This document shows, piece after piece, positions 1-64,000 of a DNA stretch of 64,000 nucleotides (the first letter of the stretch is position 1; the number at the start of each line of letters is the position of its first letter). A program made the translations under genes and the position numbers. The stretch is from the IMG/VR virus record IMGVR_UViG_3300050147_000079. One strand, given 5' to 3'. The notes beneath the pieces are model-generated. The model worked only from the letters and a program-made list of their open reading frames with translations, ran no database searches and was not told the origin of the DNA. The stretch is from a virus.

Positions 1-46
1 CCGAGATCGCCTTGTTGATTAGTTCCTTCAACGTGCTCATTGTCTG

Positions 47-496
47 TTACCTTCCTTTGTTTTTCAACATCCGATCAATCTCTCGAGCAACATCTTTGTC
101 GTGTTCGGAGTGACGCTTGTCGCTATGAGATTTGCCCTTTGCAAGTGCAATGTTGACCTTGACGACTCCGTTGTGCCAGACCAAAGAAACGGGGACAATT
201 GTGTACCCCTTCTGATCAATCGACCCAATCAGTCTGTCAATCTCCTTACGCTTTGCTAACAACTTGCGCGTGCGGTCCTTCACAGCGGTGACGTGGGTGC
301 TGGCAGAGTTGAGCGGAGTGATTGTCAACCCCGTCAACCACAACTCTCCGTCGCGGATGATCACATACCCAGCCGGCATTGTCAACCGGTGGTCACGGAT
401 CGACTTGACCTCCCACCCCTCCAACACTATGCCGACTTGGATCACATCACCGATGTGATAATCAAAGCGGGCCTTACGGTTCTCTAGAATCAGCAT
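47..496 (-). CDS. smpB: SsrA-binding protein SmpB (phage-encoded)
   Basis: N-terminal ENRKARFDYHI, GIVLEGWEVKSIR, RTRKLLAKRKEI and KVNIALAKGK motifs and a basic C-terminal tail; 149 aa. Confidence 0.95.
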   Translation of the reverse strand: MLILENRKARFDYHIGDVIQVGIVLEGWEVKSIRDHRLTMPAGYVIIRDGELWLTGLTITPLNSASTHVTAVKDRTRKLLAKRKEIDRLIGSIDQKGYTIVPVSLVWHNGVVKVNIALAKGKSHSDKRHSEHDKDVAREIDRMLKNKGR

Positions 497-512
497 GTGT
501 GCACCTCAACGC

Positions 513-1421
513 TTACTCATTGCGGTAGAATGTCAGCCACTTGTAGTAGCCAATCTTCTTTCCGTTCTTGGTCACCACAATCGGTACGCCGAGAGCCCAC
601 ATTAACGCGAATAGTCCCACAAAGCTCCCAACAACTAACAAGACCAGCGGGAGGTATAGCAGGACAATGAGCACCGCAACGATCGCCGCAGTCATCCAAG
701 CAATAGAACCGATCATACGGTCTCCTTCACCATCAGTGACGGATGGAACGACTGCACAGGAATGTACTGCACACCGTTGTGTGTCACAGGACGTTCATCG
801 GTGGTATAATGGTACTCCTGGAACCGCCACACCTTCTGCTTCTTGCCGTTAACGACCACCTCCACCTCTTCCACCGGCTCACGAATGGTGAAGCACTCAA
901 GCGGCTTGTGGGTTATCCTTGCAGTGGGTGGCCTTGTCACCTTCGTCTGTACTTTCTTTGTTGCCATCATGTTTCCTCACCAACAGGCTTCTGCCTATCA
1001 GTCTTGTGGTTCTTTACGTGCAGTCGAACGACGATCTTCTTGCCGAACCCTGCTCTCACCACCCTGCACTTGGCATAGGTGCGTCTTGCTCCGTGTGCTC
1101 TCATTAGCCAATAGCGTACAGGCGATTCTTGATCATGTCAACCATCTGCTGGACGGTATGCACCGCAGCTCCGTCAGCGCTAGGCCGCACATGCCACCAC
1201 ACGTCGCTGTAGTTGGGGCCGTCACTAAAAAGGTTATCCGACTCTTCCAGCTCCTTAGCGAGCGCGGGGTTGTGGTAGCCGGGACTGTCAGCAGCGCTGA
1301 TGTAGATCGAGTGACCACCCAGCCAACACTCACAGAGCACCACCTCTCGGCCACCTAGCAGAAAGCGGTCTTGGTTGTCCGCCTCGAACAATGCTTCCGG
1401 ATTGTCGTGTAGTTCGATCAT
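513..1421 (-). CDS. Three small hypothetical proteins (513-716 membrane protein, 713-970, 1104-1421)
   Basis: Adjacent or overlapping minus-strand ORFs with SD-like GGAG/GAGG; no recognisable motifs. Confidence 0.6.
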
Positions 1422-1468
1422 GTGCGTGCTCCTCTGTATGTGTTACAATAGGGGAGACTATAGCTTGA

Positions 1469-2071
1469 TTACCCTTTCGGTGGCAACCGGGCGCACTGAG
1501 CAAACCCCGCATCAATCAACTCCTCCTGGCACGTCAGCATGTCGCCTTCAGCCAGGTGCTTGTTGATAATGTTCTCTACCGCAAGCTCAGTCTTAAAGAA
1601 GCTGACTGAGGTAAACGAGCTCTTCATCGCAAACGGCCACAGCAGATACTTAGCAGCTTGGTCACTGAACGGGGTCCTGGAGACGTTGAGACAACCCCCG
1701 ATCACGGGCGCAATGTGTTCAAGTGAAGCCACCTTCGTCTTTGCGGCCGAATAGTCCCCACCAACAACTTGAGGTCCGTACTCGAGCGATTTAATGGGCG
1801 CTCGAGCCAGGTTGAAGTTCCTCGCCACTTCAACCGGCCCGTTATGCAGAGACTCCAGCCTGCAGCACATGCGCTGATCGTCGTCAAACATCACCCCGAC
1901 GAAGAACGAGCCACTGACGATCCCGATCGGTACTTCAATCTCGGTATCTGTTGGTTGAAGTGTAAAGTTTCCGTTCACATCATACCGACCTGGATACTTT
2001 GTGCTTGGAGCGAACTGTCCATTAACACGGGCACGAAGCCACACATCAGCGCGTTCCTCTTCCGTAAGCAT
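1469..2071 (-). CDS. Hypothetical protein, paralog of 59966-60493 (repeat-like jumbo-phage family)
   Basis: Shares GRxDxxG...VPIGxVSG and a C-terminal QExLIDxGxAxxAR motif with 59966-60493. Confidence 0.6.
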   Translation of the reverse strand: MLTEEERADVWLRARVNGQFAPSTKYPGRYDVNGNFTLQPTDTEIEVPIGIVSGSFFVGVMFDDDQRMCCRLESLHNGPVEVARNFNLARAPIKSLEYGPQVVGGDYSAAKTKVASLEHIAPVIGGCLNVSRTPFSDQAAKYLLWPFAMKSSFTSVSFFKTELAVENIINKHLAEGDMLTCQEELIDAGFAQCARLPPKG

Positions 2072-2092
2072 ACACTAACTCCTACCGTAGGC

Positions 2093-2653
2093 TCAACGAG
2101 CGGGATGGTCTTCTTCGGCGATCATCAGCAGAGCATGCACTACGTGTTGGTGCTGGAGCTCCAACGTACGGCCGGAGAACATGGGCTTATCCCCCGGCAG
2201 CTGATCGCGCTGCCACATCGTCAACCGGACGGCGTCAACGATGTCCTTCGCATCCCTCAGGCCGTAGCCGAACCGCTCCCGGAGCAGCTTGATCGCAGGG
2301 ATCGGAGCCTTGCTGCGGAGTGCCTGCAGCACCTTAGTCAGCGTATCCCGGTTGCCCCTGGCCACTTGCTGGCCTCCATTGGTGTAAGCCACCTTGACAT
2401 CAGCTTGTTGCTTGCGCTCACGGATCGCTTGTAGCATTGACTCTGGTTCATCATTGGTTGGCGCGGGTCGCGATCCCTCTGCAGCCAGCTCCAGGAACAG
2501 TGACGGGTGCTTCTGGGCAAGAGCCAGCACGATCATCGAGTAGTTGAGACCGCCCTTGGCGAACACGGCGAGCGCAGCCTGGTAGGCGGACACTTGGTTC
2601 GTCACAGGCTTCTGAGGCTGCACCTTCACAGCCTTCTTCTTTTGTGTTGCCAT
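2093..2653 (-). CDS. Protein containing a ribosomal L7/L12 C-terminal-domain-like motif
   Basis: IPAIKLLRERFGYGLRDAKDIVD resembles the bL12 CTD motif (KxxxIKxVRxxTGLGLKEAKxxVE). Confidence 0.7.
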   Translation of the reverse strand: MATQKKKAVKVQPQKPVTNQVSAYQAALAVFAKGGLNYSMIVLALAQKHPSLFLELAAEGSRPAPTNDEPESMLQAIRERKQQADVKVAYTNGGQQVARGNRDTLTKVLQALRSKAPIPAIKLLRERFGYGLRDAKDIVDAVRLTMWQRDQLPGDKPMFSGRTLELQHQHVVHALLMIAEEDHPAR

Positions 2654-2673
2654 TATTCGACTCCTATAATAGA

Positions 2674-2711
2674 ATAGGGGGATGATCTCTCATCCCCCTA
2701 TCGTAGGTCAA
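2674..2711 (-). promoter_or_regulatory. Sigma70-type promoter with embedded 12-bp inverted repeat
   Basis: -35 TTGACC (plus 2706-2711); ATAGGGGGATGA / TCATCCCCCTAT stem with 4-nt loop over the -10 region. Confidence 0.75.
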
Positions 2712-2722
2712 CGCGGTCTGGT

Positions 2723-5700
2723 TCAGTCGCTTTCAGTGCTGAGGTCGCTGCGCGCACCAGCCCAGCCACAATCCAGGCACCTAGCTTTTGCATCATCGTC
2801 ATGCGCCTTGACGCTATGGCAGTAATGGTCGCCGGTGTTCACCATCAGCATTTGCTCAGCGGTAACGGCAACGTCTCGGCTACTGCACTCCGGACACACC
2901 AACCAACGCTCACCGTACGCATTTGTTTGTTCACTCATACAGCTCAGTACTCGATCCCGAGCTCATCCAGCAGGTCACGAGCTGCCTGCACTTTACCGCA
3001 CCACTCACCAATGTCGAAGGCATCGTCGTAGTTGCCGCCGCTGTAGTCGCACGCGTTGAAGTCTTCATTGTCAGAGGCGATCTTCAATGCGGCGAGCTTC
3101 TTTAGCCGCTCCAGCACTTCAACCGCCTTTGCAACAGTAGTGCCTTTGACGAGAGAGCGGACTTGGTCTTCGTTGGTCATGTGATTGTTCTCCAGTTGAA
3201 TCAATGAGGGGATGATACATCAACCCTCACCAATGGTCAACTTAGGTCATCGCACGATCAACGCTTGGTGCAAGCCCAGAACACTTCGTTGATGCCACAC
3301 TTGACGCAATGACCACCTTCGTGTTCGTATCCCTTCAACGGCTTGCTGAAGTCATGGTCGCAGTCCATGCGTTGGTCAAGGAGCTTGTTCAGCTGCACGG
3401 CCGCCTCACGGCGGGCATCTTCAGCAGCATGCACAACCTGTTGTTGCTGGTTGATCTGCTCGAGGAGAGTCATCACTTGCGTCCTTATTGAATCAATGAG
3501 GGGATGATACATCAACCCTCACCGGTGGTCAACGCAGTTGTGCGCAGCGATCAGCAGGCTCAGCGTGCCGCTAGCTGGTCCATCACCTTTCGCTGTACAA
3601 TCGCATACGCATTGGTGCGGGACATGTCGACTTCCTTCTTAGCGGCGTGCCATGCACTACGAACAGCGGCGACGCTGACACCAGCCTTGCGAGCCATCGT
3701 CTCGAACCTATCAACCTTACGCTTCTTAGGAGCCGCGGGGGCTGGGGCTCCCTCCCGATCGCCGCTAACGTACGGGTCACTGCGCTTCATTGCGCCTTCG
3801 AACAGGTCTGCTACTTTCATTGAAGTGGTCTCCTTGACTGTATCCCGCTATTTACGGGATAGTCACCGGAGATCACTTCACACGTGCAAAGTACACGATC
3901 ACGTATCGGTAACCAGAACCAACAAACCGGACATCATACGCAACAACCTTCCAGCCGCTTGGAGCGATGGAGCCTAGTTCACGCCAAGCGTTTTCGCCCG
4001 TCGTTGGGTGAGTGCAATCACCCTCCTTCGCGCGGAATTCGCGAAGGCAGACTAGGATCATGCCGTCTACCGATATCGCATTGCGTTCCGAGTGGAACAT
4101 CATCATGCGTGGCATGGCGCCGTAGTCAACCACAGCACTTGTCTGAGCGGACAGTACTTCGACTTTGGTTGACGAGCTCGTCGTGGCAGCTTGCGCGAAG
4201 CCAGCCAGGGCGAGCATAAGGGAAGCGATCAGCTTGTTCATATACGAACTCCTGAGGTAAAAAGGGGGGATGATAACACCTCCCCCTTCGTTCAGTCAAC
4301 CGAAGTCGAATGCCACCCGAACACGTGCCGTGCCTCGATGGCGAGCGTGCACTCCAGGTCACTGCACGAGCCGTCCAGCGTCTGCTGCCCGCGGATGTAG
4401 CGGATCACCACATTGGCTGTGCGCTCAACAAACGCGCGGAACTCAACGCCGTTCAGGTCGGCGAACTGTTTCACCTGCTCGTTCCACTCGGTGCAGGCGC
4501 CCAGCACCCACCGCCGCACTTGCTTGATCAGCTCGCTGATGTCCATGTTGCTTCTCTCCTTGTTTGACCTTGACCGAAGTATACTTCAGCTCAGCCAACC
4601 AGTCAACCTTGCTCTTCTGCATTGTGCTGGCCCTCAACCCGCGACAGCGTGAACTTCGTTGACCTCTTCGAACCGGCGCTGTGACAGGCAACCGAAGTGC
4701 ACATACACCCCGCCTGCAGGCGACGCCTTGCTCTCTTCGCGGTACTGATCGAACCAGCCAGTGCTGCGCAGTCCGCACAACTCACCACAGCCGGGACACT
4801 CCACCTTCTCATCAGCGGTGACGGGCTGACCGGTGAAGGCGGTGCCGACAAAGACGGGCTGGCTCATGTGTGCTCCTTGGTTGCTATGAGGGGATAATAC
4901 CTCACCCCCACTACTAGGTCAACGCTATCAAGCACCGATCTGATTGACGGCGAGCGTTGCGGCTGCGATGTAGTTGGCCGGCTCGCCACGCAGGTACATG
5001 TCCGTGACGCGGTCGGGGTGCTGCAGACCCATGTAGCGAATGATGCTCTTCAGGCCGCCGCCGGTGTAGGCGGTGCTGATGAAGTGGATCATGTTTGCGA
5101 ACGTGTGCATCTTGCGACTCCTGATTGCTTAACCAATGAGGAGAGTATCCCACCCTCCTCGTGTTTGGTCAACTGGTCACGTGTTGTAGATCGTCAGCTC
5201 CCACCCCTGCATGTGCGGGTACTTGTGGATGGACTCGGTGGCCGGCACGAACCGGAACGCTTCACTGGTGGCGTCCGCACGCAGCGCCCACACAACAGCC
5301 CGTCCGGTATTGTGGTTGACGATGCAGATCCCGTCGTCACACGCATCGTCGTAGATGCTCTCGAAGCGGTGGCCTGGCCGAAGCCCGAGGTCGCTGGCGA
5401 ACGCCGAAGCCCTCTTGTCGACCATGTTCCAGCTGACGCGGCTGGCGTCATACGGGTGCATCGTGAGGGTAGCCATCTCAGCTCTCCGGTTGTTGATTAG
5501 GTGAGGAGATGATACCTCGTCCCCTCATCTTGGTCAACGCTCAATACACCGAGCGACCAGCGTATTCGTTGTAGAACGACATCCACTCGATCGCGAACTC
5601 TTCGCCGCTGCCGTCGACCAGCAGGCCGAAACGCTTAGCGTATTCGTACGGACCTTCGCGGTCATACACTTCACGAATCGCCTCAACAGCAGCGTCGGTC

Positions 5701-6478
5701 GTCAGGTGAGCGCCTTCACAGATCAGGTCCGTGATCAGAGCTTCAACTTTCGGGAAGCGGGCCATCAGCTTGTCGTACATGGTTCGTGTCCGGTTGTTGA
5801 TTCAGTGAGGAGATAATAACACATCTCCTCGCTTTGGACAACTGGTCAGATACAGCGAACGACGTAGATCTGACCACCATCAACGCCGCACTTGGCAGCT
5901 TGTGCGAGATTGCCGTTGACAATCTCGAACGTATCGCCGAGGATCTTGGGGCCGTTGTCATCAGCCAATTCGATCGTTTGATCCTTCCATGCGACGCCGT
6001 CGCATTCACCAACGTATTCGCTGATCACGCGGATCAGCTCCGCTTCCGACCACTCAGTGACACTGACGGTGTTGTCATCACCGACACCCTCACCACCTTC
6101 GAACACGAAAACAGAAATCATTTGGATGCGCTCCGTTGTTGATTCAGTGGGGAGATAATACCACATCTCCCCACTTTGGTCAACTGGTTAGACCACAATC
6201 AACCGGTAGAAAAAGTAACCATCTGTCAACTCATCCTCGTTGACAGGAAGGAAGAAACCATTCGGAGTTTCGTAGAACTCCCACTCCTCCTCCTCAAACC
6301 CCTCCTTGATGAAGGAGAGAGCTTCCTCCCGAGAGAGGAACTTGTCAACATCACCGATCGTGTCGGACGGAGTCTGTTCTCCACAATTGACGATGTTTCC
6401 AGTGACCACGATGAACATTTCTGTTCTCCAATTGATAAACGACAAGGAGAGTGTCTCATCTCCTTGTCGTTTGGTCAA
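2723..6478 (-). CDS. Array of small early hypothetical proteins (2723-2938 and 4634-4867 Cys-rich zinc-finger-like; 2944-3204; 3258-3515; 3873-4241 with signal peptide; 4292-4546; 4928-5110; 5177-5476; 5541-5780; 5846-6166; 6188-6478)
   Basis: Tightly spaced minus-strand ORFs, most preceded by an SD and a TTGAC promoter cassette; some true starts are probably downstream of the ORF-track starts. Confidence 0.65.
3196..3523 (-). repeat. Two identical 36-bp promoter cassettes (3196-3231 and 3488-3523)
   Basis: TTGAATCAATGAGGGGATGATACATCAACCCTCACC occurs twice, flanking ORF 3258-3515. Confidence 0.9.
3560..3820 (-). CDS. Small hypothetical protein with MKVADLFE N-terminus, probably late-expressed
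   Basis: Preceded by TAAATA (plus TATTTA 3849-3854) rather than a TTGAC cassette. Confidence 0.6.
   Translation of the reverse strand: MKVADLFEGAMKRSDPYVSGDREGAPAPAAPKKRKVDRFETMARKAGVSVAAVRSAWHAAKKEVDMSRTNAYAIVQRKVMDQLAAR
6146..6183 (-). promoter_or_regulatory. Hairpin-embedded sigma70 promoter
   Basis: -35 TTGACC at 6178-6183, 17-nt spacer, -10 TATTAT at 6155-6160; 11-bp stem 6146-6156 / 6165-6175. Confidence 0.8.
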
Positions 6479-6484
6479 CTGTTG

Positions 6485-7033
6485 TCAGGACCACAGACCC
6501 GACTTGCAGTTCTGGTGGTACGTCGAAGCACCGGGGGCGGAGAGGCCCAGTTGACTCATGAACGCTGCGACGATCTCCTTGCGCGGCTTGCCCGCCATCG
6601 TCTTGTAGATCGCCACCGCGCGATCCTTCTTCGATGCGGCCTTGACGGGCGCTTCGGCGACGGCAGGCTCGACGGCGGGAGCGGCCTTGGGTTCGACAGC
6701 CGGCTGAGAAGCCGTCAAAACCGGCGTAGAATCGACGATCACAGGCTCACTGGTGTCCTCAGCCGTCTCCGCTTGGCAAACGGCTTCCAGGAGCTTCATG
6801 CCGCTGTCTTCGCCCTTCTTCATCAGGCGGGAGGCGTGCTGCGGGTGGATCGACATCGTCACCGCGCCGCCCTGCTCCATCAGGATCACGTACGGCTCCT
6901 TGCTCGAGTCCTTCATCACGCCCTGCTTGTCGCTGAGCGCGTAGAGGCGGAACACCTTGACCGACTCGTCGCGCTGACGCACTTCAACGAGACGATCCTT
7001 CAGGGGGGCGAACAGAGCTTGCAGTTGCGACAT
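6485..7033 (-). CDS. Hypothetical protein, paralog of 22958-23626, with shared C-terminal helical domain
   Basis: Likely start MSQLQ at 7033; MKDSSKEPYV..IHPQHASRLMKKG aligns with MKDASKSAYV..VHPTAAQRLLKRG. Confidence 0.75.
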   Translation of the reverse strand: MSQLQALFAPLKDRLVEVRQRDESVKVFRLYALSDKQGVMKDSSKEPYVILMEQGGAVTMSIHPQHASRLMKKGEDSGMKLLEAVCQAETAEDTSEPVIVDSTPVLTASQPAVEPKAAPAVEPAVAEAPVKAASKKDRAVAIYKTMAGKPRKEIVAAFMSQLGLSAPGASTYHQNCKSGLWS

Positions 7034-7056
7034 GATGTGTGTCCTTGCTTGGTTGT

Positions 7057-9819
7057 TTGACAGTGAAGCCAGTATCCCACCAGCCTCACATTTGGTCAAC
7101 GCGGTTGACTGTAAGGCTCAACCGTTGTCAGGCGAAGTCGAATGCGGAGAGGCAGATGCTCGGGCAGTCGGAACGGAACACCGAGTAGGTGCCGACGTCC
7201 CAGGCGCCGCCGATCGCGTAGAGGCGGGCTTCGCTAGCAGACGCTTCCCACGAGTGGTGAGTGACGTCGTTGCGGATGATGAACTTGTTCATGCTCATGC
7301 TTAGCTCCTGTTGTTGAATCAGTGAGGAGATAATACCACTCTCCTCATATTTGGTCAACAGGTTAGTTCGCTTCGTCCAACTGCGAGACGAACTCGTCAA
7401 CAGCGCGACGAGCATGGATCAGATGCGAGTGTGCATTCGTGCCGAAGTTCTGATCCGTTGACTTTGCCCACTCCAGTAGGCGCGGATCGTTCAGCATCGC
7501 TTCCAGTTCGTCAACGAAAGCGGTCGCTTCTTCCGAGCTGTCGAATTTGTCCATGTGCATGCTCCTCAGCAGTTGATGTGGTACATCATAGCACCACATC
7601 AACTGCTGGTCAACTGGTCAGAAGTTCAGCATGTCGTTCACATGCTCTTCCAACAAACCGTTTTTCTGGTTGTCATAAGCTTGGTAGTGCTTGAGAATCG
7701 CCTCCTGCACTTGTTGTTCAGTCATGTCCTGTTGTTCGGCTGTCTTCTTGATCAGTTCGTCGGGAATCGTGAGAGTGATGATCATTTGGATCTCCTACAG
7801 TTGTTTAACGACAAAGAGATAATAACACAATTGACCAAACACGACAAGTGGGCAGGTATTAACCTGCCCACTCAGATGGTCAACTGGTCACATCGTCCAG
7901 TAGCCCTCCATGCTCGGATCGGAGGCGCGGCTGCCCCGTTGCGACTTGCGGATCTGCACATCAGCGCCGTTCATCAGGCTCTTCACCGTGATCATCACGT
8001 CGGCTGTCTGCCACGCGCTGTACTCGGCGACCACCCACTCAGCAGCTTCCGACTCCGACGCATCCACCTTCTTCAGCACCTTCGTGCGGATCGTTTTGGC
8101 GACGCGCTCCGTCTCGAACGTCTGCTGGCCACTGCTCGGCGACTTCATCCGTTGCAGCGTTTCGGTGTTGTAGATGACGTAGGACACTTCGGATCTCCGT
8201 TGGTTGACAGTGAAGCCAGTATCCCACAGGCTTCACCGTTGGTCAACAGTGGTCAGAGCCAATCAACAGGACCGATGATGTCGACGCCCTCGTCGCTGAT
8301 CGTCACTTCAACAGCATCCTCCACATCATCCGAACACGTGACGCACTTGATCTCAGTGTCCAACGCGTCGTCAGACAACAAGTTCAGATGGTCACGCAGT
8401 TGACGAAGGGTGGTTGCGGAGAAGGTTTGCATTTTCGTTCCTCTGGTTGACAGTGAAGCCAGTATCTCACAATACTGGCTGTTGGTCAACGGATCAGTTG
8501 CCCGCAAAGTTCAACTGTAGTACTCATCCTTCTTGCCCAAGAAAGACAACTGTTGATAATGCCAGTATCCAGCACAACAGACATGTTCACACAGCCACAT
8601 GCCCGTCTGACCTGAGTTCTTCCTGTCACGGAAGTACTTAACAACAAATTGTTCCATCATGGTTGGTCCCAGTTGGTTGACAGTGAAGCCAGTATCTCAT
8701 AATACTGGCTCTTGGTCAACTGGTCACCACCACCCACGCATGTTGGCGACATGGGCAAGGATCAGCAGGCCGATCGTCACCGCGGTCGCGATCTTGCCGT
8801 TGTGGCGGTAGACCGTGTAGAACCACGTATTCGGCGTTTTCTTGGAGCTGAACGTGTAGGTGTGGCGATGACGGCGATACGACGCTTCAATCGCCGTATA
8901 CACCCACACACCAGCGAGTGTGGCGACGATGAGGACGACGATGAACATCCAACCACCGCCCATCAGACCTTCCCAGATCGCCGCTTCGAGCGGATTGCGG
9001 TACACCACGATCGATTGCATCATTACTCCTGAATGTTGGCGTGACGGATGAGATTCTCTGCGATCAAGCGTTCAATGACAACACGCTCAATTGCGAAAGC
9101 AAACTCAAGTTGAGATGGACTGAGTCTCGTGCATCCAAACACCTCACGGCCAACGCGCGCCGCATCAGTTGTGGTGATGACGGACGGGAGATGTTGTTCG
9201 GTAGGCATGGTGCTCTTTCTCGTCAGTGAGGAGAGTATCGTCTACTCTCCTCACTTTGTCAACTGGTCAGCTTAGAACGTGTGGACTTGCCCGTCGATCA
9301 CCACACGCTTGATGCTGTCTGCCTTGATCGTGCGAATGATCACCTTGTTTTCCAGTCCGCCCTGTTCACTTTCTCCGTGATCAGCAGGCATGCCTTCGAT
9401 TTCCGCCTTGTTGATCGGACGCACGCCGTGCAGGTAGTGAGTCTTGCCCGACTTCAGGAAGATCACTTCAATGTACGTTTCACCGTGGTGCTCGATGATC
9501 GGCGTGCCTTCGACGCGAGTGCCCCATGCACGTTCGCTCAGTTGGAACGATGCAGGATCCTTGCCCTCTTGACGCAGACGACGTTCCACCATCGCACCGT
9601 AGGCGCTGCCCGACTTGTTCGAGAACACCATCACGTTGCTGCCGATCGTCACCTTGCGGATCGCACCCTGCATCGGGTTCTTCTTGCCGCCAGTCAGCTT
9701 CGGAATCGTTTCCGTGTCGATGCTGATGAAGTTGGCGCCGTTGACGTTGCTGAACAGATCGCGGATTTGCTTGGACATTTCGGTTCCTTGCGTGTGTTGT
9801 TTGACAGTGAAGCCAGTAT
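7057..9819 (-). repeat. Five identical 19-bp cassette heads TTGACAGTGAAGCCAGTAT (7057, 8204, 8447, 8677, 9801)
   Basis: Exact repeats in intergenic gaps, each followed by a spacer and GTCAAC (minus-strand -35). Confidence 0.9.
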
Positions 9820-12800
9820 AACAGAAACCGGCTGCTTGGTCAACGTGGGCGGAATTGTCCGCCCATTTCAGTCATCGACAGTTGACAAGACCGCTCGTCT
9901 CAGTTGACAGTGCTTCACCGATCGCTTGAAGCAGTCCACGTTGAATGCGTGCTTGACTTCGACGGTTGCCCGTATAGCGATTGACACGACGACGAAAGTT
10001 CGTCATAGCACGTTGACGTGCAGACGCATTACGCCACGATGACGAGTCATCACTGGCGATCGCCTGCAGCAGTTCAGCGCGAATCGGCTCGATTGTGCCA
10101 CCATACGCCATGATGACGTAGCCGAGAGCCTGCACTTCGATCTCGTCCTCCGTGTCGATCGCCGCGATCGCCTTCTGCACGTAGACGGGATCCTTCAGGC
10201 GTTCAGCGTACAGCTTTACAGCCTTGTTCGCTGCCTTCTTTCCGTCGTTGTCGTAGATGTCATGGAGGAGCTGACCGAGAATCGCCTCCTCCATAGTCAG
10301 TTCGACGTCACACGGCGTATCGCCCTCCATCACACCTTCACCCCACCAACCCACGATTCACCACTCCCTCTTCACGATGATTGCAATCATCATCGCAATG
10401 ACGGGAGAGAACAACAGGGCAACCTTGAGATAGATCATGATGTGTACCGAGAATGTTTACTAGTGGGATTATTGTAACAATCATCCCACTCAGATGGCAA
10501 CGTGGTCAGGTGGACGAATCATCCACTTCGAACACGATCTCCACCCCCTCACCGAACACTTCCTTCGCCCTGTTGACAGCGAATTCCTTGAGGTCGTCCG
10601 TGTCGCCGTTGAACTCACCCTGATGGCGCCCTTCCTTGATCACGTCTTCGTACGCCTTGTCGATCACGGCATCCTGCAGAGCTTCCACCTTGACGTGGAG
10701 GTCAGGATCCTTCCGTTGCACGTCGAAGTCATCGAAACCGTCCTCTTCGCCGTTGAAGTAGCAGAGGACGGAACAGCCGTTGTAATTGGCCTGATATTCG
10801 ATTTTGATCTTGGTCAGCATATTACGTTGCTCCAATGCGTTACGGTGAGGATACTATAACGCATCCTCACCAAGACGGCAACCGTTGACTTCTTAGATGC
10901 TGAGCGTATACGCTTTGCTCAACCGCTCATTCACCTGATCACTGACAACCTTCATGCGAGTGAGACAGCGTTCTTCGCTGACAGTCACCTCGTAGTACTC
11001 CGTCCAGCGCAGGTAGCGTGCGATCTCATGCTGCAACCACCGCTTCTCAGCCAGGTCTTCTGCGATGCGCCGCACTGCTGCTTCGTCGCTGACGTCGATC
11101 AGCTGCGGCAGCCGGTCTTTGATCAGATCGTACATCAGCACGGTCGGTCTCCTCAGAACTCCACCGCAACGTACACGTGGTCGTTGATCGTGACGGCGTA
11201 GCGTGCTTCACCGTCCGAGATCACGTCGAGCTCCTCCTTATCCAGCAGCGCGGTGATCTCTTCCGAGGTGCTCATCACCGTCATATCGTCACCTTCGGAG
11301 TGCTCGTAGACGAACGAGCGAAACGCGTGCAGGTCAGCGGCGCACACGCCAACCAAACCCAACGCGTTGGCCCAGCTGCCGTTGGTGGAGAGGATACAGA
11401 ATTGACTCATGATGTGCCTCAGAGCAGAATGTTTACTAGTGGGATGATTGTAACCCCATCCCGCAGCCGCGTCAACCGAAGTCAGTCTTGCACTTCACAT
11501 TCTCGGATCGTGAACAGCAGCGACCAGTCGTAGAACTCACGACCCTGCTCGTACACATACACCAGCGTCACGGTTGCTGCATCTTCAGGCTCACGCGCGG
11601 GCGATACGGTGTCATACCCGTTGTCTTGCGTGAAGCCGCCGCCGTCGCGCTCTTCGGTGATCATTTTCATCACCGATTCCATCGAGCGGTAGACGCCGAG
11701 ATGTGATTCAACTTCGCCGCCGTTGACGGAGAGAACGAAGACCTTAGCCATGCTGAAACCTCATGTGGCTGTTACTAACTGGTGGGATGATTGTAACATC
11801 ATCCCACCGCAGCGTCAACTGATCACTCGTCAGCGTCGGCGATCATGTTGTCGATGTTCATCTCTTCACGCTCACACTGCACATGCGTGTAGAACGAATT
11901 GTTGGGCCTGTTGTACAGATAGCACCAGCCATCGTCCTCGAACACTTCCCAGCCATCCTTCTCAGCAATCGGCTTGACGTTCGGATCGCGGACGTCAACA
12001 GGGAAGTCGTGGTAGGAGAAATCGTCGTCGTGCTCGCTGATCAGACGCGTGCCGAACGTCTGCTCGAAGTGCTCAACAGCGTCGTCGTTGCCAGAGCCAT
12101 ACGTCGAGACGCAGCCGACGAGATCGTTGTTGAACGAGACCCAGCAGTACGAGCCACCAGCATTAATGCCGACCGACTCTGCGTTCTCGAGGGTGATCTC
12201 AGTATCCTTCATGTCCTCGTCGCTGAGGTACGTCGCGAACTTGGCCAGCACTTGCTGACGATTGATCTGAGTACCACGAGGAAGGATGTAGCAGGTGGAC
12301 ATTTCAGTTCCCGATTGCGTTACAGTGAAGATACTATAACGCAACCTTGCCACAACGTCAACTGGCCAATTGCTTGATGTGCGTAATCAGCTTACCGAGC
12401 GACTTGCGATTCCTGCACACATATTCAGCCACATAATCCACCCAGCCATCATCACAGTACCAAGTTTCAACAGGGGCTTCAGAAATCAGGCGAAGGATGT
12501 TGCGCCGAGCGAGGATAGGCGTGCCCTCAAGGAGCGCTTTGGTCTCCTTGTCCGTCATGCCGTCAGCCGCCTCATACAAGTCGTCAGTGATGCCAGGAAA
12601 TTGGTACCGAGCTTGTCGTCAACCAAGCTCGGTAGCGCGATCAACCAACTGGTCGATGATGTGCTTGACGGTCACGTGTGCTCCAATGCGTTACGGTGAG
12701 GATAGTATCTCATATCCTCACCACAACGTCAACCGAGATACCGGAGGTGCTTCTCCAGGAAAGCGATCGCCTCGTCCAAGGCATCTTCATCCCACTTGTC

Positions 12801-13339
12801 GCGGAACGCCTTGTACGCTTCCAGTTGCTCCTTGGTCCGGATGCGGGCGGCCTCGACCTGTGCATCGCGCCGAGCCCACTCCGCATCGCCCGCTGAGCAC
12901 ACACGGCGTTCGACTACGTAGCCGCTTCGACCTTCGCGGTAGCGGTATTCGCCCTCGACCGCCTTGCCACAGCAGTTGCACCGCATCGTCCCGTGATGAG
13001 ATGATGCGGCGCTGGCGTATGACCAGCGCTTCATGGTGTTGCCTTTCAGTCGTTCTTGATCACGACGCAGAAACTGCGCGAGCCGCCCAGGCCACTTCGA
13101 GCACCAGCGATGAAGTAGCCACCGAGGTACTTGTCACCGTAGTTGCGCTTCAGTGCCGCCTCGAGCTTCAGTTGTTGTGCGCGATCCGATCGGAACACAT
13201 CGTTCGCGAGCCACAGCTTGACGCGCCGCGTGCCGTCCTTGCGAGCGTGAGTGAAGGTGATGCGCTTGCCGCCCCAACTACTCGTGGCGTAGTTGGCCTC
13301 ACCGAGCGACTTGATCAGAGGTGCTTTGTAGTTCGCCAT
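7128..13339 (-). CDS. Array of small early hypothetical proteins (e.g. 7363-7560, 7888-8187, 8253-8431, 8724-9023 membrane, 9023-9208, 9272-9778, 9872-10354, 10506-10835, 10893-11141, 11153-11410, 11482-11751, 11823-12302, 12358-12579, 12729-13034, 13046-13339)
   Basis: Minus-strand ORFs with SDs, separated by promoter cassettes; codon use consistent with real genes. Confidence 0.65.
9225..9262 (-). promoter_or_regulatory. Hairpin-embedded sigma70 promoter
   Basis: -35 TTGACA at 9257-9262; perfect 13-bp stem 9225-9237 / 9243-9255. Confidence 0.8.
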
Positions 13340-13410
13340 CGCGTGCTCCTTTGTTTCAGTACGCATATAATACCACAACACACGCAGTAGCACAACAGCA
13401 ATGTTTGGTA

Positions 13411-13521
13411 GTATAATGCATTCATGCGATCGAACGGGCAACGCCGGGGATGGACGGCGAGAGCGGGCGAGTGAATAATACCTGAGCGGCACGAAAGGTG
13501 ACCGCGTTGACTTGGTCACCT
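13411..13521 (+). ncRNA. Candidate antisense-oriented small RNA (family copy A)
   Basis: Plus-strand TATAAT at 13411-13416; core CGGGGATGGACGGCGAGAGCGG at 13445-13466 shared with 29563 and 29663; 8-bp hairpin 13496-13521. Confidence 0.45.
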
Positions 13522-13541
13522 AACTCCGCCTACGATGTGTC

Positions 13542-14065
13542 TCAGTTCAGCACTGACGGAACAAAGCGGGCACGATTGACTGTGACGCCGATTCCATCAT
13601 CTCCTCGGACGGAGATGCAGCAACCATCCCAGTACTGCACGACGTACGTGCGCCCCTCCGTCAGCTCTCCGTTGACGCCTGAGGCATCGACGCAGACGGC
13701 ACTCGCCCCTTCCGGGGTGTCTTGCGGCGAGATCACTTCTTGCTCCGCTTCTTGTGCAGGTCGAAGCCGTGCTTGTCGGCGAGCTCACGCAGCAGCCGCA
13801 TCTCCACAACTTCGTGCGTATCACCACGCCGCCAATTGCTGTGGGCGACAGGGCGGGCGGAGTAGCCGTCGGCGATGATCAGCGACTGCGTATCACCGTG
13901 CACCTGCTCCGCCACTTCGCCGTACGGCAGTTCATGTCGTGCACCGGTCACCTGACCCGTGCTCTTCATTGAGGCAGAGAGCATGATCCGTTTGCCGAGC
14001 GCGGGATCGTTCTCCCACTCACTCGCTCGGTCGTTCATCAGCACAACAACAGTACGGAAGCCCAT
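13542..14065 (-). CDS. Two hypothetical proteins (13542-13736, 13733-14065)
   Basis: Coupled ORFs (ATGA overlap) downstream of a cassette promoter. Confidence 0.65.
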
Positions 14066-14163
14066 TGCTTTCTCCAGAATGTTTACTAGTGGGAGATACT
14101 ATACGATGTTATTCGCATAATGTCTACACTTCACGCAACAACTGCGCGTTTACTAGTGGATTG

Positions 14164-14242
14164 TGGTAGGCCGGGTGGGATTCGAACCCACTATCCTCCG
14201 ATTATGAGTCGGGCGCTTATACCGGGCTTAAGCTTCCGGCCC
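14164..14242 (-). tRNA. tRNA with CAT anticodon, probably tRNA-Ile2 (lysidine type) rather than Met
   Basis: Cloverleaf GGGCCGG..CCGGCCT-A-CCA; anticodon arm CCCGA-CTCATAA-TCGGA resembles Ile2; T-arm GTGGG-TTCGAAT-CCCAC. Confidence 0.85.
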
Positions 14243-14411
14243 GCTGCGATCACTTGCGCATGTAGAACACGAGGGCAGCCAGGGCGAGCTTCATCGGCAC
14301 GCCGTTCGCTGCCATGTAGTCAGCGCCAGCGCGGACGCCTTGCTTCCCTGCGATTTGTTGGCCGGCCTTGACGGCGCACTGAATCTCGAACGTGATCATC
14401 TTGTATGTTCC

Positions 14412-15560
14412 TTAGCTGAGGAGGACCTTCGCTGCTTCCACTTCGGCCTTCACCAACGCCTGCCAGTCGTAGTCGAAGGAGCTGACATTGAGATCGCGCT
14501 CTTCGCCATCCTCCATCACCAACACCCATTTGCCGGTGTAGCCCTTCAGACGGCCGCAGCGCTTGCCTTCTTCGTTGAAGATGTTGAGGTTGCTGTCGAA
14601 CTTCAGCAGCACGGCGAATGAGAAGTCCTCGCAGCGCACAACGGTGCGGCTGTCATCATCGTTGTGGTGGCGGAGGTGGTAGCGTTCTTCGCCGATGTCA
14701 AAGTACTTCATGTCGTTCAGTCCTCTTCCGGATGGCCGTAGTCATACGTGAGGTACTGGTCCATCTCGAAGTTGTCCCGCAGACGCATGATGAGGTCAGG
14801 ATGCAGGCCATCGCGGATCTCCTGCGCGAACCGCTCGGCAGAGTTGCGGCTGGTGAACGCACCGTGACCGAACGCATCATTGGCGAACTTGTAGTGGTTG
14901 GTCAGCCACCGGTAGTTGCCGCCTTGCTCGTACAAGCGGTTGTACGCAGCCCAATTGAATTGCACGGGCCGCCAGCTACTGCCAACACCGATCGGCTTGC
15001 GCACCTTCTTGCCGGTGAAGTGCACCGGCTGCACGCCGACGGTGAGGCCATGGGCATCGATATGTGCCAGCACACGCCACACAGTCTGGCCACTGCGCAT
15101 CTTTCTGAGTTTGGCTTGAGAGATCTGCATGATGTTGCCTCCGCATTACGATGAGTAGAGTATAGCTCCGGCTAGCGGATCAGGCAACACCCCAGCGCTT
15201 GCGCAGCTTCGGAGCCTCCAGCATGCTCTCCTCGCCGTACAGCCGCCAGTCGTCACCGTAGGAAGCCTTCAGAGCAGCGTCACGGCTCTCCGCAGCGATG
15301 ATCGCGGATTGCATCAGGTCCGGCAGCACCTCGTCAGCGATCCAGCCTTCAGCACGCAGCTGCTCGCGACCCTCGAACGTCTCCTTGCGGCGTTCGATCT
15401 GATCAGTGATCTGCTTCGCGGCAGCGTCGTAGTCAGCGACCGTCCAGTTGCTGAAGTCGTTCCGCGGCCGGAAGCCGTAGAAGTCCTTGTGGAGATCGCT
15501 GTAGAAGGACGCAGCTTCGTTGAGCTCGTCTTCGGAGGTGTGTGCGGTGTTCATGGAGAT
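14412..15560 (-). CDS. Three hypothetical proteins (14412-14711, 14717-15130, 15180 to about 15560)
   Basis: Adjacent minus-strand ORFs with SDs. Confidence 0.6.
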
Positions 15561-15573
15561 CATTATCCTGTCT

Positions 15574-15873
15574 TTACAGGATCCTGTCAAGCATCCTGAT
15601 GCCACCAGCCTTGTCGTGCTTCGGTTGGCAGGTGATGCAGTACATGCAACGCATGCCGATCTTCTTCATCGCCGCTACACGCAGAGGATTGATCGATTCA
15701 CCGCAATCAAGACAGTCGTCGAGCTGAGGACCGTCGATCAGCGATTGCGACGCTCTAATCGCGTTTTCAGCGAGGATAAGCGCGTGTTCTGCTTCTGCAT
15801 CAGGATTGCCAGTGTAGCCGGACATGTTTGCGATTTGGAAATAGCGAATGGGGAGATCATAAGACCTCCCCAT
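15574..15873 (-). CDS. TraR/DksA-type C4 zinc-finger protein
   Basis: CLDCGESINPLRVAAM..CMYCITCQ matches CxxCGxxIxxxR...CxxC; two acidic residues in the N-terminal helix region. Confidence 0.75.
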   Translation of the reverse strand: MGRSYDLPIRYFQIANMSGYTGNPDAEAEHALILAENAIRASQSLIDGPQLDDCLDCGESINPLRVAAMKKIGMRCMYCITCQPKHDKAGGIRMLDRIL

Positions 15874-15912
15874 TCAGTTGTCAACGAGAGTCTTTGTAGA
15901 CTCTCAGCTTGA

Positions 15913-16494
15913 TCAGTTGACTGCGATCAACTTCTGCAGGTCGGTGTTGCCGAGCAGATCCGACATGCCCGCTTGTTCCAGTTGCTGTTCAGCGATCGTT
16001 GCCCGCACTTGACGTTCCTTGCGACCGACGTCCTTCAGTTGGCCGATCGCTGCGAGCAGTTCGGTGTTGGCCGCTTCCAGTTCGCCGTCGAGACGAACCT
16101 TGTCGTCGAAGTCGATGCTGTTGACGTTGATCTTGAACGACTTCTGGAAGCCGTAACCGTAGCGATCTTCGCCCTTGTCGTTGTCCTTCAGCTTGGTGTT
16201 GACGCTGACGAACGACTTCGCCTGTTCCTTCGTCCAGTTGACGGTGACCGACTCGACCTCGAACTTGACGTTCAGGGTGGGCACGTTCACCTCGTAGGCC
16301 GCCTTGTTGACGCCGTCGATCAGCGCCTTGTCGAGAGCGGCCAGTTGGCTCTTCAGCGACTTGACCAGTTGTTGCAGACGGTCACGCTTCTCGATCAGGG
16401 CCGTTTCGTACTTCGCGACGAACACCGACACGACTTCGTTCATGCCGACAGAGGCGGTGACGGGGGCGATGAAGGGCTTGGCGATTGCGGTCAT
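15913..16494 (-). CDS. Hypothetical coiled-coil protein
   Basis: Likely start MTAIAK at 16494; strong GC3 codon bias. Confidence 0.65.
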   Translation of the reverse strand: MTAIAKPFIAPVTASVGMNEVVSVFVAKYETALIEKRDRLQQLVKSLKSQLAALDKALIDGVNKAAYEVNVPTLNVKFEVESVTVNWTKEQAKSFVSVNTKLKDNDKGEDRYGYGFQKSFKINVNSIDFDDKVRLDGELEAANTELLAAIGQLKDVGRKERQVRATIAEQQLEQAGMSDLLGNTDLQKLIAVN

Positions 16495-16587
16495 GGTGCA
16501 GTTCCTTGCAGTTGTTTGCGGTTGATGTCGTTTGTTCGACGACAGAGAGATAATACCTCTGCTGCCGTCTTTTCGCAACAGGAGTGG

Positions 16588-17226
16588 TTATTCCTGATCG
16601 TTTTCGTCGGTCTTTTCTTCCGACTTGTCTTTGCTGAAGATCGCAGGATTGTCCCACACCTGCTTGATGAACGGGCGCTCTTCGTCAGACAAAGTTGCCG
16701 ACAGTTCGTCCCAAGTCAACAGGGCCTGGATGAACTTGACGAAACCTTCGTAGTTCTCGTTGACGTACTTGGGGTCAAGTTGGTGGGACTTGAGATCGAA
16801 TCGGGCACGAATCAGGACCATGCCCTTGTTGATCAGATCGCGGGCATGTGTCTTCTTCAGCACCAGTTCCTTCTTCTTGTCAACATGCTCGACAAACAAG
16901 CGGTCACCGACGCGGCGCATCCCTTGCACGAACGACGAAACGTTGTATCCGCCCTTGATCGCATCGAGAAGCTGGGCATCTTTGATGACGATCGTCTTCT
17001 TGCCCGCAGCGACTGCTTGCTGTTTCAGCGCGATCAGAGCGTCCTTGACAACCGTTTCACGCAGGATCGTGCGGTTTCCGCCGTAGAGATGCGAAACACC
17101 CGTCAGTTCCTGGATTTCTTCGAGAGTGAACGCATCACCGATCACGTCTTCGGGGGCGATCTCAGCGGAAATCGTGATGCGATACGGGTGGGTCGTATCG
17201 ATCTCGAACAGCTTCATGTCAGACAT
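16588..17226 (-). CDS. Hypothetical protein (MSDMKLFEI N-terminus)
   Basis: 212-aa ORF with SD and upstream cassette promoter. Confidence 0.65.
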   Translation of the reverse strand: MSDMKLFEIDTTHPYRITISAEIAPEDVIGDAFTLEEIQELTGVSHLYGGNRTILRETVVKDALIALKQQAVAAGKKTIVIKDAQLLDAIKGGYNVSSFVQGMRRVGDRLFVEHVDKKKELVLKKTHARDLINKGMVLIRARFDLKSHQLDPKYVNENYEGFVKFIQALLTWDELSATLSDEERPFIKQVWDNPAIFSKDKSEEKTDENDQE

Positions 17227-17431
17227 TGCATTCCTCGTTTGGTTGACAGTAACGAGATAATACTACCAACCACCTATCTTGTCAACTGTACCAGGGCGTG
17301 TGCATCGTCGCACCCAGCATGCGGCACAGCCAGCGCATGAACGGCAGCAGGAAAATGGGGAAGTGGTGCTCGTGGAGCACCTCCCCATCCACATACACCG
17401 TGACTCGGGTGGTCTTCGGTGTCAGCGCCAT

Positions 17432-17611
17432 TTACTTGACTCCCGCCTTCTCATCAACGCGGCCCATGCGGTAGGCAGCGGCCAGCGCATCAGCCAGGCT
17501 GACGCAGCCGACATCGTGAAAGTCGAGCCGGTCGCTGTTGCGGGGTGTCAGTTGCGGCACGAAGCAGTGCTTGCGTGCGATCTCTTCGAGGCGTTCGAGC
17601 AGCGTCATCAT
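17432..17611 (-). CDS. Small protein with RNSDRLDFHDV motif (DUF6900-like, from recall)
   Basis: 59-aa ORF below the track cutoff, read manually. Confidence 0.45.
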   Translation of the reverse strand: MMTLLERLEEIARKHCFVPQLTPRNSDRLDFHDVGCVSLADALAAAYRMGRVDEKAGVK

Positions 17612-18401
17612 TCGTCCCGTTCGTCGTCGCCGATGTCGTCATCCGGCTCCAGATCCGTGTTGTAGAGGTCGTCGTGATTTTCGACGACCAGCTGGATGTC
17701 GTCCCAGTAGACGATCGTGTCCCAGCCCATCGAATCTTCGCTGATATCCATCAGCTGGTCAACGGCACGTTCGGCGTCAGAGCGCGCTTGGTGAGCGGCA
17801 CGCATTTCCTCTTCCGACTCAGCGTCGATGGCGGCTTCGTGCACCGCCGCCATCAGGTCCTTCAGAACGGCGCCGACGCACTCCATCACGGAGCGGCGGT
17901 GGCCGACGAGGCCGACGCACTTACGTCCGCACATGCCGCGGCCGCTGTAATCGCCGCGGAAGCGAACGCCGTCCTGGCCATCTTCAGCGGCGAGCTTCAG
18001 CATTTCAGCGAGGTTGAACTGGCTCATTTGGATTACTCCGGTTGCTTGTGTCAGTGAGGAGATAATACGATATCTCCTCACAAACGTCAACTGGGCGGTC
18101 ACATGACCTTGAAGATCGCTTCGTACACCACTTCGCCGGTGGCGAACGTGAAAGCGCGCACTTCGAAGCCGCCAGTGGAGGACGAGTACCACTCGTCCGT
18201 GTTGCCTTCCGAGTGCATCTTCTCCCAGACAGTGTCGAACAAGCGGTCGACACAGCTCTTCATCTGGTCGATCGTCGGCACTTCATAATTCGTGAAGACC
18301 CACGTCCAGTTGAGGTGCTTCATCACCGATTCGATCTTCTCCCACTGCACGCGGTCCATCAGGCGGCTGCGAGTCTCGGTGTACGAGAGGATGTGGCTCA
18401 T
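17608..18401 (-). CDS. Two hypothetical proteins (17608 to about 18028, 18099-18401)
   Basis: ORFs with SDs; the first has a YSGRGMCGRKCVG motif and an acidic tail. Confidence 0.65.
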
Positions 18402-18450
18402 TTCGGTTGCTCCGAACAGTTGCGATGAGGGGAGTATACATCAAAGAAAA

Positions 18451-18587
18451 GAAGGTGCCACCAGGAGGATTTGCACTTGCCTTGTTTAGTTGGCCAAAGT
18501 AGGCGGCCTTCCGGCGCACTACTCCACTCCAACGCCCTGCACCGCTTTGCGTCGACGCACCGCGGGGAACCGAACAATGGCACCTTC
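18451..18587 (-). ncRNA. Structured RNA unit closed by a 10-bp stem
   Basis: GAAGGTGCCA (18451-18460) pairs perfectly with TGGCACCTTC (18578-18587); no convincing ORF. Confidence 0.45.
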
Positions 18588-18696
18588 ATAAACAGTAAAG
18601 CAATAAGAACGGCGGAGGTGGTTCCAGGCGGCCGCCTGCCACTACGTCACTTTGAGCGCACAAACTCCAGCGCACCGTTTCCCATCACACGCCACA

Positions 18697-18776
18697 CGCC
18701 ACAAGAGGATTCGAACCTCCCAGCTGAGTGCCCCCAGCCTGTGAACCACACCCCGGCGGACCTTTCCGGTGTGACG
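18697..18776 (-). ncRNA. Degenerate or non-canonical tRNA-like element without CCA
   Basis: Acceptor CGTCACA / TGTGGCG and T-arm GGAGG-TTCGAAT-CCTCT; D and anticodon arms are not canonical. Confidence 0.5.
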
Positions 18777-18791
18777 TGATCTTGCATTCTG

Positions 18792-18867
18792 TGGTGCCGG
18801 CTATCTGACTCGAACAGATGACCTACGCTTTACAAGAGCGTTGCTCTACCAACTGAGCTAAGCCGGC
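18792..18867 (-). tRNA. tRNA-Thr(TGT)
   Basis: 76-nt cloverleaf GCCGGCT..AGCCGGC-A-CCA; anticodon arm ACGCT-CTTGTAA-AGCGT. Confidence 0.95.
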
Positions 18868-18877
18868 ACTGATTCAA

Positions 18878-19067
18878 AAGATAGATTGAGTGGCACAACG
18901 CGGTCGCCTGCCGCCAAACCTCACCTGGAATATTCGGATACCACTCCGTGCTACCAGGCCTGTTGGTTTGTCCTCTGACTCAGCTGGGTTGACGGGCCCG
19001 TCTTCCTAGCCGTAGATCCGCCTGATTGTGGTTGCAACCAAGCATCCTGTGCCACTCAATCTATCTT
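18878..19067 (-). ncRNA. 190-nt structured RNA closed by a perfect 20-bp stem
   Basis: 18878-18897 is the exact reverse complement of 19048-19067; internal stems such as CAAACC/GGTTTG and CCTGG/CCAGG. Confidence 0.6.
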
Positions 19068-19076
19068 CGTTACGTC

Positions 19077-19223
19077 TAGTATCCTATGATCATCGCCGTT
19101 CGACAACAGCCACACATGCTTTCAAGAATCACACCCTATCCATTTATGGAATCAGGTGCTATCCGTACCGGCCGGCGATGCCGCCCACATGCAGCCGCCG
19201 ACGGCGATGATCATAGGATACTA
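19077..19223 (-). ncRNA. 147-nt structured RNA closed by a perfect 23-bp stem
   Basis: 19077-19099 is the exact reverse complement of 19201-19223. Confidence 0.6.
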
Positions 19224-19317
19224 ATTTTCAAAGAACGATGCTGGCAGGCCCACACCCGACGCCACCTCCAGCTGGCTTAGCGCTCTCACGCCAGCCCCCA
19301 GACTTCACTACCTTCAC

Positions 19318-19360
19318 ACGGCGAAGCGTATCTTATCTCATCTACGCTTCGCCGTCAACA
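19318..19360 (-). promoter_or_regulatory. Hairpin promoter upstream of the tRNA/ncRNA cluster
   Basis: -35 TTGACG; perfect 13-bp stem 19318-19330 / 19343-19355. Confidence 0.7.
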
Positions 19361-19362
19361 GC

Positions 19363-19803
19363 TCATACTTCCGGCAGAATGTACTCGGTCTCGTACTTCA
19401 CCTCGCCGACCGTCATCCTGACGAGCAGTGGGTTCCTCACGCCCTTCACCGGACGCTGGCGCTGGCGCTGGCGCAGCATGTTGTCAATTGCGTCAGCCAT
19501 CAGGGCGGCCAGACCGTCCGGGTTGAACACGGCGTTGTCGCGGTCGATCTCCTCCGTCTGCAGCTCAACGACGAACTGCAAGCCGTAGCGGCCGTGCAAC
19601 GCATTCGACACGTACTGAACCGGCACGTAGTCGACGATGATCTGCTCATCCCACGCGGTGGTGAACGACACTCGCAGCTCGCCGGTCTCATGGCGGAGCA
19701 TCACCGTGACCGGAGTCCTGGCGATCTGCGCTCGCAGCATTGGTGTGATGTCACCAGCGAAGGACTGCTGGCAGTCCTCGAGACCTTGAAAGAAATGTTC
19801 CAC
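19363..19803 (-). CDS. Hypothetical protein (likely GTG start at 19803)
   Basis: SD GGAG 8 nt upstream of GTG; the 317-aa track ORF extends through a promoter and a leader hairpin. Confidence 0.55.
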   Translation of the reverse strand: MEHFFQGLEDCQQSFAGDITPMLRAQIARTPVTVMLRHETGELRVSFTTAWDEQIIVDYVPVQYVSNALHGRYGLQFVVELQTEEIDRDNAVFNPDGLAALMADAIDNMLRQRQRQRPVKGVRNPLLVRMTVGEVKYETEYILPEV

Positions 19804-19821
19804 TTGCGTAGCTCCGGTTGA

Positions 19822-19915
19822 GACTGCTGATCTCGCTTGGCTAGTCTGGTGCCCTAGCGTTGGTGCGTGCACTACACCTGCATTCGCTTGTATGCTACAA
19901 GCGAGATCAGCAGTC
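19822..19915 (-). ncRNA. 5' leader or sRNA closed by a perfect 18-bp stem, with a competing hairpin
   Basis: 19822-19839 pairs with 19898-19915; alternative stem 19884-19892 / 19896-19904. Confidence 0.5.
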
Positions 19916-20463
19916 GATGAGGAGAGTATCCTACCGACTGTGTTGAAGATCAACCGTATGCGTTCGTTGTTGATCTCCGGTAGACTGGCAATTACTTGCC
20001 GATGCGGGCGACGTTCACCTTGCACTGCTCGTTGACGCTGAGGACCGCCTTCTGCATCAGCGCGTTGTGCTGGGTAGGCATCGTCAGCTGCGTCACCATC
20101 GCCACCAACGGCACGCTGAGGTTCGCCAGGTCGGTCGGCAGCTGGGGCTTGAAAGCGGGGGCGTTGTCGTCTTGGTACATGCTTGTAGTTGCTCCGTTGA
20201 AAATTTCGAAGTGGTGCGGTGACAGTTGCGTCACCGCGATTGAGATCCAGGTATCTGCGGGCAGCCGGGAGGCTGCATCGGTCAGAGGCGGCCGGCCAGT
20301 TCTGGGTAGACGGCACCGATCAGCTTCAGCAGAGTCCACACCGTCCAGCTGCTGATCATCACCTTCAAGGCGAGGTTGAGCCAACCATTCGTGCTCCACA
20401 AGTAGGACAGGAACACGCCGATGATGAGAGTGACGACCAAATAGGAAACCATGGTGCTTCTCC

Positions 20464-20751
20464 TTACTTCCAGGTGAGGGTGGTAACGGTGCTCACCTGA
20501 GCGGTCGCTGCCAGCTCACTCAAGTGAGCCTTGATCCCTTTCGCGGCATCGGCCAGCATGTCCTTGGTGAACTCGCCGGCTTGACAAGCGATGTCGTTCG
20601 CGTCAGGCGCTGGCTGGTTCGGCTCCAGGTCGATCGAGGAGGCCATCCGCTCCATCGCCATCTTCGCCATCGCCCGCATCAACTCCTTGTCGTGGTTGAT
20701 CAGCTTGTCGTACAGCAGATCGGCGAGCTCGTCCATTGTGGTGAAGTGCAT
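20464..20751 (-). CDS. Hypothetical protein
   Basis: 95-aa ORF downstream of a 16-bp-stem hairpin promoter (20767-20809). Confidence 0.6.
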   Translation of the reverse strand: MHFTTMDELADLLYDKLINHDKELMRAMAKMAMERMASSIDLEPNQPAPDANDIACQAGEFTKDMLADAAKGIKAHLSELAATAQVSTVTTLTWK

Positions 20752-20856
20752 GATTTGTTTACTAGTGATTAACGATAGGATTACTATAACTGAAATCCTA
20801 TCGTTAATCTAGTAGAGAGCTTACGAAGCGTAAGGTTTCTCTACTAGTGGATCAGC

Positions 20857-21363
20857 TTACTGCTGGGCCGGCGCCTCGATGCTGACAGCCAGCGGTTGCA
20901 CGCTCAGGCGGATCGGCTTGTCGCTGTACAGGTACTGGCCGCTCCACTGCATGTATGCACCCGACGTCGTCCAGAAGAAGATGTAGGGCGTGCTGCCACC
21001 GTACGTGCCTTCGTCACTCGGGGCATCGGTGATCACCGAGCCGGTCGAGCCGAAGCTGTCGACCCAGCGCGGGCGGGTGAGGCGCTTGCTGCCGGACGTC
21101 ACCTTGCCCTTGATCGTGCCGTAGAACACCGGTTGGCCGGCGTCGTTCATCAGCACGATGTAGCCCATCAGGCCCGGCTTGCTGGTCAGCTCGAGGCGGC
21201 GCTTGATGTTGTCGATCTCGGCGTTGTCAGTGAAGTTCAGCGAGCTCGCGGCGTCCGCAGCGGCCTTGTGTTGCTGGCGCTTGGTCTGGTCCTCGTCGCT
21301 GAGGCAGGCGGTCAGGACGAACGCGGTCAGGATCAGGAAGATGGTGGAGAAGATGCGCTTCAT
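20857..21363 (-). CDS. Putative lipoprotein
   Basis: Signal peptide MKRIFSTIFLILTAFVLTAC with a lipobox Cys; high GC3. Confidence 0.75.
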   Translation of the reverse strand: MKRIFSTIFLILTAFVLTACLSDEDQTKRQQHKAAADAASSLNFTDNAEIDNIKRRLELTSKPGLMGYIVLMNDAGQPVFYGTIKGKVTSGSKRLTRPRWVDSFGSTGSVITDAPSDEGTYGGSTPYIFFWTTSGAYMQWSGQYLYSDKPIRLSVQPLAVSIEAPAQQ

Positions 21364-21376
21364 GGTGTGCTGCTCC

Positions 21377-21805
21377 TTAGTCGCAGGTGGTGAGGGAGAA
21401 CGAATTCGGGGCGGACATGCCCTTGAAGATCACGGAGTTGACCTTGGTCGACTCGGCGTTGTAGCGAGCGACGAGGTCGCGACACGCTTGCTGCATGCCG
21501 GCCTTCTCGATCATCAGGCGGTTCTTCTCGGTGCCGAACGACTGCGCGACCAGGGCGGTGTGGGCGGAGATGTCGTTGCGCTTGGCGTCGATCTGGGCGG
21601 CGGCTTCGTGGAACCACTCGTACTTGCGGATCGCGCGGTCGGCGTCGAACGTCTTGCTGATCAGCTCCGCGGGGAAGAAGACCAGCTTGATCACAATGCC
21701 GGCCAGGATGATCAGCCCGACGACGAACGCCCAGAACATCACGCCGTGACCCGCATCGCGGTAGTCTTGCTTGCTGTAGAGACTCATTTCAGTTGCTCCT
21801 TTCAA
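21377..21805 (-). CDS. Single-pass membrane protein
   Basis: N-terminal hydrophobic helix FWAFVVGLIILAGIVIKLVFF followed by a soluble helical domain. Confidence 0.7.
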   Translation of the reverse strand: MKGATEMSLYSKQDYRDAGHGVMFWAFVVGLIILAGIVIKLVFFPAELISKTFDADRAIRKYEWFHEAAAQIDAKRNDISAHTALVAQSFGTEKNRLMIEKAGMQQACRDLVARYNAESTKVNSVIFKGMSAPNSFSLTTCD

Positions 21806-22043
21806 GAGCGGTTGGTTGACGGTATAGGGACTATCCTGTGAGACACAGGAATTGTCAAGCGGTCAGATCAGTGGCCCATGCAGCAGATGCTGGCTTCGTC
21901 GCAGTTCTGGATCGGAATACCGCACCAGAACCAGCGTTCAAAGTCAGGTTGCAGCGTCGGACCGTCCTTCGGTGTGGTGAAGAACGCCTGCTGGTCACGC
22001 AACGTCTCGATTGCCGGGACAGCAGGCGTGTCTTCGTTCAGCT

Positions 22044-22409
22044 TCATTGCAGCTCCAGTTGCGGTTGTTGGGCACGACGAGCTGCTTTGGCCTGCGCGAT
22101 CTCGTTCAGCTGGCGATCGTACTTGCAGATACGCGGATAGCCGCACGAAGGCTTCATCCAGCGATCGATCTGCCACTGCTCGAGCCGGCCGTGCGAGAGG
22201 AAGTACTTCGCGGTGATGCTGCCGCTCTTGGCGTCGCAGCCGGCGAAGCCGACGTTATTGTTCACCGTCGTCTCGTTCGACGCCTGCTCTTCAGCGGTCT
22301 GGCGTCGAAGCAGGCCAACCAACGCGCGACCGATGATGCGGCCCTTGGTTTCCGTGTCGGCTGCTTCGAGCATCTGCTCGAGTGATTGCTTGGTGACGAT
22401 TGCAGACAT
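22044..22409 (-). CDS. Conserved-type phage hypothetical protein
   Basis: QTAEEQ...NNVGFAGCDA...KYxRQL motif; overlaps the next ORF (MKLNED, 21868-22047). Confidence 0.6.
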   Translation of the reverse strand: MSAIVTKQSLEQMLEAADTETKGRIIGRALVGLLRRQTAEEQASNETTVNNNVGFAGCDAKSGSITAKYFLSHGRLEQWQIDRWMKPSCGYPRICKYDRQLNEIAQAKAARRAQQPQLELQ

Positions 22410-22445
22410 GTTGTGTCCTCGGTTGCGGTGGGGTGACTATACACC

Positions 22446-22863
22446 TCATCCGTCAATAAAGCAACCAGTCTCCTCGTCCGTCTCGGAGTACATCTCGAAG
22501 CGACGGACTTCGTTAACACGCCAGAAAGCGTTTGATCCGACAGCACCGGTGCCGACACACTGATTGACGAAGAAACCGTCTTCTCGCAGCTTCTGAAGCA
22601 TCTGAGAGCCGATCTTTTTTCGGCGATGATCGGGCTTGACGTACGTTGCGTAGTCGTCGGCGTGGTGTCGGATCAAACCAACCCCAATCGGCTTGTTTCC
22701 GTCGAACGCCAGGGCGATCGTTCCTCCGGAGCACAACGACTCAACCCACCGCAAGCGGTCGCACAACTCCCACCCGTGTTCAGACACGAACAGGTGATGC
22801 TCAATCGCCAAGGAGGCGGCGGTAGCGGCCTCTTTACCGGTGAACACTTTGATTTCGACCATC
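22446..22863 (-). CDS. GNAT-family N-acetyltransferase
   Basis: YVKPDHRRKKIGSQML acetyl-CoA-binding motif and downstream AFW. Confidence 0.75.
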
Positions 22864-22957
22864 ACAAAGCTCCGTTGTGGATATGACTCTTCCACTATCC
22901 CACATTCAGCAGGATAGTGGAAGAGGGCGGTTGCCCGCCTCTCTTCGCTGGGCCGAA

Positions 22958-23626
22958 TTACTCGGCGCTCGGAGCCTGGTCGGCGCTCGGAGCAACGGCG
23001 GCCGGCTCGTCGTTGGCCTCAGCGGCCGGTTGACCTTCGGCGCTGGCATCGCCTTCGGCGGCAGCGGCCTGTTCGTCGGTGCCCGCGTCGGCGGCGGCGT
23101 CGGCTTCGAAGGCGATGCCAGCGGCGGTCATCTCTTCTTCGGTCATCGCCCACTTGCCCGAATTGATGTTCTGGTAGTAGGTGTTGGCGCACGAGGCCGA
23201 GATGCCCAGGTCAGCCTGCATCTTCTCGAGGATCGCCTTGCGCGACCAGCCGTCGACCTGCTGCCCGGTCAGCACCAGCTTCAGGGCCTTGGCCTTCTTC
23301 GACTCGGAGCGCGGGGTGCGGGCCTTTTCGACCTTGGCCTTCTTCTCCGGCAGGACGGCCAGGGACAGCTCGCCGCCGTCGGTGCCACGCTTCAGCAGGC
23401 GTTGGGCGGCGGTCGGGTGGACGTTGATGACGATCGCTTCGTCGGATTCGCCCTTCAGCACGACGTAGGCCGACTTGCTGGCGTCCTTCATGGTGCCGTT
23501 GCGGTCTTCGGCGAAACCGGCGACCTTGTAGCGGGTTTCGACTTCGCCCTGCTTCTGGATCACGATGGCGCCCATGGCGGCAGCGACGGCGGTGGACAGG
23601 ATCGAGGCGTTGGTGGTCTTGGACAT
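22958..23626 (-). CDS. Hypothetical protein, paralog of 6485-7033, with shared helical domain and acidic tail
   Basis: SKKAKALKL...GISASCANTYYQNINSGKW. Confidence 0.75.
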   Translation of the reverse strand: MSKTTNASILSTAVAAAMGAIVIQKQGEVETRYKVAGFAEDRNGTMKDASKSAYVVLKGESDEAIVINVHPTAAQRLLKRGTDGGELSLAVLPEKKAKVEKARTPRSESKKAKALKLVLTGQQVDGWSRKAILEKMQADLGISASCANTYYQNINSGKWAMTEEEMTAAGIAFEADAAADAGTDEQAAAAEGDASAEGQPAAEANDEPAAVAPSADQAPSAE

Positions 23627-23785
23627 GGTGCAGCTCCTTTCGGGAGAGTTGAGGTTTGAAAAACTACTGGTTGCGTTCGTGTTTGCTTAACCAGTGACGT
23701 AACTATCGTTGATCTCTGACGTTACGTCAACTGGGCGATTTCAGCCATCAAGTGAAACACAAAGACTCGATGACGTCAACGGGAC

Positions 23786-23977
23786 TCAGGAGTCCTGCTT
23801 GGCGGCACGCTTGGCGCCGGCCAGGTAGGCGGCGTAGCTGGGGAACTTCTGCCACCAGGCGCTCTTCTTGCCGTGTTGCGGCTGGGTCTTGGCCGGGCCG
23901 CCGCCGCCGTTCTTGCGCAGTTCGCTGAACTTCTTGGCGATCGCCAGGTTGCGGACGGTCTTGTTGTTTCGGGACAT
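23786..23977 (-). CDS. Small highly basic protein
   Basis: 63 aa, Lys/Arg-rich; own promoter (TTGACC-17-TAAAGT, 24020-24048). Confidence 0.65.
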   Translation of the reverse strand: MSRNNKTVRNLAIAKKFSELRKNGGGGPAKTQPQHGKKSAWWQKFPSYAAYLAGAKRAAKQDS

Positions 23978-24425
23978 TCGGTGCTCCTTGCACTTCGTTG
24001 ATCTGATTCGTCTTGGTAGACTTTACCCTTTTTCGTGAGTCCGGTCAACCGGGCCACTTTTGCGTGGGCAACCTCTAATAATCCAGTCTCAGATTACCGA
24101 GGGCAACTTTTAGGCGGGCACTTGTTGCATCGTAGCCCTGTCAGCTCAGCACTATCAAATTCCTCTCGTTGTTCAGTGTGCTCACTATCTTATGAACTCG
24201 CGTTCATGTCAACAGCGGGCGCCTTACTCCTGGGCTTCGCGGATGCGCACGTGCTCCAGCGCGCGCTGGCGCTCGTTGCGGGCAGCACGGCGGGCCTTGC
24301 TGTCGAAGCGATCAGCTTGGCGGGTCCTCTTGGCCGGTTGCTGGCGTTGAGTGCGGGTCAGATCGTCGGACACTTTGCGTACTCCGTTGTTTGTTGATGT
24401 AGAGACTATCTCTGATGCTTAGCGA

Positions 24426-24932
24426 TCAGGCAACAGCGTGAAACTGAGCGAAATGCTTCTTGATGATCTTGGCCATCTTCGGAATGTGCTTGCGATTGAA
24501 CGTATCGTTCCAGTTGCCGTGAGTGGCCAGGTGCTGGGCTTCAGCGACGGTGAAACCACTGTTCAGCGGTTGGAACCGCAGGTCATCACCAACAACGTCA
24601 CCGCCGATGATGGTGGCATCTGTGTCGTGCGTGAACAGCTGGTTCCGGTACTTGAACCGCACACCAACGTGCCAGAACGACACCCCGTTGCGTTCCAGTT
24701 CCCGCATCGGGATTTGCAGCGTGCCGAACTGGTGGCGCAAATCCGTCAAGCACGCATCACCACCAGCCACAACTTCAACCGAGACGCCCTTGATCGATTC
24801 CAGCGATCGTGCAATCTCTGCTGCATACACACAGCAGCCGCCGTGGTTGATCGTACAGACCTCGCGCTTGACGTCTGTGCCGATCTGGCGCAGCATGGTC
24901 AGGATGCGTTGTTTCTTGCTCAACATTGGCAT
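24426..24932 (-). CDS. Hypothetical protein
   Basis: INHGGCCVYA and FWHV motifs; hairpin promoter at 24955-24982. Confidence 0.6.
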   Translation of the reverse strand: MPMLSKKQRILTMLRQIGTDVKREVCTINHGGCCVYAAEIARSLESIKGVSVEVVAGGDACLTDLRHQFGTLQIPMRELERNGVSFWHVGVRFKYRNQLFTHDTDATIIGGDVVGDDLRFQPLNSGFTVAEAQHLATHGNWNDTFNRKHIPKMAKIIKKHFAQFHAVA

Positions 24933-25001
24933 CTCCTTGTGATGCAGTTGTTATGGTGGAGTGACTATCCCATCACTCCACCGTACACTCAACGGGGCAG
25001 A

Positions 25002-25835
25002 TTACTTATTGCAGGTGTGGTAGTACGTGGAAGCACCCGCCTGCGTGCAACCCGCTTGGCTGATGAACAGCTTGATCACGGCAGCCCGGCCCTGAGAGCG
25101 GTTCGCTGCGTAGATCGCACGGCAGTGCTCGAGCTTCGAGCCGTACGTCTTCGGGGCAGCGACAGGTGCAGCCGGAGCCGGGGTTGCCTGGCGCAGCGTG
25201 TTGACCCAGTGGTCAACAACCGGCTTCGGCAGAGGCGGCAGAGGCGGCAGCGAAGCCGGGGTTGCAGCGGGAGCAGCTGTGCCCGGCTTGACCAGCTTGT
25301 GGCCACTGCAACCCTTGTGGTGAACGGAGCCGTACAGCTCTTGCGCCTTGTTGTGCTTCGGGCCGAGCTGGATCACCTTCTGGCAGCCGGTGCACTGCCA
25401 TTCGTAGCGGGCTTTCTTGCGGCCCGCCTCGGTCGTGTCGTAGCTGTGGCAGCGGGTGACGTCAGTCATGCCGAGCACATAGCAGACCGACTGCCACTTT
25501 GGGCCGTGAACTTCGCGCTTTTCGCGTTTGTAGCCCCGGGAGGTCAAGGTGAAGCCACGGCCTCGATGCGCTTCCGGGTAGACACGGTCAGTGATCAGGT
25601 GGGCGAGTTCGTGTGGCACGGTGCGCTCGATGAACGTATCGACGTTGCGCATCAGCAGGCCGGCGTTCAGCTTGATGTGCCAGTGCACGTAGTCGGCAGT
25701 GCCGGCTGTGGTGCCGCTCAGGTCGTAAGTGACCTTCGGGTAGGCGAACTTCTGGCCGTACTTGGCCTCGGCCAGGGCGATACCTGCCTTCAGTTTCGCT
25801 TCGACTCGGCTCTTGACTTCAGTGGTAACAAGCAT
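25002..25835 (-). CDS. SprT-like zinc metalloprotease with Cys cluster and shared C-terminal helical domain
   Basis: TVPHELAH (HExxH), HGPKWQSVC, CHSY and YEWQCTGC motifs. Confidence 0.85.
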   Translation of the reverse strand: MLVTTEVKSRVEAKLKAGIALAEAKYGQKFAYPKVTYDLSGTTAGTADYVHWHIKLNAGLLMRNVDTFIERTVPHELAHLITDRVYPEAHRGRGFTLTSRGYKREKREVHGPKWQSVCYVLGMTDVTRCHSYDTTEAGRKKARYEWQCTGCQKVIQLGPKHNKAQELYGSVHHKGCSGHKLVKPGTAAPAATPASLPPLPPLPKPVVDHWVNTLRQATPAPAAPVAAPKTYGSKLEHCRAIYAANRSQGRAAVIKLFISQAGCTQAGASTYYHTCNK

Positions 25836-25912
25836 GGTTGTGCTCGGTTGGTTGACAGTACGGATACTATCTCACAACCGAGCGTTCGGGTCAACACAGT
25901 TGTGTGCAGCGC

Positions 25913-27099
25913 TCAACGCTTCCCAGCGTGTTGCATGACGAGCTCAATGTATTCGCTCATCTGCATGCTAATGACTTGACAGCAGTGAATGCTCTTCAAG
26001 CTTCTGATGCCGTAACCACCGCTCTTGTTGGTGTGGAGCGGTGAATCCCAACCGAATTCAGCATGTGCCTTGTTGGGAGCGACGCTCCAAGCACCATCAA
26101 AACAATTAACAGTGCTGATGTTCGTGATGCTGACAGCCACCCCGTCTTCAGTCGGGTGCAATGCAAGGAACGGGTAGTATGCCATCGCTCAGGGCTCCGT
26201 CCAGCCGACAGCAACCGAATGCTCCAGGACCGGCACATCCGCCTCAAGCTCCGGGAACATCGCGTACACCTGCTCATGCGTTAGCTTCGAGCCGCGCATG
26301 TCACGGATGATGAAGTCGCCGGTGCGCTGGTCGATGTACAGCTGAACGTACTTGCAGGCCGGCTCACCCAGCCAGCGGGTGTGCTCAGTCATCGCGGCCT
26401 TGTGGATTGCCGTAGCGGCTCGGATGAACTCGCTACAGCAAAACCACCCGTTTTGTGGGTGGTGGCGCATGATCAGTGCACCGTGCCGTGCAGGGTGCAC
26501 GTGTCGCACTTGCCGTCGCAGCCGTCCGGTTCGCCGAAGAGCGAGTCGTCGCCCATCAGCATGAGGTCGGCGAGCATGTCGGCGGTGATGCCTCGATCCT
26601 GCAGGCCGTTGGCGACGAGCTCTTGGGCGGCGATTGCGGCCTTGTCCAGCTGATCGATCGGCTTGCGCAGAACTTGGACATGGGTGTGCTCCTTTCGGTG
26701 AGCGGTTGTGTGAATCAGTGAGGAGATAGTACATCTCCTCACACCGTTTTGTCAACAGGTCTTCAGACGAACGAACGCGTCGCCATCCTTCGACAGGCCG
26801 GTTTTGATGAACCGATCGCCGAAGTACTCCTTGCAGAGTTCATTGAAACGTGTGAGCTGCGTGGAAGAGGCGTCACCCATCACCTTAATGCGCCGCCGCA
26901 TTTTATCGCCCGACAGGTCGTTGTAGTAGGGATGCCAACGGTCAACCGGATCCCCCACCGCCATGTTGTACAGTTTCAAGACCGCAGGGCCGTCCTCCGG
27001 ACGCTTGGCAGGCCGCCCCGCGGGGATGAACAGCTGCCCGTTCACAGTGATCGCGGTCATGTTAAAACCTTCGATGCCTTTGACCTGAACTTCAACCAC
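25913..27099 (-). CDS. Small hypothetical proteins (25913-26185, 26189-26470, 26473 to about 26680, 26752-27099)
   Basis: Coupled minus-strand ORFs. Confidence 0.55.
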
Positions 27100-27168
27100 G
27101 GTGTATACCTCTTGCGAATTGAGAAGGCCCTATTGTAGCGGAGTATCACATCCGCTACACCAAAGAGC

Positions 27169-27820
27169 TTACGCTCCGCGCTGTTTCTTGACCAGCTTCG
27201 GGCCGAGCTTCTTGTCGATGTTGTAGGCGTACGTCGTGGCGCCGCTCTTGGTCATGCCGACCTCGTTGACCAACATGTCAATGAACGCACCGTTGGTCAC
27301 CGGCTCGTTGCTGTTCAGCACACGAACGCGGTAGAGTTCTTCAGCGAGTGCACCTGCACCGCCCTTCTTCAGCTTGCCGTTCGCCTTCACCTCAACCGTG
27401 ACGTTGACGTCTTCGATCACCTTGACGCCTTCGCCCGATGCGGCGGTGACGTCCGGCTTGGCGAACATCCAGCTGTGTTGCGGTGAGTTCATCAGCTTCA
27501 GCACGCGGGTCTTCGCCGCTTCCAGCAGCAACACCTCGTCAACCGCTTCACCTTCTGCGCGAACGACCGCTTCCGCAACGGCCTGTGCCACCATCAGCTC
27601 CCAGTCGGCGTGCAGCTTCGGAGCAATGCCCGCGATGAAGTCGCCGTACGTGATCGACGTGCCGAGCAGTTTGTTGATCAGGTCAACGCCCCGGCCGGCC
27701 AGCACCTTGGTGAACTCATCGTCCATGACGATCTGGCGAACGATTTGGACAGCGCCGAGCGGGCTGCCGAAAGAGAATCCGAGCGCCACCGCGGCGCGTT
27801 CCGTGACAGTGATCATGATG
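27169..27820 (-). CDS. Hypothetical protein with shared C-terminal helical domain
   Basis: AFIDMLVNEVGMTKSGATTYAYNI. Confidence 0.65.
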
Positions 27821-27898
27821 ATCTCCTTTGAGTCGGTGAGGAGATCATCTGCCAAACCGGACGATAAGGCAACGGGGGCAGCCACCGCCCCCGTTCGA

Positions 27899-28351
27899 TC
27901 ACTCCTTGACGAGTGTGCAGTAGTACGTGTTGGCACCGCCCGCAGTGCAACCGGCATCGCTGATGAAGCGGGCGACGATGTCGGCCTTCGGCTTGCCGTT
28001 CATTTCAGCGAAGATGCGGCGGCACTTCTGCATCTTCGTCTCGCCTTCCATCTGCCGGCCGCGCTTCTTCGGCGGTTCTGCCGCATTCTCACCCGCTTCT
28101 TCAGCGGTTTGAGCCGGCGGCAGGTCGTGTCCTTCCGGCATGTCGTAGTGCAGCGTCACGCCGTTCCACTGCTGAGGGAACGTGCGCTCCAGCCTCTCCT
28201 TCTTGCCGGTGCTGCTGACCAGCACGATCACGTGATCATCGCGCACGAGCAGGATCTTGCCGAATGAGAACAGCTGCAGTGGCGAGTCGCCCTGCGACAT
28301 CACATCGCCGCCGCTGCGTTGAACGGTGACGGGCTTGGTCGTGTCAATCAT
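27899..28351 (-). CDS. Hypothetical protein with shared C-terminal helical domain
   Basis: TKMQKCRRIF...ARFISDAGCTAGGANTYYCTL. Confidence 0.7.
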   Translation of the reverse strand: MIDTTKPVTVQRSGGDVMSQGDSPLQLFSFGKILLVRDDHVIVLVSSTGKKERLERTFPQQWNGVTLHYDMPEGHDLPPAQTAEEAGENAAEPPKKRGRQMEGETKMQKCRRIFAEMNGKPKADIVARFISDAGCTAGGANTYYCTLVKE

Positions 28352-28365
28352 CTTGATCTCCTTGA

Positions 28366-29453
28366 TCAGAATCGGTAGACGGAGTATCCTCTGGATCCTG
28401 CGGAGGAGGCAACAGCGGCCACTTGCAGTCCTTGCTGAGGTGTCCTTCCCAGCCGCAGCGACAGCAGACGACCCGACCCCACCGCCAGCTCACTTCTGCA
28501 GCTCCTGCAGAAGGTCGTACGCTCCGTGATGCATGCGGCGACGGCCGTCTTCCAGCGGCATGTCGGTGATGTAGATGTTGGTGTGCTGATCCCACATTGC
28601 ATCCAGGCGGTTGTCGATGAACAGCGCCATCATGGATGCTTCGTCCTTCGTCAGCGTCACGCTGCCGTCTTCGTGCTTGATCATCTGTTGTGCTCCTTGT
28701 TGGCAAACAGTGCCCGAAGTTGACTGATCGTCTTCGTCCAACCATTGCCGGTGATCAACGACTCCACGTAGACGAAGTCACCCGGACCACCGTCTCCGTG
28801 AACAGAAACGGGACGCCACATGACGCCCTTGCGGCGGGCGATGGCCTTCGCCAACCTCCACGCCTCACTGTCCTTCTTCAGCATTGTCTCACCCTTCCGG
28901 CAGTTCAGCGTAGATGCACGTGTGGATCCCGGGGAGGACGGCGGTGATGTTGTAGTCCATCAAGTCGTCACCGAGTTCTTCCTTGGCGCTGTCGACGTCC
29001 TCCAAGCGGAGATCCTTCAGCCCGCTGTAGTGCCCGCAGTGCCGCAGCACGTGCATCCACACCTCCTGCTGGGTTGCACGCGGCATGTCAACGTGCAGGC
29101 AGAAGTCCTGGTTCAGGTTGCTGTCGTGGCCGAAGATCGTGTAAGCGGTGTTCACGCTGATTTCCTTCAAGTGATGATGAAGTCGATGATCTTCTGATTC
29201 CCGGAAGAGAACAACAGGACAAGCAGGGAGTTGTTCACAGATCAGCTCCCGACACCGCTGCCTCAGCGTCTTCACCCGGATCTTCTTCCGATTCGCCGCC
29301 GTACTGCAGCTCACCGACATTGATGCTCGGATCGCCGTCGATCACCAGATCGCGAGCCTTATCAGCCAGCGCATCGTACATCTCGTCGCTGCAGCCGTCC
29401 GGGAAATCGACGATGACTTCGTACTGGCGACTGAAAATCAGAGTGCGTTTCAT
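28366..29453 (-). CDS. Small hypothetical proteins (28490-28685, 28681-28884, 28889 to about 29300, 29235-29453)
   Basis: Coupled minus-strand ORFs; these are the first genes of the long leftward array. Confidence 0.55.
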
Positions 29454-29505
29454 ATAGAGAATCTCCTCTAGCTAAGATCCGTCTAGTATAGCAGACGTAG
29501 TGCAG

Positions 29506-29690
29506 TTGCAACAACATACAAAAACGCGAGATAATACACTCAACGGATCGAAGCAACGCAAGCGGGGTGGACGGCAAGAGCGGATGACTGTTTAACTTCG
29601 CCCACTAGACGGATCTGATAATCAGCAGGATAATACACACATCGATTCGAAAGCCGACTGCTGGGGTGGACGGCAAGGGCGCTCCGCCGT
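29506..29690 (+). ncRNA. Two tandem candidate sRNAs (family copies B and C), each behind a plus-strand promoter
   Basis: TTGCAA-18-GATAAT and TAGACG-17-GATAAT; shared core GGGGTGGACGGCAAG at 29564 and 29663. Confidence 0.5.
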
Positions 29691-29722
29691 TTTCTATTAT
29701 CACGAAAAGTGTGCTCGCACCA

Positions 29723-30163
29723 TCAACGCCACGTGGTTCCTTTTCGGATCGCCCCAATCGTGGATTTGTGCACCCCGTACTCATCTGCGATGGTTTGATA
29801 CGATTTGGTGCTGGCCCTGATCGCAGTCACCTGTTCGGGCGTCAGTTTGGACATTCCGTTTAGGAGACCCTTGGCAGGGGGTAGCCGGTTGCGCTGTTGT
29901 CTATCTGCAGCGTTTGTCTGATAGGATCCCGCATATAGGTGGGCGGGATTAATGCACCTTCGGTTATCACACGTATGACATACTAGAGCACCACGCGGTA
30001 TTGGACCGTTGGTCTGTTCATAAGCCACGCGGTGGGCGGATAGAGACTTGCCACCAATCCCGATCTTACCGTAGCCGTTGCTCGCCACGGTTCCCAGCCA
30101 CATCCAACATTCGCCGACCGCCGCATAGTTTTGCATCCGCTCAGCAAGAGGTCGCTCCTTCAC
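29723..30163 (-). CDS. HNH endonuclease with C-terminal HTH (homing-type)
   Basis: CWMW..GYG..AHRVAY..VCHTCDNRRCINPAHL and C-terminal KLTPEQVTAIR..IADEYGVHKSTI. Confidence 0.9.
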   Translation of the reverse strand: MKERPLAERMQNYAAVGECWMWLGTVASNGYGKIGIGGKSLSAHRVAYEQTNGPIPRGALVCHTCDNRRCINPAHLYAGSYQTNAADRQQRNRLPPAKGLLNGMSKLTPEQVTAIRASTKSYQTIADEYGVHKSTIGAIRKGTTWR

Positions 30164-30488
30164 TTTACATCCCTTTCATACATTGGAGACAGTATACGTC
30201 TGCCCGCACATACTGTCAACGGGGCAAGAACCACTGTGCAAGCTCGCCCCGTTGATCAACAGCGGCCGTATGATGTACAATGGAAGGTTGCGGCAAAAAT
30301 TGTCCCACTATTTTAGTTTGCCCCCGTTGACGTTTTTTGGAACCGTTGCAGACAACTTTGATTTCGCGCTATGATGAGCGATCAACCGGGCAAGCTGATG
30401 TCCGACTGTGGTACAGGCACATTCTGCATGGTAGGATACCGGAGCGGAACAGTCTGGTACTCGAGCTGCCAACGTAACCAAGACGAAA

Positions 30489-31906
30489 ATGACCACTTAC
30501 ACCGTACTCATTACCTCCGATAGCAACCAGTACGTACAGGCTGTCAATGCATCCGATTACTACATTGATCCTGCAGGAGAGCATCACCTCCGCATCACGT
30601 TCACTGTACAATGCGACAATGTGTGGAAGACAGTGCGCACAATGCTTGTTAGCAACCGCCACACCGTCGACATCTACTCAGCTAATGCATACTGATGTGA
30701 CATAACGAAAAGTGTGAACAGACCATAGCATGATTGGTAGTCTCGCAGGGGGCTACCAATTGTGTTTTCACTTTTCGTGATAATAATTGGTAGTTTTACT
30801 GGGGATATACGGAAGTGGTTGTTCAGCCCTCCCTCCGTCAGTGACCCCCAGCACTGTCCTGCGAGCAGTTTTCGCCACACTTCCTGCCGCTCTCTACTAC
30901 GCATTTGTCCACTAGTAAACATTGTGCTTTCTGCAGGGGAAACACCGTCATCCTGCCGGTATGTCTACTAGTAAACATTGGTGCTTCTTCGCTGCCCTCT
31001 GCTCTGCCTTATCGTCTCCAATTTGGCAGTCCCCCTTTCTACGGGTCCAGTTGTCTTCCCCTCACGTTTTTGCTACTATGGGTAGCCTACCTCCGCATCC
31101 GGGGGTTCCGGTACATCACTTAGGGCACCCCCTCCTGCACCTATCTTCCGATGTACCCCTACATACCATAAACCAAGAACAAAAAAGAGAGGTTAGTACT
31201 ATGGGTGAAGTTGTTAGCATGCTGAAAGCACACAAAGAAGTTGTTGAGCAACTACCTAAGTGTGAGATCCGTCGGCAGCAATTGTTTACGTCCGATGACA
31301 AGTCGGTTCGTCAGGTGGTTGTTGCTAAGCGAGGAAGTGAGCAGAAGGTCCGTATTGTCAAGATCGGTAGCGAGCAGCACGGAGGTCGTTTGCCTTCTCG
31401 TTGCTTTGTTGGTAGATCTGGCCGAGTGGAGCTTTTGTTCTATTGCATGCCAGGAAGTAGCAACGGATTGATTGGAGACCAGAACCTTTACGGGTTTGTT
31501 CTCCACGACGTTGACTTCTGTGAGGTTGTTTCGTATCCGCCTGACCTTCCTGTGTGGATTGATCAATGTATTGATTCGGTGGGGAAGTGCCACTACGTAT
31601 TCTTGTTCACAGAGCAGAACTGGAATACCGTTGTTGTTCGGGAGAGTGGCGATGCGGTACTTTGAGGACTTTGAGAGCTTCGATAAGGCATGCACAGAGC
31701 CGGCGAAGCATTTGGTAGTTACAGTCCGGGCGGGAGAGGTGACATGGAGTGCAACCGCTCCCGTTGCAGCTCTTGCTGCAATTCAGCAGAACATTGCTGA
31801 TGCGGAGTCGGTCGGTGAGTTCCAGCTGTGGTTGCGAGAGAAGGAGACGATTGTTGTCGTCCCCTACAACAAGATCACAAGTATCGAGCTGTCGCTTGTG
31901 CGGTAG
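30489..31906 (+). CDS. Plus-strand island of hypothetical proteins (30489-30695, 31201-31665, 31652-31906)
   Basis: Plus-strand promoter TTGCAG-18-TATGAT near 30357-30386; SD GAGAGG before ATG at 31201. Confidence 0.55.
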
Positions 31907-32462
31907 TGTTCAGTTGAGCGATTTGCTGCCGAGCTCGTGTGACATGATCAGCGAGTTTGGCGGCGCGCTCAACCAGTTCGATCATCTTCTGGATGTCGTT
32001 GAGTGCTTCAACCTCATGTTGCATGTTCTCGATTTCGGTAATGCTGAGGTTGACCAGATGTTGCAAATGCCAGGCAGCAATACTGCAGTTGGTGATCACT
32101 TGCCAGGGGAGGTTGCCTGCAGGGGTCCAGACGCGGACGAGCAGGAAGGCCATGACGGCGGAGTATGCGGTGGCGACGACGTGGTTGTTGTCGATTTCTT
32201 CCATCATTGCGATTGCGATCACGCTGGCAATGATTGCAGCCCCAGCAAAGAGGAACCACGTGGGCAGCTTCGAAGCGGTTTCTGCGGTGCGCGCGGTGAT
32301 GATCTTCAGGGCTTCGGTGCTGCCGTCCAGCTTGATCTGGTCAGAGCCTTGCAGCAGCACCTTTGTCTTGGCGACTTGTTGGCTGAGGATGATTGCATGG
32401 ATCAGCGGCACACCGATCGTGCCGACGAGAGCGCCACCAACCAAAAACTTCAGCATTTCCAT
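31875..32462 (-). CDS. Hypothetical membrane protein
   Basis: Several hydrophobic segments; hairpin promoter at 32481-32526. Confidence 0.55.
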   Translation of the reverse strand: MEMLKFLVGGALVGTIGVPLIHAIILSQQVAKTKVLLQGSDQIKLDGSTEALKIITARTAETASKLPTWFLFAGAAIIASVIAIAMMEEIDNNHVVATAYSAVMAFLLVRVWTPAGNLPWQVITNCSIAAWHLQHLVNLSITEIENMQHEVEALNDIQKMIELVERAAKLADHVTRARQQIAQLNTTAQATARYL

Positions 32463-32522
32463 GATGTGATCCCTTTATAGTTTGCGGATGAAGCGTAGTA
32501 TATCCGCAAAACGTATTAGACG

Positions 32523-32738
32523 TCAACCGGGGACCACTTCCGTAATCCATTCGCCCTTGACAGTGACTCCAGCATCAGACAGGTAGTACCAATGACCGCT
32601 GTTGTTGCTTATCACTTTGCCGATCCGGCCAAATACGGGGATCAGTTTTGCAGCTTTACATGGGCAACTTGGCCGGTTTGCACGAACAAGTTGCCCAACA
32701 GATAGAGGATGATTGATTGGCTGTGTTATCATAGCCAC
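32523..32738 (-). CDS. Small hypothetical protein (SH3/KOW-like size), probably late
   Basis: TAAATA immediately upstream (plus 32739-32744). Confidence 0.5.
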   Translation of the reverse strand: MAMITQPINHPLSVGQLVRANRPSCPCKAAKLIPVFGRIGKVISNNSGHWYYLSDAGVTVKGEWITEVVPG

Positions 32739-32741
32739 TAT

Positions 32742-33578
32742 TTATCCCATCTTCTGCAGCTGATCAAAAGGAATTGTTGACATCGTCTTCCACAGCATGT
32801 TGTACGCATACACCTGCTTTGTTGTTGGGCAGGCGAGAACGAGCTGGTTTGCCTCGCTCTTGTTTGCACTTGTGTGGTGATAGACAGCGCCGTTGTCGAG
32901 GTACATTTGCTGTTGACACTGCACTGGGTACCGAACAGGAGTATGGCCGCAGAACGTCAGAGACATTTTGTCGAGATCGTGCCACAATTCATCAGGACGA
33001 ACGTCTTCAATCTTTTCACGGCCGTTGCTAATCAGAGTGCGTCCCCATAGCATTTGGTTGACATCATAGTCTGAGTAGGCACCGTGGCTGATCATTGTGT
33101 CCGTCATCTTGATCTTTCGACCAGTTTGGAAGTTCACAGAGGCGAATTCAGCATGAACGATGTTGAAGCGATCGGTCCCCTCACCGACAACGATCACGAT
33201 TGGTAGGTGATCGAGCTCATAAGCCAGTGACTTCATGGCGCTGGGATCTTCGTTATAGTACCACAATCCGCCATTTATCATCCACATCTGTGGATCCTGG
33301 TCATGCAGAAGGCAATCAATCATCATCTGTTCGTGGTTGCCGCGAACAGAATAGAACCACGTCTGATAGATCAGCTGAGCACATTCCTTGCTATAAGGGC
33401 CGCGATCAATCAAGTCACCAACCGCAAACAGCCGGTCGATTTCCTCATTGAAATCAACGGCCTTGAGAGCAATTAGCAGATCCTCCAGGCACCCATGTAA
33501 GTCACCGACAACAAAGTCGCGGCCTTCAGTGTTTGCGGGGAGGTGTTGTACCTTTAATTTTGTTGTTTGCAGGGGCAT
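32742..33578 (-). CDS. Metallophosphoesterase, lambda-type Ser/Thr protein phosphatase family
   Basis: VVGDLHG, VGDLIDRGP, VRGNHE and GHTP motifs. Confidence 0.9.
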   Translation of the reverse strand: MPLQTTKLKVQHLPANTEGRDFVVGDLHGCLEDLLIALKAVDFNEEIDRLFAVGDLIDRGPYSKECAQLIYQTWFYSVRGNHEQMMIDCLLHDQDPQMWMINGGLWYYNEDPSAMKSLAYELDHLPIVIVVGEGTDRFNIVHAEFASVNFQTGRKIKMTDTMISHGAYSDYDVNQMLWGRTLISNGREKIEDVRPDELWHDLDKMSLTFCGHTPVRYPVQCQQQMYLDNGAVYHHTSANKSEANQLVLACPTTKQVYAYNMLWKTMSTIPFDQLQKMG

Positions 33579-33632
33579 TTTGCCACCTCTTTCGTAAATA
33601 GGGGAGCTTGTTAGCTTCCCAATAACACAAAT

Positions 33633-34505
33633 ATGTCATTAATATCGTTTATTTCCAAAGTCGCCGTTGCATGTCTGTGTATTGCCACTACTGCAGCAGC
33701 CAGTGGTGTTGGATCGGTGCAGGCTCGACCAAAGTACACGATTTTTACTGGTTCACTGAAAAATACAAATACGCGCATCGGTGAGGATATCCAAAGGGCA
33801 TGTTCACACCTAGATATTCAAATTATACCGACTCAGGGCTCTTTTGACAACATCACGCAATTGGTTCAACCCCCAGTGTTATTGACTGGGTATCGTTTTG
33901 CCTTTGTGCAAAACGATACAATGGCATATGCTTTTAAGGGCAGAGGACTAGCAGGGTTAGTGCAAACAGTTGCGCCGTTGTATCACGACGATGTGTACTT
34001 GCTGGTCAATAAACGATCAAACATTCGTTCTCTAAAAGACCTTAAGGGTAAACGTATTTCAATTGGCGTGCCAGGTGCAGGTGTGTGGCACACCGCACAC
34101 CGAATTGATACGCTGATCAACGCTAGGTGGCTAAGTGTTGAGCGACCCACAGAAGAATCAATTATAGCTGTTCTGGCCGGAAATATTGACGGCGTGGTGA
34201 TTGTTGGTGGTGCCCCCATACCCATACTCACCGAACTTGGGACGGTTGTGAAACAATACGCAGAGCTGCTCCCACTTAACGACAAACGCTTAGACACAGA
34301 ATATCAATCTGCTACAATCTCCGCTGGTACGTACCCATGGTTGGAACAGCACATCATAATCAGAAATGTACAATCCTCCATCATCGCTGCCGGCGATGTT
34401 CCCAAACCAGCAGTAGACAGTCTCTTAACATGCGTGCAATCGAATCAAAAGACTCTACAACAGTGGGGCCATCCGAAGTGGGCAGAGGTGACTCTCAACA
34501 AGTGA
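33633..34505 (+). CDS. TAXI-family TRAP-transporter solute-binding protein
   Basis: Signal peptide; TxGSxDN, FAFVQND, LYHDDVYLLV, LKDLKGKRISIGVPGAG and ISAGTYP motifs. Confidence 0.8.
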   Translation: MSLISFISKVAVACLCIATTAAASGVGSVQARPKYTIFTGSLKNTNTRIGEDIQRACSHLDIQIIPTQGSFDNITQLVQPPVLLTGYRFAFVQNDTMAYAFKGRGLAGLVQTVAPLYHDDVYLLVNKRSNIRSLKDLKGKRISIGVPGAGVWHTAHRIDTLINARWLSVERPTEESIIAVLAGNIDGVVIVGGAPIPILTELGTVVKQYAELLPLNDKRLDTEYQSATISAGTYPWLEQHIIIRNVQSSIIAAGDVPKPAVDSLLTCVQSNQKTLQQWGHPKWAEVTLNK

Positions 34506-34515
34506 AGTACCTCCA

Positions 34516-35253
34516 ATGTTTCATCCCAACAAAACCCTTATTGCTGACGATACTGAACCAACTAAAGGAAGCGTTCCGAACGAACCAAAATCTTTACTTG
34601 ATTGGTTTGAATATCTTCAATACATTACGGACAAATTGACTCTGCAACGCATGCTAACAGTTGTGTTGTTTGGTGTTCTATTGTCTGTTGCGTTAGTCGC
34701 GTTTGAAAACCGAGATCGGTTGTTTGACGCTGCTATTAGTACCATCTCACAGCCAGACGAAATCGCACCATGGTCCGTGTCTGCTGAGTCTAAAAAGACT
34801 ATCAATGATTTCATTCGCCAGAACAATCTGGTTGGTATAGCCATAGTGTCTGAAGTTGATCTCAAGCGGAACAAGAAAACCCCCAGGTACTGGTACATTG
34901 ACGACGAAACAACATCGTCTGAAATCTCGCAACAATTGTCATCCGTTCTCCCGCAGGCCATGTTTGACTATGACCCAAAAAACACACAACAGATGGTTGC
35001 CGTACTAAACAACGAGTTTGATTGTACAAGGTATCAAGACACTTTGTACAATCGTCTTTTTCCGTCATTAAGTGAGAAATATCCGGTTGTTTGTCGGATT
35101 GCTATTCCGCCGTTTTACGGACGGTTTGTTGGTATGTTGACGTTCGGGCTTACCACCAATCCAACCAAATCTGAAGTCGATGCTTTAAGAATCGAAGCGT
35201 CACGCATTGCTGTGGAAATGTATCTGCGTGATGTGTTGCATAAAACTAAATGA
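34516..35253 (+). CDS. Putative class III holin-like protein (single N-terminal TMD plus large soluble domain), paralog 1
   Basis: One hydrophobic helix, then NEFxC..CxxxxPPxYGxFxG; topology like T4 T and T5 holins (inference). Confidence 0.5.
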   Translation: MFHPNKTLIADDTEPTKGSVPNEPKSLLDWFEYLQYITDKLTLQRMLTVVLFGVLLSVALVAFENRDRLFDAAISTISQPDEIAPWSVSAESKKTINDFIRQNNLVGIAIVSEVDLKRNKKTPRYWYIDDETTSSEISQQLSSVLPQAMFDYDPKNTQQMVAVLNNEFDCTRYQDTLYNRLFPSLSEKYPVVCRIAIPPFYGRFVGMLTFGLTTNPTKSEVDALRIEASRIAVEMYLRDVLHKTK

Positions 35254-35939
35254 GGAATTGTATGGAATTGTCGAAGATTACCACCATTGTACCAAAGCTG
35301 CTTGACTGGGTTAGCTTCAAAAGAGTGGTTACAGTCTTTTCCGCTGCTGTGCTTGGCACTGCGGGGATTACGTTATTTGAGCACCGGAGCACTGTGTTCG
35401 AACTATTCGTTAAAACAGACGCTGGCCCAGTTGTGTCAGCGGTAACTGTTTCTGATAAGATGAAGCAGCGAATAAAAGAAATGACTGACCAATCCACAGA
35501 TATTGTAGTAACGGGTGTAATTTCTGCTGATCTTCGGACGAATCAGCGGTTTCCTGTGTTCTACTACAGCAAGACTCCCGCCGTTACCCAGTTGTTAGAG
35601 GAAGTTCGAAAACAACTTGGGTCTTCACAAACAATCTTCTCCAGCAATGTTGCGAACAACGCAAGAATGGTAAGCGTGATCAACGGCGAGTTTGGGTGTG
35701 GTGCTATGTCAGACACGTTAATGGCTCGAGTTGTTCCAGCCCTGACGTCTCATTTGAAAACGTTCTGCCTAGTTGGATTACCTCCATATTACGGTGACTT
35801 CCGCGGATACGTGATTATATTTACCGACAAACAGCTCTCCACTGAAATGACAGATGCTGTTCGTTTGGAAACGGTTAAACTAGCTAATGACGTGTACCAA
35901 GAACAGCTGAATAAGTCTGTCGGTCCGGTTAAGCAGTAA
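35250..35939 (+). CDS. Putative class III holin-like protein, paralog 2
   Basis: MVSVINGEFGC..FCLVGLPPYYGDFRG aligns with paralog 1. Confidence 0.5.
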   Translation: MRNCMELSKITTIVPKLLDWVSFKRVVTVFSAAVLGTAGITLFEHRSTVFELFVKTDAGPVVSAVTVSDKMKQRIKEMTDQSTDIVVTGVISADLRTNQRFPVFYYSKTPAVTQLLEEVRKQLGSSQTIFSSNVANNARMVSVINGEFGCGAMSDTLMARVVPALTSHLKTFCLVGLPPYYGDFRGYVIIFTDKQLSTEMTDAVRLETVKLANDVYQEQLNKSVGPVKQ

Positions 35940-35967
35940 ATACGAAACCACCGGGAGGAGAGACGTC

Positions 35968-36141
35968 ATGGCTATTGGTGTTTCACTCGCTGTTCTTTGG
36001 GGAGCCATGATTGTATGGCTCCTGTTATTGATAACTGGACGAATTGCTATTTGTAACCACGAGCGTCACATCAAACATTGCGAAGAGTGTGGTGCTGCGA
36101 TCAAAGATCAGCAAACAAGGAAACCCGGGATTGGCGTGTAA
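35968..36141 (+). CDS. Small (57 aa) membrane protein
   Basis: SD GGAGGAG; N-terminal hydrophobic helix; read manually. Confidence 0.5.
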   Translation: MAIGVSLAVLWGAMIVWLLLLITGRIAICNHERHIKHCEECGAAIKDQQTRKPGIGV

Positions 36142-36154
36142 TCCCGGGTTTCCT
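36118..36154. terminator. Perfect 15-bp hairpin at a convergence point
   Basis: AGGAAACCCGGGATT / AATCCCGGGTTTCCT with 7-nt loop; T-rich tail on the minus strand. Confidence 0.7.
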
Positions 36155-36680
36155 ATCAAAAGTCGCGCTCCAGCCTGCGAGTGCTCTCCAGCACTAAGGT
36201 CGGACAAGTGCCGTCCAGATTTAGTCCGTCTCGCATGCATGGGCATTCACGCAGCGTCTAGAGAGTTTTGGCTTGCCCTTAACACCACAACAAGAGCTCA
36301 CAACTGTTGTGTATTGGACCTCCGTGATTTCAAGATTTCACGGCTACCTATGGATACTGGTGTGTGTTGTGGCCTGGTGCGACCAGATTCTTAAACGTCC
36401 ACCGACGCGGGATATACCGCTCAGCAATACGGACGGGGGCGATCCGTCAATTCACCACTACCACACTCTAACGCGATTGGTATCGTTATTGCTTTTACCG
36501 TTAAGCTACCTGCCAGCACTCTTCGTTATGGCCATTGGACGGATTTCGAGCCCGTATCAAACGGTACCTACACGCTTTCTCCACTTTTGATGATCTGCTT
36601 AGAATCCAAACTCCACAACCAGTCATAACTCTGGTTGCTTCTACGCCCGGAAGCGTCTTTCGACGTCAGCAAATCAACAA
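36118..36680 (-). ncRNA. Candidate large (about 560 nt) structured ncRNA
   Basis: Own promoter (TTGAAT-16-TATAGT, 36688-36715) and terminal hairpin; 9-bp long-range pair 36155-36163 / 36583-36591; many short stems; no convincing ORF. Confidence 0.45.
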
Positions 36681-36707
36681 CAACTCCACTATAATCTCTT
36701 CCCCTAT

Positions 36708-37630
36708 TTAATTCAACGGGTCAGATCCGGCTCGGACGATGAACGGCTGTAGTGACACACACTCAAGATGTTCAAAATAGCCATACGCCGGATTATTCAG
36801 CTGAATGGTTCGCCCATCGTCAGAAGTGAAGGAGAATGTGTGTGAGCCATTATTATGACGGCAAGCAGTCTCAATGCTTTGCCTAGCGGCCATGCCGAGC
36901 TCGATGTCTCGGAACACCCACATCACCTCTCCTTTGCCGTACGCACGGCCAAACGAGTCACCGTCAGACCACTCCATTGACAACACATGAACGATTTCTC
37001 CGGGCTGGACATCGATGCCAAGCGCAAATTGTTCATTGATTTTGGGAGTATAACCAGCAACAACCCCAGTCACGCTAAATTGGTAGCGTGTCTCCCAATC
37101 ACCAAACCGGTTGCCGGAGTGGTAATCGTGGGTGCAATACTGCGTATATTCAACGCTCAGCATTCTCGGTCCTTAGTAATATGCAGGTTGCCAGTACAGC
37201 TTGGGTCCGTAAGCGCCACCGTACAGGTCAGACGCAAAGAACTGGACTTCCGCACCAGTTTCTGTATGCTTACCCATCACCTGCCAGCCAACCATTGTGT
37301 CGTCGTCAATTCGACTGGCGTTTTCGAGGGCGATGTACTCATCGTTGGCGCCGTACTCACATTCGTAGAATGTGTCGCCTTCCTTGATGTCTTTGATAGC
37401 CAAGGTCATAGTTACTTCCTCAGATCAGCCACAGCTTGCCACAGTAACGCACCAACAGCAGGGTCGTAGCGGGTGAAGCGAGTGGCTAGGCCCTCGAAGG
37501 CGTTGGCTAGCTTGATGCACAGTTCATTGCGCACGGAAGCCTCAACCTCTGTAGCTAGCGGTAACAGATCGGCTGCGTTACCAACCGTACCAGTCTGTCG
37601 CATTAGTCGTTCGAGTTGATGAATGTCCAT
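36708..37630 (-). CDS. Three hypothetical proteins (36708-37163, 37173-37409, 37412-37630)
   Basis: Tightly coupled ORFs. Confidence 0.6.
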
Positions 37631-37646
37631 TGTGGATCTCCCTGTA

Positions 37647-37670
37647 CAGGAGGGCCCGAAGGCCCTCCTG
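37647..37670 (-). terminator. Hairpin with UUCG tetraloop
   Basis: 10-bp stem CAGGAGGGCC / GGCCCTCCTG just downstream of the AAA gene. Confidence 0.6.
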
Positions 37671-37674
37671 ATTA

Positions 37675-38757
37675 TCAGAACGCGTAGTCCAGGTCGCGGT
37701 AGCTGAATTCCTTCACCTTGCGGCGAGTGAACACAGCCACGTCACCGCGTTCGTTGACGAATTCGTACGTGCCAGCGTCAGCGTCGATCTTCTTCAGATC
37801 GGTCAGCTTGAATTCAGCGTGCTTCTCTTCGTCGTCCACATCCGGATCCGGATTGGAGATGTAATGAGTCAGGCTGAAGGTCGGCTGACGATGGGTCAGC
37901 GGGCTGGAATCCCAGTGGTCCGGGTAGAACGACTCGATGTCCTTGCCTTCGTGCTTCAGCTTGATGTCGTACGTACCGCCGTCACGGTTGGTCGGCTTGG
38001 CGTTCAGCATCTCCAGAGCGGTGTACGGATCCTCACCGTAGCGGTTCAGTTCCTCCACCAGCGCCTTCAGCATGTCGAAGTTAAACTGTTCAAACAGCAT
38101 CGCAACGCGGGTGATCGCGGTGATGTGGTCCTTGTTGTTGAGCGTGTCGTTGCAGTACTCGACGATGAAGTCGGTCGACAGGCCATAGAAGTCCAGCATG
38201 TAGAAGATGCGGCCAGGGCGGTTGCGCATGTGCTGGTTGACCTTGTACTTGTCGTTCACGGTGAACAGGAACAGCTTCTTGCTGGTGAACGTGCCGTCCA
38301 GCAGCGTCAGCACAGCCTCTTGGTCGTCGTTGTCGTACACCTTTTCGAACTCGTCCAGGAACACGACGCACGGCTGGTCGATCGACTGCAGCAGGGCGTT
38401 GAACGCATCGCCGGTCCACGGGCCGTTGATGATGATGGTCGGCATGCCGATCTTTTCAGCTTCCAGGCTGATCACGCGAGCCAGTTGGGTCTTGCCACTG
38501 CCCTTCTCGCCGTTCAGCAGCACGCCAGTGGTGCCAGGACGATCGTCGAACGTGTTCATGATCCGCTGTGCGCGAGCCATCACATTGCCGTACAGCTTGC
38601 CGGGTTGCTTGAACGAGTCGACTCGTTGCAGGAACAGCTGACCAGTCATCGGGTTCTTGCCGATGGTGTAGTTGCCAGCAGGCAGGCGATCCAGCAGATT
38701 CTCTGGAGATTGCGACGAAACGTAGAAATTCTCATTGTCGCGCACGAACTTGGTCAT
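37675..38757 (-). CDS. AAA+ ATPase
   Basis: Walker A GEKGSGKT, Walker B VVFLDEFEK and RPGRI arginine-finger motif. Confidence 0.9.
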   Translation of the reverse strand: MTKFVRDNENFYVSSQSPENLLDRLPAGNYTIGKNPMTGQLFLQRVDSFKQPGKLYGNVMARAQRIMNTFDDRPGTTGVLLNGEKGSGKTQLARVISLEAEKIGMPTIIINGPWTGDAFNALLQSIDQPCVVFLDEFEKVYDNDDQEAVLTLLDGTFTSKKLFLFTVNDKYKVNQHMRNRPGRIFYMLDFYGLSTDFIVEYCNDTLNNKDHITAITRVAMLFEQFNFDMLKALVEELNRYGEDPYTALEMLNAKPTNRDGGTYDIKLKHEGKDIESFYPDHWDSSPLTHRQPTFSLTHYISNPDPDVDDEEKHAEFKLTDLKKIDADAGTYEFVNERGDVAVFTRRKVKEFSYRDLDYAF

Positions 38758-38852
38758 TGCAATCCTTTGTCTAGTTGCGGATCAACCGCGGGATGGGTCG
38801 TTAGAAATCAATACGGTGACGATATCTCATCACCGGTTGATCGTCAACAGGG

Positions 38853-39752
38853 TTAAAAGTCGACGAATTGGTTGTCCGGCTCGATGAAAATCTCTGTGAA
38901 CTGAGGCAGTTCAGTGATGATTTGGCGTTCGAGCTCATTGATGTCAGCCAGCAGTTGTTCGACGTGGTCACGTTCTCGCATTCGAACGCGCAACAACAGA
39001 ACAGCATCGCGACCCATTTGCATTGTGATCATCTGATAGGTATGCTCAATCAGATCACTGTCCACCAACAGCTGGCGAAGCGTTCGGCGAGTTTGAGGAT
39101 CGACACTTTGGCCGATCAACAACGCCTTCGTTTCCATGAACAGGAAACCTGCAACAACCATCAGGAGAACACCAACAACAACGGAGCCGAGTGCATCCCA
39201 CCAAGGGTTCCCGGTTGCAGCCGCAATCAGCAGGAACACAGCAGCAAGACCAAGGCCAATCAGAGCTGCCAGGTCTTCACCGAAGATGATCAACAGTTCA
39301 GGCTCACGCGTTTCTCGGAAACACCACCACAGCGACTTGCCAGGATGTCGCTCACGAATCTCTGCAACGCAGATGCGGAATGAGCGCAGCTCCATCACAA
39401 AGCCGAATGCCAGGATCGCCACCGCCCAACCCACGAACTTCAGAGGTTCGGGGTGCGCCATCTTGTGCAGTCCCTCATATGCTGAGTACACGCCACCAAG
39501 CGTGAACAGCACGAGAGCCACGATGAATGACCAGAAGTAGGCATTTTTGCCGTAACCAAGTGGGTGATTGGTGTCAGCATCGCGGTCAGACGACTTGAAG
39601 CCCCACATCAGCAACAGTTGGTTGCCACAGTCAGCAGCACTGTGAATGGCTTCAGCGGCCATTGACGCAGAACCAGTGAAGAACGCCCCGATCGTTTTGG
39701 CAACTGCAATCGAAGCATTGGCAGTTAGGGCAGCCTTGATAGAAGAACTCAT
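38853..39752 (-). CDS. Cation diffusion facilitator (CDF) family metal transporter
   Basis: Six hydrophobic helices; AEAIHSAADC and HPLGYGK motifs; cytoplasmic C-terminal domain ending IFIEPD. Confidence 0.9.
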   Translation of the reverse strand: MSSSIKAALTANASIAVAKTIGAFFTGSASMAAEAIHSAADCGNQLLLMWGFKSSDRDADTNHPLGYGKNAYFWSFIVALVLFTLGGVYSAYEGLHKMAHPEPLKFVGWAVAILAFGFVMELRSFRICVAEIRERHPGKSLWWCFRETREPELLIIFGEDLAALIGLGLAAVFLLIAAATGNPWWDALGSVVVGVLLMVVAGFLFMETKALLIGQSVDPQTRRTLRQLLVDSDLIEHTYQMITMQMGRDAVLLLRVRMRERDHVEQLLADINELERQIITELPQFTEIFIEPDNQFVDF

Positions 39753-39781
39753 ACAGCCTTTGTAGTAATGAACATGCGGTG

Positions 39782-39820
39782 ATTATAAACGAAAAAGGGG
39801 TGTTGATCAACACCCCTTTT
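39782..39820 (-). promoter_or_regulatory. Perfect 28-bp palindrome acting as a terminator and carrying the -35 of the CDF promoter
   Basis: AAAAGGGGTGTTGATCAACACCCCTTTT; TTGATC-17-TATAAT. Confidence 0.7.
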
Positions 39821-39821
39821 T

Positions 39822-40235
39822 CTACTCAGCCAACATCGTCCCGCGACATTTGGGAGATCCGCAATGACACAACTGCAAATCACCAGGCTCCGCATTCAGC
39901 AAGTTGTACTCGATGTACACCTCTTCTCCAGCCAGAATTTGTCGTCTGGCACGAAAGATGATTGCCAACTGACCGCCACGCGTCACTTCTTCGCTGTGTG
40001 CGTTAGGATCGCACGAATGGTTGCAGTACCGCAGGTCATTCTTCCCATCGATGTACAGCCCATTGGACAGCTGCCACAGATACACACAGTCACTTGAAGA
40101 GTGTGCGACTTGTTGTTGTGTCAACAGCGGCCCTGTGTAGTATCCGATCACATTGCCACGATTGATGTCTGCGACAGCAAACAATCCACGACCGTGAATC
40201 TTTGATCGTTTGACGACTACCTTCGATGTATTCAT
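39822..40235 (-). CDS. SET-domain protein with post-SET zinc motif
   Basis: SKIHGRGLFA, RYCNHSCDPNA, GEEVYIEY and CHCGSPKCRG motifs. Confidence 0.9.
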   Translation of the reverse strand: MNTSKVVVKRSKIHGRGLFAVADINRGNVIGYYTGPLLTQQQVAHSSSDCVYLWQLSNGLYIDGKNDLRYCNHSCDPNAHSEEVTRGGQLAIIFRARRQILAGEEVYIEYNLLNAEPGDLQLCHCGSPKCRGTMLAE

Positions 40236-40281
40236 CTTGATCCTCTTGAGTTGACGCTAAGAGGTGCCCCTGGGGCACCTC

Positions 40282-41322
40282 TTAGTACGTGAACATAGTG
40301 ATCAAAGATGCGATAATGACAAGAGCGATGGCAATCATGAACCAAGCGATGTCGCCACCATCCCACGAATTGTGTGTTTCGCTGATCTTCACGGAACGAC
40401 CGAAGATGTCACGCTTTTCCGAATCGTATTTGATGACGGTGCCGGTATAGCGCGCGGCAAAGTAACGGACGAATCCGAGACCAATAGCCAGAACGAGCAG
40501 ACTACCAAACACGTGAACAATGACGCCACCCATGTAGTTCCACACGATCAGAGCCATTGCCACCATACCCACAGGAGTCTTCACAAAGTCGTTGACAGCA
40601 ACCCCAACTTCCTTGGCTGCACCACCGATCATCTTGCCGATCCGCTCACCAACATTCAACCAAGCATCCGCTTTCTTGGCATTTTGCTCGCTGGCCGCGG
40701 CTTCAGCCACGATTTGAAGCGCGCCAGCATCCTTAACGGATGCTTTGTCCGCGACGGCCTTCAGCACTTCAGCCTTTTCAGCCTCTGACAGTTTGCTGAA
40801 GCCAGCTTGACGAACAGCGTCTGAATCGAGGCCTCCGGCGATCGCCGTGAGGCTTGCTGTGACCAGGATGAGAGACGTCAGGATGTTGCGGATGTTCATT
40901 TGGTAGTCCTTTGCCAAATTTCAATGTATGGGATCAGCTCGTTAGGTGTGTAATCCGCCAATGCGGCGTCATACTCAATCATGTCGTCTGCCACCACAGC
41001 GGCTTCGGACTTGATGAGCGCATCATAGCCGTTTTCTTTTGCGTTGTCAAGCGCTACAAAGACAAGCATTTTCAGATCAGGGTTCTCCATATAGCTTGAA
41101 CCCTTTCAATTTGCACTCTTCAAATGCTTGATCAACATTGGTTGCGTCCAATTGCACCTTGTTGTGCAAGCTGACAGTACACCAGCCAGTCAAGTGTGGG
41201 CGGAGATGCTGATTGCAGTACACCCAAACATTCTCTCCGAACACTTTCGTGTCTTCAGTCAGCTTCTCTTCCACTTTAGCCTCCAATGCCGCGGCTGAGC
41301 AGCATTTGACACACATCACCAA
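40282..41322 (-). CDS. Membrane protein (40282-40917) and two small hypothetical proteins (40896-41090, 41077-41322)
   Basis: Signal peptide and TM segments in 40282-40917; coupled ORFs. Confidence 0.6.
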
Positions 41323-42565
41323 CAGTCACACAGCGTTCAGCATCTTCGTCAGAGATTTCGATGCCGAAATCGTCCTCGAAGTACATCACCAGTTCAACCA
41401 GATCGAGAGAATCTGCGCCGAGGTCAGCCACGAACGCAGTGGCTTCATTGATTTGGCTAACGGGAACACCCATCATGTCGCTGGTGATGAAGCGTGCACG
41501 ATCCAAGAGCGGAGTGGGAATGATGTTGTTCGCAGCAGGAGCAGTGCCTAGTTGAATATCCGGAGTACCAGTGCCGTCACCGTACTTTTTCGGCAGCTTC
41601 TTGCGACCATCGTCGCGACCTTCGCGGTAACCTTGTTTGTACTCTTCAGAATCAGCCCACAAGTCTGCATTCACCGACTTACCGAACGCCTGCTTGCCAC
41701 GACCATCCTTGTAACCAGCTTGGTAGCCGGTCTTGAACGCTTGAGTGGCACTTGCGTTCGTTTGTTCGGTCATCACCGGAGTGGTAATCACAGCTTCACG
41801 TTCGATCAGTTGGCGCGCTTCACCGTCCAGCTCACCAATCACCTCATACGAGCAGGTACGGCCCTTGGCGAAGTTGTAGTCAGTCGGAATTGCAGTGATG
41901 TGTGCGGGGTTGATCTTCAGGATCAGCACACGGCCCTCGCCGTTGTAGTAGTGGGGCAGGTAGGCGTGCGAACAGAAGTGCAGACCAGACGAACACGTGT
42001 TCTCGTTGGCTTGGTCACACTGCTCCCGGGCAATCGACGTAACTTGACCGATCGCATGTTTGGTTGCTCCATCGTAGAACGACAGGTAATCGCTGCGGAC
42101 GCGTTTGTATGCGATCAGGCAGCCATCTTCTGTGATCGTGACGTTGTTCGCTTGCATCCAACCATACACCGCCTGAATCGTCTTCGGGTTCGGATTCTGG
42201 TACAGGTTGCCCAGGAAGTTCGACATTGGTTCCACATCGAAGCCGTCACGCATCATTGCGATCATGTGATCGACGGCGGTGTTGTGGATCGGCTGACCAC
42301 GGAAGTAGACAGCAGCAGCTTCCGTGTCCACAGTGATCAGACCGTTGGCCATCTTGGAGAGTGCCAAGGACACGTTGATTAGGTCAGGGATGTCTGCCCA
42401 TTGCTTGGCGCGGACCTTGTCCAGCACCAATGCGAAGTTCGGATGTTGATCGTTCAGTGTGAACTGCTTGCCGTTGATCACCAGGGCAGCCCCGTCACGA
42501 GTCAGAATGTAACTGTTCATTATGTCGTTACCTTTTTCAAAAATGAATGGGGTAAGTATATCCAC
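41276..42565 (-). CDS. rIIB: rIIB-like protein fused to a C-terminal acyl carrier protein domain
   Basis: rIIB motifs (NLxx[24 protein letters not shown]); last ~75 aa have the ACP motif [33 protein letters not shown]; directly downstream of rIIA. Confidence 0.85.
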
Positions 42566-42579
42566 TTACCCATGATCGA

Positions 42580-44874
42580 TCAACCGTCAATCGCGTTAAC
42601 GTACTTGATGATCTTCCGGATCTGCATATCGTCAGCATATTTGAAGTTGACGAACGTGAGCATTGGATAGTGGTCAACCACGCTCTGCCACTTACTGGTT
42701 AGGGTGACGTGACGCATCACACGATCACCATCTGCAATCCTCAACTGTGCAATCACTTGGCGAATGTGCTCAGCGGGGTGATTGACAGTCGCGTCGCCAG
42801 CAAGCTGAACAATCTCAGCCATGAGTTCTTTGAACGGACCATCTTGCAACCCTGTGCTCAGACTGTCCCAGTTCTTGACCATGTAGTTGATCAGAGGGCG
42901 ACCAAGTTGGTCAGAAACAGAGTCCACGATGTTCTTAGCGAACAGCCGATCGTCAACGTTGGCGTCGTCAAATGCATCTCGGACGTACGTATACACGTCT
43001 ACCCACTCTGCATCATCTTGAATCTTCTTCAGGTCTTTGTCGTTGAGTCCATACAACTTTTGGTCGACTGAGACTAGACCGAGAGCCCGTGCAGATTCCC
43101 ACAACTCATGGATACCGTTGAACTCATAACCATCCTTCTGAGCAGCGTACCGAACAATCGGTACATAAATGCCACCGTCTTCGAAGTCGATCACTTCCGT
43201 GTCCCACGTATTGCGACTGAACTTGCGATGGAGACCAGTCTCACGGCCGTAGTAGTTGTGCTTCTTGGTGAACCCAGTCCACACGTACACTTCGCCTGGC
43301 TCACGCTTGGTGTACGTACGGCTACTACGAACCGTCACAACTTGAGGCAGTTCGGAAACGTAGGTGAGATCGATCCCTTCAAATTGGTCAACAACAAGTT
43401 GGGCTTGCTTGTCATCTACAGGGCCACGCTTGGTGTGTGAACCGATCAGCAGTGCTTGTGCACGCTTGCCATTCACCTCGCCCTGCTTGATCAGATACTC
43501 AGTAACGCGCTTGGACACGTTGCCAGAGCCAACATCGTCGACGATCAGATGCAGGTTGGCGTGAACACTGAACTCCATCTTTTTGGTGAGATTGCTCGGA
43601 TCCCAAACACCCAGAGTGTGTTGTTTGTAGCCACTTCTACGTGTACGCTCGAGGCCCATCCGCACAAGACGGACTTCAGTCAATTTGCTGAGGTCCAGAG
43701 TCAGTTCATCAGGAACCACGCGGTCGTTGTACTGAAACGGGGCAGTATCCTGCATCTTTTTGAAGATGTCGGAGAAGGTGCCTTTGCGGAATGTATACTG
43801 CTGACGCAGCATCATCGCCTCCCACATATTCTTGCATTTGTCAAATTCGGACTGGAACGACGAACGCATTTCTTGGGCGGCCTGCTGCAGGTGGTTGATC
43901 AGGTTGGTCACCGTTGCTGGCACGTACGACAGCGATTCACGGGATGCAGCAACCTCAACCTTGCCGATTGGCACATACAGATCGAGGTCGGTATTTGCCA
44001 GCAGGGCAGCTTCATCTTTGAGACCATACTGCTGCAGTTGGTAGGTGTCGATAGGATACGACACAAAGCCCTGCACCACGTGCGGGCCATTCATGTCCGC
44101 ATAGTAGTCAGTGGAGCGAATGCGCCACGAATCGCCCGTCACAGTATGAACCAGCGAGTATGGAGAGAATCCGTACGGGCCGATCACCACCGGTTTCGGA
44201 TCGAAGTACATCAGCGCTTTCCGCGCTGCATCAACAAACTTGTCGGAATCGGACGGACGAACGGAAAGGGAAACGGTGACGCCGTTCGGATCTTCCGTCG
44301 GCTCAGTGCCCATCAGGGCAACGCTCGGCATTCCTTGTTCGTTCTTGAAGCACGTGTAGAGAGATCGGATCCCTTGGTGACGCGACTCAACCATGAACGA
44401 CGTGGTGTAGCTGAACGGAGACTTGCTACCGAGACCCAGTTGGCCGATGAAGTCGTTACTTGAGGTTTTGGTCGACTCGAAGTACGTGTTGTAGATGCCA
44501 CCCTTCTTCTCCCAGCCACCCATGCCGGAGATCAGACTTTGCTCGGCACCTTCTTCCAGGGACACTTTGGTGCCGTCATCGCGCAACCAATAGCCACGCA
44601 CGTCGAAGTCACTCAGGCCAGTGCCAAAGTCTTTGACGTAGAACGTGGGATCGAGCGTGGTCGGCAGACGAATTTCAATCGGCTGAGTGGTGCCTGCAGC
44701 AACGTGGCTGTCATGGGCGTTGCACGACAGCTCACGGATGATCGCCAGGATCTTGTTGGCATATAGACCACTCGACAGAATGTCAAACGCCTTTGCAGTG
44801 GCCTTGATCGTGAAACCAGCTTCTGCGCCAGTGTTTCCGCGTTCCAGATGGATGTCGTCTTGTGCAACGAGCAT
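42580..44874 (-). CDS. rIIA: rIIA-like protein (N-terminal GHKL ATPase)
   Basis: AFDILSSGLYANKILAIIRELSCNAHDSH, VKDFGTGL and IGQLGLGSKSPFSY motifs. Confidence 0.9.
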   Translation of the reverse strand: MLVAQDDIHLERGNTGAEAGFTIKATAKAFDILSSGLYANKILAIIRELSCNAHDSHVAAGTTQPIEIRLPTTLDPTFYVKDFGTGLSDFDVRGYWLRDDGTKVSLEEGAEQSLISGMGGWEKKGGIYNTYFESTKTSSNDFIGQLGLGSKSPFSYTTSFMVESRHQGIRSLYTCFKNEQGMPSVALMGTEPTEDPNGVTVSLSVRPSDSDKFVDAARKALMYFDPKPVVIGPYGFSPYSLVHTVTGDSWRIRSTDYYADMNGPHVVQGFVSYPIDTYQLQQYGLKDEAALLANTDLDLYVPIGKVEVAASRESLSYVPATVTNLINHLQQAAQEMRSSFQSEFDKCKNMWEAMMLRQQYTFRKGTFSDIFKKMQDTAPFQYNDRVVPDELTLDLSKLTEVRLVRMGLERTRRSGYKQHTLGVWDPSNLTKKMEFSVHANLHLIVDDVGSGNVSKRVTEYLIKQGEVNGKRAQALLIGSHTKRGPVDDKQAQLVVDQFEGIDLTYVSELPQVVTVRSSRTYTKREPGEVYVWTGFTKKHNYYGRETGLHRKFSRNTWDTEVIDFEDGGIYVPIVRYAAQKDGYEFNGIHELWESARALGLVSVDQKLYGLNDKDLKKIQDDAEWVDVYTYVRDAFDDANVDDRLFAKNIVDSVSDQLGRPLINYMVKNWDSLSTGLQDGPFKELMAEIVQLAGDATVNHPAEHIRQVIAQLRIADGDRVMRHVTLTSKWQSVVDHYPMLTFVNFKYADDMQIRKIIKYVNAIDG

Positions 44875-44903
44875 GTTGTATACCTATGTCAAAATTGAGG
44901 ATT

Positions 44904-45026
44904 TGGTGCGCCGGCGAGGATTCGAACCCCGAAACTCATTCAACCTGATCACACGTTCGGATTCCAGTCTAGCGGGGTGGTCTTTGCCCCGACTTCGTGG
45001 TGATGCGAGACCAATCGCACCAGCAC
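44904..45026 (-). ncRNA. 123-nt enlarged tRNA-like RNA with encoded CCA
   Basis: Acceptor GTGCTGG / CCGGCGC-A-CCA; T-arm CGGGG-TTCGAAT-CCTCG; D-like arm TGCGA-TTGGTC-TCGCA; middle segment about 70 nt with no standard anticodon arm. Confidence 0.65.
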
Positions 45027-45152
45027 TACTGCCCTATACTCCGTGTGAGTTTGCTGCTTCGTGTTTTACCCACAGTTAGCGGCTCTTTGTTTCCGCGCTG
45101 TGCTTGTTAAACTAACGGCACGAGGATACTGTCGTTGAGATCGCGTTGAAGA

Positions 45153-46100
45153 TCAACCGGGCAACATAACTCGGCTCTTAGGAAGCTTGTCGCCCAACAG
45201 TCGCCGAGCCTTGACCCACGGACACGCCGACGTATGATCTTCCAGATATCGATCTGCAAACCGACCGCTCAGCACACGACGACAGTGCACGCATGAGCCA
45301 TAATCATCGTCCGTAATTGGATCGTGTGGGGCTAGTTGAGTTAGCAGCTTCTTGGGAATCATGTCGGTTTTTCAGCAAATGCGGACGGTGCGGCCGGGTG
45401 GTACAGACTTTGGATCAATGGGAAACTGACAGCCCGTTTTCCATTCAATCGGAAACACAGTAGACTTAGCGTTCCATTTGCCAGCCTTCAGAGCTGGCAG
45501 CAGGACAGCCCGCTTCTTGCCTTCGTGGCTGATGCGGTAGCCCGGGCCATTCCACTTATTCCAGCAGTTTGGTTTTATCAGCTGCATTTGACGCAACACA
45601 CCGTACTTCAACGAGAACAGTGTCTCGGTGCGCGTGTTCCAGTAGTATCCAGGATACTTGATCGGAACGAACTCTGGAGGAATGATTTGCATATCAATCT
45701 TGGTTGAAGGTCTTAACGATCTTGGTAGGCACGCGTAGAATCACAGCTCCTACATAGTTTGAAGCGTATCCGCCGCAAGCAATCAGGTTCATGAAAGCAA
45801 CCCGGTCTCCAATGTTGAGGATGTTGCTAAAGCATCCTTATGTGCACGGGTAGACTTTACGTATTTCTGATTGTTACTCTATCCAATAGGTTAATCGGTT
45901 GGACGGACTTGGACCCACTATCCCAATCGATGAACACGAACATTTTATCAGGGTCAGGATTTCCGTGTCGATCCCAGTGCGTGCATTGCTTACCACTCAC
46001 TACACCCCACACGCCAGTAGCGTCTGAGACGACGTGCGTTCCAGGCAACACGTCTTCGTAGTCCAGTTCCGAAACCTTCATATCATCCTTCCCTGGGAGC
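45153..46100 (-). CDS. Small hypothetical proteins (45153-45362, 45372-45692, 45857 to about 46085)
   Basis: Coupled minus-strand ORFs. Confidence 0.55.
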
Positions 46101-47027
46101 ATGCACAACCGGGATGCCACTGAGGCGGCCAATGCTCGGACGAGCCAGATCAGAATGGTTCTTCATCCAATCCTGGACATACCACAGCTGGCCACAGCCA
46201 CCACCAATGTCGTCTTGACCAGCAGGGTCAAAACACCGCACACTGAAACCACGTTCCAGCAAGAGGGACATGAAGTTGGTTGCGAGTTCGCGCTGGCGGC
46301 GATTGGCAGCGGCGATGCTTTCGTCGCGTTCACAGATCACGCTGACCGTGGCTTGCCACCAACGCGGATCGAACAGCTCAAGCAGTCGATCTGCATCAGC
46401 CTCGCTGGTATTCCCTTCGTGAGCGCAGTAGTTGAAGAATGCTTGTCGACCAACGTTGGTCGACCACACCGTACCCACTGTGGACAGTTGTTTCAGCGAC
46501 AACTTGTTCTCAAACGGAATCAGTTTGTTGCGAGCCTCATCAGTGCTCTCGTGAACAGAGAACTGCAAGCCGATCGTGGGGATCTCTTGCGACAGTTCGA
46601 TCAGCCACGAGTACGAAACAGCAGGACCGCTGGTGCTGATCAGCAACGCAAAATTCGGATACAGCTGATGCAACTTGCGCAGAGCACCCTCCAGACCATT
46701 CTTGTTCAGCATCGGCTCGCCCATGCTCATGAACATGATCTGACCCTTCTTCACTTGGGCAGGGTCGATGTTGCGATCGGTGAACAGATACTGCACCTGA
46801 GCCACAATTTCGTCAGCAGTGAGGCTGCGAACGAAATTGTCGCCTGCTCCGCAGAATCGGCAGCCAACCGGACAGCCGCTTTGTGTGGAACAACAGATCA
46901 CCGTACGTTCTTCGTACGTCGGATATTTGTACAGTACCGATTCGGCAACAGCGTTGCCGAAATCGTACACATACTTGCTGACATTCTCATCAGACGAATC
47001 AACTCGCTTTACTTGCATTTGAGTCAC
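46083..47027 (-). CDS. RlmN/Cfr-family radical SAM RNA methyltransferase-like protein
   Basis: CCSTQSGCPVGCRFC (CxxxCxxC), MSMGEP, SVHE and C-terminal GxDIGGGCGQL with the conserved Cys. Confidence 0.8.
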   Translation of the reverse strand: MTQMQVKRVDSSDENVSKYVYDFGNAVAESVLYKYPTYEERTVICCSTQSGCPVGCRFCGAGDNFVRSLTADEIVAQVQYLFTDRNIDPAQVKKGQIMFMSMGEPMLNKNGLEGALRKLHQLYPNFALLISTSGPAVSYSWLIELSQEIPTIGLQFSVHESTDEARNKLIPFENKLSLKQLSTVGTVWSTNVGRQAFFNYCAHEGNTSEADADRLLELFDPRWWQATVSVICERDESIAAANRRQRELATNFMSLLLERGFSVRCFDPAGQDDIGGGCGQLWYVQDWMKNHSDLARPSIGRLSGIPVVHAPREG

Positions 47028-48011
47028 TCCAGTGCGGTTTGAGCACGATTGATCTTCTCGTGCAGTTGAAGGATTTCATCTTGGTATTCACGAATCTGCC
47101 GATCTTTGGCAGCCAGAGCCATGCAAATTGCATGCTGAACTTCTGTGGAGGTGATCAGCTCCCATTTGTTCATGAATACGTACTGAGGTTGTACTGCAGG
47201 GGCAACGGGCTTGGGTACGACCGGCGGAGACGGTTCGTAGCAGTAGTTGTCGTCGTAGTCGTTGTCCCGACGCGTTCCATTGCGGTTGTAATAGTGGGAG
47301 CTGTGCACACCAGCACTATTATACCCATCAATGTCAAAGTCGTCCAGGTCATCGAATACCACAGTTACTCTCCAACAGATTCCTGGTCGGCGATGCTCAC
47401 GAGAAGTTGCACAGCCTGCTCATAGAACGGTGATGCCTTCCCCTCAGCGCAACGCGCTTCCACGTGAGACAAGAACATCTGCTCCCACGTGCTACCAGGG
47501 TGGAGGAGCAACCCTCCACCTTCGCGGAAATCGTGTTCCTCCAGCCCAGTAATAGTAGAGCCGGTATGATGCACCACAAACCAGATGTGGTGCCCAAGTT
47601 TGAGCGTTGTGGTGCTACTCATACTCACTCTCCAAATTTTTCTTTGAGCTTCAGGAACACAGCGTAGTCGGGATCGGTTTCGCGCATGTGCTTCTGCTTG
47701 CGGCTGGTCCATTGCTCCGGGATGGACAATCGGATGCCTGCCAAGTAAACTTCAACTTGGTCTTCCAGCTGACTGGCACCTCCGTCATGCATCGCACCAC
47801 CAAATGCAGCGTTGGACCGGGCGATCTGTGCTTGCTTCAGCAAGAACTTCAGGAAACTGTTGATATCATCCGTCATCGCAGTGGATTCGATCACTGCCAG
47901 AAGCTGCAGACCACGCTTTTCAAGCGCAGTTGGATCGTGGGGTGTAGCGGAAATGCGACGTTCGATCATGGATATCTCCTCAAGATAGGGAATGCTGTAA
48001 TCATACCGCAA
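47024..48011 (-). CDS. Hypothetical proteins (47024-47362, 47365 to about 47625, 47625-48011)
   Basis: Coupled ORFs. Confidence 0.55.
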
Positions 48012-48035
48012 AACCCTAAAAAAGCAACAGGAACA

Positions 48036-48059
48036 AAAAGAGCCCCGAAGGGCTCTTTT
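48036..48059 (-). terminator. Intrinsic terminator with UUCG loop
   Basis: AAAAGAGCCC-CGAA-GGGCTCTTTT followed by a T-run on the minus strand. Confidence 0.8.
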
Positions 48060-49135
48060 CAGCTGATGTGCCCAAAAAACGCGGCGTTGGGGTCGGAGAA
48101 CGCGCTCAGCTTGGGCGCGGACAGACGAGCAGCGGCTGCACCGAAGTTGTCCTCACGATCGAACAACAGTCCGTTGGCGAACCGGTCGAGAGCGTTGTCC
48201 GAGCTCTTCTTCGAGTCGGCGCTGTGCGTACGCACTTCCGTGGCGATGTTGTACGCATCAAATGCGGTCAGGTGAGAGGGCAGTTGGGCAGCCAGGGTCT
48301 TGTCGCCAAACACGCCGTCCTTGTACACGCCGTTCAGATGGGCCTTCGGGGACACGACAGCCAGCAGGTTCAGCAACATTTCACGCTCGTTCTGTGACTT
48401 GGTACCAGCGCTGTGCAACCGGTCGAACACGTGCTGTTCCAGCAGCAGGCAGTCGCCAACCGAAGCACGTTCCGTGCCCATCGCTTGCACGCGGTCGATC
48501 ACGACGCTGGACACCTTGTTCTGGATCTGACGCGAAGCGATGTCCAAGTGTTCCTCCCAGCGGTTGACCAACGGGATCTTGCTGTTCAGGAAGCTGGTCA
48601 GGCCGATCGCACCGTTCGTGCAGATCAGGCGCACAAGGTCGTAGGCGCTGTTGATCGTCCTGACGTACGGATTCCACACGAACGACAGTTGCGACGTGAA
48701 GTCGCCACCTTCATCATAGCCAGGAACCTTGATGCCGTGGTCAGACCACACCTTGCGCAGGACGTAGTCACCGCCGACGTCGTCGTCAGCAGGGCGCTTG
48801 CGGCGGTGCAGGGCGCCGAGTTGGCTGCGTTCCTGGAAACCCAGGATGTCCATGAACTTGCCGACCGATTGGTCAGTGTGGATGAAGCCGTTGTACGAGC
48901 CGTCACGGAAGTCGACGAGTTTGTCGTCAATGAGGAAGTACGAGCCACCGGTGAGGCGTTCAGCGAGATCCTTCGGAGTCATCACGTCGAGGTGCTTGGA
49001 GACACGCGACTTGGGGCTGAAGCGGTGGGAGAACTTGCCGTCAATGATGATCTCGGCTTCGTGTTGCTTCTTGGCGTTGACGATGCCACGAACGTCGACG
49101 TGTGCACCACGCAGGAGGGTGAATTCTTGAGTCAT
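48059..49135 (-). CDS. DUF932/DUF945-like protein
   Basis: RLICTNG motif; 358 aa; strong codon bias. Confidence 0.5.
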   Translation of the reverse strand: MTQEFTLLRGAHVDVRGIVNAKKQHEAEIIIDGKFSHRFSPKSRVSKHLDVMTPKDLAERLTGGSYFLIDDKLVDFRDGSYNGFIHTDQSVGKFMDILGFQERSQLGALHRRKRPADDDVGGDYVLRKVWSDHGIKVPGYDEGGDFTSQLSFVWNPYVRTINSAYDLVRLICTNGAIGLTSFLNSKIPLVNRWEEHLDIASRQIQNKVSSVVIDRVQAMGTERASVGDCLLLEQHVFDRLHSAGTKSQNEREMLLNLLAVVSPKAHLNGVYKDGVFGDKTLAAQLPSHLTAFDAYNIATEVRTHSADSKKSSDNALDRFANGLLFDREDNFGAAAARLSAPKLSAFSDPNAAFFGHIS

Positions 49136-49276
49136 TTTTGTATCCTATCTGTCCGCAGACATTTAGTTGAGAGAGTGTTGAACTACATTGAAGTTCGCGA
49201 AACTGCGTTCCCCAATGCTTCGCATCATATCATGAACACGATGAGAAGTCAACAAGCATATTTACATCACACGCTT

Positions 49277-51063
49277 TCAGGTTTCCTCCTGTTCACAACA
49301 ACGGGCAACCCAATCTTCGCCAAGAGCCCTCAGACCAGCTTCACCACCACCGGCGTTGACATAAATGGCTTTCTTCCGCTCTACTTCTTCCGGCGACAAT
49401 ACCACAATGCCGCAGTGGTACAGATCGCAATCGCTCCGTTGACCGTTATGAGCAGACACACAATGCATGTGTCCACTGTCGTAGTCAACGGAGATCACTT
49501 CGACAACCTGGCACGAGCAGTTCTCAACAAACACACCCGGCTTAACCTCATTGCGGAGCTCGACATACCACATCGGCTCAACGTTATTGGGGATCTCAAG
49601 TACAGTGTATTCACCACGCTTGTTTTCGTCCACGCGATCAATGATCCATTGCTCCGCGATTTCTTTGGTATCAAATGGCACGGTGACATCCTCGGGCCAC
49701 ATGTACAGCCGTTCAGCACCATGTACGATATCGAATCGCATGGGTGGATAGTATGATCGCTGCCCAGATGGCAGCACATCATATTTGACTTCAGGAAATT
49801 TCATCATTCTTCCTCATTCAGCAGGCCACCAACGTTTTGGATGTTAGTGGCACCGCCCTTGCCGTTACGGCGTGCTTCTGCAAGGAACACGGACAGGTTG
49901 GGACGCAGTTGGTCGACATTTTTCATCATGTCAACCAGAGACTTCACGGGCACGTCAGCAGCCGTTTGGCCGCCAACGAACACGCGGCTCGCATCAAACA
50001 CATTGCTGCGGAAGATGCCCTTCTTGGTCAAGTACTTCATCAGCGAACGCATCACGATGTACGTGTCCAGGTCGTTTGCCTTGCGTGACATGCCGAGCAG
50101 CCATGCCATCGCGTGAGTGAACTTCAGACCGATGTCGTACGTTGCCTTGACCGTCTTGGGAACGGTCGGCAGGTTGACGGTATGGAGCTCGATCATCAGA
50201 CGTGGCAGTTGAAGTGGTTCCACGAACTCGTAGCCGAACTGCTGGCCGATTTCTTGGCCAGCCTTCAACGCAAAATTCAGGTTGACGGACAGCGTTTCGT
50301 CAATGCGATCGAACGTGCCAGCACCGACCATGTTGGTCACGCCGTCCGTGTCCGTTCCCAGATTGGCAAACGCAACGTCCGTGATGTTGTCCATCTTGTC
50401 TTCCTTGTCCACACCCTTGAACTGCGTGGAGCCAACGTCCGACAGGTTTTTCCAGATCGGAGGAGAGATCGCGAACGCACCGTTGGTGGCGATGAATGCC
50501 ATACACGAACGGTTCGAGGGAGCCAGCTTGTCCTTGTTGCTCAGCTCTTGCAGGTCGACCGACGTCACAGGAACCTTGCGGAAGCGCCCATCTTCGGTCA
50601 GGTTGGCGCCACAGGCCGCTGCCACCTGCAGGTCATCTTGTTCGAAAGAGAACATATAGCGACCGTCGAAGTACCACTTGTGAGTGTTGGACGCAAGCAT
50701 CGGCTTGATCAATTGGTTGATGTTCGCTTCGCAGTCAGGGATCCAACGACGGGGCTTGCCGTCGAATCCTTCAGTTTCCAACGCACCCAGGCCAGCGAGA
50801 GGGTGGCGTTCCAGCGCGATCACGTGTTTGCCGTAACGCACGACAGCGGTGTACACCGGCTTGATGTACTTCGTGATCTTCTTGGTCTTCATGATGAACG
50901 CGCGTGCGACAGCCATCGGCACTTCAACACGCTTCGTCGTTTCTCGTTTGGCTTTCGCCGAAGCCGCTTCATCCACCACAGAAATGCTGCCGCCCAGCGA
51001 AGTTGTCACCATCTTCAGTTGGACGATTTCGACGGACAGCAGCGACTGGTCAAAATGAATCAT
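49277..51063 (-). CDS. Hypothetical proteins (49277-49807; 49804-51063, 419 aa)
   Basis: Long ORFs with ATGA coupling and biased codons. Confidence 0.7.
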
Positions 51064-51120
51064 TGTTGGGCTCTCGTTGTTTAACTGATGAAGCCACTAT
51101 AACGGATTTAGGGTTTCGAG

Positions 51121-51828
51121 TCAACGACCAGACTTGCGACGCTTAACCTTGAACAGTCTTGCGAAACTTTTGCCGTACAGCTTCCCGGTGGTACGAGCCC
51201 ACTTAGGTGTGCACTCACGTCGGCTCGGGTATTGTGCGTCGACTACCTGTTGACCCAACACCGGGTGGCGACGAACTTCCGCTTCTGTCATGTGGTTTGT
51301 GGCCATCAGACGCCGAACGACCTTTCCTTCCCGAGCATTTGCAATATGTGGGCGCTTGCTCAGTTCAGCCATCAACTCTTGTTCGGTGAACACTTCCCGA
51401 CGGTTGTGGCTCACTTTGAGTACAATTGCCTGCGGTTCGTTCGTCCAGTAATCATACCCGTGCGCTCGGTAGCTGCGCAGGGCACTCAACAGCGAACGAG
51501 TTGGGACATCTGCGATGGTCGGACAGTGCCAACGCATGAAGATCCACACATCGTCCTCGCCAGTTTTAACGAAGCCATTACGCTTCAGCGTAATGCGGGA
51601 GGCACGGTTTTCCGGCTCAACGCGGGCAGTGATATCCCGATCAGCGTTGGTGAGAATTTTGGCGAGCACTTTCGCCATCAACCCATTACCACGGAATTGT
51701 TCATTCAAGCTGTAGACAATCTCGTCGCTGTCATTACGGTCGGTCATAGTATACCAACCAGCGTATTGATTGTCAACGATGATGCGTGTTTGAACACTGC
51801 CGACGACCGGACGAAGTGTGATGTTCAC
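51121..51828 (-). CDS. GNAT-domain protein with basic C-terminal extension
   Basis: FRGNGLMAKVL...VEPENRASRITLKRNGF (RimJ/RimL-like). Confidence 0.65.
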   Translation of the reverse strand: MNITLRPVVGSVQTRIIVDNQYAGWYTMTDRNDSDEIVYSLNEQFRGNGLMAKVLAKILTNADRDITARVEPENRASRITLKRNGFVKTGEDDVWIFMRWHCPTIADVPTRSLLSALRSYRAHGYDYWTNEPQAIVLKVSHNRREVFTEQELMAELSKRPHIANAREGKVVRRLMATNHMTEAEVRRHPVLGQQVVDAQYPSRRECTPKWARTTGKLYGKSFARLFKVKRRKSGR

Positions 51829-54056
51829 TTGGGGACTCCGTGTTTGGCGAGCAGGCGCTTCAACTCAGCCTGCTCGTGCTGGAACTGATAGTCGCGGCGC
51901 CGTTGTTCAGCTTCTTCAATCTTGTCCTGCCTGCGTCGGTCCGCTTCTTGAACGAAGTTGATGGCGGGCGTGATCAGCTTTTCAACCAATTCAAATTCCA
52001 CCACTTCAGCATCCTGGTACACACTTCGACCGCGTGCACCAACCTGAGTAAAGTGGGAGGACAAATCGCCGAGACGCTTCCACACCTTGCCAGCCTTACT
52101 CCAGGAAGGACGGTCTCCGCCCTTGCTGTACAGGCCAGTTTTGGTGTTGCGGATTTTGTACATAGCCATGATCAGTGCACACTGATAGTGAATGGAGCAG
52201 CGTAGCTGGCGATGTACAAGACGAATCCTCCCGCCGCCGCGATTGCGAGGCCAACCAAAGTTTCCGGACTGGGCTTGCTGTTACTAGACGAGAAGATCCA
52301 CGTCAGGAAAGACAGCGCAATTCCGTTGTATACCAGCTTTGCACCGAGAGTGACCAGGGCGATGAAGCCGATCCATTGGGCGAGATTTGCCATGTTTTGT
52401 TTCTCCTTATTGAGGCCACACGAGGGTAGCGTGAGTGATTTCAGGATGATCCTTCCAGATCGGCGTGAACACAACGTCAGCGCCAGTTTCCTTCTTGACT
52501 TTCTTGGTCAGCCAGTTGAGATGCACCTGCAATTGCTCAGCCAGGACGCTGCGCTGGCCGTCCGAACTGCCTTTCATCTGGTCAATGCCACGCTTGACGC
52601 GGTCGATCACCTGCGTGACGTCCTCAAACACGGCGAGTTGTTCGTCAGACAGAGTGTTGAAATCGGCGTTGTCAGGGAACTTCATGTCGAACCGCCAGTC
52701 GGCCGCGTCGCTGATTTGGCCGTACGCGGCCGTTGGGTACTGGTTCGACCACACCTGACCGGTAGCGTCCTTCAACAGGAAGCCGTCGTACTTCTTTTCC
52801 TGGTTGGGATCTTGGTCCCAGGCAACCATGTGGTGTTCATCCACGGTCAACACATGCATCTTGACGTCATCGAGAACGTCCTCGCCTGGCCAGAACATCG
52901 GATTGCCGAACAAGCCCTTCTTGCCGCGGATGATGTAGCGGAACGCGATTACTTTTTCACCGACGCTGAAACGGGCCATGTTGATCTCCTGTGTTAGCTG
53001 ATGAAGCCACTATAACGGATCTAGGGTTTCGCGTCAACTGCCACATTGTGATATTTGCGGCAGTTGTGAGCCATGCTGTGGATGTAGTGTCCAAGCGCAT
53101 GCATCACGCTTTCCGCATCACATCCAGGATGCCGAACCACGTCAGCGACGATCACATCATACTTGCCATCACCACGACGTTCAACAATCAACGGATTTCC
53201 GTTTGCCATCTCAACATCCACGATCTTTCCCATCACGCGTCTCCGTAGTTGAAGTATGTGAAGCCTTCCACACCGTACGCGTCCAGTTCCTTGTTCGGAT
53301 CGTACGTGTATTCGCTCATCATCTTTTCACGAGCGTCCGCTTCGCTGTGTGTGATCACGATCAAGCAGCCATAGATGCCGTGACCTTGCACGTACACCTT
53401 CAGTTCAGTCTTTGCAGTAGAATTGGTCATCTCGTGCTCCGTATTGTTTCATTTTCTTGTTGACGAGGTCGTGGCTCGGTTTGGCACCGAGCCACGACAA
53501 CACAAAGTACTTCTTTCCTCTGTGAGAATCGTGGCAGCCGAGGTAGCGATATTGTTGGGTGTCTCCGTCACAACATCCACCAACCAGTTGTTGGGCTGCA
53601 CTGAGCGTCTCGCACGGCAGCACTTCCCAGCCGTGATTGCGGTCAGGATAGATGTCAACAACCGTGATCGGCTCAAACCCTCGCAGTTCAGCGATCTGTA
53701 GGAGAAGACCGTGGATGATGGCACCATGGTCATACCCCCAGCGGCGAAGGAGATCGACAATTTCCTCACGAGTCACCGTGGTGGCGTCAAACAGCTTGGA
53801 AGCACGGACGGGGGGCAGAGTGAGCATATCAACTAACCTTTTTGATGAAATGGATGCAGCCGTAGTTTGGACCAGTTTTCAGACGACCAGGATCACCAGG
53901 CTCTCCGTGGCCACCCTGGCCACGCTCAGGCTTCACAGGCTGGTCTTCACCGCCAGTCGGCTGATTGCAGTAGCCTCGGTCAGATCGGCAGAACCAACCC
54001 TCACCAGGCTCCCAGTACTTGCAGTCCTTACAGTGTCCCATGTTCGACTCCCTCAA
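51825..54056 (-). CDS. Small hypothetical proteins (51825-52169, 52172 to about 52394, 52407-52979, 53021-53236, 53233-53430, 53405-53827, 53829 to about 54041)
   Basis: Coupled ORFs; near-identical promoters at about 51090-51124 and 53000-53037. Confidence 0.6.
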
Positions 54057-55249
54057 CGGTGAACGATTCGGATGCCAGACGAAATACCCAGCTGCTTGTT
54101 AGTGCGGTGAGTGATGTAGTTGAACTGGCGTTCAACCCAGCGACCACCTTCCTTGTTGACGAGACGATGCGATTCCGGAGTACCAACGACAACGGTCGTA
54201 TCCAGATTGCGGCCAGACAGCGGGTTGACGAGCTCCCACACGTTGCAGTCGCTGTCAGGACGTGCAGCACGGCCAATCACTTGGTTCAGCTGCGGATACG
54301 AACCGAACTGGCGACCAAGCACCACGTCAGTGCAGCCTTTGACGTCCACACCTTCGTTGATCTTGTTGCAGTTGATCAGAAACTTCACCTCACCACGTGA
54401 GAATGCTTCCAGCAGGTTGTTCAGTTCCCGCTCATTCTGGTCAGTGATGCCAACAGCATCGTAGCCCAGGTTTTCCAGCACCGTGGCGATCGCGTTCACT
54501 TCCTTCTTCGTCTTGACGAACACCATCGTCTGACCCATCTGCCATGCGTATTCGGCGAAGATGTCAGTCAGCACAGCGACCTTTTCCTTCGACGGCACGT
54601 CGATGAACGAGTGAATGTGGGTGGGAGCCAGGTAGCCCTCAGCCACAGCTTGTTCACGAGAGATCGGATTGACGATGTTGTCGAACTTGATCAGGCAACC
54701 GTCAGCACGATCAGGAGTGGCAGTGAGGCCAATGATCGGAAAGTTGCCGAGCTTTTCCAGATGGTACTGAATCGTCGACATGGCCTCGTGGTGAGCTTCG
54801 TCGATACAGACGATATCCACTTCCAGATCCGCCGGCAGATCGCTGAACGCTGATTGTTGGATGAACTGCACACCTTCAGCGTCAGCGTATGCGAGTTCAG
54901 CTTGCGACAGCAGACGGTGCTTGTGAGCGATGAACAGCAGGCGCAGAGGCTTGCCGTCCTCGATGCCGAGGGCCTTGCGCACACGGATCGACGAAAACAC
55001 GAGGCCAGACGTGATCGTCTTGCCAGCGCCAGTCGGCAGCACGATCAGGATGCGAGCGTTGCGATTCGCTTCCAGGTGCGCTTCCACGGCGTTGCGAGCA
55101 GCGATCTGGTACCAGCGAACCTCCTTGTCGCCGAACATTTCACTGTCCTCATCACCCACAGCTTCACTGGCAGCGGAGGCAACGTCGAGTTGTTCGAATT
55201 CGTCGAGAGCGATGTCAGACATTGATTTAGTCCTGTGTGTTGAACGCAA
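54053..55249 (-). CDS. Superfamily 2 (DExH, ResIII-like) helicase
   Basis: LPTGAGKT, IDEAHH, GLTATP, EGVDV and QVIGRAAR motifs. Confidence 0.92.
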   Translation of the reverse strand: MRSTHRTKSMSDIALDEFEQLDVASAASEAVGDEDSEMFGDKEVRWYQIAARNAVEAHLEANRNARILIVLPTGAGKTITSGLVFSSIRVRKALGIEDGKPLRLLFIAHKHRLLSQAELAYADAEGVQFIQQSAFSDLPADLEVDIVCIDEAHHEAMSTIQYHLEKLGNFPIIGLTATPDRADGCLIKFDNIVNPISREQAVAEGYLAPTHIHSFIDVPSKEKVAVLTDIFAEYAWQMGQTMVFVKTKKEVNAIATVLENLGYDAVGITDQNERELNNLLEAFSRGEVKFLINCNKINEGVDVKGCTDVVLGRQFGSYPQLNQVIGRAARPDSDCNVWELVNPLSGRNLDTTVVVGTPESHRLVNKEGGRWVERQFNYITHRTNKQLGISSGIRIVHR

Positions 55250-55294
55250 TAACGCTACTATATGCGTTTAAGGGTGAAACGTCAACGGGCCAAG

Positions 55295-55978
55295 TCAATA
55301 ACGAACGAGCACATTGCGAATGTCGCTGCGGCCATGCACCTTGCGAGGCAACAGCGGATTCTGAGTGCACGTATCGTCTTCAATCTCAATTGGCACAAAC
55401 GACACGCGCCAGAACGTGCGCATCGTACCAGCCGCCACCAGTGGGCGGTGATGGACGCAGTACGGATCCATCAAATAGACACGATGGGGAGCCCCGACAA
55501 ACCGCTCTCCCTGATCCTCACGGTCCTGGAAGTAGCGATGAATGTTGTGCTTGAACGGGTCGAAGTCGGCAGGGATCTCCCAGTTGTTCAGCAGGAATTC
55601 TGTCGGAGCAGAATGGCTGCACACATAGTCTTGCTCTGGAAGATGGGGGCATCGCATGGAGAACCCGTCAACATGCCATTCAGCATCGCGGCTGGATGTG
55701 ACGATGCCGTGACGCACAGTGACGTACACGTACTGGTTGTTGAAGCCGAGATCATCTTGGAGATCACACAAGAGTTCAATCTCACTCCGCAACCAGTCAA
55801 GTTCGTTGGGGATGTAGAGGCAACAAGAACCCGGGCTGCGGACCATCATGCGCAGGATGTATTGCCGATCCACAGGAGGAACAGCAACCGAATCAATCAT
55901 GTGGATTGGATGGCTACCTGAGGCAAAATCAGCCAAGTTCAGGTTGCGCCGAGCACGTTGTTGGAATTCAGCGAGCAT
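55295..55978 (-). CDS. Possible 2OG-Fe(II) oxygenase-fold protein
   Basis: WHVD...VHHRP...RTFWRVSF pattern (HxD..H..R). Confidence 0.45.
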   Translation of the reverse strand: MLAEFQQRARRNLNLADFASGSHPIHMIDSVAVPPVDRQYILRMMVRSPGSCCLYIPNELDWLRSEIELLCDLQDDLGFNNQYVYVTVRHGIVTSSRDAEWHVDGFSMRCPHLPEQDYVCSHSAPTEFLLNNWEIPADFDPFKHNIHRYFQDREDQGERFVGAPHRVYLMDPYCVHHRPLVAAGTMRTFWRVSFVPIEIEDDTCTQNPLLPRKVHGRSDIRNVLVRY

Positions 55979-56055
55979 AGGATGGTTCCGGTCTGTGTAG
56001 ATGAAGCCATCCTATGCGGTTAAGGGTGAAACGTCAACAGCTCACCGATTAGGCA

Positions 56056-57596
56056 TCAAACTCGAGTCGTGCGTTTCTGAACGATGTGCTCGAACGTCAG
56101 TTGACGAATGCCAACAACTGCAATCGGCTCACTCTTGCCCATATGGGAGGACGGACAGGCGCCGTATTGCTTGGCGCGCTCCAGCACCAGCTGCAGTTCT
56201 TCTTCCGTCAGCGGCTCTTCCAAGCCAACAGCAACGGATTCATACGCGGGGTAGCCCTGGGTGCCATCATCGTCAGAATGGCCACCGCGGCCATTATTGA
56301 GCCGCCCGGGCGTTGGCCAAATGGTTGTAGCAACCTCCGCGTATTCATCGTGGTGCATCAATCGGACCTTTTCTTCGAGTGTTTCCAGTCTGGGGTCGGC
56401 TGCTTTTGCTTCTTCAAATTTTTCGTACTCCGGGCCGCCGTGATACCCGTCGGGGTTGAACGCCCCCACCATGAACGCCCCCATTTCACGTTCGAAGTTG
56501 CCCGAATACGAGCGCGTGTCAACGATCACGAAGTGATTGAGGCCGTTGTGGAGCTTGATGTCGTACGGAACGTCGTTGGCGAACCGGTCAGATTGTCGTT
56601 CAGTCATTGGCAATTCCTTTCAACAGCAACGACTTCAGTAGTCGTTTCGGCAATGTGAAAAAACGCAGGATTGCGCTTCTGACGTGGATCGTACAGCGGA
56701 TTAGTGATTCGGTAAACGGCCACATCCGTCACCACACCATTCTCAAATGTTTCAGTTGCGTAGTACACAACCTCGAAGTTCTTGTCAGCGCGGTGGTGAT
56801 CGTCGATCATTTCATCAGCTGCATTCGGCCCAGGCACTCGCAGGAGCACACTGGAGCCGAATAGCTCATTTTTGTTCATTTCGTTTGACCATCCTTTCTT
56901 TCCGTTTCGCTTCTTCTGCGTGAGCGTACGCAATCCGATTTTGGGAATATCGAATCTGAGCACTGTATGCTTCGATCGCATACGTCGCACCACGAATGTT
57001 GTTCAGCTCCGCAGTCACCGTCTCGTCGAGAGTGGCGTTGCGCTTGGGCCGAAGCATCGGCATGTCGATGACATCATCTTCACGTTTGCGGTCGTACGTG
57101 CGAATCTTGATGGGCATGTCACCATCACAATCTTCGCCCCATTTTGCACGAGCCACGTCGTACATCAGCGTGATGAACTCTTGGTGTTCATCAGCAGTGA
57201 TGGTAGGCCACTCGCCGTGAGGGTCGTGGTTGGGAGTTGCCAGGAATGCTGCGAGCCGCTCGTGGATACCTTGCGTCACGGCTCTTCTTCCTGGTCTTCA
57301 ACATCGTTCAGATCCAGGACGTCAACACACTTCGGGTGGATGCTGCCTTGGCCTTCGTTCACGTACAGGCCGCCACAAGCAGGGCAACGCTCGTCACCAT
57401 GCTCGTCGTAGTATTGACGGTAGCCGAGGTGATTGGTGCGGCATTCAAAAGCATCCATGTTACTGGCACTCCTTCGGTTGGTGGTACTTGACACATTCGG
57501 TGTAGCGGACCGTCTTTTGCTTTTCCGCCAGGGTACCACTGAGTGCGAGGCCTCCGTAGATAGCAACAAACACAATGGTCGCACAAACGCATTCAA
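56056..57596 (-). CDS. Hypothetical proteins (56056-56613, 56604 to about 56880, 56866-57279, 57276 to about 57460)
   Basis: Coupled ORFs. Confidence 0.55.
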
Positions 57597-57619
57597 ATTT
57601 GCTCATGATTCCAGCTCTT

Positions 57620-58162
57620 TCACTTCAGATGATTCGCGTACTTTACCCCAAAATCATTCGGAGTCAACAGGTCGAGATCGGCGACCACATCAGCACGGTC
57701 ATGGTGAGCGGTCAGGCCCTTGATTTGAGCAGCAGTCCAGAGACCAGCTGCGTATGCATCTCGTGCAGTCTTCATTTGGCGAGCCTTCCACAGCTTCTCG
57801 GATGCTTCGTATTTGCTGGGGTTGTCTTTGCGCGACCTCTCGTATGCACCTTCCGGCCAGCGCGAGGGACCGGTGAACGAGAACGGATTGGTCGCGCGTG
57901 CGGTGTTGCGCAGGTCAAACGCTTCCACTTCGCTGTCAACCTTGTCAATCACGGTGTGACGGAGTGCAGTGGCATCATTGCCATGATCAGCCAGAAACCG
58001 GACATCACCGCGATCTTCCTTGCGGGTTGCACCGACGAGGAAGTGCGCGATTGGCTCAACCGCGTCCTGCGGACAGTAGCCGATGTACACACTGGTACTG
58101 TTCGGCCCGCTGATTTCGTAGACAATGTGGGGCATGATGATGTTGGGAGTTTCGATACCCAC
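57620..58162 (-). CDS. Hypothetical protein, possible GIY-YIG-like N-terminus
   Basis: HIVYEI...VYIGY. Confidence 0.35.
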   Translation of the reverse strand: MGIETPNIIMPHIVYEISGPNSTSVYIGYCPQDAVEPIAHFLVGATRKEDRGDVRFLADHGNDATALRHTVIDKVDSEVEAFDLRNTARATNPFSFTGPSRWPEGAYERSRKDNPSKYEASEKLWKARQMKTARDAYAAGLWTAAQIKGLTAHHDRADVVADLDLLTPNDFGVKYANHLK

Positions 58163-58179
58163 ATCATCAAGAGCTCTAG

Positions 58180-59150
58180 TTAAGAAGTCAACGGACCACG
58201 CTTGAACAAACGAGTAACCAACGAGAAGAAGTTTGTCACACGGTGCATGATCGGGCGCACAAAGCTCTTTTTGACTTGCTTCTTTGCCTTCTTTGCTTTC
58301 TTGCCAGTGTTGACGACGGGTGCAGGGAGCACCAGCGTCGGTGCCGGTCGTTTGGACGGATCGAGCGCATACTGGATCTCTTCACGGATGTGTGCTGCTG
58401 TGGTGAGCGCTTGCTGTTCGGTTGTGTTTGCTCGGACTTTCTTCCGGGTCTGATCAAGCAAGGATTGCAGGCGAATTGCGGCCTTCTTGTCGGTCGTTTG
58501 GTTCATTGCTGCCTGCACATCCATTAGGGCAAAGATGTAATCGCGTTTCGGCGTGGAGCGGAAATGCACATTCAAGTGATCCTCCGGATTGCTCTTCACG
58601 CGGTCAATTTCCGCCATCGACATGTGGTTCATTTTCTTGGCATTGCACGGCTGACACATCGTCTGGAAGTTCGACACGCTGTAGCGACCACCGAGACTGT
58701 CAGGCAGAATGTGGTCAACGGAGAACATGACCAATCCCCTCTCGCCGAGGTGGTACAGGTTGATGTACTGTTGCTGCAAATCATTGCGGTGTTTTTCAAC
58801 CAAGAAAATGTTCGCTTCCAGCCCACACGAGACGCAACACATATTGCTGCGGAAGGTACGAAGACGCTTGGGAGTAACAACAGCGGGGATACCTTGCAGT
58901 TCCCAGCGCTGGTACTTACCACCTTGCCCAGACTCGGTAGTGTCTGTCAGACGACTGAACACGAGATCGGGATGGAATGCACCGTAATGGTTCTTGGAGG
59001 TCTTTTCTGCGATACGTTCACCGTATTGAGCAACCAGCGATTCCACAGCTGGGTCGATCGTCATCGTGTGAAGGACCGTGAACAGTGGGAGTTGCTCCCA
59101 TTGTTCCTTTTGTTGCTTGACAGTTGTCATCCGTTTACGACCCCTCTTTG
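58180..59150 (-). CDS. HNH-domain protein with long N- and C-terminal extensions
   Basis: CVSCG..VDHILPDSLGG..NFQTMCQPCNAKK. Confidence 0.8.
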
Positions 59151-59213
59151 AAGTATTAGACACAGAGCCGTTGCTCGTCACTTTTCATACTTTCTCATCT
59201 TTAGGGGAAGCTT

Positions 59214-59966
59214 TCAACAGAGCGGATCAGTAATGACCAGCTGCGGACCACCGACAGCAAACCGAACCATCACATTCTTTGAATGTAAATCATACCACAC
59301 AGTTTGCGGTACTTTCTTTTTGATTGCGTTAATCAAAAGGACGGCTTGTACTAGGTTTGGATCCAGTTCTTTTGTCCATTCTTTGTCATACACTTGGTTA
59401 CTACGTGCAATATTTTCAACGCCACGTGACAATTGATGTATCAATGCGTTACGGTACTGTGCACGGTCCCTATTATCCAGGTTATCAGGGTCGGAACCAA
59501 ACGCTTTGCGATACATTGCTTCTAGATGCTCAATTCCAACCCGTTGAATCGGCAGCAATTTCTCCATCTTAATCGTAATCAAATAAGCTGGATGATTATA
59601 ATACTCCTCTGGTTCATTCTCAACTCCCGCTGCAACACGCAACCGCTTCCATTCTTCAGCGGGAACTTGTTGAGGGGTGATCGATTCAATACGAGGGAGG
59701 AACGGATTGGATTTTGACAAGCGGCGAGATATGTTTGCATACTTGATGTATGCATTGTTCTTGAGGTCTTCCTGAGAAGATGACATCACTTTTGTGATAC
59801 CAATAACACCCCGCTCCTTGTATGCGACGGCTTCTACGCCCGCTCCGAGAACGATTACCTCACCAGCGCTTGTTTGGATTGGGCCACGCTCAATACCGCC
59901 AGACATATATGCCTCAACGTCTTTCAGGCTAGCTGATGTTCCTTGGTGTAATTCGAATAGTTTCAT
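59214..59966 (-). CDS. Protein-kinase-like fold protein (MKLFEL N-terminus)
   Basis: Gly-rich loop LGAGVEAVAY, catalytic-loop-like DLHSKNVM and VITDP. Confidence 0.7.
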   Translation of the reverse strand: MKLFELHQGTSASLKDVEAYMSGGIERGPIQTSAGEVIVLGAGVEAVAYKERGVIGITKVMSSSQEDLKNNAYIKYANISRRLSKSNPFLPRIESITPQQVPAEEWKRLRVAAGVENEPEEYYNHPAYLITIKMEKLLPIQRVGIEHLEAMYRKAFGSDPDNLDNRDRAQYRNALIHQLSRGVENIARSNQVYDKEWTKELDPNLVQAVLLINAIKKKVPQTVWYDLHSKNVMVRFAVGGPQLVITDPLC

Positions 59967-60493
59967 TAGAACCTCGCGTATTTTGCCATGCCCATATCAA
60001 TCAAGGCTTCTTGGGCTTCAAGGGCGTCACGACCCTGGTTCCTGTAATCATTAACTAGATCCTGTGCCTCTGGGAAGTTCTTCGTAAAGAAAATGTATCC
60101 AACCGTTGCTTTGCACTTGAACACATTGAGCATGTGTCGCTCAGTGTAGATGCCAAGTGGCGATCCATCTATGACTAAACGCCTTGGGATGTGTCCCACT
60201 AATCCGTTAAATGATTTGAGTGCTGGAGCACCTCGGAATGACAAATTTCGTCCAACATATGTTGGACCGTTTGTGAAATCTTCGAGGCTGGACTGCTCAC
60301 CGTACACATTACCTGACACGTTACCAATAGGTACGATGAAATGTGTATCGCCTGTCTCCAGCCACAGACCGCCGTCAATGTCGACACGTCCGGTGGTTGG
60401 ATTTATCAGGTATTCACCTTTGGTTCGAGATGAGAGCCACTCGTGGTGGTCTGGGGTGAGCATCTTCCCAGCATTGATTTCAAGTAATTTCAT
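59966..60493 (-). CDS. Hypothetical protein (MKLLEI N-terminus), paralog of 1469-2071
   Basis: Shared motifs with 1469-2071; TAAATA at plus 60500-60505. Confidence 0.65.
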   Translation of the reverse strand: MKLLEINAGKMLTPDHHEWLSSRTKGEYLINPTTGRVDIDGGLWLETGDTHFIVPIGNVSGNVYGEQSSLEDFTNGPTYVGRNLSFRGAPALKSFNGLVGHIPRRLVIDGSPLGIYTERHMLNVFKCKATVGYIFFTKNFPEAQDLVNDYRNQGRDALEAQEALIDMGMAKYARF

Positions 60494-60549
60494 GGGCAGT
60501 ATTTACTTGACTGTTGTCGAAGCTCTTTCGTTTATCAGATGATGTAAAA

Positions 60550-60915
60550 TCAGTTGAGCATGCCTTCATGTCTCAACTTCAATGCTGTGCGAGCATCATC
60601 CGCAGGGAATTGCTTTATCACTTCAAGTAGGTCATCTCGAACAGCTGGGACAGCTTTGTCGAACGTGGCTGCCAGCAGTTCTGCAACCTCCGTCATTCCA
60701 TCATCCACCTCATCCATCTCTTCAATTGGCATGAGGTTTCTTGCTTGTCGCTCAATCGGCAACAGCAGAACGTCAGCTACAGCGATTTCCATCAGTTGTT
60801 TGTACCAAGTATCAAGCGTCCCGTCGGTACGGTGTTGGTAGTAGATGTCAGAGTCCAAAGCTAGGTGTTCAAGTTTATCAATCACTTGTGTGAATTCGAT
60901 TGGGCGTTCATTCAT
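60550..60915 (-). CDS. Hypothetical protein
   Basis: 121-aa ORF with SD. Confidence 0.6.
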   Translation of the reverse strand: MNERPIEFTQVIDKLEHLALDSDIYYQHRTDGTLDTWYKQLMEIAVADVLLLPIERQARNLMPIEEMDEVDDGMTEVAELLAATFDKAVPAVRDDLLEVIKQFPADDARTALKLRHEGMLN

Positions 60916-61059
60916 TGTGAACCGTCTCCTTATATGCGCACCGGTTAACTATCTAGGCGAACTCCATTTACCAGAACGGAAACAAAGAAGGGATGTGATA
61001 CTGTATCACATCCCTTCTAGCTTGCGTCTCACGCACAACTGTGAGACGGTTACGTTTGT

Positions 61060-62340
61060 TTACCGACGCTTTGGCTTTTGTTTACTAGTAGACATGGGCT
61101 TGTCTACGATGCCGAGGCTATCCTTCGCGGCAGCCTTCATGCCCTTCAACCATGCTTTGTGCGCTGGCGAGTCTTTCGGGTGTGGGTTCTTCGGCAGCAT
61201 CAGCTTTTTCCAAGCTTCAGAACCGGCAGTTTCCTCACCTTTTAGTGCATCATTCATGTGTTGCTTTGGAGAAGTAATGGCACGCTTGAACAGATCGCGA
61301 ACTTGCTCCTCTTCGTCGTACTCACGGTCGTTCGATCCAGCAGTTGTTGGAGTGCGCAGGTTGGCGGCAGGTTGGCGTTCGGAGCTCAGATCAACATCAC
61401 TGCCTGAGTCGCGGTCACCAGCTGGCATATCCAATCCTTCCAGATCATCTTCACCAGCTTCGCCTTGTTCCAAATCAGCCACACGCTGCTCTAGGTCATC
61501 AACACGCTGATCGATATCGTCATCAGGCTCACCTTCACCGAAGTCGATGTCAACGTCGGTGCTACCTGTGATGCGCGATGCCAGATCGTCTGGAGACATC
61601 GAGTCCGCATCCACGTCTGATTCAAAGTCGCCGGATTCCAGATCGTCAATTGAATCTGAACCTGCTGCATCAAAGTCATCACCTTCTTCGTTCTCTTCAC
61701 CGTACGCATCGGCCCAGATTGAAGCACGAAGCGACCCAGCAGGGAACGGGTTCTTGCGAGACTTTTTCAGTGCGACAGCTTTCGATAGTAGATTATGTGC
61801 GCGCGGAGCTTGTCGACGCGGGAACATTGATTCTTCATCTTCGGTGCCCTTTGCAGCTGCAAAATCCTGAGCGAATCCACTCGTCTCTTCTTCTTGGTCG
61901 CCAACCAGACCACCAAGAGTGCGAACGTCATCTTGGGCTTGGTTGATTTTGCTGCCCACGTGTGATGATACGCGAGCGTGTGCTTTGTTAACTTGGTATG
62001 CTTGCCACAAAGCTTTGACGATATTCTCTTTGGTTTGTTCCGCATCACCAGCGTCACCACTTGCGAGTGCGTCAACGAACGAATCGTTGTCTAGTACCTC
62101 GAACGCGATTTCGTTAAATGCTTGCTTACGATCAAGGCTCATGCCCTGCTCCTCAGCCATGTCCTTCATTACACTCAGCCACTCATTGTAGTGGTCAGGT
62201 GTAACTTCAAATTGTGACGCATCAAAGGCTTCCACCAACGAAGGCGTCTTCAAAACGGACTGAACGTGGCGAGCGAGCTCGAGTTCGGTATTTCCCATGC
62301 GCGATACGGCTTGCGCTTGGCGAATCAATTTTAATGACAT
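61060..62340 (-). CDS. Highly acidic late protein with an internally repeated KNPxPxxSxxxxxW motif
   Basis: D/E-rich; KNPFPAGSLRASIW and KNPHPKDSPAHKAW; TAAATA at plus 62369-62374. Confidence 0.7.
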   Translation of the reverse strand: MSLKLIRQAQAVSRMGNTELELARHVQSVLKTPSLVEAFDASQFEVTPDHYNEWLSVMKDMAEEQGMSLDRKQAFNEIAFEVLDNDSFVDALASGDAGDAEQTKENIVKALWQAYQVNKAHARVSSHVGSKINQAQDDVRTLGGLVGDQEEETSGFAQDFAAAKGTEDEESMFPRRQAPRAHNLLSKAVALKKSRKNPFPAGSLRASIWADAYGEENEEGDDFDAAGSDSIDDLESGDFESDVDADSMSPDDLASRITGSTDVDIDFGEGEPDDDIDQRVDDLEQRVADLEQGEAGEDDLEGLDMPAGDRDSGSDVDLSSERQPAANLRTPTTAGSNDREYDEEEQVRDLFKRAITSPKQHMNDALKGEETAGSEAWKKLMLPKNPHPKDSPAHKAWLKGMKAAAKDSLGIVDKPMSTSKQKPKRR

Positions 62341-62388
62341 ATCCAGGCTCCTAATTCGGATTGTGGCGTATTTATGGTGCAGCCTATT

Positions 62389-62706
62389 TCAGAGGTCCGG
62401 AAACGTGCCGAATTGGAACTTCGCCCACAACGGGAGTTGTTTGGACGCTGCGGGGTCTTCCATCCACATGGTAGTCACACCCCACACGCACCAACCATCT
62501 ACGTATACCTTACGCACTAGATGCTTCTTGTCGTCAATGATGGCACACAGGGGTTGGTTGGTTTGCTTATCCAGTTTGGAATAACGCTCAAAGCAGCTAG
62601 GATGGTACACTTGATGAGCGATATCGCTTAGATGCATCCAGTCAATATCACCAACAGTGTCTGCATTATGCAGCGTAGATGTAATGTCATCGGCGGTGTA
62701 GATCAT
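62389..62706 (-). CDS. Hypothetical protein
   Basis: Coupled to queD by an ATGA overlap. Confidence 0.6.
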   Translation of the reverse strand: MIYTADDITSTLHNADTVGDIDWMHLSDIAHQVYHPSCFERYSKLDKQTNQPLCAIIDDKKHLVRKVYVDGWCVWGVTTMWMEDPAASKQLPLWAKFQFGTFPDL

Positions 62707-63206
62707 GCGAACAGATCCTCACCCCACTCACGGTGGCCTTCGCGGAACGCCATGTTTGCTTGCGTCTCACGTACTTCAACACGGAAGCACCACAGACGGT
62801 TAGCTTCACCAGGACCCCAGTAGTCGGGGATGTATACGCCGTTTACGAACTTGTATAGTTGATCAGCCAAACCTTCACATCCAAGCTTCGGCAAAATTGT
62901 CAGCTTAGCCATCTTCTTTTCTTGAAGCAGCTTGTACGTAGCTAGTTCCGGGTCATCTTCCGCAACCAGCAGGGTGTGGTCAAACTGGTCTTGCAGGACG
63001 TTCTTCAGCTCCTTCAGGCCACCGTAGTCAGCCGCCCAATTACGAACGTCAAGATCGTTTGTGCCGAAGTAGAACTTCATGCTAAATGCGTAGCCGTGAA
63101 TCAGATTACAATGGCTGTCTGCTCGCCACTGACGGTAGGCAACGGGGAAAGCGTCAACATATTCTTTTGTTGACACGTACTTGTATTGGATTGGTTGAAA
63201 TGACAT
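62703..63206 (-). CDS. queD: 6-carboxy-5,6,7,8-tetrahydropterin synthase (QueD/PTPS family)
   Basis: SHCNLIHGY, DYGGLKELK..FDHTLL and VEVRE motifs; likely start at 63206 after SD GGAG. Confidence 0.85.
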   Translation of the reverse strand: MSFQPIQYKYVSTKEYVDAFPVAYRQWRADSHCNLIHGYAFSMKFYFGTNDLDVRNWAADYGGLKELKNVLQDQFDHTLLVAEDDPELATYKLLQEKKMAKLTILPKLGCEGLADQLYKFVNGVYIPDYWGPGEANRLWCFRVEVRETQANMAFREGHREWGEDLFA

Positions 63207-63235
63207 GTTGGTCTCCATATTATTGTTGTCATTGT

Positions 63236-63274
63236 GGGCGCAGAATTATTTGAGGGATGAGCCCGAGACCTCAG
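63236..63274 (-). promoter_or_regulatory. preQ1-I-like riboswitch candidate (H-type pseudoknot)
   Basis: P1 UGAGG/CCUCA; loop UCUCGGGCUCAUC; A-rich tail; loop GGGC can pair with tail GCCC; lies between a TATAAT and queD. Confidence 0.5.
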
Positions 63275-63295
63275 TCAGTATTATATAGGCAAACA

Positions 63296-63323
63296 AAAAG
63301 GGGAGACAACGTCTCCCCTTTTT
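63296..63323. terminator. Bidirectional intrinsic terminator
   Basis: AAAAAGGGGAGAC-AAC-GTCTCCCCTTTTT. Confidence 0.85.
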
Positions 63324-63328
63324 GCGCT

Positions 63329-63670
63329 TTACCAAGACACCACTTGTTGGATTTGAAATCCATCAGCATTTAACCGCTGTTCTTCTTGTATCTCTTGAAT
63401 GTACCCTGCATTGTCGGTCATTAACTTCTGGTAGAAAGCTCTGGCTGCATCATAATCATACTCAACCACAGATGTTCCGAACCATTCAACCAATGAATGT
63501 TGTTCCGAAAAAGCATTCACCACATCGAGATCTAGATCATAGATTGATGCGTCACAATAGAACCAACTTTCAAGGTATTCGTTGACCTCACCTTGGCTCA
63601 ACGTTTTGAGTGTCTTTGTGTCGTTTTTCAGAAACCAACCTCGCATCAGGTCGTGCATAAAATCACTCAT
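63329..63670 (-). CDS. Hypothetical protein
   Basis: Likely start MSDFMH; ends at the terminator. Confidence 0.6.
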   Translation of the reverse strand: MSDFMHDLMRGWFLKNDTKTLKTLSQGEVNEYLESWFYCDASIYDLDLDVVNAFSEQHSLVEWFGTSVVEYDYDAARAFYQKLMTDNAGYIQEIQEEQRLNADGFQIQQVVSW

Positions 63671-63672
63671 GA

Positions 63673-64000
63673 TCAGTCCTTCCGATTGCCTTTGTTGACG
63701 TACTTCACCCAAGCAGCTTTCCAGTTAGTAGCAATTTCATGCTGGGCTTGCGTCAGAGGAATTTCACCCTTGCACACCATGTAGTGCAGCTTGTTTTCTA
63801 GACGATCCTTCATTGAGGCGTTCCACACACCAACGTACGGCGTTGGCCACAGATTGGTGATGTCATTGCTGCCACCCAGTTCCAGACTGATTAGATGGTC
63901 AACCTCACAACCACGAGGACCAGCACAGAATCCAGTATGGTTGCCACCAGGGTTACCGTATGCCTTGTACACAGCCTTCTTCACTGATTCGGGAACATTC
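63673..64000 (-). CDS. HNH-like domain protein, 5' end outside the window
   Basis: CEVDHLISLELGGSNDITNLWP..KDRLENKLH..VC. Confidence 0.7.
   Translation of the reverse strand, partial: NVPESVKKAVYKAYGNPGGNHTGFCAGPRGCEVDHLISLELGGSNDITNLWPTPYVGVWNASMKDRLENKLHYMVCKGEIPLTQAQHEIATNWKAAWVKYVNKGNRKD

Follow-up and report, generated by a model that had tools for sequence, protein, structure and literature searches.

Host-type promoters with the -10 box in the loop of a co-varying hairpin precede most small early genes of an uncultured soil phage

Why would a promoter of the kind used by host RNA polymerase carry its -10 box in the loop of an inverted repeat, and would such a hairpin act in DNA or in RNA? 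The question arises from a 64,000-nt stretch of phage DNA (the window), in which TTGAC-N16-18-TANNNT has 29 matches, 28 of them on the minus strand, against 3.5 expected. The promoters are genuine consensus matches and are strongly enriched; their consensus, G-TTGAC-c, 17 nt, TGg-TATaaT, is of the canonical extended -10 sigma-70 type. Most small early genes are preceded by such a promoter, with the -10 box in the loop of a co-varying hairpin. The phage itself is large or giant, uncultured, from soil (leaf litter), encodes both rIIA and rIIB, and has a GC content of 55%.

Within positions 1000-33000, 48 minus-strand sigma-70-type promoters were counted, 18 of which have a perfect stem of at least 8 bp bracketing the -10 box. 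An earlier note on this DNA had called for inverted repeats to be counted against shuffled controls; mononucleotide shuffles yield 0.16 such promoters (maximum 2), and swapping downstream halves among promoters yields 1.24 (maximum 5). All 12 stems listed in that note were reproduced at the same positions. Perfect arms of 10-16 bp occur at 11 of the 48 promoters, and 36 of the 48 form at least 6 pairs around the -10 box upon folding. The pairing is specific to each promoter's own halves: the own 3' half folds at -12.1 kcal/mol and foreign halves at -7.0, a gain of about 5 kcal/mol (p = 1.5e-8).

Each cassette occupies a gap of 50-90 nt and runs from the upstream stop codon through about 4 nt, the -35 box (GTTGAC), a 17-nt spacer and the extended -10 box to a discriminator rich in C and T, about 20 nt of leader and the ribosome site. 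The hairpin begins about 10-15 nt past the stop codon. The spacer (about -27 to -15) can pair with the sequence that runs from where the -10 box ends to about +5. The TG and the four leading bases of the -10 box thereby fall in the loop, which is the most AT-rich portion of the promoter. The helix has a median of 11.5 pairs (5' arm -27 to -15, 3' arm -8 to +5) and encloses a loop of 5-12 nt; bulges leave most stems imperfect. At about 40% of sites the -35 box pairs with GTCAAC in the leader to form a second helix, and the resulting two-tier structure spans about -38 to +16, with 16-18 pairs. The stems had been described as unrelated in sequence, which holds for about ten of them (7613, 19358, 20811, 24992, 32526, 42583, 7883, 6478, 12361 and 16578); most are instead variants of a 3'-arm consensus, CTCCTCACTG, that extends from right after the -10 box to about +4, with matching changes in the spacer. 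The individual features are as follows.

2674..2711, minus: hairpin promoter; -35 TTGACC, GATCAT as -10 in loop; 12-bp perfect stem 2674-2701
3205..3240, minus: hairpin promoter; imperfect stem TGAGGG.../...CCCTCA, about 15 pairs including G.U
3497..3532, minus: hairpin promoter; 36-nt exact copy of the 3240 cassette core, one ORF between both
3841..3861, minus: 7-bp hairpin with TAAATA in loop, without sigma-70 promoter; isolated case
4262..4299, minus: hairpin promoter; sole cassette with a T5 run after the 3' arm (terminator-like)
5138..5172, minus: hairpin promoter; GATACT as -10, in loop
5807..5841, minus: hairpin promoter; perfect 8-bp core GAGGAGAT
6146..6183, minus: hairpin promoter; 11-bp perfect stem 6146-6175, lower helix GTTGA/TCAAC; double change A-to-G / T-to-C in the stem relative to 18090
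6437..6478, minus: 14-bp hairpin behind TTGACC; degenerate -10 GACACT in loop
7323..7358, minus: hairpin promoter; X19 contig joint has one of its sides at the -35 edge
7567..7613, minus: hairpin promoter; 16-bp stem of unrelated sequence, -28.6 kcal/mol
7847..7883, minus: TTGACC, then 11-bp hairpin (stem 7847-7872) with TAATAC in loop; second promoter next, at 7847
8210..8246, minus: hairpin promoter; 3' region as in 8489, but with a shifted part of it complementary to the spacer; opposite side of the X19 joint
8457..8489, minus: hairpin promoter; 9-bp stem 8457-8480 plus lower helix GTTGAC/GTCAAC
8687..8719, minus: hairpin promoter; paralogue of 8489
9225..9262, minus: hairpin promoter; 13-bp perfect stem 9225-9255
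10462..10500, minus: hairpin promoter; stem AGTGGGAT
10844..10881, minus: hairpin promoter; stem GGTGAGGAT
11441..11475, minus: hairpin promoter; stem GGGATG
11781..11818, minus: hairpin promoter; 11-bp stem GGTGGGATGAT
12695..12732, minus: hairpin promoter; 10-bp stem GGTGAGGATA
15846..15884, minus: hairpin promoter; 10-bp stem, separate 7-bp hairpin just upstream of -35
16538..16578, minus: hairpin promoter; bulged stem, 14 pairs
18054..18090, minus: hairpin promoter; 11-bp stem GTGAGGAGATA
19318..19358, minus: hairpin promoter; 13-bp stem 19318-19355 of unrelated sequence, starting within -35
20768..20811, minus: 16-bp hairpin with TATAGT in loop; perfect stem 20767-20809, weak -35 TAGATT
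24955..24992, minus: hairpin promoter; 10-bp stem GGTGGAGTGA at 24955-24982, -35 TTGAGT
26718..26755, minus: hairpin promoter; 10-bp stem 26718-26742
32481..32526, minus: hairpin promoter; 9-bp stem 32481-32510, shifted downstream (3' arm +2 to +10)
42550..42583, minus: rIIA-rIIB intergenic promoter; 8-bp stem 42550-42571, then T-rich tail

The feature is limited to the early small-gene array (about 2.6-33 kb) and the rIIB promoter. Inverted repeats are not enriched among the 23 promoters beyond 33000, and promoter hairpins are absent from a second promoter family at 49-57 kb, so that the genome-wide extent first proposed was too broad. The design is conserved in related phages with differing stem sequences. 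In the relative L015 the hairpin geometry is identical, and perfect stems of at least 8 bp occur at 9 of 23 promoters against 0.15 expected; the signal in L019 is weaker (3 of 19 promoters, 0.06 expected).

The two strands of the hairpin are not equivalent. Folding gives -15.6 kcal/mol for the sense strand and -13.3 for the antisense strand, a difference of 2.3 kcal/mol, with the sense strand better at 28 promoters and the antisense strand at 8 (p = 6e-5). G.U pairs make up 57 of 431 pairs in the sense strand against 23 of 409 in the antisense strand (Fisher p = 2e-4); the sense strand thus tolerates G.U and avoids A.C. No such bias was found in random segments, and L015 follows the same trend (22 of 202 against 9 of 197, with a 2.5 kcal/mol strand difference). 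Greater sense-strand stability and G.U tolerance point to a role in RNA rather than to a cruciform or a protein operator. Three functional options had been offered in the earlier note: promoters gated by supercoiling or a cruciform, structure-specific shutoff by a phage protein, and signals for processing read-through RNA. The strand bias favours the last of these, and neither a cruciform nor a protein-bound palindrome would predict it. In single-stranded DNA, too, G.T does less harm than any other mismatch, so that a symmetric cruciform or operator is more firmly excluded by the bias than a hairpin in one DNA strand.

The closest known system is the PeSL cassette of the T4-type phages RB49/phi1, T4/PST and KVP40/nt-1 (Arbiol et al. 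2010, PMC2839356; Comeau et al. 2014, PMC4122927), of which the cassettes described here are best read as a variant. [quoted passage not shown] The analogy drawn in the earlier note holds, and is closer than that note implied, since overlap with the -10 box is already listed as one of the two commonest stem-loop positions (PMC2839356). Both systems fuse a strong sigma-70-type early promoter with a stem-loop often overlapping -10, in the short gaps ahead of small, functionally uncharacterised genes of a variable region; in both, the stems have G-runs and C-runs and include G.T pairs, the upstream gene's stop codon lies inside the cassette, and the places where genes are gained, lost and exchanged are those where cassettes lie. 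PeSLs have been sorted by position into five subclasses, whereas one register dominates here; the present cassettes also differ in having no AT-rich tract upstream of -35 (44% AT against 46% overall), a stem without a U-tract and, often, a second helix formed by the -35 box itself, and the phage is only distantly related, its rIIA being at most 32% identical to that of any isolated phage.

We put at roughly 60% the probability that these are composite PeSL-type promoter/stem-loop cassettes, placed before most small early genes, whose hairpin acts in read-through RNA, where it most likely marks, protects or attenuates early transcripts. As DNA, each cassette would be an ordinary promoter for host RNA polymerase. 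Its own transcript, if started at the usual 7-nt distance from the -10 box, would begin where the 3' arm ends, or shortly before, and so would lack the hairpin, which read-through RNAs from the many same-strand upstream promoters would carry whole. Such read-through is to be expected, since the array shows no enrichment of canonical terminators (8 in 1-20 kb against about 15 expected, 15.1 in shuffles). In these RNAs the hairpin could serve as an intercistronic signal, either a barrier or processing site that leaves the upstream message with a protective 3' hairpin, or an attenuator, and each small gene would then behave as its own unit. The register would be fixed because nothing but the spacer and the discriminator is free, all other sequence belonging to the coding regions, the two hexamers or the gene's own mRNA. 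Its tightness could also stem from a coupling to the function of the promoter.

Since the cassettes resemble one another, they most likely also act as recombination seams, where genes would be gained, lost or moved. The evidence comes from single low-depth metagenome contigs: X19 joins 8247 to 7365, each the 5' edge of a -35 box, and X16 departs from the window at 7799 and at 7100, the latter again a -35 edge. About ten genes are common to the window and L015, in patchy and partly transposed order, and one ORF is flanked by two cassettes with an identical 36-nt core.

Another role in RNA, that the hairpins are factor-independent terminators or attenuators of the upstream gene which the next promoter overlaps merely to save space, is unlikely. 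The stem-loop of PeSL211/210 did cut lacZ expression about as much as rrnB T1 (PMC2839356), the hairpins start close behind the upstream stop codon, T-rich tails occur at two sites (4262-4299 and 42550-42583), and a sense-strand bias is compatible with any RNA-level role. However, in the window and L015 no U-tract follows the stems, the next 8 nt containing 1.6 T (20%), which is the strand background, and the consensus terminator scan finds fewer hits than shuffles do. Canonical hairpin-plus-T-run terminators are used elsewhere in the phage (39791-39822 and near 63300), so that the missing U-tract is not a phage-wide lack. Lacking a U-tract, the hairpins cannot simply be credited with the terminator activity demonstrated for one RB49 PeSL. 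It is improbable that the inverted repeat acts in DNA, where negative supercoiling would extrude a cruciform, or a hairpin in the non-template strand, taking away the spacer and exposing or hiding the -10 box; early promoters would in that case sense how supercoiled the injected genome is. The very tight register to the -10 box, conserved between two phages, would fit, as would the perfect arms at 11 of 48 promoters and the AT-rich loop, which favours extrusion. Yet a cruciform needs both strands folded, while the antisense hairpins are the weaker and the sense strand avoids A.C mismatches and tolerates G.T; moreover, imperfect, bulged stems with loops of 5-12 nt, as most are here, strongly disfavour extrusion in vivo, and hairpins of the same kind lie outside the promoter in some gaps.

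It is highly improbable that the palindromes are operators at which a dimeric phage or host protein, sitting over the -10 box and start site, shuts off (or activates) early promoters. Although the dominant family has GTGAGGAG...CTCCTCAC half-sites with centres about 19 bp apart over the -10/+1 region, the classical repressor position, and an outer GTTGAC/GTCAAC repeat is conserved, the halves co-vary rather than each holding a consensus, at least ten stems are unrelated in sequence, the mismatch spectrum is strand-asymmetric, relatives keep the pairing, not the sequence, and one protein could not read all sites. We give just as little credence to attC-like single-stranded recombination structures of a cassette system, or to a neutral quasi-palindrome product of template switching in repeated cassettes, even though structure is kept rather than sequence, cassettes bracket single genes, variant contigs break at cassette edges, and folding is strand-biased. 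Neither a tyrosine recombinase nor an integrase came up in Pfam and PHROG scans of about 45 of the larger ORFs in the window, beyond which lies at least another 205 kb of the genome; the breakpoints are at the -35 edge and not within the stem, and the seams are accounted for by ordinary homologous recombination of cassettes that resemble each other. Under template switching both strands would become equally perfect, leaving no G.T bias.

A hairpin acting in read-through RNA has counterparts in other systems. Cleavage by RNase III at a single site leaves 3' hairpins that shield RNA from 3'-5' exonucleases, and the RNase III signals of T7 and T3 (R0.3, R0.5, R1.1 and others; PMC1540722) are likewise sense-strand intercistronic hairpins on a long host-polymerase early transcript. 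The two-tier helix with internal loop at about 40% of the present sites resembles them, and the predicted product would retain a protective 3' hairpin; the T7 sites, however, are promoterless and sequence-conserved, and the helices here have 11-18 pairs rather than about two turns. Substrates of the Escherichia coli enzyme typically have two turns, and the median helix here is shorter, at 11-12 pairs (16-18 with the lower helix). REP-type 3' barriers of bacterial operons are also intercistronic stem-loops without a U-tract, able to stop 3'-5' exonucleases and to uncouple the levels of neighbouring genes, but they are promoterless and form a sequence family. The proposed analogy to the hairpin promoters of the N4 virion RNA polymerase is unsupported beyond the involvement of an inverted repeat in promoter recognition: in N4 promoters, which a single-subunit polymerase of the phage reads on extruded DNA, a 5-7-bp stem closes a 3-nt loop and specific bases are conserved, whereas the promoters here have canonical -35 and extended -10 boxes, 5-12 nt loops and variable stems.

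Hairpins also occur apart from the standard register. The late TAAATA motif noted earlier does lie in the loop of a 7-bp stem at 3841-3861, but it is the only one of nine such motifs to be placed in a hairpin loop, so that no generalisation follows. In L013 and L014 the rIIA-rIIB hairpin co-varies and sits between -35 and -10, a register other than that of the window. A hairpin is found around a degenerate -10 box in the gap at 6478 and just upstream of the -35 box in the gaps at 9871, 15912 and 7127, and by these cases, together with that of L013 and L014, the hairpin is an independent element of the intergenic gaps.

Sequence identical to the window is present in leaf-litter metagenome contigs of up to 205-206 kb, and no close isolated phage was found: 20 kb of the window matched no GenBank phage by megablast, rIIA is at most 32% identical to isolated phages by tblastn, and a scan of IMG/VR with rIIA peptide patterns returned no relative. 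Long leaf-litter contigs without a close isolate thus identify the source as a large uncultured phage. The window's genes lie nearly all on the minus strand, at a GC content of about 55%, and include an AAA ATPase, a helicase, HNH endonucleases, two tRNAs (an Rfam search found these and nothing else) and many small ORFs without a family match, together with two rII genes:

42580-44874: rIIA
41276-42565, minus strand: rIIB, whose C-terminus is an acyl-carrier (PP-binding) domain

The same rIIB/acyl-carrier fusion is found in three related metagenomic loci, L001 (12388-13623), L013 (12402-13598) and L014 (12368-13597). T4 core structural and replication genes are absent from the window, and among about 45 of the larger ORFs Pfam and PHROG searches revealed no RNase III, RegB-like nuclease or recombinase. 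The region from about 1 to 33 kb is the phage's small early gene array, in which ORFs mostly have no Pfam match. A full-length SmpB, the tmRNA partner protein, is encoded at 47-496 (minus strand; Pfam PF01668, E = 7e-50), an unusual cargo for a phage.

Promoters are abundant in this array and most of them can fold. The pattern TTGAC-N16-18-TANNNT occurs at 29 sites against 3.5 expected, all but one (28 of 29) on the minus strand, and a general scan of the first 20 kb gave 56 promoter-like sites against 8.8 expected. An earlier note had described hairpins with the -10 box in the loop; the twelve that it listed are all present, with the coordinates and stem lengths it gave, and its proposed check of inverted repeats against shuffled controls bears them out. 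Among 48 minus-strand promoters found between 1000 and 33000 in a separate scan, a perfect stem joining the spacer to the region from the end of the -10 box onward reaches at least 6 bp in 26 and at least 8 bp in 18, as compared with 3.8 and 0.16 when spacer and downstream sequence are shuffled. Exchanging downstream halves among the promoters leaves 7.2 and 1.24, respectively, the latter never exceeding 5 in 300 trials. Partner swaps of this kind were used in place of column-wise covariation counts because the stem register slides by 1-3 nt between copies. By the same logic of exchange, spacers fold with their own 3' half at -12.1 kcal/mol and with foreign halves at -7.0 kcal/mol (p = 1.5e-8), and minimum-energy folds place at least 6 pairs around the -10 box in 36 of the 48 promoters. 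The 23 promoters beyond 33 kb have no such hairpin enrichment, which confines the feature to the early array; it is not, as had been claimed, genome-wide. These 23 include a second promoter family (51096-51124, 53009-53037, 55257-55285 and 56009-56037, all minus strand) that has good -35 and -10 boxes and no hairpin; its conserved spacer, of two sub-types, may be where a factor binds promoters of the middle type.

Each cassette, as the combined promoter and hairpin is called here, follows a consensus order of a stop codon, about 4 nt (often CCAG), G-TTGAC-c, a 17-nt spacer, TGg-TATaaT and then CTCCTCACTG. The 5' arm runs from about -27 to -15 and the 3' arm from about -8 to +5, with a median of 11.5 pairs, and the TG lies in the loop together with the first bases of the -10 box. 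The stems had been thought unrelated in sequence, which is true of about ten that are wholly different; most, however, vary a single theme, purine-rich on one side and pyrimidine-rich on the other, with both sides changing to match. A matched change in the two arms is seen, for instance, between GTGAGGAGAT/ATCTCCTCAC at promoter 18090 and GTGGGGAGAT/ATCTCCCCAC at promoter 6183. Promoters 8489, 8246 and 7099 share one downstream sequence, with which their spacers pair at different, shifted portions, and here it is the spacer that is adapted to a fixed 3' partner. Below this upper helix, the -35 region pairs over at least 5 bp with a GTCAAC-like leader in 20 of the 48 promoters (6 expected, maximum 12), extending the full structure from about -38 to +16. 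The 20 nt upstream of the -35 box are 44% AT, against 46% overall.

Which molecule folds is indicated by a bias between the strands. The sense strand, that of the transcribed RNA, folds at -15.6 kcal/mol and the antisense strand at -13.3 kcal/mol, with the sense fold better in 28 promoters and the antisense fold in 8 (Wilcoxon p = 6e-5), and G.U pairs make up 57 of 431 pairs in the sense folds but 23 of 409 in the antisense folds (Fisher p = 2e-4); random 43-nt segments from the same region have no strand asymmetry. Because a cruciform or a protein-bound palindrome would be strand-symmetric, the bias points to a structure of the sense strand alone, most simply RNA.

The hairpin behaves as an intergenic element, most often but not always sharing sequence with a promoter. 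Between 19778 and 1, 35 intergenic gaps of 25 nt or more were surveyed, and in 22 of these the best promoter has its -10 box inside the strongest local hairpin. In several of the other gaps comparable hairpins lie just upstream of the -35 box at 9871, 15912 and 7127, around a degenerate -10 box at 6478 and around a TAAATA at 3861. The last case, a late motif, had been pointed out in the earlier note; of the nine TAAATA motifs it is the only one in a hairpin loop. The gap between rIIA and rIIB has its -10 box in a hairpin loop. Lack of space is enough to explain the dominant register, since the spacer and the discriminator are the sole bases left unconstrained outside coding regions, hexamers and the gene's own mRNA.

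An intrinsic terminator consists of a GC-rich hairpin and an immediate U-run, and the window does hold terminators of this form outside the early array, at 39791-39822 and about 63290-63309 (minus strand), each with a -35/-10 pair overlapping it or directly after it. The cassettes, in contrast, have no U-run: the 8 nt past the stems average 1.6 T, which equals the T content of the strand, and a terminator scan of the array found 8 sites against 15.1 expected, hence no excess of canonical terminators. With no T-run at the stems and proper terminators elsewhere in the phage, efficient intrinsic termination at the cassette hairpins is unlikely, 4262-4299 and 42550-42583 being perhaps exceptions, and the usual label of promoter-terminator may be wrong for this group. 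Read-through is to be expected, given some 30 co-directional promoters in the array and no excess of canonical terminators between them. At the usual spacing, a transcript from the embedded promoter would start roughly at the final bases of the 3' arm and so would be without the hairpin, which would be present only in RNA read through from upstream promoters. We propose that the hairpin acts in this read-through RNA as a processing or stability signal, or as an attenuator, and not as a classical terminator.

A more specific form of this proposal is that the promoter as a whole (-38 to +16) serves at the same time as a two-tier signal for RNA processing, made up of its own -35 box, spacer and discriminator, with cleavage of read-through RNA on the 3' side of the hairpin giving a downstream 5' end close to the embedded start site; we regard this as improbable, at roughly one chance in five. 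Were it true, local and far-upstream starts would yield the same monocistronic mRNA, the upstream fragment would retain the hairpin as protection at its 3' end, and DNA and RNA signals would overlap by design within one 55-nt stretch, an arrangement conserved throughout a clade of large soil phages. The RNase III sites of the T7 type, for which the idea of a protective 3' hairpin was advanced (PMC1540722), are likewise sense-stranded, two-tiered and intercistronic, but they are longer, at about two helical turns, often with an internal loop, as compared with an upper helix of 11-12 pairs in the window cassettes, and have no promoter.

The closest described elements are the PeSLs (promoter-early stem-loop cassettes) of the T4-type phages RB49 and phi1, in which sigma-70 early promoters with stem-loops front small genes in hyperplastic regions (PMC2839356; PMC4122927). 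[quoted passage not shown] The analogy drawn in the earlier note stands up on architecture, as the window cassettes combine a sigma-70 consensus promoter and a stem-loop at the promoter with a position in a variable region, before small genes without known relatives and with patchy, partly transposed synteny to L015, a related metagenomic contig. By this comparison the cassettes are best classed as elements of the PeSL kind, from which they depart on four points: the upstream tract is not AT-rich, the stem has no U-run after it, a single register dominates and a lower helix is frequent. N4-type promoters have a short stem, a 3-nt loop and conserved bases and are used by the phage virion polymerase; the parallel with them fails, since the loops of the window cassettes measure 5-12 nt, the stems vary and sigma-70 hexamers are present. 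As this kind of element has already been described, the finding refines the picture and is no surprise. It takes promoter/stem-loop cassettes beyond T4-like coliphages and vibriophages, to a distant clade of large, GC-rich, uncultured soil phages, and adds to the PeSL papers compensatory changes in the arms, one register in two phages despite different stem sequences, and a strand bias that locates selection in the sense RNA and not in duplex DNA. In practical terms, the cassettes provide about 30 natural expression units that are compact and insulated and have graded stems.

Relatives were traced through a 168-aa protein (9272-9778, minus strand) of a widespread family with no assigned function, which spans 591 clusters and metagenomic contigs of up to 348 kb and is a handy marker for a clade of uncultured large phages. 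The loci L003-L012, which carry this protein, are 99.98-100% identical to the window and, being near-identical, are uninformative on compensatory change. L015, with a 168-aa protein 65% identical and a GC content of 60%, has stems of at least 8 bp around the -10 box in 9 of 23 promoters against 0.15 expected, and lower helices of at least 5 bp in 12 of the 23. Its arm positions are those of the window and its stem sequences differ; it has the same sense-strand bias, and its spacers gain 6.2 kcal/mol by folding with their own partner. Such stems occur in 3 of 19 promoters of L019 (0.06 expected) and a few are seen in L018; enrichment in L016 and L017 is not above chance, and the rII-flanking loci L001, L013 and L014 have few promoters and no array. 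With L015 and L019 enriched and L016 and L017 not, these sequences indicate that the hairpin design is a trait of part of the clade.

Cassettes appear to mark sites of gene-content variation between related phages. The window and L015 have about ten genes in common, in a patchy and partly transposed order. One contig from a freshwater sample (X19) joins 8247 to 7365, both of which are 5' edges of a -35 box, and one from another sample (X16) departs from the window at two points, one (7100) a -35 edge and the other (7799) lying between a promoter and a ribosome site. These breaks at cassette edges suggest variant gene orders. Within the window, one ORF at 3205-3532 is flanked by two cassettes with a 36-nt identical core. 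The joints and the duplicated cassettes fit recombination at cassettes, each joint coming from a single low-depth contig. Variant bases at 9829-9846 in X16, X19 and a further contig, X20, fall in the spacer of promoter 9843; they lie near contig ends and are not clearly compensatory.

A small early protein encoded at 15574-15873 (minus strand) shows a weak match to a DksA/TraR-type zinc finger (E = 2e-3, below cut-off) and has a 78% identical counterpart in L015; if the finger is real, the protein could act on host RNA polymerase at the array promoters, whose discriminators are C-rich. The early protein encoded at 2093-2653 (minus strand) possibly contains a ribosomal protein L7/L12 C-terminal domain, a weak match (E = 1e-3) below the Pfam cut-off, and a gene of L019 (8294-8686), not necessarily a homologue of this ORF, has a precomputed Pfam match to Ribosomal_L12. 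A joint of 18860 to 14175 in a further contig (X15) was set aside; it links two tRNA genes and probably comes from another organism. Between promoter 19358 and the next ORF, 961 nt (18430-19360, minus strand) contain no called genes and hold a tRNA-Thr, and the peak in depth of freshwater runs over this interval is caused solely by the tRNA.

What the first reader, a model, noticed from the sequence alone, without database searches (positions are those of the whole stretch)
18430..19360. ORF-free 0.9-kb operon of long-stem-closed structured RNAs flanking tRNA-Thr
Seen: downstream of a hairpin promoter (19318-19360) lie, in order, a 147-nt unit closed by a perfect 23-bp stem (19077-19223), a 190-nt unit closed by a perfect 20-bp stem (18878-19067), tRNA-Thr, a tRNA-like element (18697-18776), a GC-rich hairpin unit (about 18607-18681), and a 137-nt unit closed by a 10-bp stem (18451-18587). 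Perfect 20-23 bp closures around branched interiors are very unlikely by chance. Inference: this is a polycistronic precursor processed (by RNase III, P or Z) into unknown RNAs, possibly decoys for host dsRNA-, tRNA- or Ro60-binding defence proteins, or 6S- or Y-like mimics. I cannot assign an Rfam family by eye.
Basis: partly seen in the sequence, partly recalled or inferred. Interest (0 to 1): 0.8.

Follow-up and report, generated by a model that had tools for sequence, protein, structure and literature searches.

The report
Phage tRNA operon with stem-sealed RNAs
An uncultured giant phage from leaf litter carries a 0.96-kb gene-free stretch behind its own promoter that holds one real tRNA, one crippled tRNA look-alike and two folded RNAs each sealed by an exceptionally long perfect helix; they match no known RNA family, and what they do remains unknown.

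Summary
The core observation holds. Window 18402-19362 (minus strand) has no credible ORF. It starts at a sigma-70-type promoter and contains two units closed by perfect stems of 23 bp (19077-19223) and 20 bp (18878-19067). Shuffled copies of the window never exceed 14 bp. Next come tRNA-Thr(UGU) and a tRNA-like acceptor/T-arm minihelix. The "GC-rich hairpin unit" and the 10-bp closure of the last unit are at chance level.

Rfam 15 matches only the tRNA. No MITE copies, tmRNA, retron RT or Ro60 gene were found in the window.

Unit 1 folds far better on the minus strand, and its inner helix has 7 G-U pairs in 15, so it is probably an RNA rather than a DNA palindrome.

The one known relative keeps the promoter and first transcribed bases 55/57 identical, against about 77% in the adjacent gene. 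One natural variant lacks the 3' arm of unit 2.

The best reading is a polycistronic tRNA/ncRNA transcript cut by RNase P, Z and probably III into stable RNAs. It resembles the T4 rnaC/rnaD RNAs and the stem-closed 144-nt RNA of Felix O1-like tRNA operons, but is not homologous to either.

Covariation and expression could not be tested. The scan also noted this same sequence on another record.

The parts
19330..19358 (-). Sigma-70-type early promoter, TTGACG-17-TAAGAT. The inferred transcription start is near 19322.
   Evidence: Consensus scan gives 9/12. The hexamers and spacer are identical in relative L009, where the 57-nt promoter-plus-leader stretch is 55/57 identical against about 77% in the adjacent coding sequence.
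19318..19355 (.). 13-bp perfect palindrome that embraces the promoter. It may act as a terminator or processing hairpin for the upstream gene.
   Evidence: I7. In L009 the only two substitutions fall in the arms and are not compensatory.
19224..19322 (-). G-rich leader of about 95 nt with no defined fold.
   Evidence: z -3.05, but the centroid structure is mostly unpaired. It shows weak similarity to 18600-18690 (z 2.6) with no shared structure.
19077..19223 (-). Unit 1 (147 nt). A perfect 23-bp closing stem is extended by a 15-bp helix with 7 G-U pairs, and is capped by a three-way junction with two hairpins.
   Evidence: MFE is -81.5 on the minus strand and -61.8 on the plus strand. Interior z is -2.59 (minus) against -0.40 (plus).
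18878..19067 (-). Unit 2 (190 nt). A perfect 20-bp closing stem surrounds a five-way junction of four hairpins, one with a D-arm-like loop. It ends 10 nt before the tRNA.
   Evidence: z -7.28. Interior z is -2.16. The natural variant L005 lacks 18880-18918, which is the 3' arm plus the last hairpin.
18792..18867 (-). tRNA-Thr (anticodon UGU) with an encoded CCA.
   Evidence: ARAGORN. Rfam tRNA 72.4 bits.
18697..18776 (-). tRNA-like minihelix: a 7-bp acceptor stem starting C1-G72, a canonical T-arm, no encoded CCA, and remodelled D and anticodon regions. It is probably a degenerate tRNA and a plausible RNase P substrate.
   Evidence: Read from the sequence. Only the T-arm matches tRNA models. 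ARAGORN calls it only at 80-85% thresholds.
18600..18690 (-). GC-rich spacer with a palindromic hairpin module. It is not more structured than shuffled sequence.
   Evidence: z -0.87. The module recurs in unit 2 and in 18451-18587 (local alignment z 3.0-4.5).
18441..18587 (-). Last unit: a 10-bp closure followed by a U-rich tract, with a decayed T-arm-like stretch near its 3' end. It is a weak candidate for the end of the operon or for a read-through region.
   Evidence: I17, D2; closure at chance level. No canonical terminator was found. An RNA-library fragment spans 18397-18532.
18417..18444 (-). Repeated early promoter or 5'-UTR motif of the downstream 100-aa gene.
   Evidence: Similar copies lie near 3200, 3500, 4890 and 10840. 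A promoter-like GTGGCA-17-TATACT lies at 18461-18433.

Best explanation
This is a dedicated early noncoding transcription unit of a jumbo phage (contigs up to 205 kb).

Inferred pathway:
1. Host RNA polymerase starts at the TTGACG-17-TAAGAT promoter and makes a precursor of about 0.9 kb. The precursor may read on into the next gene.
2. The precursor folds into autonomous GC-rich domains joined by short A/U-rich linkers.
3. Host tRNA-processing enzymes (RNase P at the 5' ends, RNase Z, E or exonucleases at the 3' ends) excise tRNA-Thr and cut at the tRNA-like minihelix.
4. The two perfect helices of 20-23 bp (two turns of A-form RNA, the classic RNase III substrate) either are cut by RNase III, as in rRNA operons and T7 early RNAs, or clamp the ends against exonucleases.
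5. Either way, units 1 and 2 would be released as discrete stable RNAs of about 150 and 190 nt.

Shown here: the promoter and its conservation, the lack of coding capacity, the exceptional stems, the strand-specific RNA fold of unit 1, and the tRNA.

Inferred: co-transcription, the cleavage sites, the stability of the products, and any trans-acting function. The most likely functions are protein-binding scaffolds or decoys, as proposed for Y RNAs and for the T4 species 1 and 2 RNAs.
For: - Stems are far beyond chance.
- The whole 887-nt transcript folds with z -6.6, and the units persist as independent domains.
- Unit 1 prefers the minus strand by 19.7 kcal/mol. Control windows give -0.5 +/- 7.5. 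Its inner helix uses 7 G-U pairs, which would be C-A mismatches on the other strand.
- Codon log-odds are negative for all ORFs in the gap, and two gene-calling pipelines call no gene there.
- In the only relative, the promoter plus the first 23 transcribed bases are 55/57 identical, against about 77% in the neighbouring coding sequence.
- The linkers are tight: 9, 10 and 15 nt between unit 1, unit 2, the tRNA and the tRNA-like element.
- Precedents checked here:
  - T4 rnaC and rnaD sit directly after tRNA-Arg, and rnaC has a T-arm plus a terminal stem.
  - Felix O1-like phages keep a 144-nt RNA closed by a covarying 24-bp stem, 4 nt upstream of tRNA-Lys.
  - D. radiodurans Y RNAs with long terminal stems are made as one precursor with tRNA-Asp (PMC4201824).
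Against: - No homologue of units 1 or 2 was found anywhere, so there is no covariation evidence.
- All public copies are identical.
- The outer stems contain no G-U pair at all. That is equally expected for a young DNA-level inverted duplication.
- A natural variant (L005) has lost the 3' arm of unit 2, so that closure is not essential.
- No stable transcript has been shown.
- Three of the flanking 'units' are statistically unremarkable.
- No canonical terminator closes the unit.
Confidence: 0.55

Rival explanations
1. The folded units act only in cis, as processing or insulating cassettes. The long helices keep the tRNA and the neighbouring mRNAs from misfolding and provide RNase III entry sites that set the 5' and 3' ends and the half-life of tRNA-Thr and the downstream early mRNA. 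The excised pieces are by-products with no function of their own.
For: - There is no canonical terminator, and a promoter-like motif overlaps the last unit.
- Other perfect hairpins sit at early gene boundaries in this phage, for example 19822-19915, 20767-20809 and 22887-22925.
- The L005 deletion leaves the tRNA and its leader intact.
Against: - Branched interiors of 100-150 nt are more than a cleavage site needs.
- The interiors of units 1 and 2 are themselves more stable than shuffles (z -2.6 and -2.2).
- The unit has its own conserved promoter.
Confidence: 0.17
2. The stretch is evolutionary debris: a decaying tRNA array in which two recent DNA-level inverted duplications (template switching) happen to have created perfect palindromic arms. 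Nothing except tRNA-Thr is functional.
For: - The tRNA-like element is a degenerate tRNA, and the last unit carries a decayed T-arm copy (D2).
- The outer stems have zero G-U pairs and zero mismatches, as expected for young repeats.
- A deletion variant is tolerated.
- Several segments fold no better than shuffles.
Against: - Phage genomes rarely keep about 0.9 kb of junk behind a conserved promoter.
- Two independent duplications with unrelated arm sequences would have to lie side by side.
- Unit 1 continues into a G-U-rich, strand-specific helix that a DNA duplication does not explain.
- Analogous stem-closed RNAs are conserved with covariation in Felix O1-like phages.
Confidence: 0.15
3. 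Units 1 and 2 are Y-RNA-type partners of a Ro60-like protein encoded elsewhere in the phage genome or in the host. The long helix is the protein-binding site, and the complex remodels host RNA decay or quality control.
For: - Long stems formed by the 5' and 3' ends, tRNA-derived neighbours and co-transcription with a tRNA match the description of Yrn1 and Yrn2 (PMC4201824).
- Felix O1 has the same layout next to a DUF2828/DUF7788 'RNA-binding protein'.
- A model of the Felix O1 144-nt RNA picks unit 1 end to end, at 25.4 bits.
Against: - No Ro60-like gene lies in the 64-kb window, and Y RNAs are normally adjacent to it.
- No YrlA-type T-AS-D module was found by Rfam or by a Felix O1-derived model.
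- The model hit is mostly the stem: the opposite strand scores 17.8 bits, the interior alignment contradicts unit 1's own fold, and the family's conserved 3' hairpin is missing.
Confidence: 0.08
4. The inverted repeats are DNA elements: miniature transposable elements with terminal inverted repeats, or cruciform or recombination sites.
For: Perfect Watson-Crick arms. Unit 1's arms begin and end with TA, as in TA-targeting MITEs.
Against: - There is no second copy of either arm in the window, even with 3 mismatches.
- None was found in IMG/VR.
- One chance-level 20-mer hit occurs in 185,579 species genomes, with no other similarity.
- The two units share no arm sequence.
- Unit 1's fold is strand-asymmetric.
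Confidence: 0.05

Closest known systems
Phage T4 tRNA-cluster stable RNAs rnaC (species 1, 139 nt) and rnaD (species 2, 119 nt)
   Same: They are small noncoding RNAs encoded directly beside tRNA genes in a phage tRNA transcription unit. rnaC has a terminal stem plus a canonical T-arm, like the tRNA-like element here. The T4 record annotates them only as small, stable RNAs.
   Different: No sequence similarity: the phage DNA search returned only tRNA-Thr-type matches. The T4 RNAs lack perfect closing helices of 20-23 bp.
144-nt stem-closed RNA of Felix O1-like (Ounavirinae) tRNA operons. It is unannotated and was flagged earlier in this scan.
   Same: Nearly the same size (144 against 147 nt) and the same closing helix (22-24 against 23 bp around about 100 nt). 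It lies a few nt upstream of a tRNA. Its stem covaries among genera, which shows that such helices are selected at the RNA level. A model of it hits unit 1 end to end.
   Different: The interior architecture differs (four hairpins against two), and the family's conserved 3' hairpin is absent. The score gain over the stem-only control is just 7.6 bits. The Felix O1 neighbours, a YrlA-type RNA and the DUF2828/DUF7788 protein, are missing here.
Bacterial and phage Y RNAs (YrlA, YrlB, Yrn1, Yrn2) bound by Ro60/Rsr
   Same: Long helices formed by the 5' and 3' ends, tRNA-derived modules, and synthesis as a polycistronic precursor with a tRNA (PMC4201824).
   Different: Y RNAs are 80-130 nt and are encoded next to Ro60. 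No Ro60-like gene, no YrlA module and no Rfam match were found here.
RNase III processing helices of rRNA operons and of phage T7 and lambda early transcripts (established knowledge, not tested here)
   Same: Long-range duplexes of about two helical turns bracket a functional RNA and lie next to tRNAs within one precursor.
   Different: Here the bracketed RNAs are only 100-150 nt and of unknown function. Cleavage has not been shown, and the host and its RNase III specificity are unknown.

Membership tests
Any Rfam 15 family | Covariance-model match at or near the gathering score | tested here: not met
   Only tRNA-Thr passes. With permissive filters on 1.2 kb, the next best match is a spurious plant miRNA hairpin (21 bits against a gathering score of 180).
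tRNA (for 18697-18776) | 7-bp acceptor stem and canonical T-arm | tested here: met
   CGUCACA pairs with UGUGGCG, and the T-arm is GGAGG-UUCGAAU-CCUCU. The T-arm alone matches tRNA-type models.
tRNA (for 18697-18776) | D-arm and a 7-nt anticodon loop in a cloverleaf of normal size | tested here: not met
   No Rfam tRNA hit. ARAGORN calls it only at 80-85% thresholds, with an 11-20-nt 'intron' and inconsistent identities.
Y RNA / YrlA | Long helix formed by the 5' and 3' ends | tested here: met
   Units 1 and 2.
Y RNA / YrlA | tRNA-like T-arm, AS stem-loop and D-arm module inside the stem | tested here: not met
   No Rfam hit. The Felix O1-derived model R2 matches only isolated T-arms.
Y RNA / YrlA | Encoded next to a Ro60/TROVE-type protein | tested here: not met
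   The flanking genes have no Pfam or PHROG family. No tblastn match to Felix O1 ORF42 in the window. The large ORFs of the window carry no TROVE or DUF2828 domain. The rest of the >=205-kb genome could not be searched.
Felix O1-type 144-nt tRNA-operon RNA (model R1) | About 145 nt closed by a helix of about 24 bp, immediately upstream of a tRNA | tested here: met
   Unit 1 is 147 nt with a 23-bp helix. Unit 2 ends 10 nt before tRNA-Thr.
Felix O1-type 144-nt tRNA-operon RNA (model R1) | Conserved interior: the invariant AUUCUAGAUU motif and the 3' CAGACC...GGUCUG hairpin | tested here: not met
   Only a 9-of-11 motif match. The 3' hairpin is deleted in the alignment, and the aligned pairs conflict with unit 1's own fold. 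The score is 25.4 bits against 17.8 bits for the stem-only opposite strand.
tmRNA (considered because the phage encodes SmpB) | tRNA-like domain with G3-U70 and CCA, plus a tag reading frame | tested here: not met
   No ARAGORN or Rfam tmRNA in the window at normal thresholds. The minihelix has U3-G70 and no CCA.
RNase III substrate | About 20 bp or more of uninterrupted double-stranded RNA | tested here: met
   23 and 20 Watson-Crick pairs. Actual cleavage is not testable with these tools.
MITE / transposable element | Multiple copies sharing terminal inverted repeats | tested here: not met
Retron msr-msd RNA | Reverse transcriptase gene immediately downstream of the stem-closed RNA | tested here: not met
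   No ORF follows either unit. The next genes are a tRNA and a 100-aa ORFan.

The most novel reading that the evidence does not exclude
Units 1 and 2 are a previously undescribed class of trans-acting phage RNAs. Their perfect two-turn helices titrate or redirect a host double-strand-RNA-binding factor (RNase III, a dsRNA-sensing defence protein or a Ro60-like ring), while the branched heads recruit a second partner. They would work alongside this phage's other translation and RNA-related accessories: SmpB, an RlmN-like methyltransferase and oversized tRNA look-alikes.
Probability: 0.15. Interest if true: 0.8.

Novelty: new variant of a known kind. Interest (0 to 1): 0.5.

Why it matters
Phage tRNA clusters have been known since T4 to carry extra stable RNAs whose role is still unsolved. 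This scan keeps finding unannotated, stem-closed RNA modules in phage tRNA operons and early leaders.

This locus is an unusually clean example. It has its own promoter, two units with record-length perfect helices, a real tRNA and a tRNA remnant, all in a jumbo phage that also encodes SmpB and other RNA-directed functions.

If the units prove to be stable RNAs with partners, they would add a new family to the small list of phage-encoded regulatory or decoy RNAs. They would also give a tractable model for what such tRNA-linked RNAs do.

If they are only processing cassettes, they still show that a phage uses rRNA-operon-style helices to punctuate a tRNA transcript.

Tried and rejected
Searches for homologues (none informative):
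- blastn of the region against 50,697 phage records returned only tRNA-Thr-type matches.
- tblastn and peptide-pattern scans with the flanking ORFs and rIIA found no close relative in INPHARED, IMG/VR or the JGI contigs.
- Exact-pattern scans for the conserved promoter-leader, for a unit 1 arm, for the tRNA-like element and for a unit 2 loop each gave 0 hits.
- Protein searches show that the neighbouring genes are ORFans.
- The only relative (P0003, 72% aa identity) lies on an 858-nt contig that ends 23 nt into the transcript.

Reads:
- Four runs hold only identical, fragmented copies.
- The single RNA run (X24) contributes one 136-nt piece, 18397-18532. It may be DNA carry-over and is not used as evidence.

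The whole genome is not held, so no search for a Ro60 gene or a tmRNA outside the window was possible.

Hypotheses rejected: tmRNA, MITE and retron (see the membership tests).

Paralogy between the leader and the hairpin spacer: weak sequence similarity (z 2.6) but no common structure.

Neighbouring proteins:
- The AlphaFold model of the 146-aa protein was poor (pLDDT 44).
- The 100-aa protein (pLDDT 77) gave only weak RelE/ParE-like and other matches (Foldseek E >=0.18; Z <=4.6). This is inconclusive.

Felix O1-family models: R1's hit on unit 1 is judged an analogue, not a member. R2 gave no hit.

Full report
**Context**

The window is part of an uncultured phage found in leaf-litter and freshwater metagenomes. 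One of its proteins occurs on a contig of 204,883 bp, so it is a jumbo phage. It encodes rIIA, rIIB, a helicase, an AAA ATPase and a full-length SmpB. Its rIIA is at most about 32% identical to that of any cultured phage. No whole genome is held for it. Genes around the finding run on the minus strand.

**The observation**

Between the stop codon of a 146-aa gene (19363) and the start of a 100-aa gene (18401) lie 961 nt. Two independent gene-calling pipelines call nothing there. All ORFs of 40 aa or more in the gap have negative codon log-odds (-0.10 to -0.32). Twenty-seven phage genes give +0.37 +/- 0.12.

The perfect inverted repeats 19077-19099/19201-19223 (23 nt) and 18878-18897/19048-19067 (20 nt) are real. 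They are the two longest long-range repeats in the whole window. In 60 shuffles the longest such repeat was 10-14 nt. As RNA, the minus-strand units fold with z -7.85 and -7.28. They persist as separate domains when the whole 887-nt transcript is folded (z -6.6).

tRNA-Thr(UGU) at 18792-18867 is canonical, with an encoded CCA.

The element 18697-18776 has a 7-bp acceptor stem and a textbook T-arm, but its D and anticodon regions are remodelled. tRNA models match only its T-arm.

The hairpin unit 18600-18690 has z -0.9. The 10-bp closure of 18451-18587 is a length that every shuffled window also reaches, and the interior of that unit has z +0.48.

**RNA or DNA?**

Unit 1 is 19.7 kcal/mol more stable on the minus strand than on the plus strand. 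Ninety-three control windows give -0.5 +/- 7.5. Inside the perfect 23 bp the helix continues for 15 pairs, 7 of them G-U. Its interior has z -2.59 on the minus strand and -0.40 on the plus strand. That points to a transcript from the gene-sense strand rather than a DNA cruciform. Unit 2 is less asymmetric (interior z -2.16 against -1.25).

The arms do not recur anywhere in the window or in IMG/VR. In 185,579 species genomes there is one chance-level 20-mer hit with no flanking similarity. A mobile-element reading is therefore unsupported.

**Transcription signals**

TTGACG-17-TAAGAT lies at 19358-19330, inside a 13-bp palindrome.

The only relative I could find is a protein 72% identical to the upstream gene, on an 858-nt ENA contig. 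There the promoter and the first 23 transcribed bases are 55/57 identical, against about 77% in the adjoining coding sequence. The two changes fall in the palindrome arms and are not compensatory. The promoter and leader are therefore under selection, while the hairpin as such is not demonstrably so.

No canonical terminator ends the unit. The last 10-bp stem is followed by a U-rich tract, then by a motif repeated upstream of several early genes. Read-through into the next gene is possible.

**Variation**

All 24 public contigs carrying the locus are identical, except one JGI contig. That contig has a clean 39-nt deletion of 18880-18918, removing the 3' arm and the last hairpin of unit 2 while leaving the tRNA intact. 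Closure of unit 2 is thus dispensable for propagation. This argues for an accessory role, or for no role.

**Homology**

Rfam 15 gives nothing but the tRNA, even with permissive filters. DNA, protein-anchored and pattern searches in phage, viral and metagenome collections found no second lineage carrying the units. Covariation could not be tested. Weak internal similarities suggest local duplication and decay around the tRNA: a GC-rich palindromic hairpin module shared by unit 2, the spacer and the last unit, and a decayed T-arm copy in the last unit.

**Comparison with known systems**

- T4. T4 encodes rnaC and rnaD directly after tRNA-Arg. rnaC folds with a terminal stem and a canonical T-arm. 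This is a close analogue of the tRNA-like element here and of a second, oversized one at 44904-45026.
- Felix O1, the 144-nt unit. I confirmed a 144-nt unit closed by a 22-24-bp helix, 4 nt upstream of tRNA-Lys. Across five Ounavirinae its closing helix shows compensatory changes.
- Felix O1, the neighbours. Beside that unit lie a permuted tRNA-like (T-arm, stem-loop, D-arm) RNA and a DUF2828/DUF7788 'RNA-binding protein'.
- Model of the 144-nt RNA. It hits unit 1 exactly end to end (25.4 bits). The opposite strand, which has identical arms, scores 17.8 bits. The interior alignment contradicts unit 1's own fold, and the family's conserved 3' hairpin is missing. Unit 1 is a structural analogue, not a demonstrable member.
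- Model of the Felix O1 YrlA-type RNA. It finds nothing here, and the window has no homologue of the Felix O1 protein.
- Y RNAs. As described in PMC4201824, they share the long terminal helix, the tRNA-derived modules and co-transcription with a tRNA. Their defining partner gene is absent from the window.

**Mechanism**

I consider a polycistronic tRNA/ncRNA precursor most likely (0.55). RNase P and 3'-end enzymes would cut at the tRNA and at the minihelix. The two-turn perfect helices would be RNase III sites or end-clamps that yield stable unit 1 and unit 2 RNAs. Whether the RNAs act in trans is open.

Rivals:
- cis-only processing cassettes (0.17)
- debris plus young inverted duplications (0.15)
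- a Y-RNA/Ro60-type system with a distant partner (0.08)
- DNA elements (0.05)

**Verdict**

This is a real, statistically exceptional and unannotated RNA locus. It is a new variant of the long-known but unexplained class of tRNA-linked phage RNAs. Its function is unproven, and neither conservation nor expression could be tested with public data.

Noticed in passing
window 47-496 (-): Full-length phage-encoded SmpB (Pfam 7e-50). ARAGORN and Rfam find no tmRNA in the window.
   Followed up: partly
window 44904-45026 (-): Oversized (123-nt) tRNA-like RNA just upstream of rIIA. It has a 7-bp acceptor stem, a canonical T-arm and an encoded ACCA, but an expanded anticodon region. It resembles T4 rnaC in layout.
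   Followed up: partly
L005 (JGI 3300050554 contig), equivalent to window 18880-18918: Natural 39-nt deletion between TTT(G) microhomologies. It removes the 3' arm of the 20-bp stem and the last hairpin of unit 2. The rest of the 1.2 kb is identical.
   Followed up: yes
window 18417-18444; similar copies near 3193-3223, 3496-3515, 4880-4904 and 10826-10858 (-): Repeated motif TTGATGTAT..CCCCTCAT upstream of several small early genes. It is probably a shared early promoter or 5'-UTR element.
   Followed up: no
window 19822-19839 / 19898-19915: Perfect 18-bp inverted repeat enclosing 58 nt, just upstream of the 146-aa gene. It is the third longest long-range stem in the window and a possible RNase III-type site.
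   Followed up: no
window 19363-19803 (-), residues about 19-68: The 146-aa ORFan shares a segment of about 40 aa (35-40% identity) with a module repeated 4-13 times in giant proteins of 1,000-3,500 aa (P0004-P0009).
   Followed up: no
window 18099-18401 (-): The 100-aa ORFan gives a confident model (pLDDT 77) of helices followed by a three-stranded sheet. It matches RelE/ParE-type toxins and YeeU-type proteins only weakly (Z <=4.6), which is inconclusive.
   Followed up: partly
L012 (Felix O1) 24578-24851: Felix O1-like phages carry a permuted tRNA-like (YrlA-type) RNA and a 144-nt RNA closed by a covarying 24-bp stem. Both lie between tRNA-Asp and tRNA-Lys, downstream of ORF42 (DUF2828/DUF7788). 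Rfam 15 reports neither at E <=0.1.
   Followed up: partly
window 18397-18532: A freshwater metatranscriptome run (X24) holds one adapter-flanked 136-nt insert identical to this stretch. It spans the last unit and the start codon of the next gene. It could be read-through RNA or DNA carry-over.
   Followed up: partly

Follow-up and report, generated by a model that had tools for sequence, protein, structure and literature searches.

The locus described here raises a simple question: what is an oversized tRNA-like element, complete at its acceptor end and lacking an anticodon arm, doing directly in front of the rIIA gene of a phage? The phage is large and uncultured, comes from leaf litter and has a genome of at least 205 kb. 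We worked mainly on one 64-kb stretch of it (IMG/VR record IMGVR_UViG_3300050147_000079), which we call the window and whose coordinates are used throughout; (-) marks features on the minus strand. An initial annotation of this DNA had described the element as a tRNA mimic with a remodelled anticodon region, and had offered an intron-containing tRNA, a decoy and a partner of the tmRNA-binding protein SmpB among the possible explanations. Here, we set out what the element consists of, how far it can be regarded as a tRNA, how it is placed in the rII region and which of the explanations best accounts for it.

The whole element is 123 nt long and runs from 45026 to 44904 on the minus strand, as established by reading the sequence and by the frame descriptor introduced below. 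The features originally listed for it are all present, namely a 7-bp acceptor stem with two G-U pairs, a discriminator A, an encoded CCA, the T-loop and a 5-bp D-like stem. The acceptor 5' strand GUGCUGG (nt 1-7, 45020-45026) pairs at 7/7 positions with CCGGCGC at 44908-44914, with wobbles at U2-G71 and U5-G68 and an ensemble pair probability of 0.88; this 3' strand, the discriminator A and the encoded CCA together make up nt 113-123 (44904-44914). The T-arm, CGGGG-UUCGAAU-CCUCG (nt 96-112, 44915-44931), has five pairs, one of them G-U, and adjoins the acceptor 3' strand directly, as in tRNA. Its loop is exact, with the G53-C61 and T54-A58 positions canonical. On the other side of the acceptor stem, the D-like hairpin UGCGA-UUGGUC-UCGCA (nt 8-23, 45004-45019) has five pairs, GG in its loop and U8 in place, and an ensemble pair probability of 0.12-0.13. 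Its loop contains neither A14 nor A21, and 0-1 nt separate the acceptor and D stems.

From D arm to T arm there are about 70-71 nt, and it is here that the element departs from a tRNA. In this remodelled centre, a possible helix UCAC(C)AC/GUGUGA (nt 24-30 and 73-78, 44949-45003) encloses 42 nt that include an inner hairpin, CGGGG-CAAAGACCA-CCCCG, with a 9-nt loop (nt 36-54, 44973-44991). Both had been suggested in the initial annotation, and the complementarities on which that suggestion was based are indeed visible in the sequence, but nearest-neighbour thermodynamics favours neither helix. Position 3:70 is G-C and not G-U, so the alanine determinant of tmRNA is absent, as had been noted.

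To define the tRNA-like part more strictly, we used a frame descriptor consisting of a five-pair T-stem, a TTCRANY loop, an abutting acceptor stem with 7/7 pairs, and NCCA. Across both strands of the window (128 kb), it matches tRNA-Met, tRNA-Thr and the element, and there were no matches in 200 dinucleotide shuffles. Because the descriptor picks out only the real tRNAs and the element, and nothing in shuffled sequence, the frame of the element is tRNA-derived beyond reasonable doubt. Both real tRNAs of the phage likewise encode their CCA. The window contains the exact sequence GGTTCGAATCC three times, once each in tRNA-Met, the element and a look-alike at 18.7 kb. This second tRNA look-alike lies at 18693-18776 (-), just downstream of tRNA-Thr, and has a 7/7 acceptor stem (CGUCACA/UGUGGCG) and the T-arm GGAGG-UUCGAAU-CCUCU, without a CCA and without an anticodon arm.

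The frame of the supposed mimic is therefore real; the element as a whole is accepted by no tRNA or tmRNA model. ARAGORN with default settings and Rfam at its gathering thresholds each call the two real tRNAs in the window and do not call the element. When the Rfam search was relaxed to E values of up to 10, with either 701 nt or the 141 nt around the element alone, no match to tRNA, tmRNA or a group I intron appeared. The sole near-match was mascRNA, at 13.9 bits and E values of 1.9-9.4, achieved via the T-arm alone and far under the gathering score. The element possesses the 7-bp acceptor stem abutting a 5-bp T-stem, the TTCRANY loop and the NCCA end of a tRNA; it does not form a complete cloverleaf, for which an anticodon stem of 5 bp and a loop of 7 nt would be needed.

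An ordinary decoding tRNA might nevertheless be produced by splicing, and some observations are compatible with an intron. ARAGORN run with -i offers a tRNA-Ser(GGA) with a 225-nt intron (44904-45225) or a tRNA-Phe(AAA) with a 121-nt intron, and CUGGAAU at nt 59-65 resembles an anticodon loop. The Ser model, however, is mismatched in two stems, with C opposite C in the acceptor and G opposite G in the anticodon stem, and we rejected it because the 5' exon would come from within ORF69, which is a conserved protein-coding gene. The Rfam model Intron_gpI has no match at E values of up to 10. We also removed every contiguous segment of 20-65 nt from the element, giving 2,645 variants, and reran ARAGORN on each; the 19 variants that were called all had mismatched anticodon stems or 'anticodons' of two or four bases, and so no single deletion in this size range restores a credible tRNA. 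The intron-containing tRNA is thus largely refuted, and we attach almost no probability to it.

The comparison with tmRNA had a similar outcome. In its tmRNA mode (-m -ps, with a lowered threshold), ARAGORN reports nothing at the element, which carries G3-C70 where a tmRNA has G3-U70. Nor does it match a tmRNA model or show pseudoknots or an mRNA-like domain that contains a resume codon and a tag, and it is just 123 nt long. The element is neither a tRNA nor a tmRNA.

The phage does encode a full-length SmpB of its own, at 47-496 (-) of the window (Pfam PF01668, E 7e-50). SmpB and tmRNA genes are already known from huge phages (PMC7162821). The phage protein is 43% identical to E. coli SmpB, and its nearest relatives, at about 56% identity, are from Burkholderiales (Roseateles, Limnobacter), which suggests capture from a host and points to a betaproteobacterial one. 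We found no tmRNA gene in the 64-kb window, nor in the 8 kb flanking smpB to each side (in L143), and the Burkholderiales type of the protein hints that the phage uses the tmRNA of its host.

On these grounds, the element might be a minimal tmRNA-like partner of the phage SmpB that enters stalled ribosomes and provides the internal frame GCA-AAG-ACC-...-UGA (AKTTPLDWNPNV, followed by the stop) as a tag. The presence of the full-length protein, the tmRNA gene missing from the regions searched, and the A73, T-arm and GCA-initiated frame of the element all agree with such a role. Against it, position 3:70 is the wrong pair, neither ARAGORN at the lowered threshold nor Rfam at E values of up to 10 gives a tmRNA match, and 123 nt leave no room for pseudoknots. 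The candidate tag ends in NPNV, unlike the usual tmRNA tag end, which is hydrophobic and Ala-rich. Moreover, smpB is 44 kb from the element, and its closeness to ordinary Burkholderiales SmpB is what would be expected if the host tmRNA were used. Nothing that we found ties the phage SmpB to the element, and we consider the partnership proposed by the initial annotation very improbable.

Folding calculations complicate the picture further. The minimum free energy (MFE) of the element is -41.5 kcal/mol, compared with -37.2 kcal/mol when the tRNA frame (acceptor and T stems) is enforced and -29.8 kcal/mol for the fold originally drawn, so that by nearest-neighbour energies the tRNA-like fold sits 4.3 kcal/mol above the MFE. 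Pair probabilities are about 0 for the T-stem and for the two helices of the centre (helix X and the inner hairpin). The T-stem value can be set beside 0.92 for tRNA-Met, 0.28 for tRNA-Thr, 0.98 for the 18.7-kb look-alike and 1.0 for the rnaC RNA of phage T4. The tRNA-like fold is disfavoured because CCCCG at nt 50-54 competes with the 3' strand of the T-stem for CGGGG. MFE z-scores are unremarkable, both for the element (-0.24) and for the whole leader (+0.81). A tRNA shape could still be reached through co-transcriptional formation of the three local hairpins and through tertiary contacts at the elbow. The folding result nevertheless does count against a robust tRNA fold.

Downstream of the element lies rIIA, as the initial annotation had it. 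The gene occupies 42580-44874 (-) and encodes 764 aa; it matches PHROG 612 over its full length (E 7.4e-115), which settles its identity, and has tblastn matches to annotated rIIA genes. Its start codon is 30 nt past the CCA of the element, and the 29-nt spacer (44875-44903, -) is rich in A and U, has a weak Shine-Dalgarno sequence (AGG) before the ATG and contains no terminator. An rIIB-ACP fusion gene follows rIIA. On the upstream side, a non-coding leader (45027-45152, -) reaches from the stop codon of ORF69 to the element, and its DNA similarity to the rIIA leaders of related phages is not significant. Part of this leader (about 45060-45120) had been described as structured; the fold of 45027-45120 is no more stable than that of shuffled sequence (z = -0.52), and the description is not supported. 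A plus-strand ORF of 130 aa at 44687-45079, antisense to rIIA, has no Pfam or PHROG match and was treated as spurious.

The next genes upstream are ORF69 (45153-45362, -) and ORF106 (45372-45692, -). ORF106 was identified by tblastn (E 2.6e-29) and blastp, and is homologous to the C-terminal half of a 223-226-aa protein that precedes rIIA in relatives. Between ORF106 and an RlmN-like radical-SAM gene there is a gap of ~390 nt (45693-46082, -), whose counterpart in relatives holds different small genes or the N-terminal half of the 226-aa protein. The gap contains the nearest upstream sigma-70-like promoter, TCGACA-18-TG-TAAAAT at 45942-45971 (-), which scored 10/12 matches in a consensus scan. 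No consensus promoter was found between ORF69 and rIIA, and no terminator-like site in 44600-45800. A provisional promoter, 'P1' (TTGATC-17-GACAGT), was dropped, as its 7/12 matches fall under the scan threshold, and an apparent resemblance to the promoter and leader of L040 and L042 was dropped because it was not significant against shuffles (p 0.09-0.75). Since there is neither a terminator nor a promoter from ORF69 to rIIA and the nearest promoter-like site is at 45971-45942, the simplest view is that the element lies within a transcript with the order ORF106-ORF69-element-rIIA-rIIB, and it probably belongs to an early operon with the order ORF106-ORF69-element-rIIA-rIIB-ACP.

ORF69 encodes a small CxxC...H...C protein. 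A search of 1.84 billion representatives gave 53 homologues (best E 1.7e-17), in which C24, C27, H43, C47, P48 and W49 are invariant; judged by this conservation, it is a real 69-aa gene that the gene callers used for the assemblies missed. Its exact sequence is absent from the gene-call collection. The protein is zinc-finger-like, belongs to no Pfam or PHROG family, and has homologues in metagenomic phage contigs as a standalone protein or as part of a fusion. We looked at the context of four homologues: one (L162) lies directly before four ordinary tRNA genes and another (L161) directly before an RNA ligase gene. A link between ORF69 and tRNA genes, seen in one of the four contexts, is anecdotal. 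In L162, positions 874-959 hold an 86-nt tRNA of class II shape with a long variable arm, for which the ARAGORN assignment 'Arg(CCG)' looks doubtful.

We compared the locus with 13 rIIA relatives, comprising L040, L042 and L044-L046, at 43-51% identity, and the metagenomic records L147-L154. All 13 have a strong promoter, (C)TGTTGAC-17-(T/G)A(T/C)A(A/G)T, located 45-60 nt before the rIIA ATG, and this common promoter is missing from the present phage alone. None of the 13 has a tRNA-like element before rIIA, where the intergenic space is just about 70-90 nt and would not accommodate one. The element thus takes up the position in which the relatives have their dedicated rIIA promoter and leader, and its absence from all of them means that, together with ORF69, it is a lineage-specific acquisition. 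The region from the radical-SAM gene to rIIA is a hot spot of gene turnover. Around the central insert, we found neither target-site duplications nor repeats that were informative.

Three contigs of the same phage (L037-L039) are 100% identical to the window, and no variants occur in the 90% clusters to which ORF106 and rIIA belong. A blastn search of the element against 50,697 phage records returned generic tRNA 3' ends and no homologue. In IMG/VR, a pattern of the T-loop and acceptor 3' strand found 36 ordinary tRNAs and no homologue, a D-loop and T-loop at oversized spacing found just neighbouring tRNAs and chance matches, the inner hairpin pattern found six unrelated coding matches, and a pattern for nt 60-77 found none. 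A single scan of species genomes with the 3' T-arm/acceptor pattern gave one chance match, in an archaeal MAG, so neither a copied end of a common host tRNA nor the remnant of an attP site accounts for the element. It is an orphan of a single lineage.

With moderate confidence, we take the element to be a tRNA-derived, non-decoding 'top-half' RNA that is processed out of the rII transcript. It would have kept the acceptor/T-arm minihelix, a GG-bearing D-like hairpin and the encoded ACCA, the anticodon arm having been replaced by ~70 nt of unrelated sequence. Under this proposal, the element would be co-transcribed with rIIA. Bacterial RNase P recognizes the stack of acceptor stem and T-arm together with the RCCA end; because minihelix and RCCA are intact, cleavage by host RNase P at G1 is to be expected if the element is transcribed. 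We infer that an endonuclease would then cut after the CCA, within the A/U-rich 29-nt spacer. This would release a tRNA-shaped RNA of ~123 nt that does not decode, and would leave rIIA-rIIB on an mRNA of its own that begins with a short leader. Processing of this kind may replace the dedicated rIIA promoter that every relative has, and the released RNA may also act in trans, for example by binding or diverting proteins that handle or target tRNAs. By analogy, the look-alike at 18693-18776 and the precedent for such a design in T4 rnaC lend some weight to the top-half reading. Against the same reading stand the near-zero probability of the T-stem and the 4.3 kcal/mol by which the modelled fold exceeds the MFE, the lack of A14 and A21 in the D-loop and the unremarkable z-scores. 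In addition, a recent insertion into a tRNA gene would give the same appearance.

This last point leads to the main rival of the top-half reading, according to which the element is a young pseudo-tRNA: an insertion or rearrangement would have broken up the anticodon region of a tRNA gene, perhaps one that arrived together with ORF69, and left a relic without function whose other parts have not yet decayed. We regard this as unlikely on balance, though it deserves to be taken seriously. An orphan that is missing at this site in 13/13 relatives, sits in a hot spot of gene turnover and has no anticodon arm is what one would expect of a relic, as is a centre whose CCCCG competes with the T-stem and makes the tRNA fold thermodynamically unfavourable. 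The ORF69 homologue of L162, with its four tRNA genes directly behind, even makes an ORF69-tRNA cassette conceivable; the three other homologues, however, have no adjacent tRNA. Against a relic, the 12/12 frame pairs, T-loop, discriminator and CCA have all been preserved, whereas the centre is unrecognizable. As no removal of a single segment restores a tRNA, the element is not the product of a simple recent insertion.

Rather less probable, in our estimation, is the decoy also raised by the initial annotation, in which the released top half, charged or not, acts in trans and soaks up host factors that work on the acceptor end or elbow, such as the tRNA-targeting toxins of defence systems, and so shares an anti-exclusion purpose with the rII genes. 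The element has the build for it, with acceptor stem, T-arm and CCA intact and no anticodon, and it is placed within the rII operon. No set of anticodon-independent aminoacylation identity elements is evident: the G3-U70 of tRNA-Ala and the G-1 of tRNA-His are both missing, and nt 73 is an A, in contrast to the G73 usual in tRNA-Ser. Relatives with the same rIIA and rIIB-ACP genes also lack the element. That phage tRNAs counter tRNA-targeting defences has been proposed in one earlier study (PMC10264068), which would fit a decoy. We considered, finally, a purpose-built top-half RNA that is released from the rII transcript and acts in trans, either as a decoy for defence enzymes attacking the acceptor end or elbow, or as a pared-down RNA for ribosome rescue that works with the phage SmpB. 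This we hold to be a slim prospect; if true, it would tie the rII anti-exclusion module to the translation and tRNA machinery.

The finding is a modest one, as it concerns an orphan of one lineage. What is unusual about the element is its position, between a small zinc-finger gene and rIIA, where every relative has the rIIA promoter. This position provides a concrete role in cis to consider, beside any role in trans: the element may serve as RNase P 'punctuation' that frees the rIIA-rIIB mRNA. If the element is functional, it offers a handle both on what such RNAs do and on how the expression of the rII genes is organized.

Several known systems share parts of this design. The tRNA-like domain of tmRNA resembles the element in its acceptor stem, T-arm, A73 and lack of an anticodon arm, and an SmpB gene is present in the same phage; the element differs in having no G3-U70, no pseudoknots, no recognized tag frame and no model match. 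Canonical tRNAs (RF00005), including the tRNA-Met(CAU) of the phage itself (14164-14242), have the same acceptor stem, T-arm, discriminator A and encoded CCA. The element and tRNA-Met are identical at 10/14 acceptor-stem bases and over the whole T-loop, a similarity that looks too generic to show descent of one from the other; the element differs from canonical tRNAs in its 123-nt length and missing anticodon arm, and its D-arm is unlike that of tRNA-Met.

The arrangement that we propose also has parallels. In mixed tRNA-mRNA operons, such as thrU-tyrU-glyT-thrT-tufB of E. coli, and in MALAT1/mascRNA, cleavage by RNase P separates the flanking RNAs, and a tRNA-shaped unit is embedded in a longer transcript, as it would be in the rII region. 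This likeness is not one of homology, and the units that punctuate them are true tRNAs or a eukaryotic 61-nt mimic.

The closest design is that of T4 species 1 RNA (rnaC, 139 nt; NC_000866, 70908-71046), which is found together with species 2 RNA (rnaD). For about 50 years, phage T4 has been known to produce oversized, non-decoding, tRNA-shaped RNAs, and we know of no function established for them. Like the element, rnaC is phage-encoded, oversized and non-decoding, has no anticodon, and carries a canonical T-arm (CCGGG-UUCGAAU-CCCGG) beside a terminal closing helix. The two have no sequence homology by blastn, T4 being included in the 50,697 phage records searched, and they differ in their surroundings, as rnaC lies in a tRNA cluster and the element in the rIIA leader. 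The T-arm is thermodynamically dominant in rnaC and not in the element, whereas the element has the cleaner acceptor stem, with 7/7 pairs, and encodes its ACCA.
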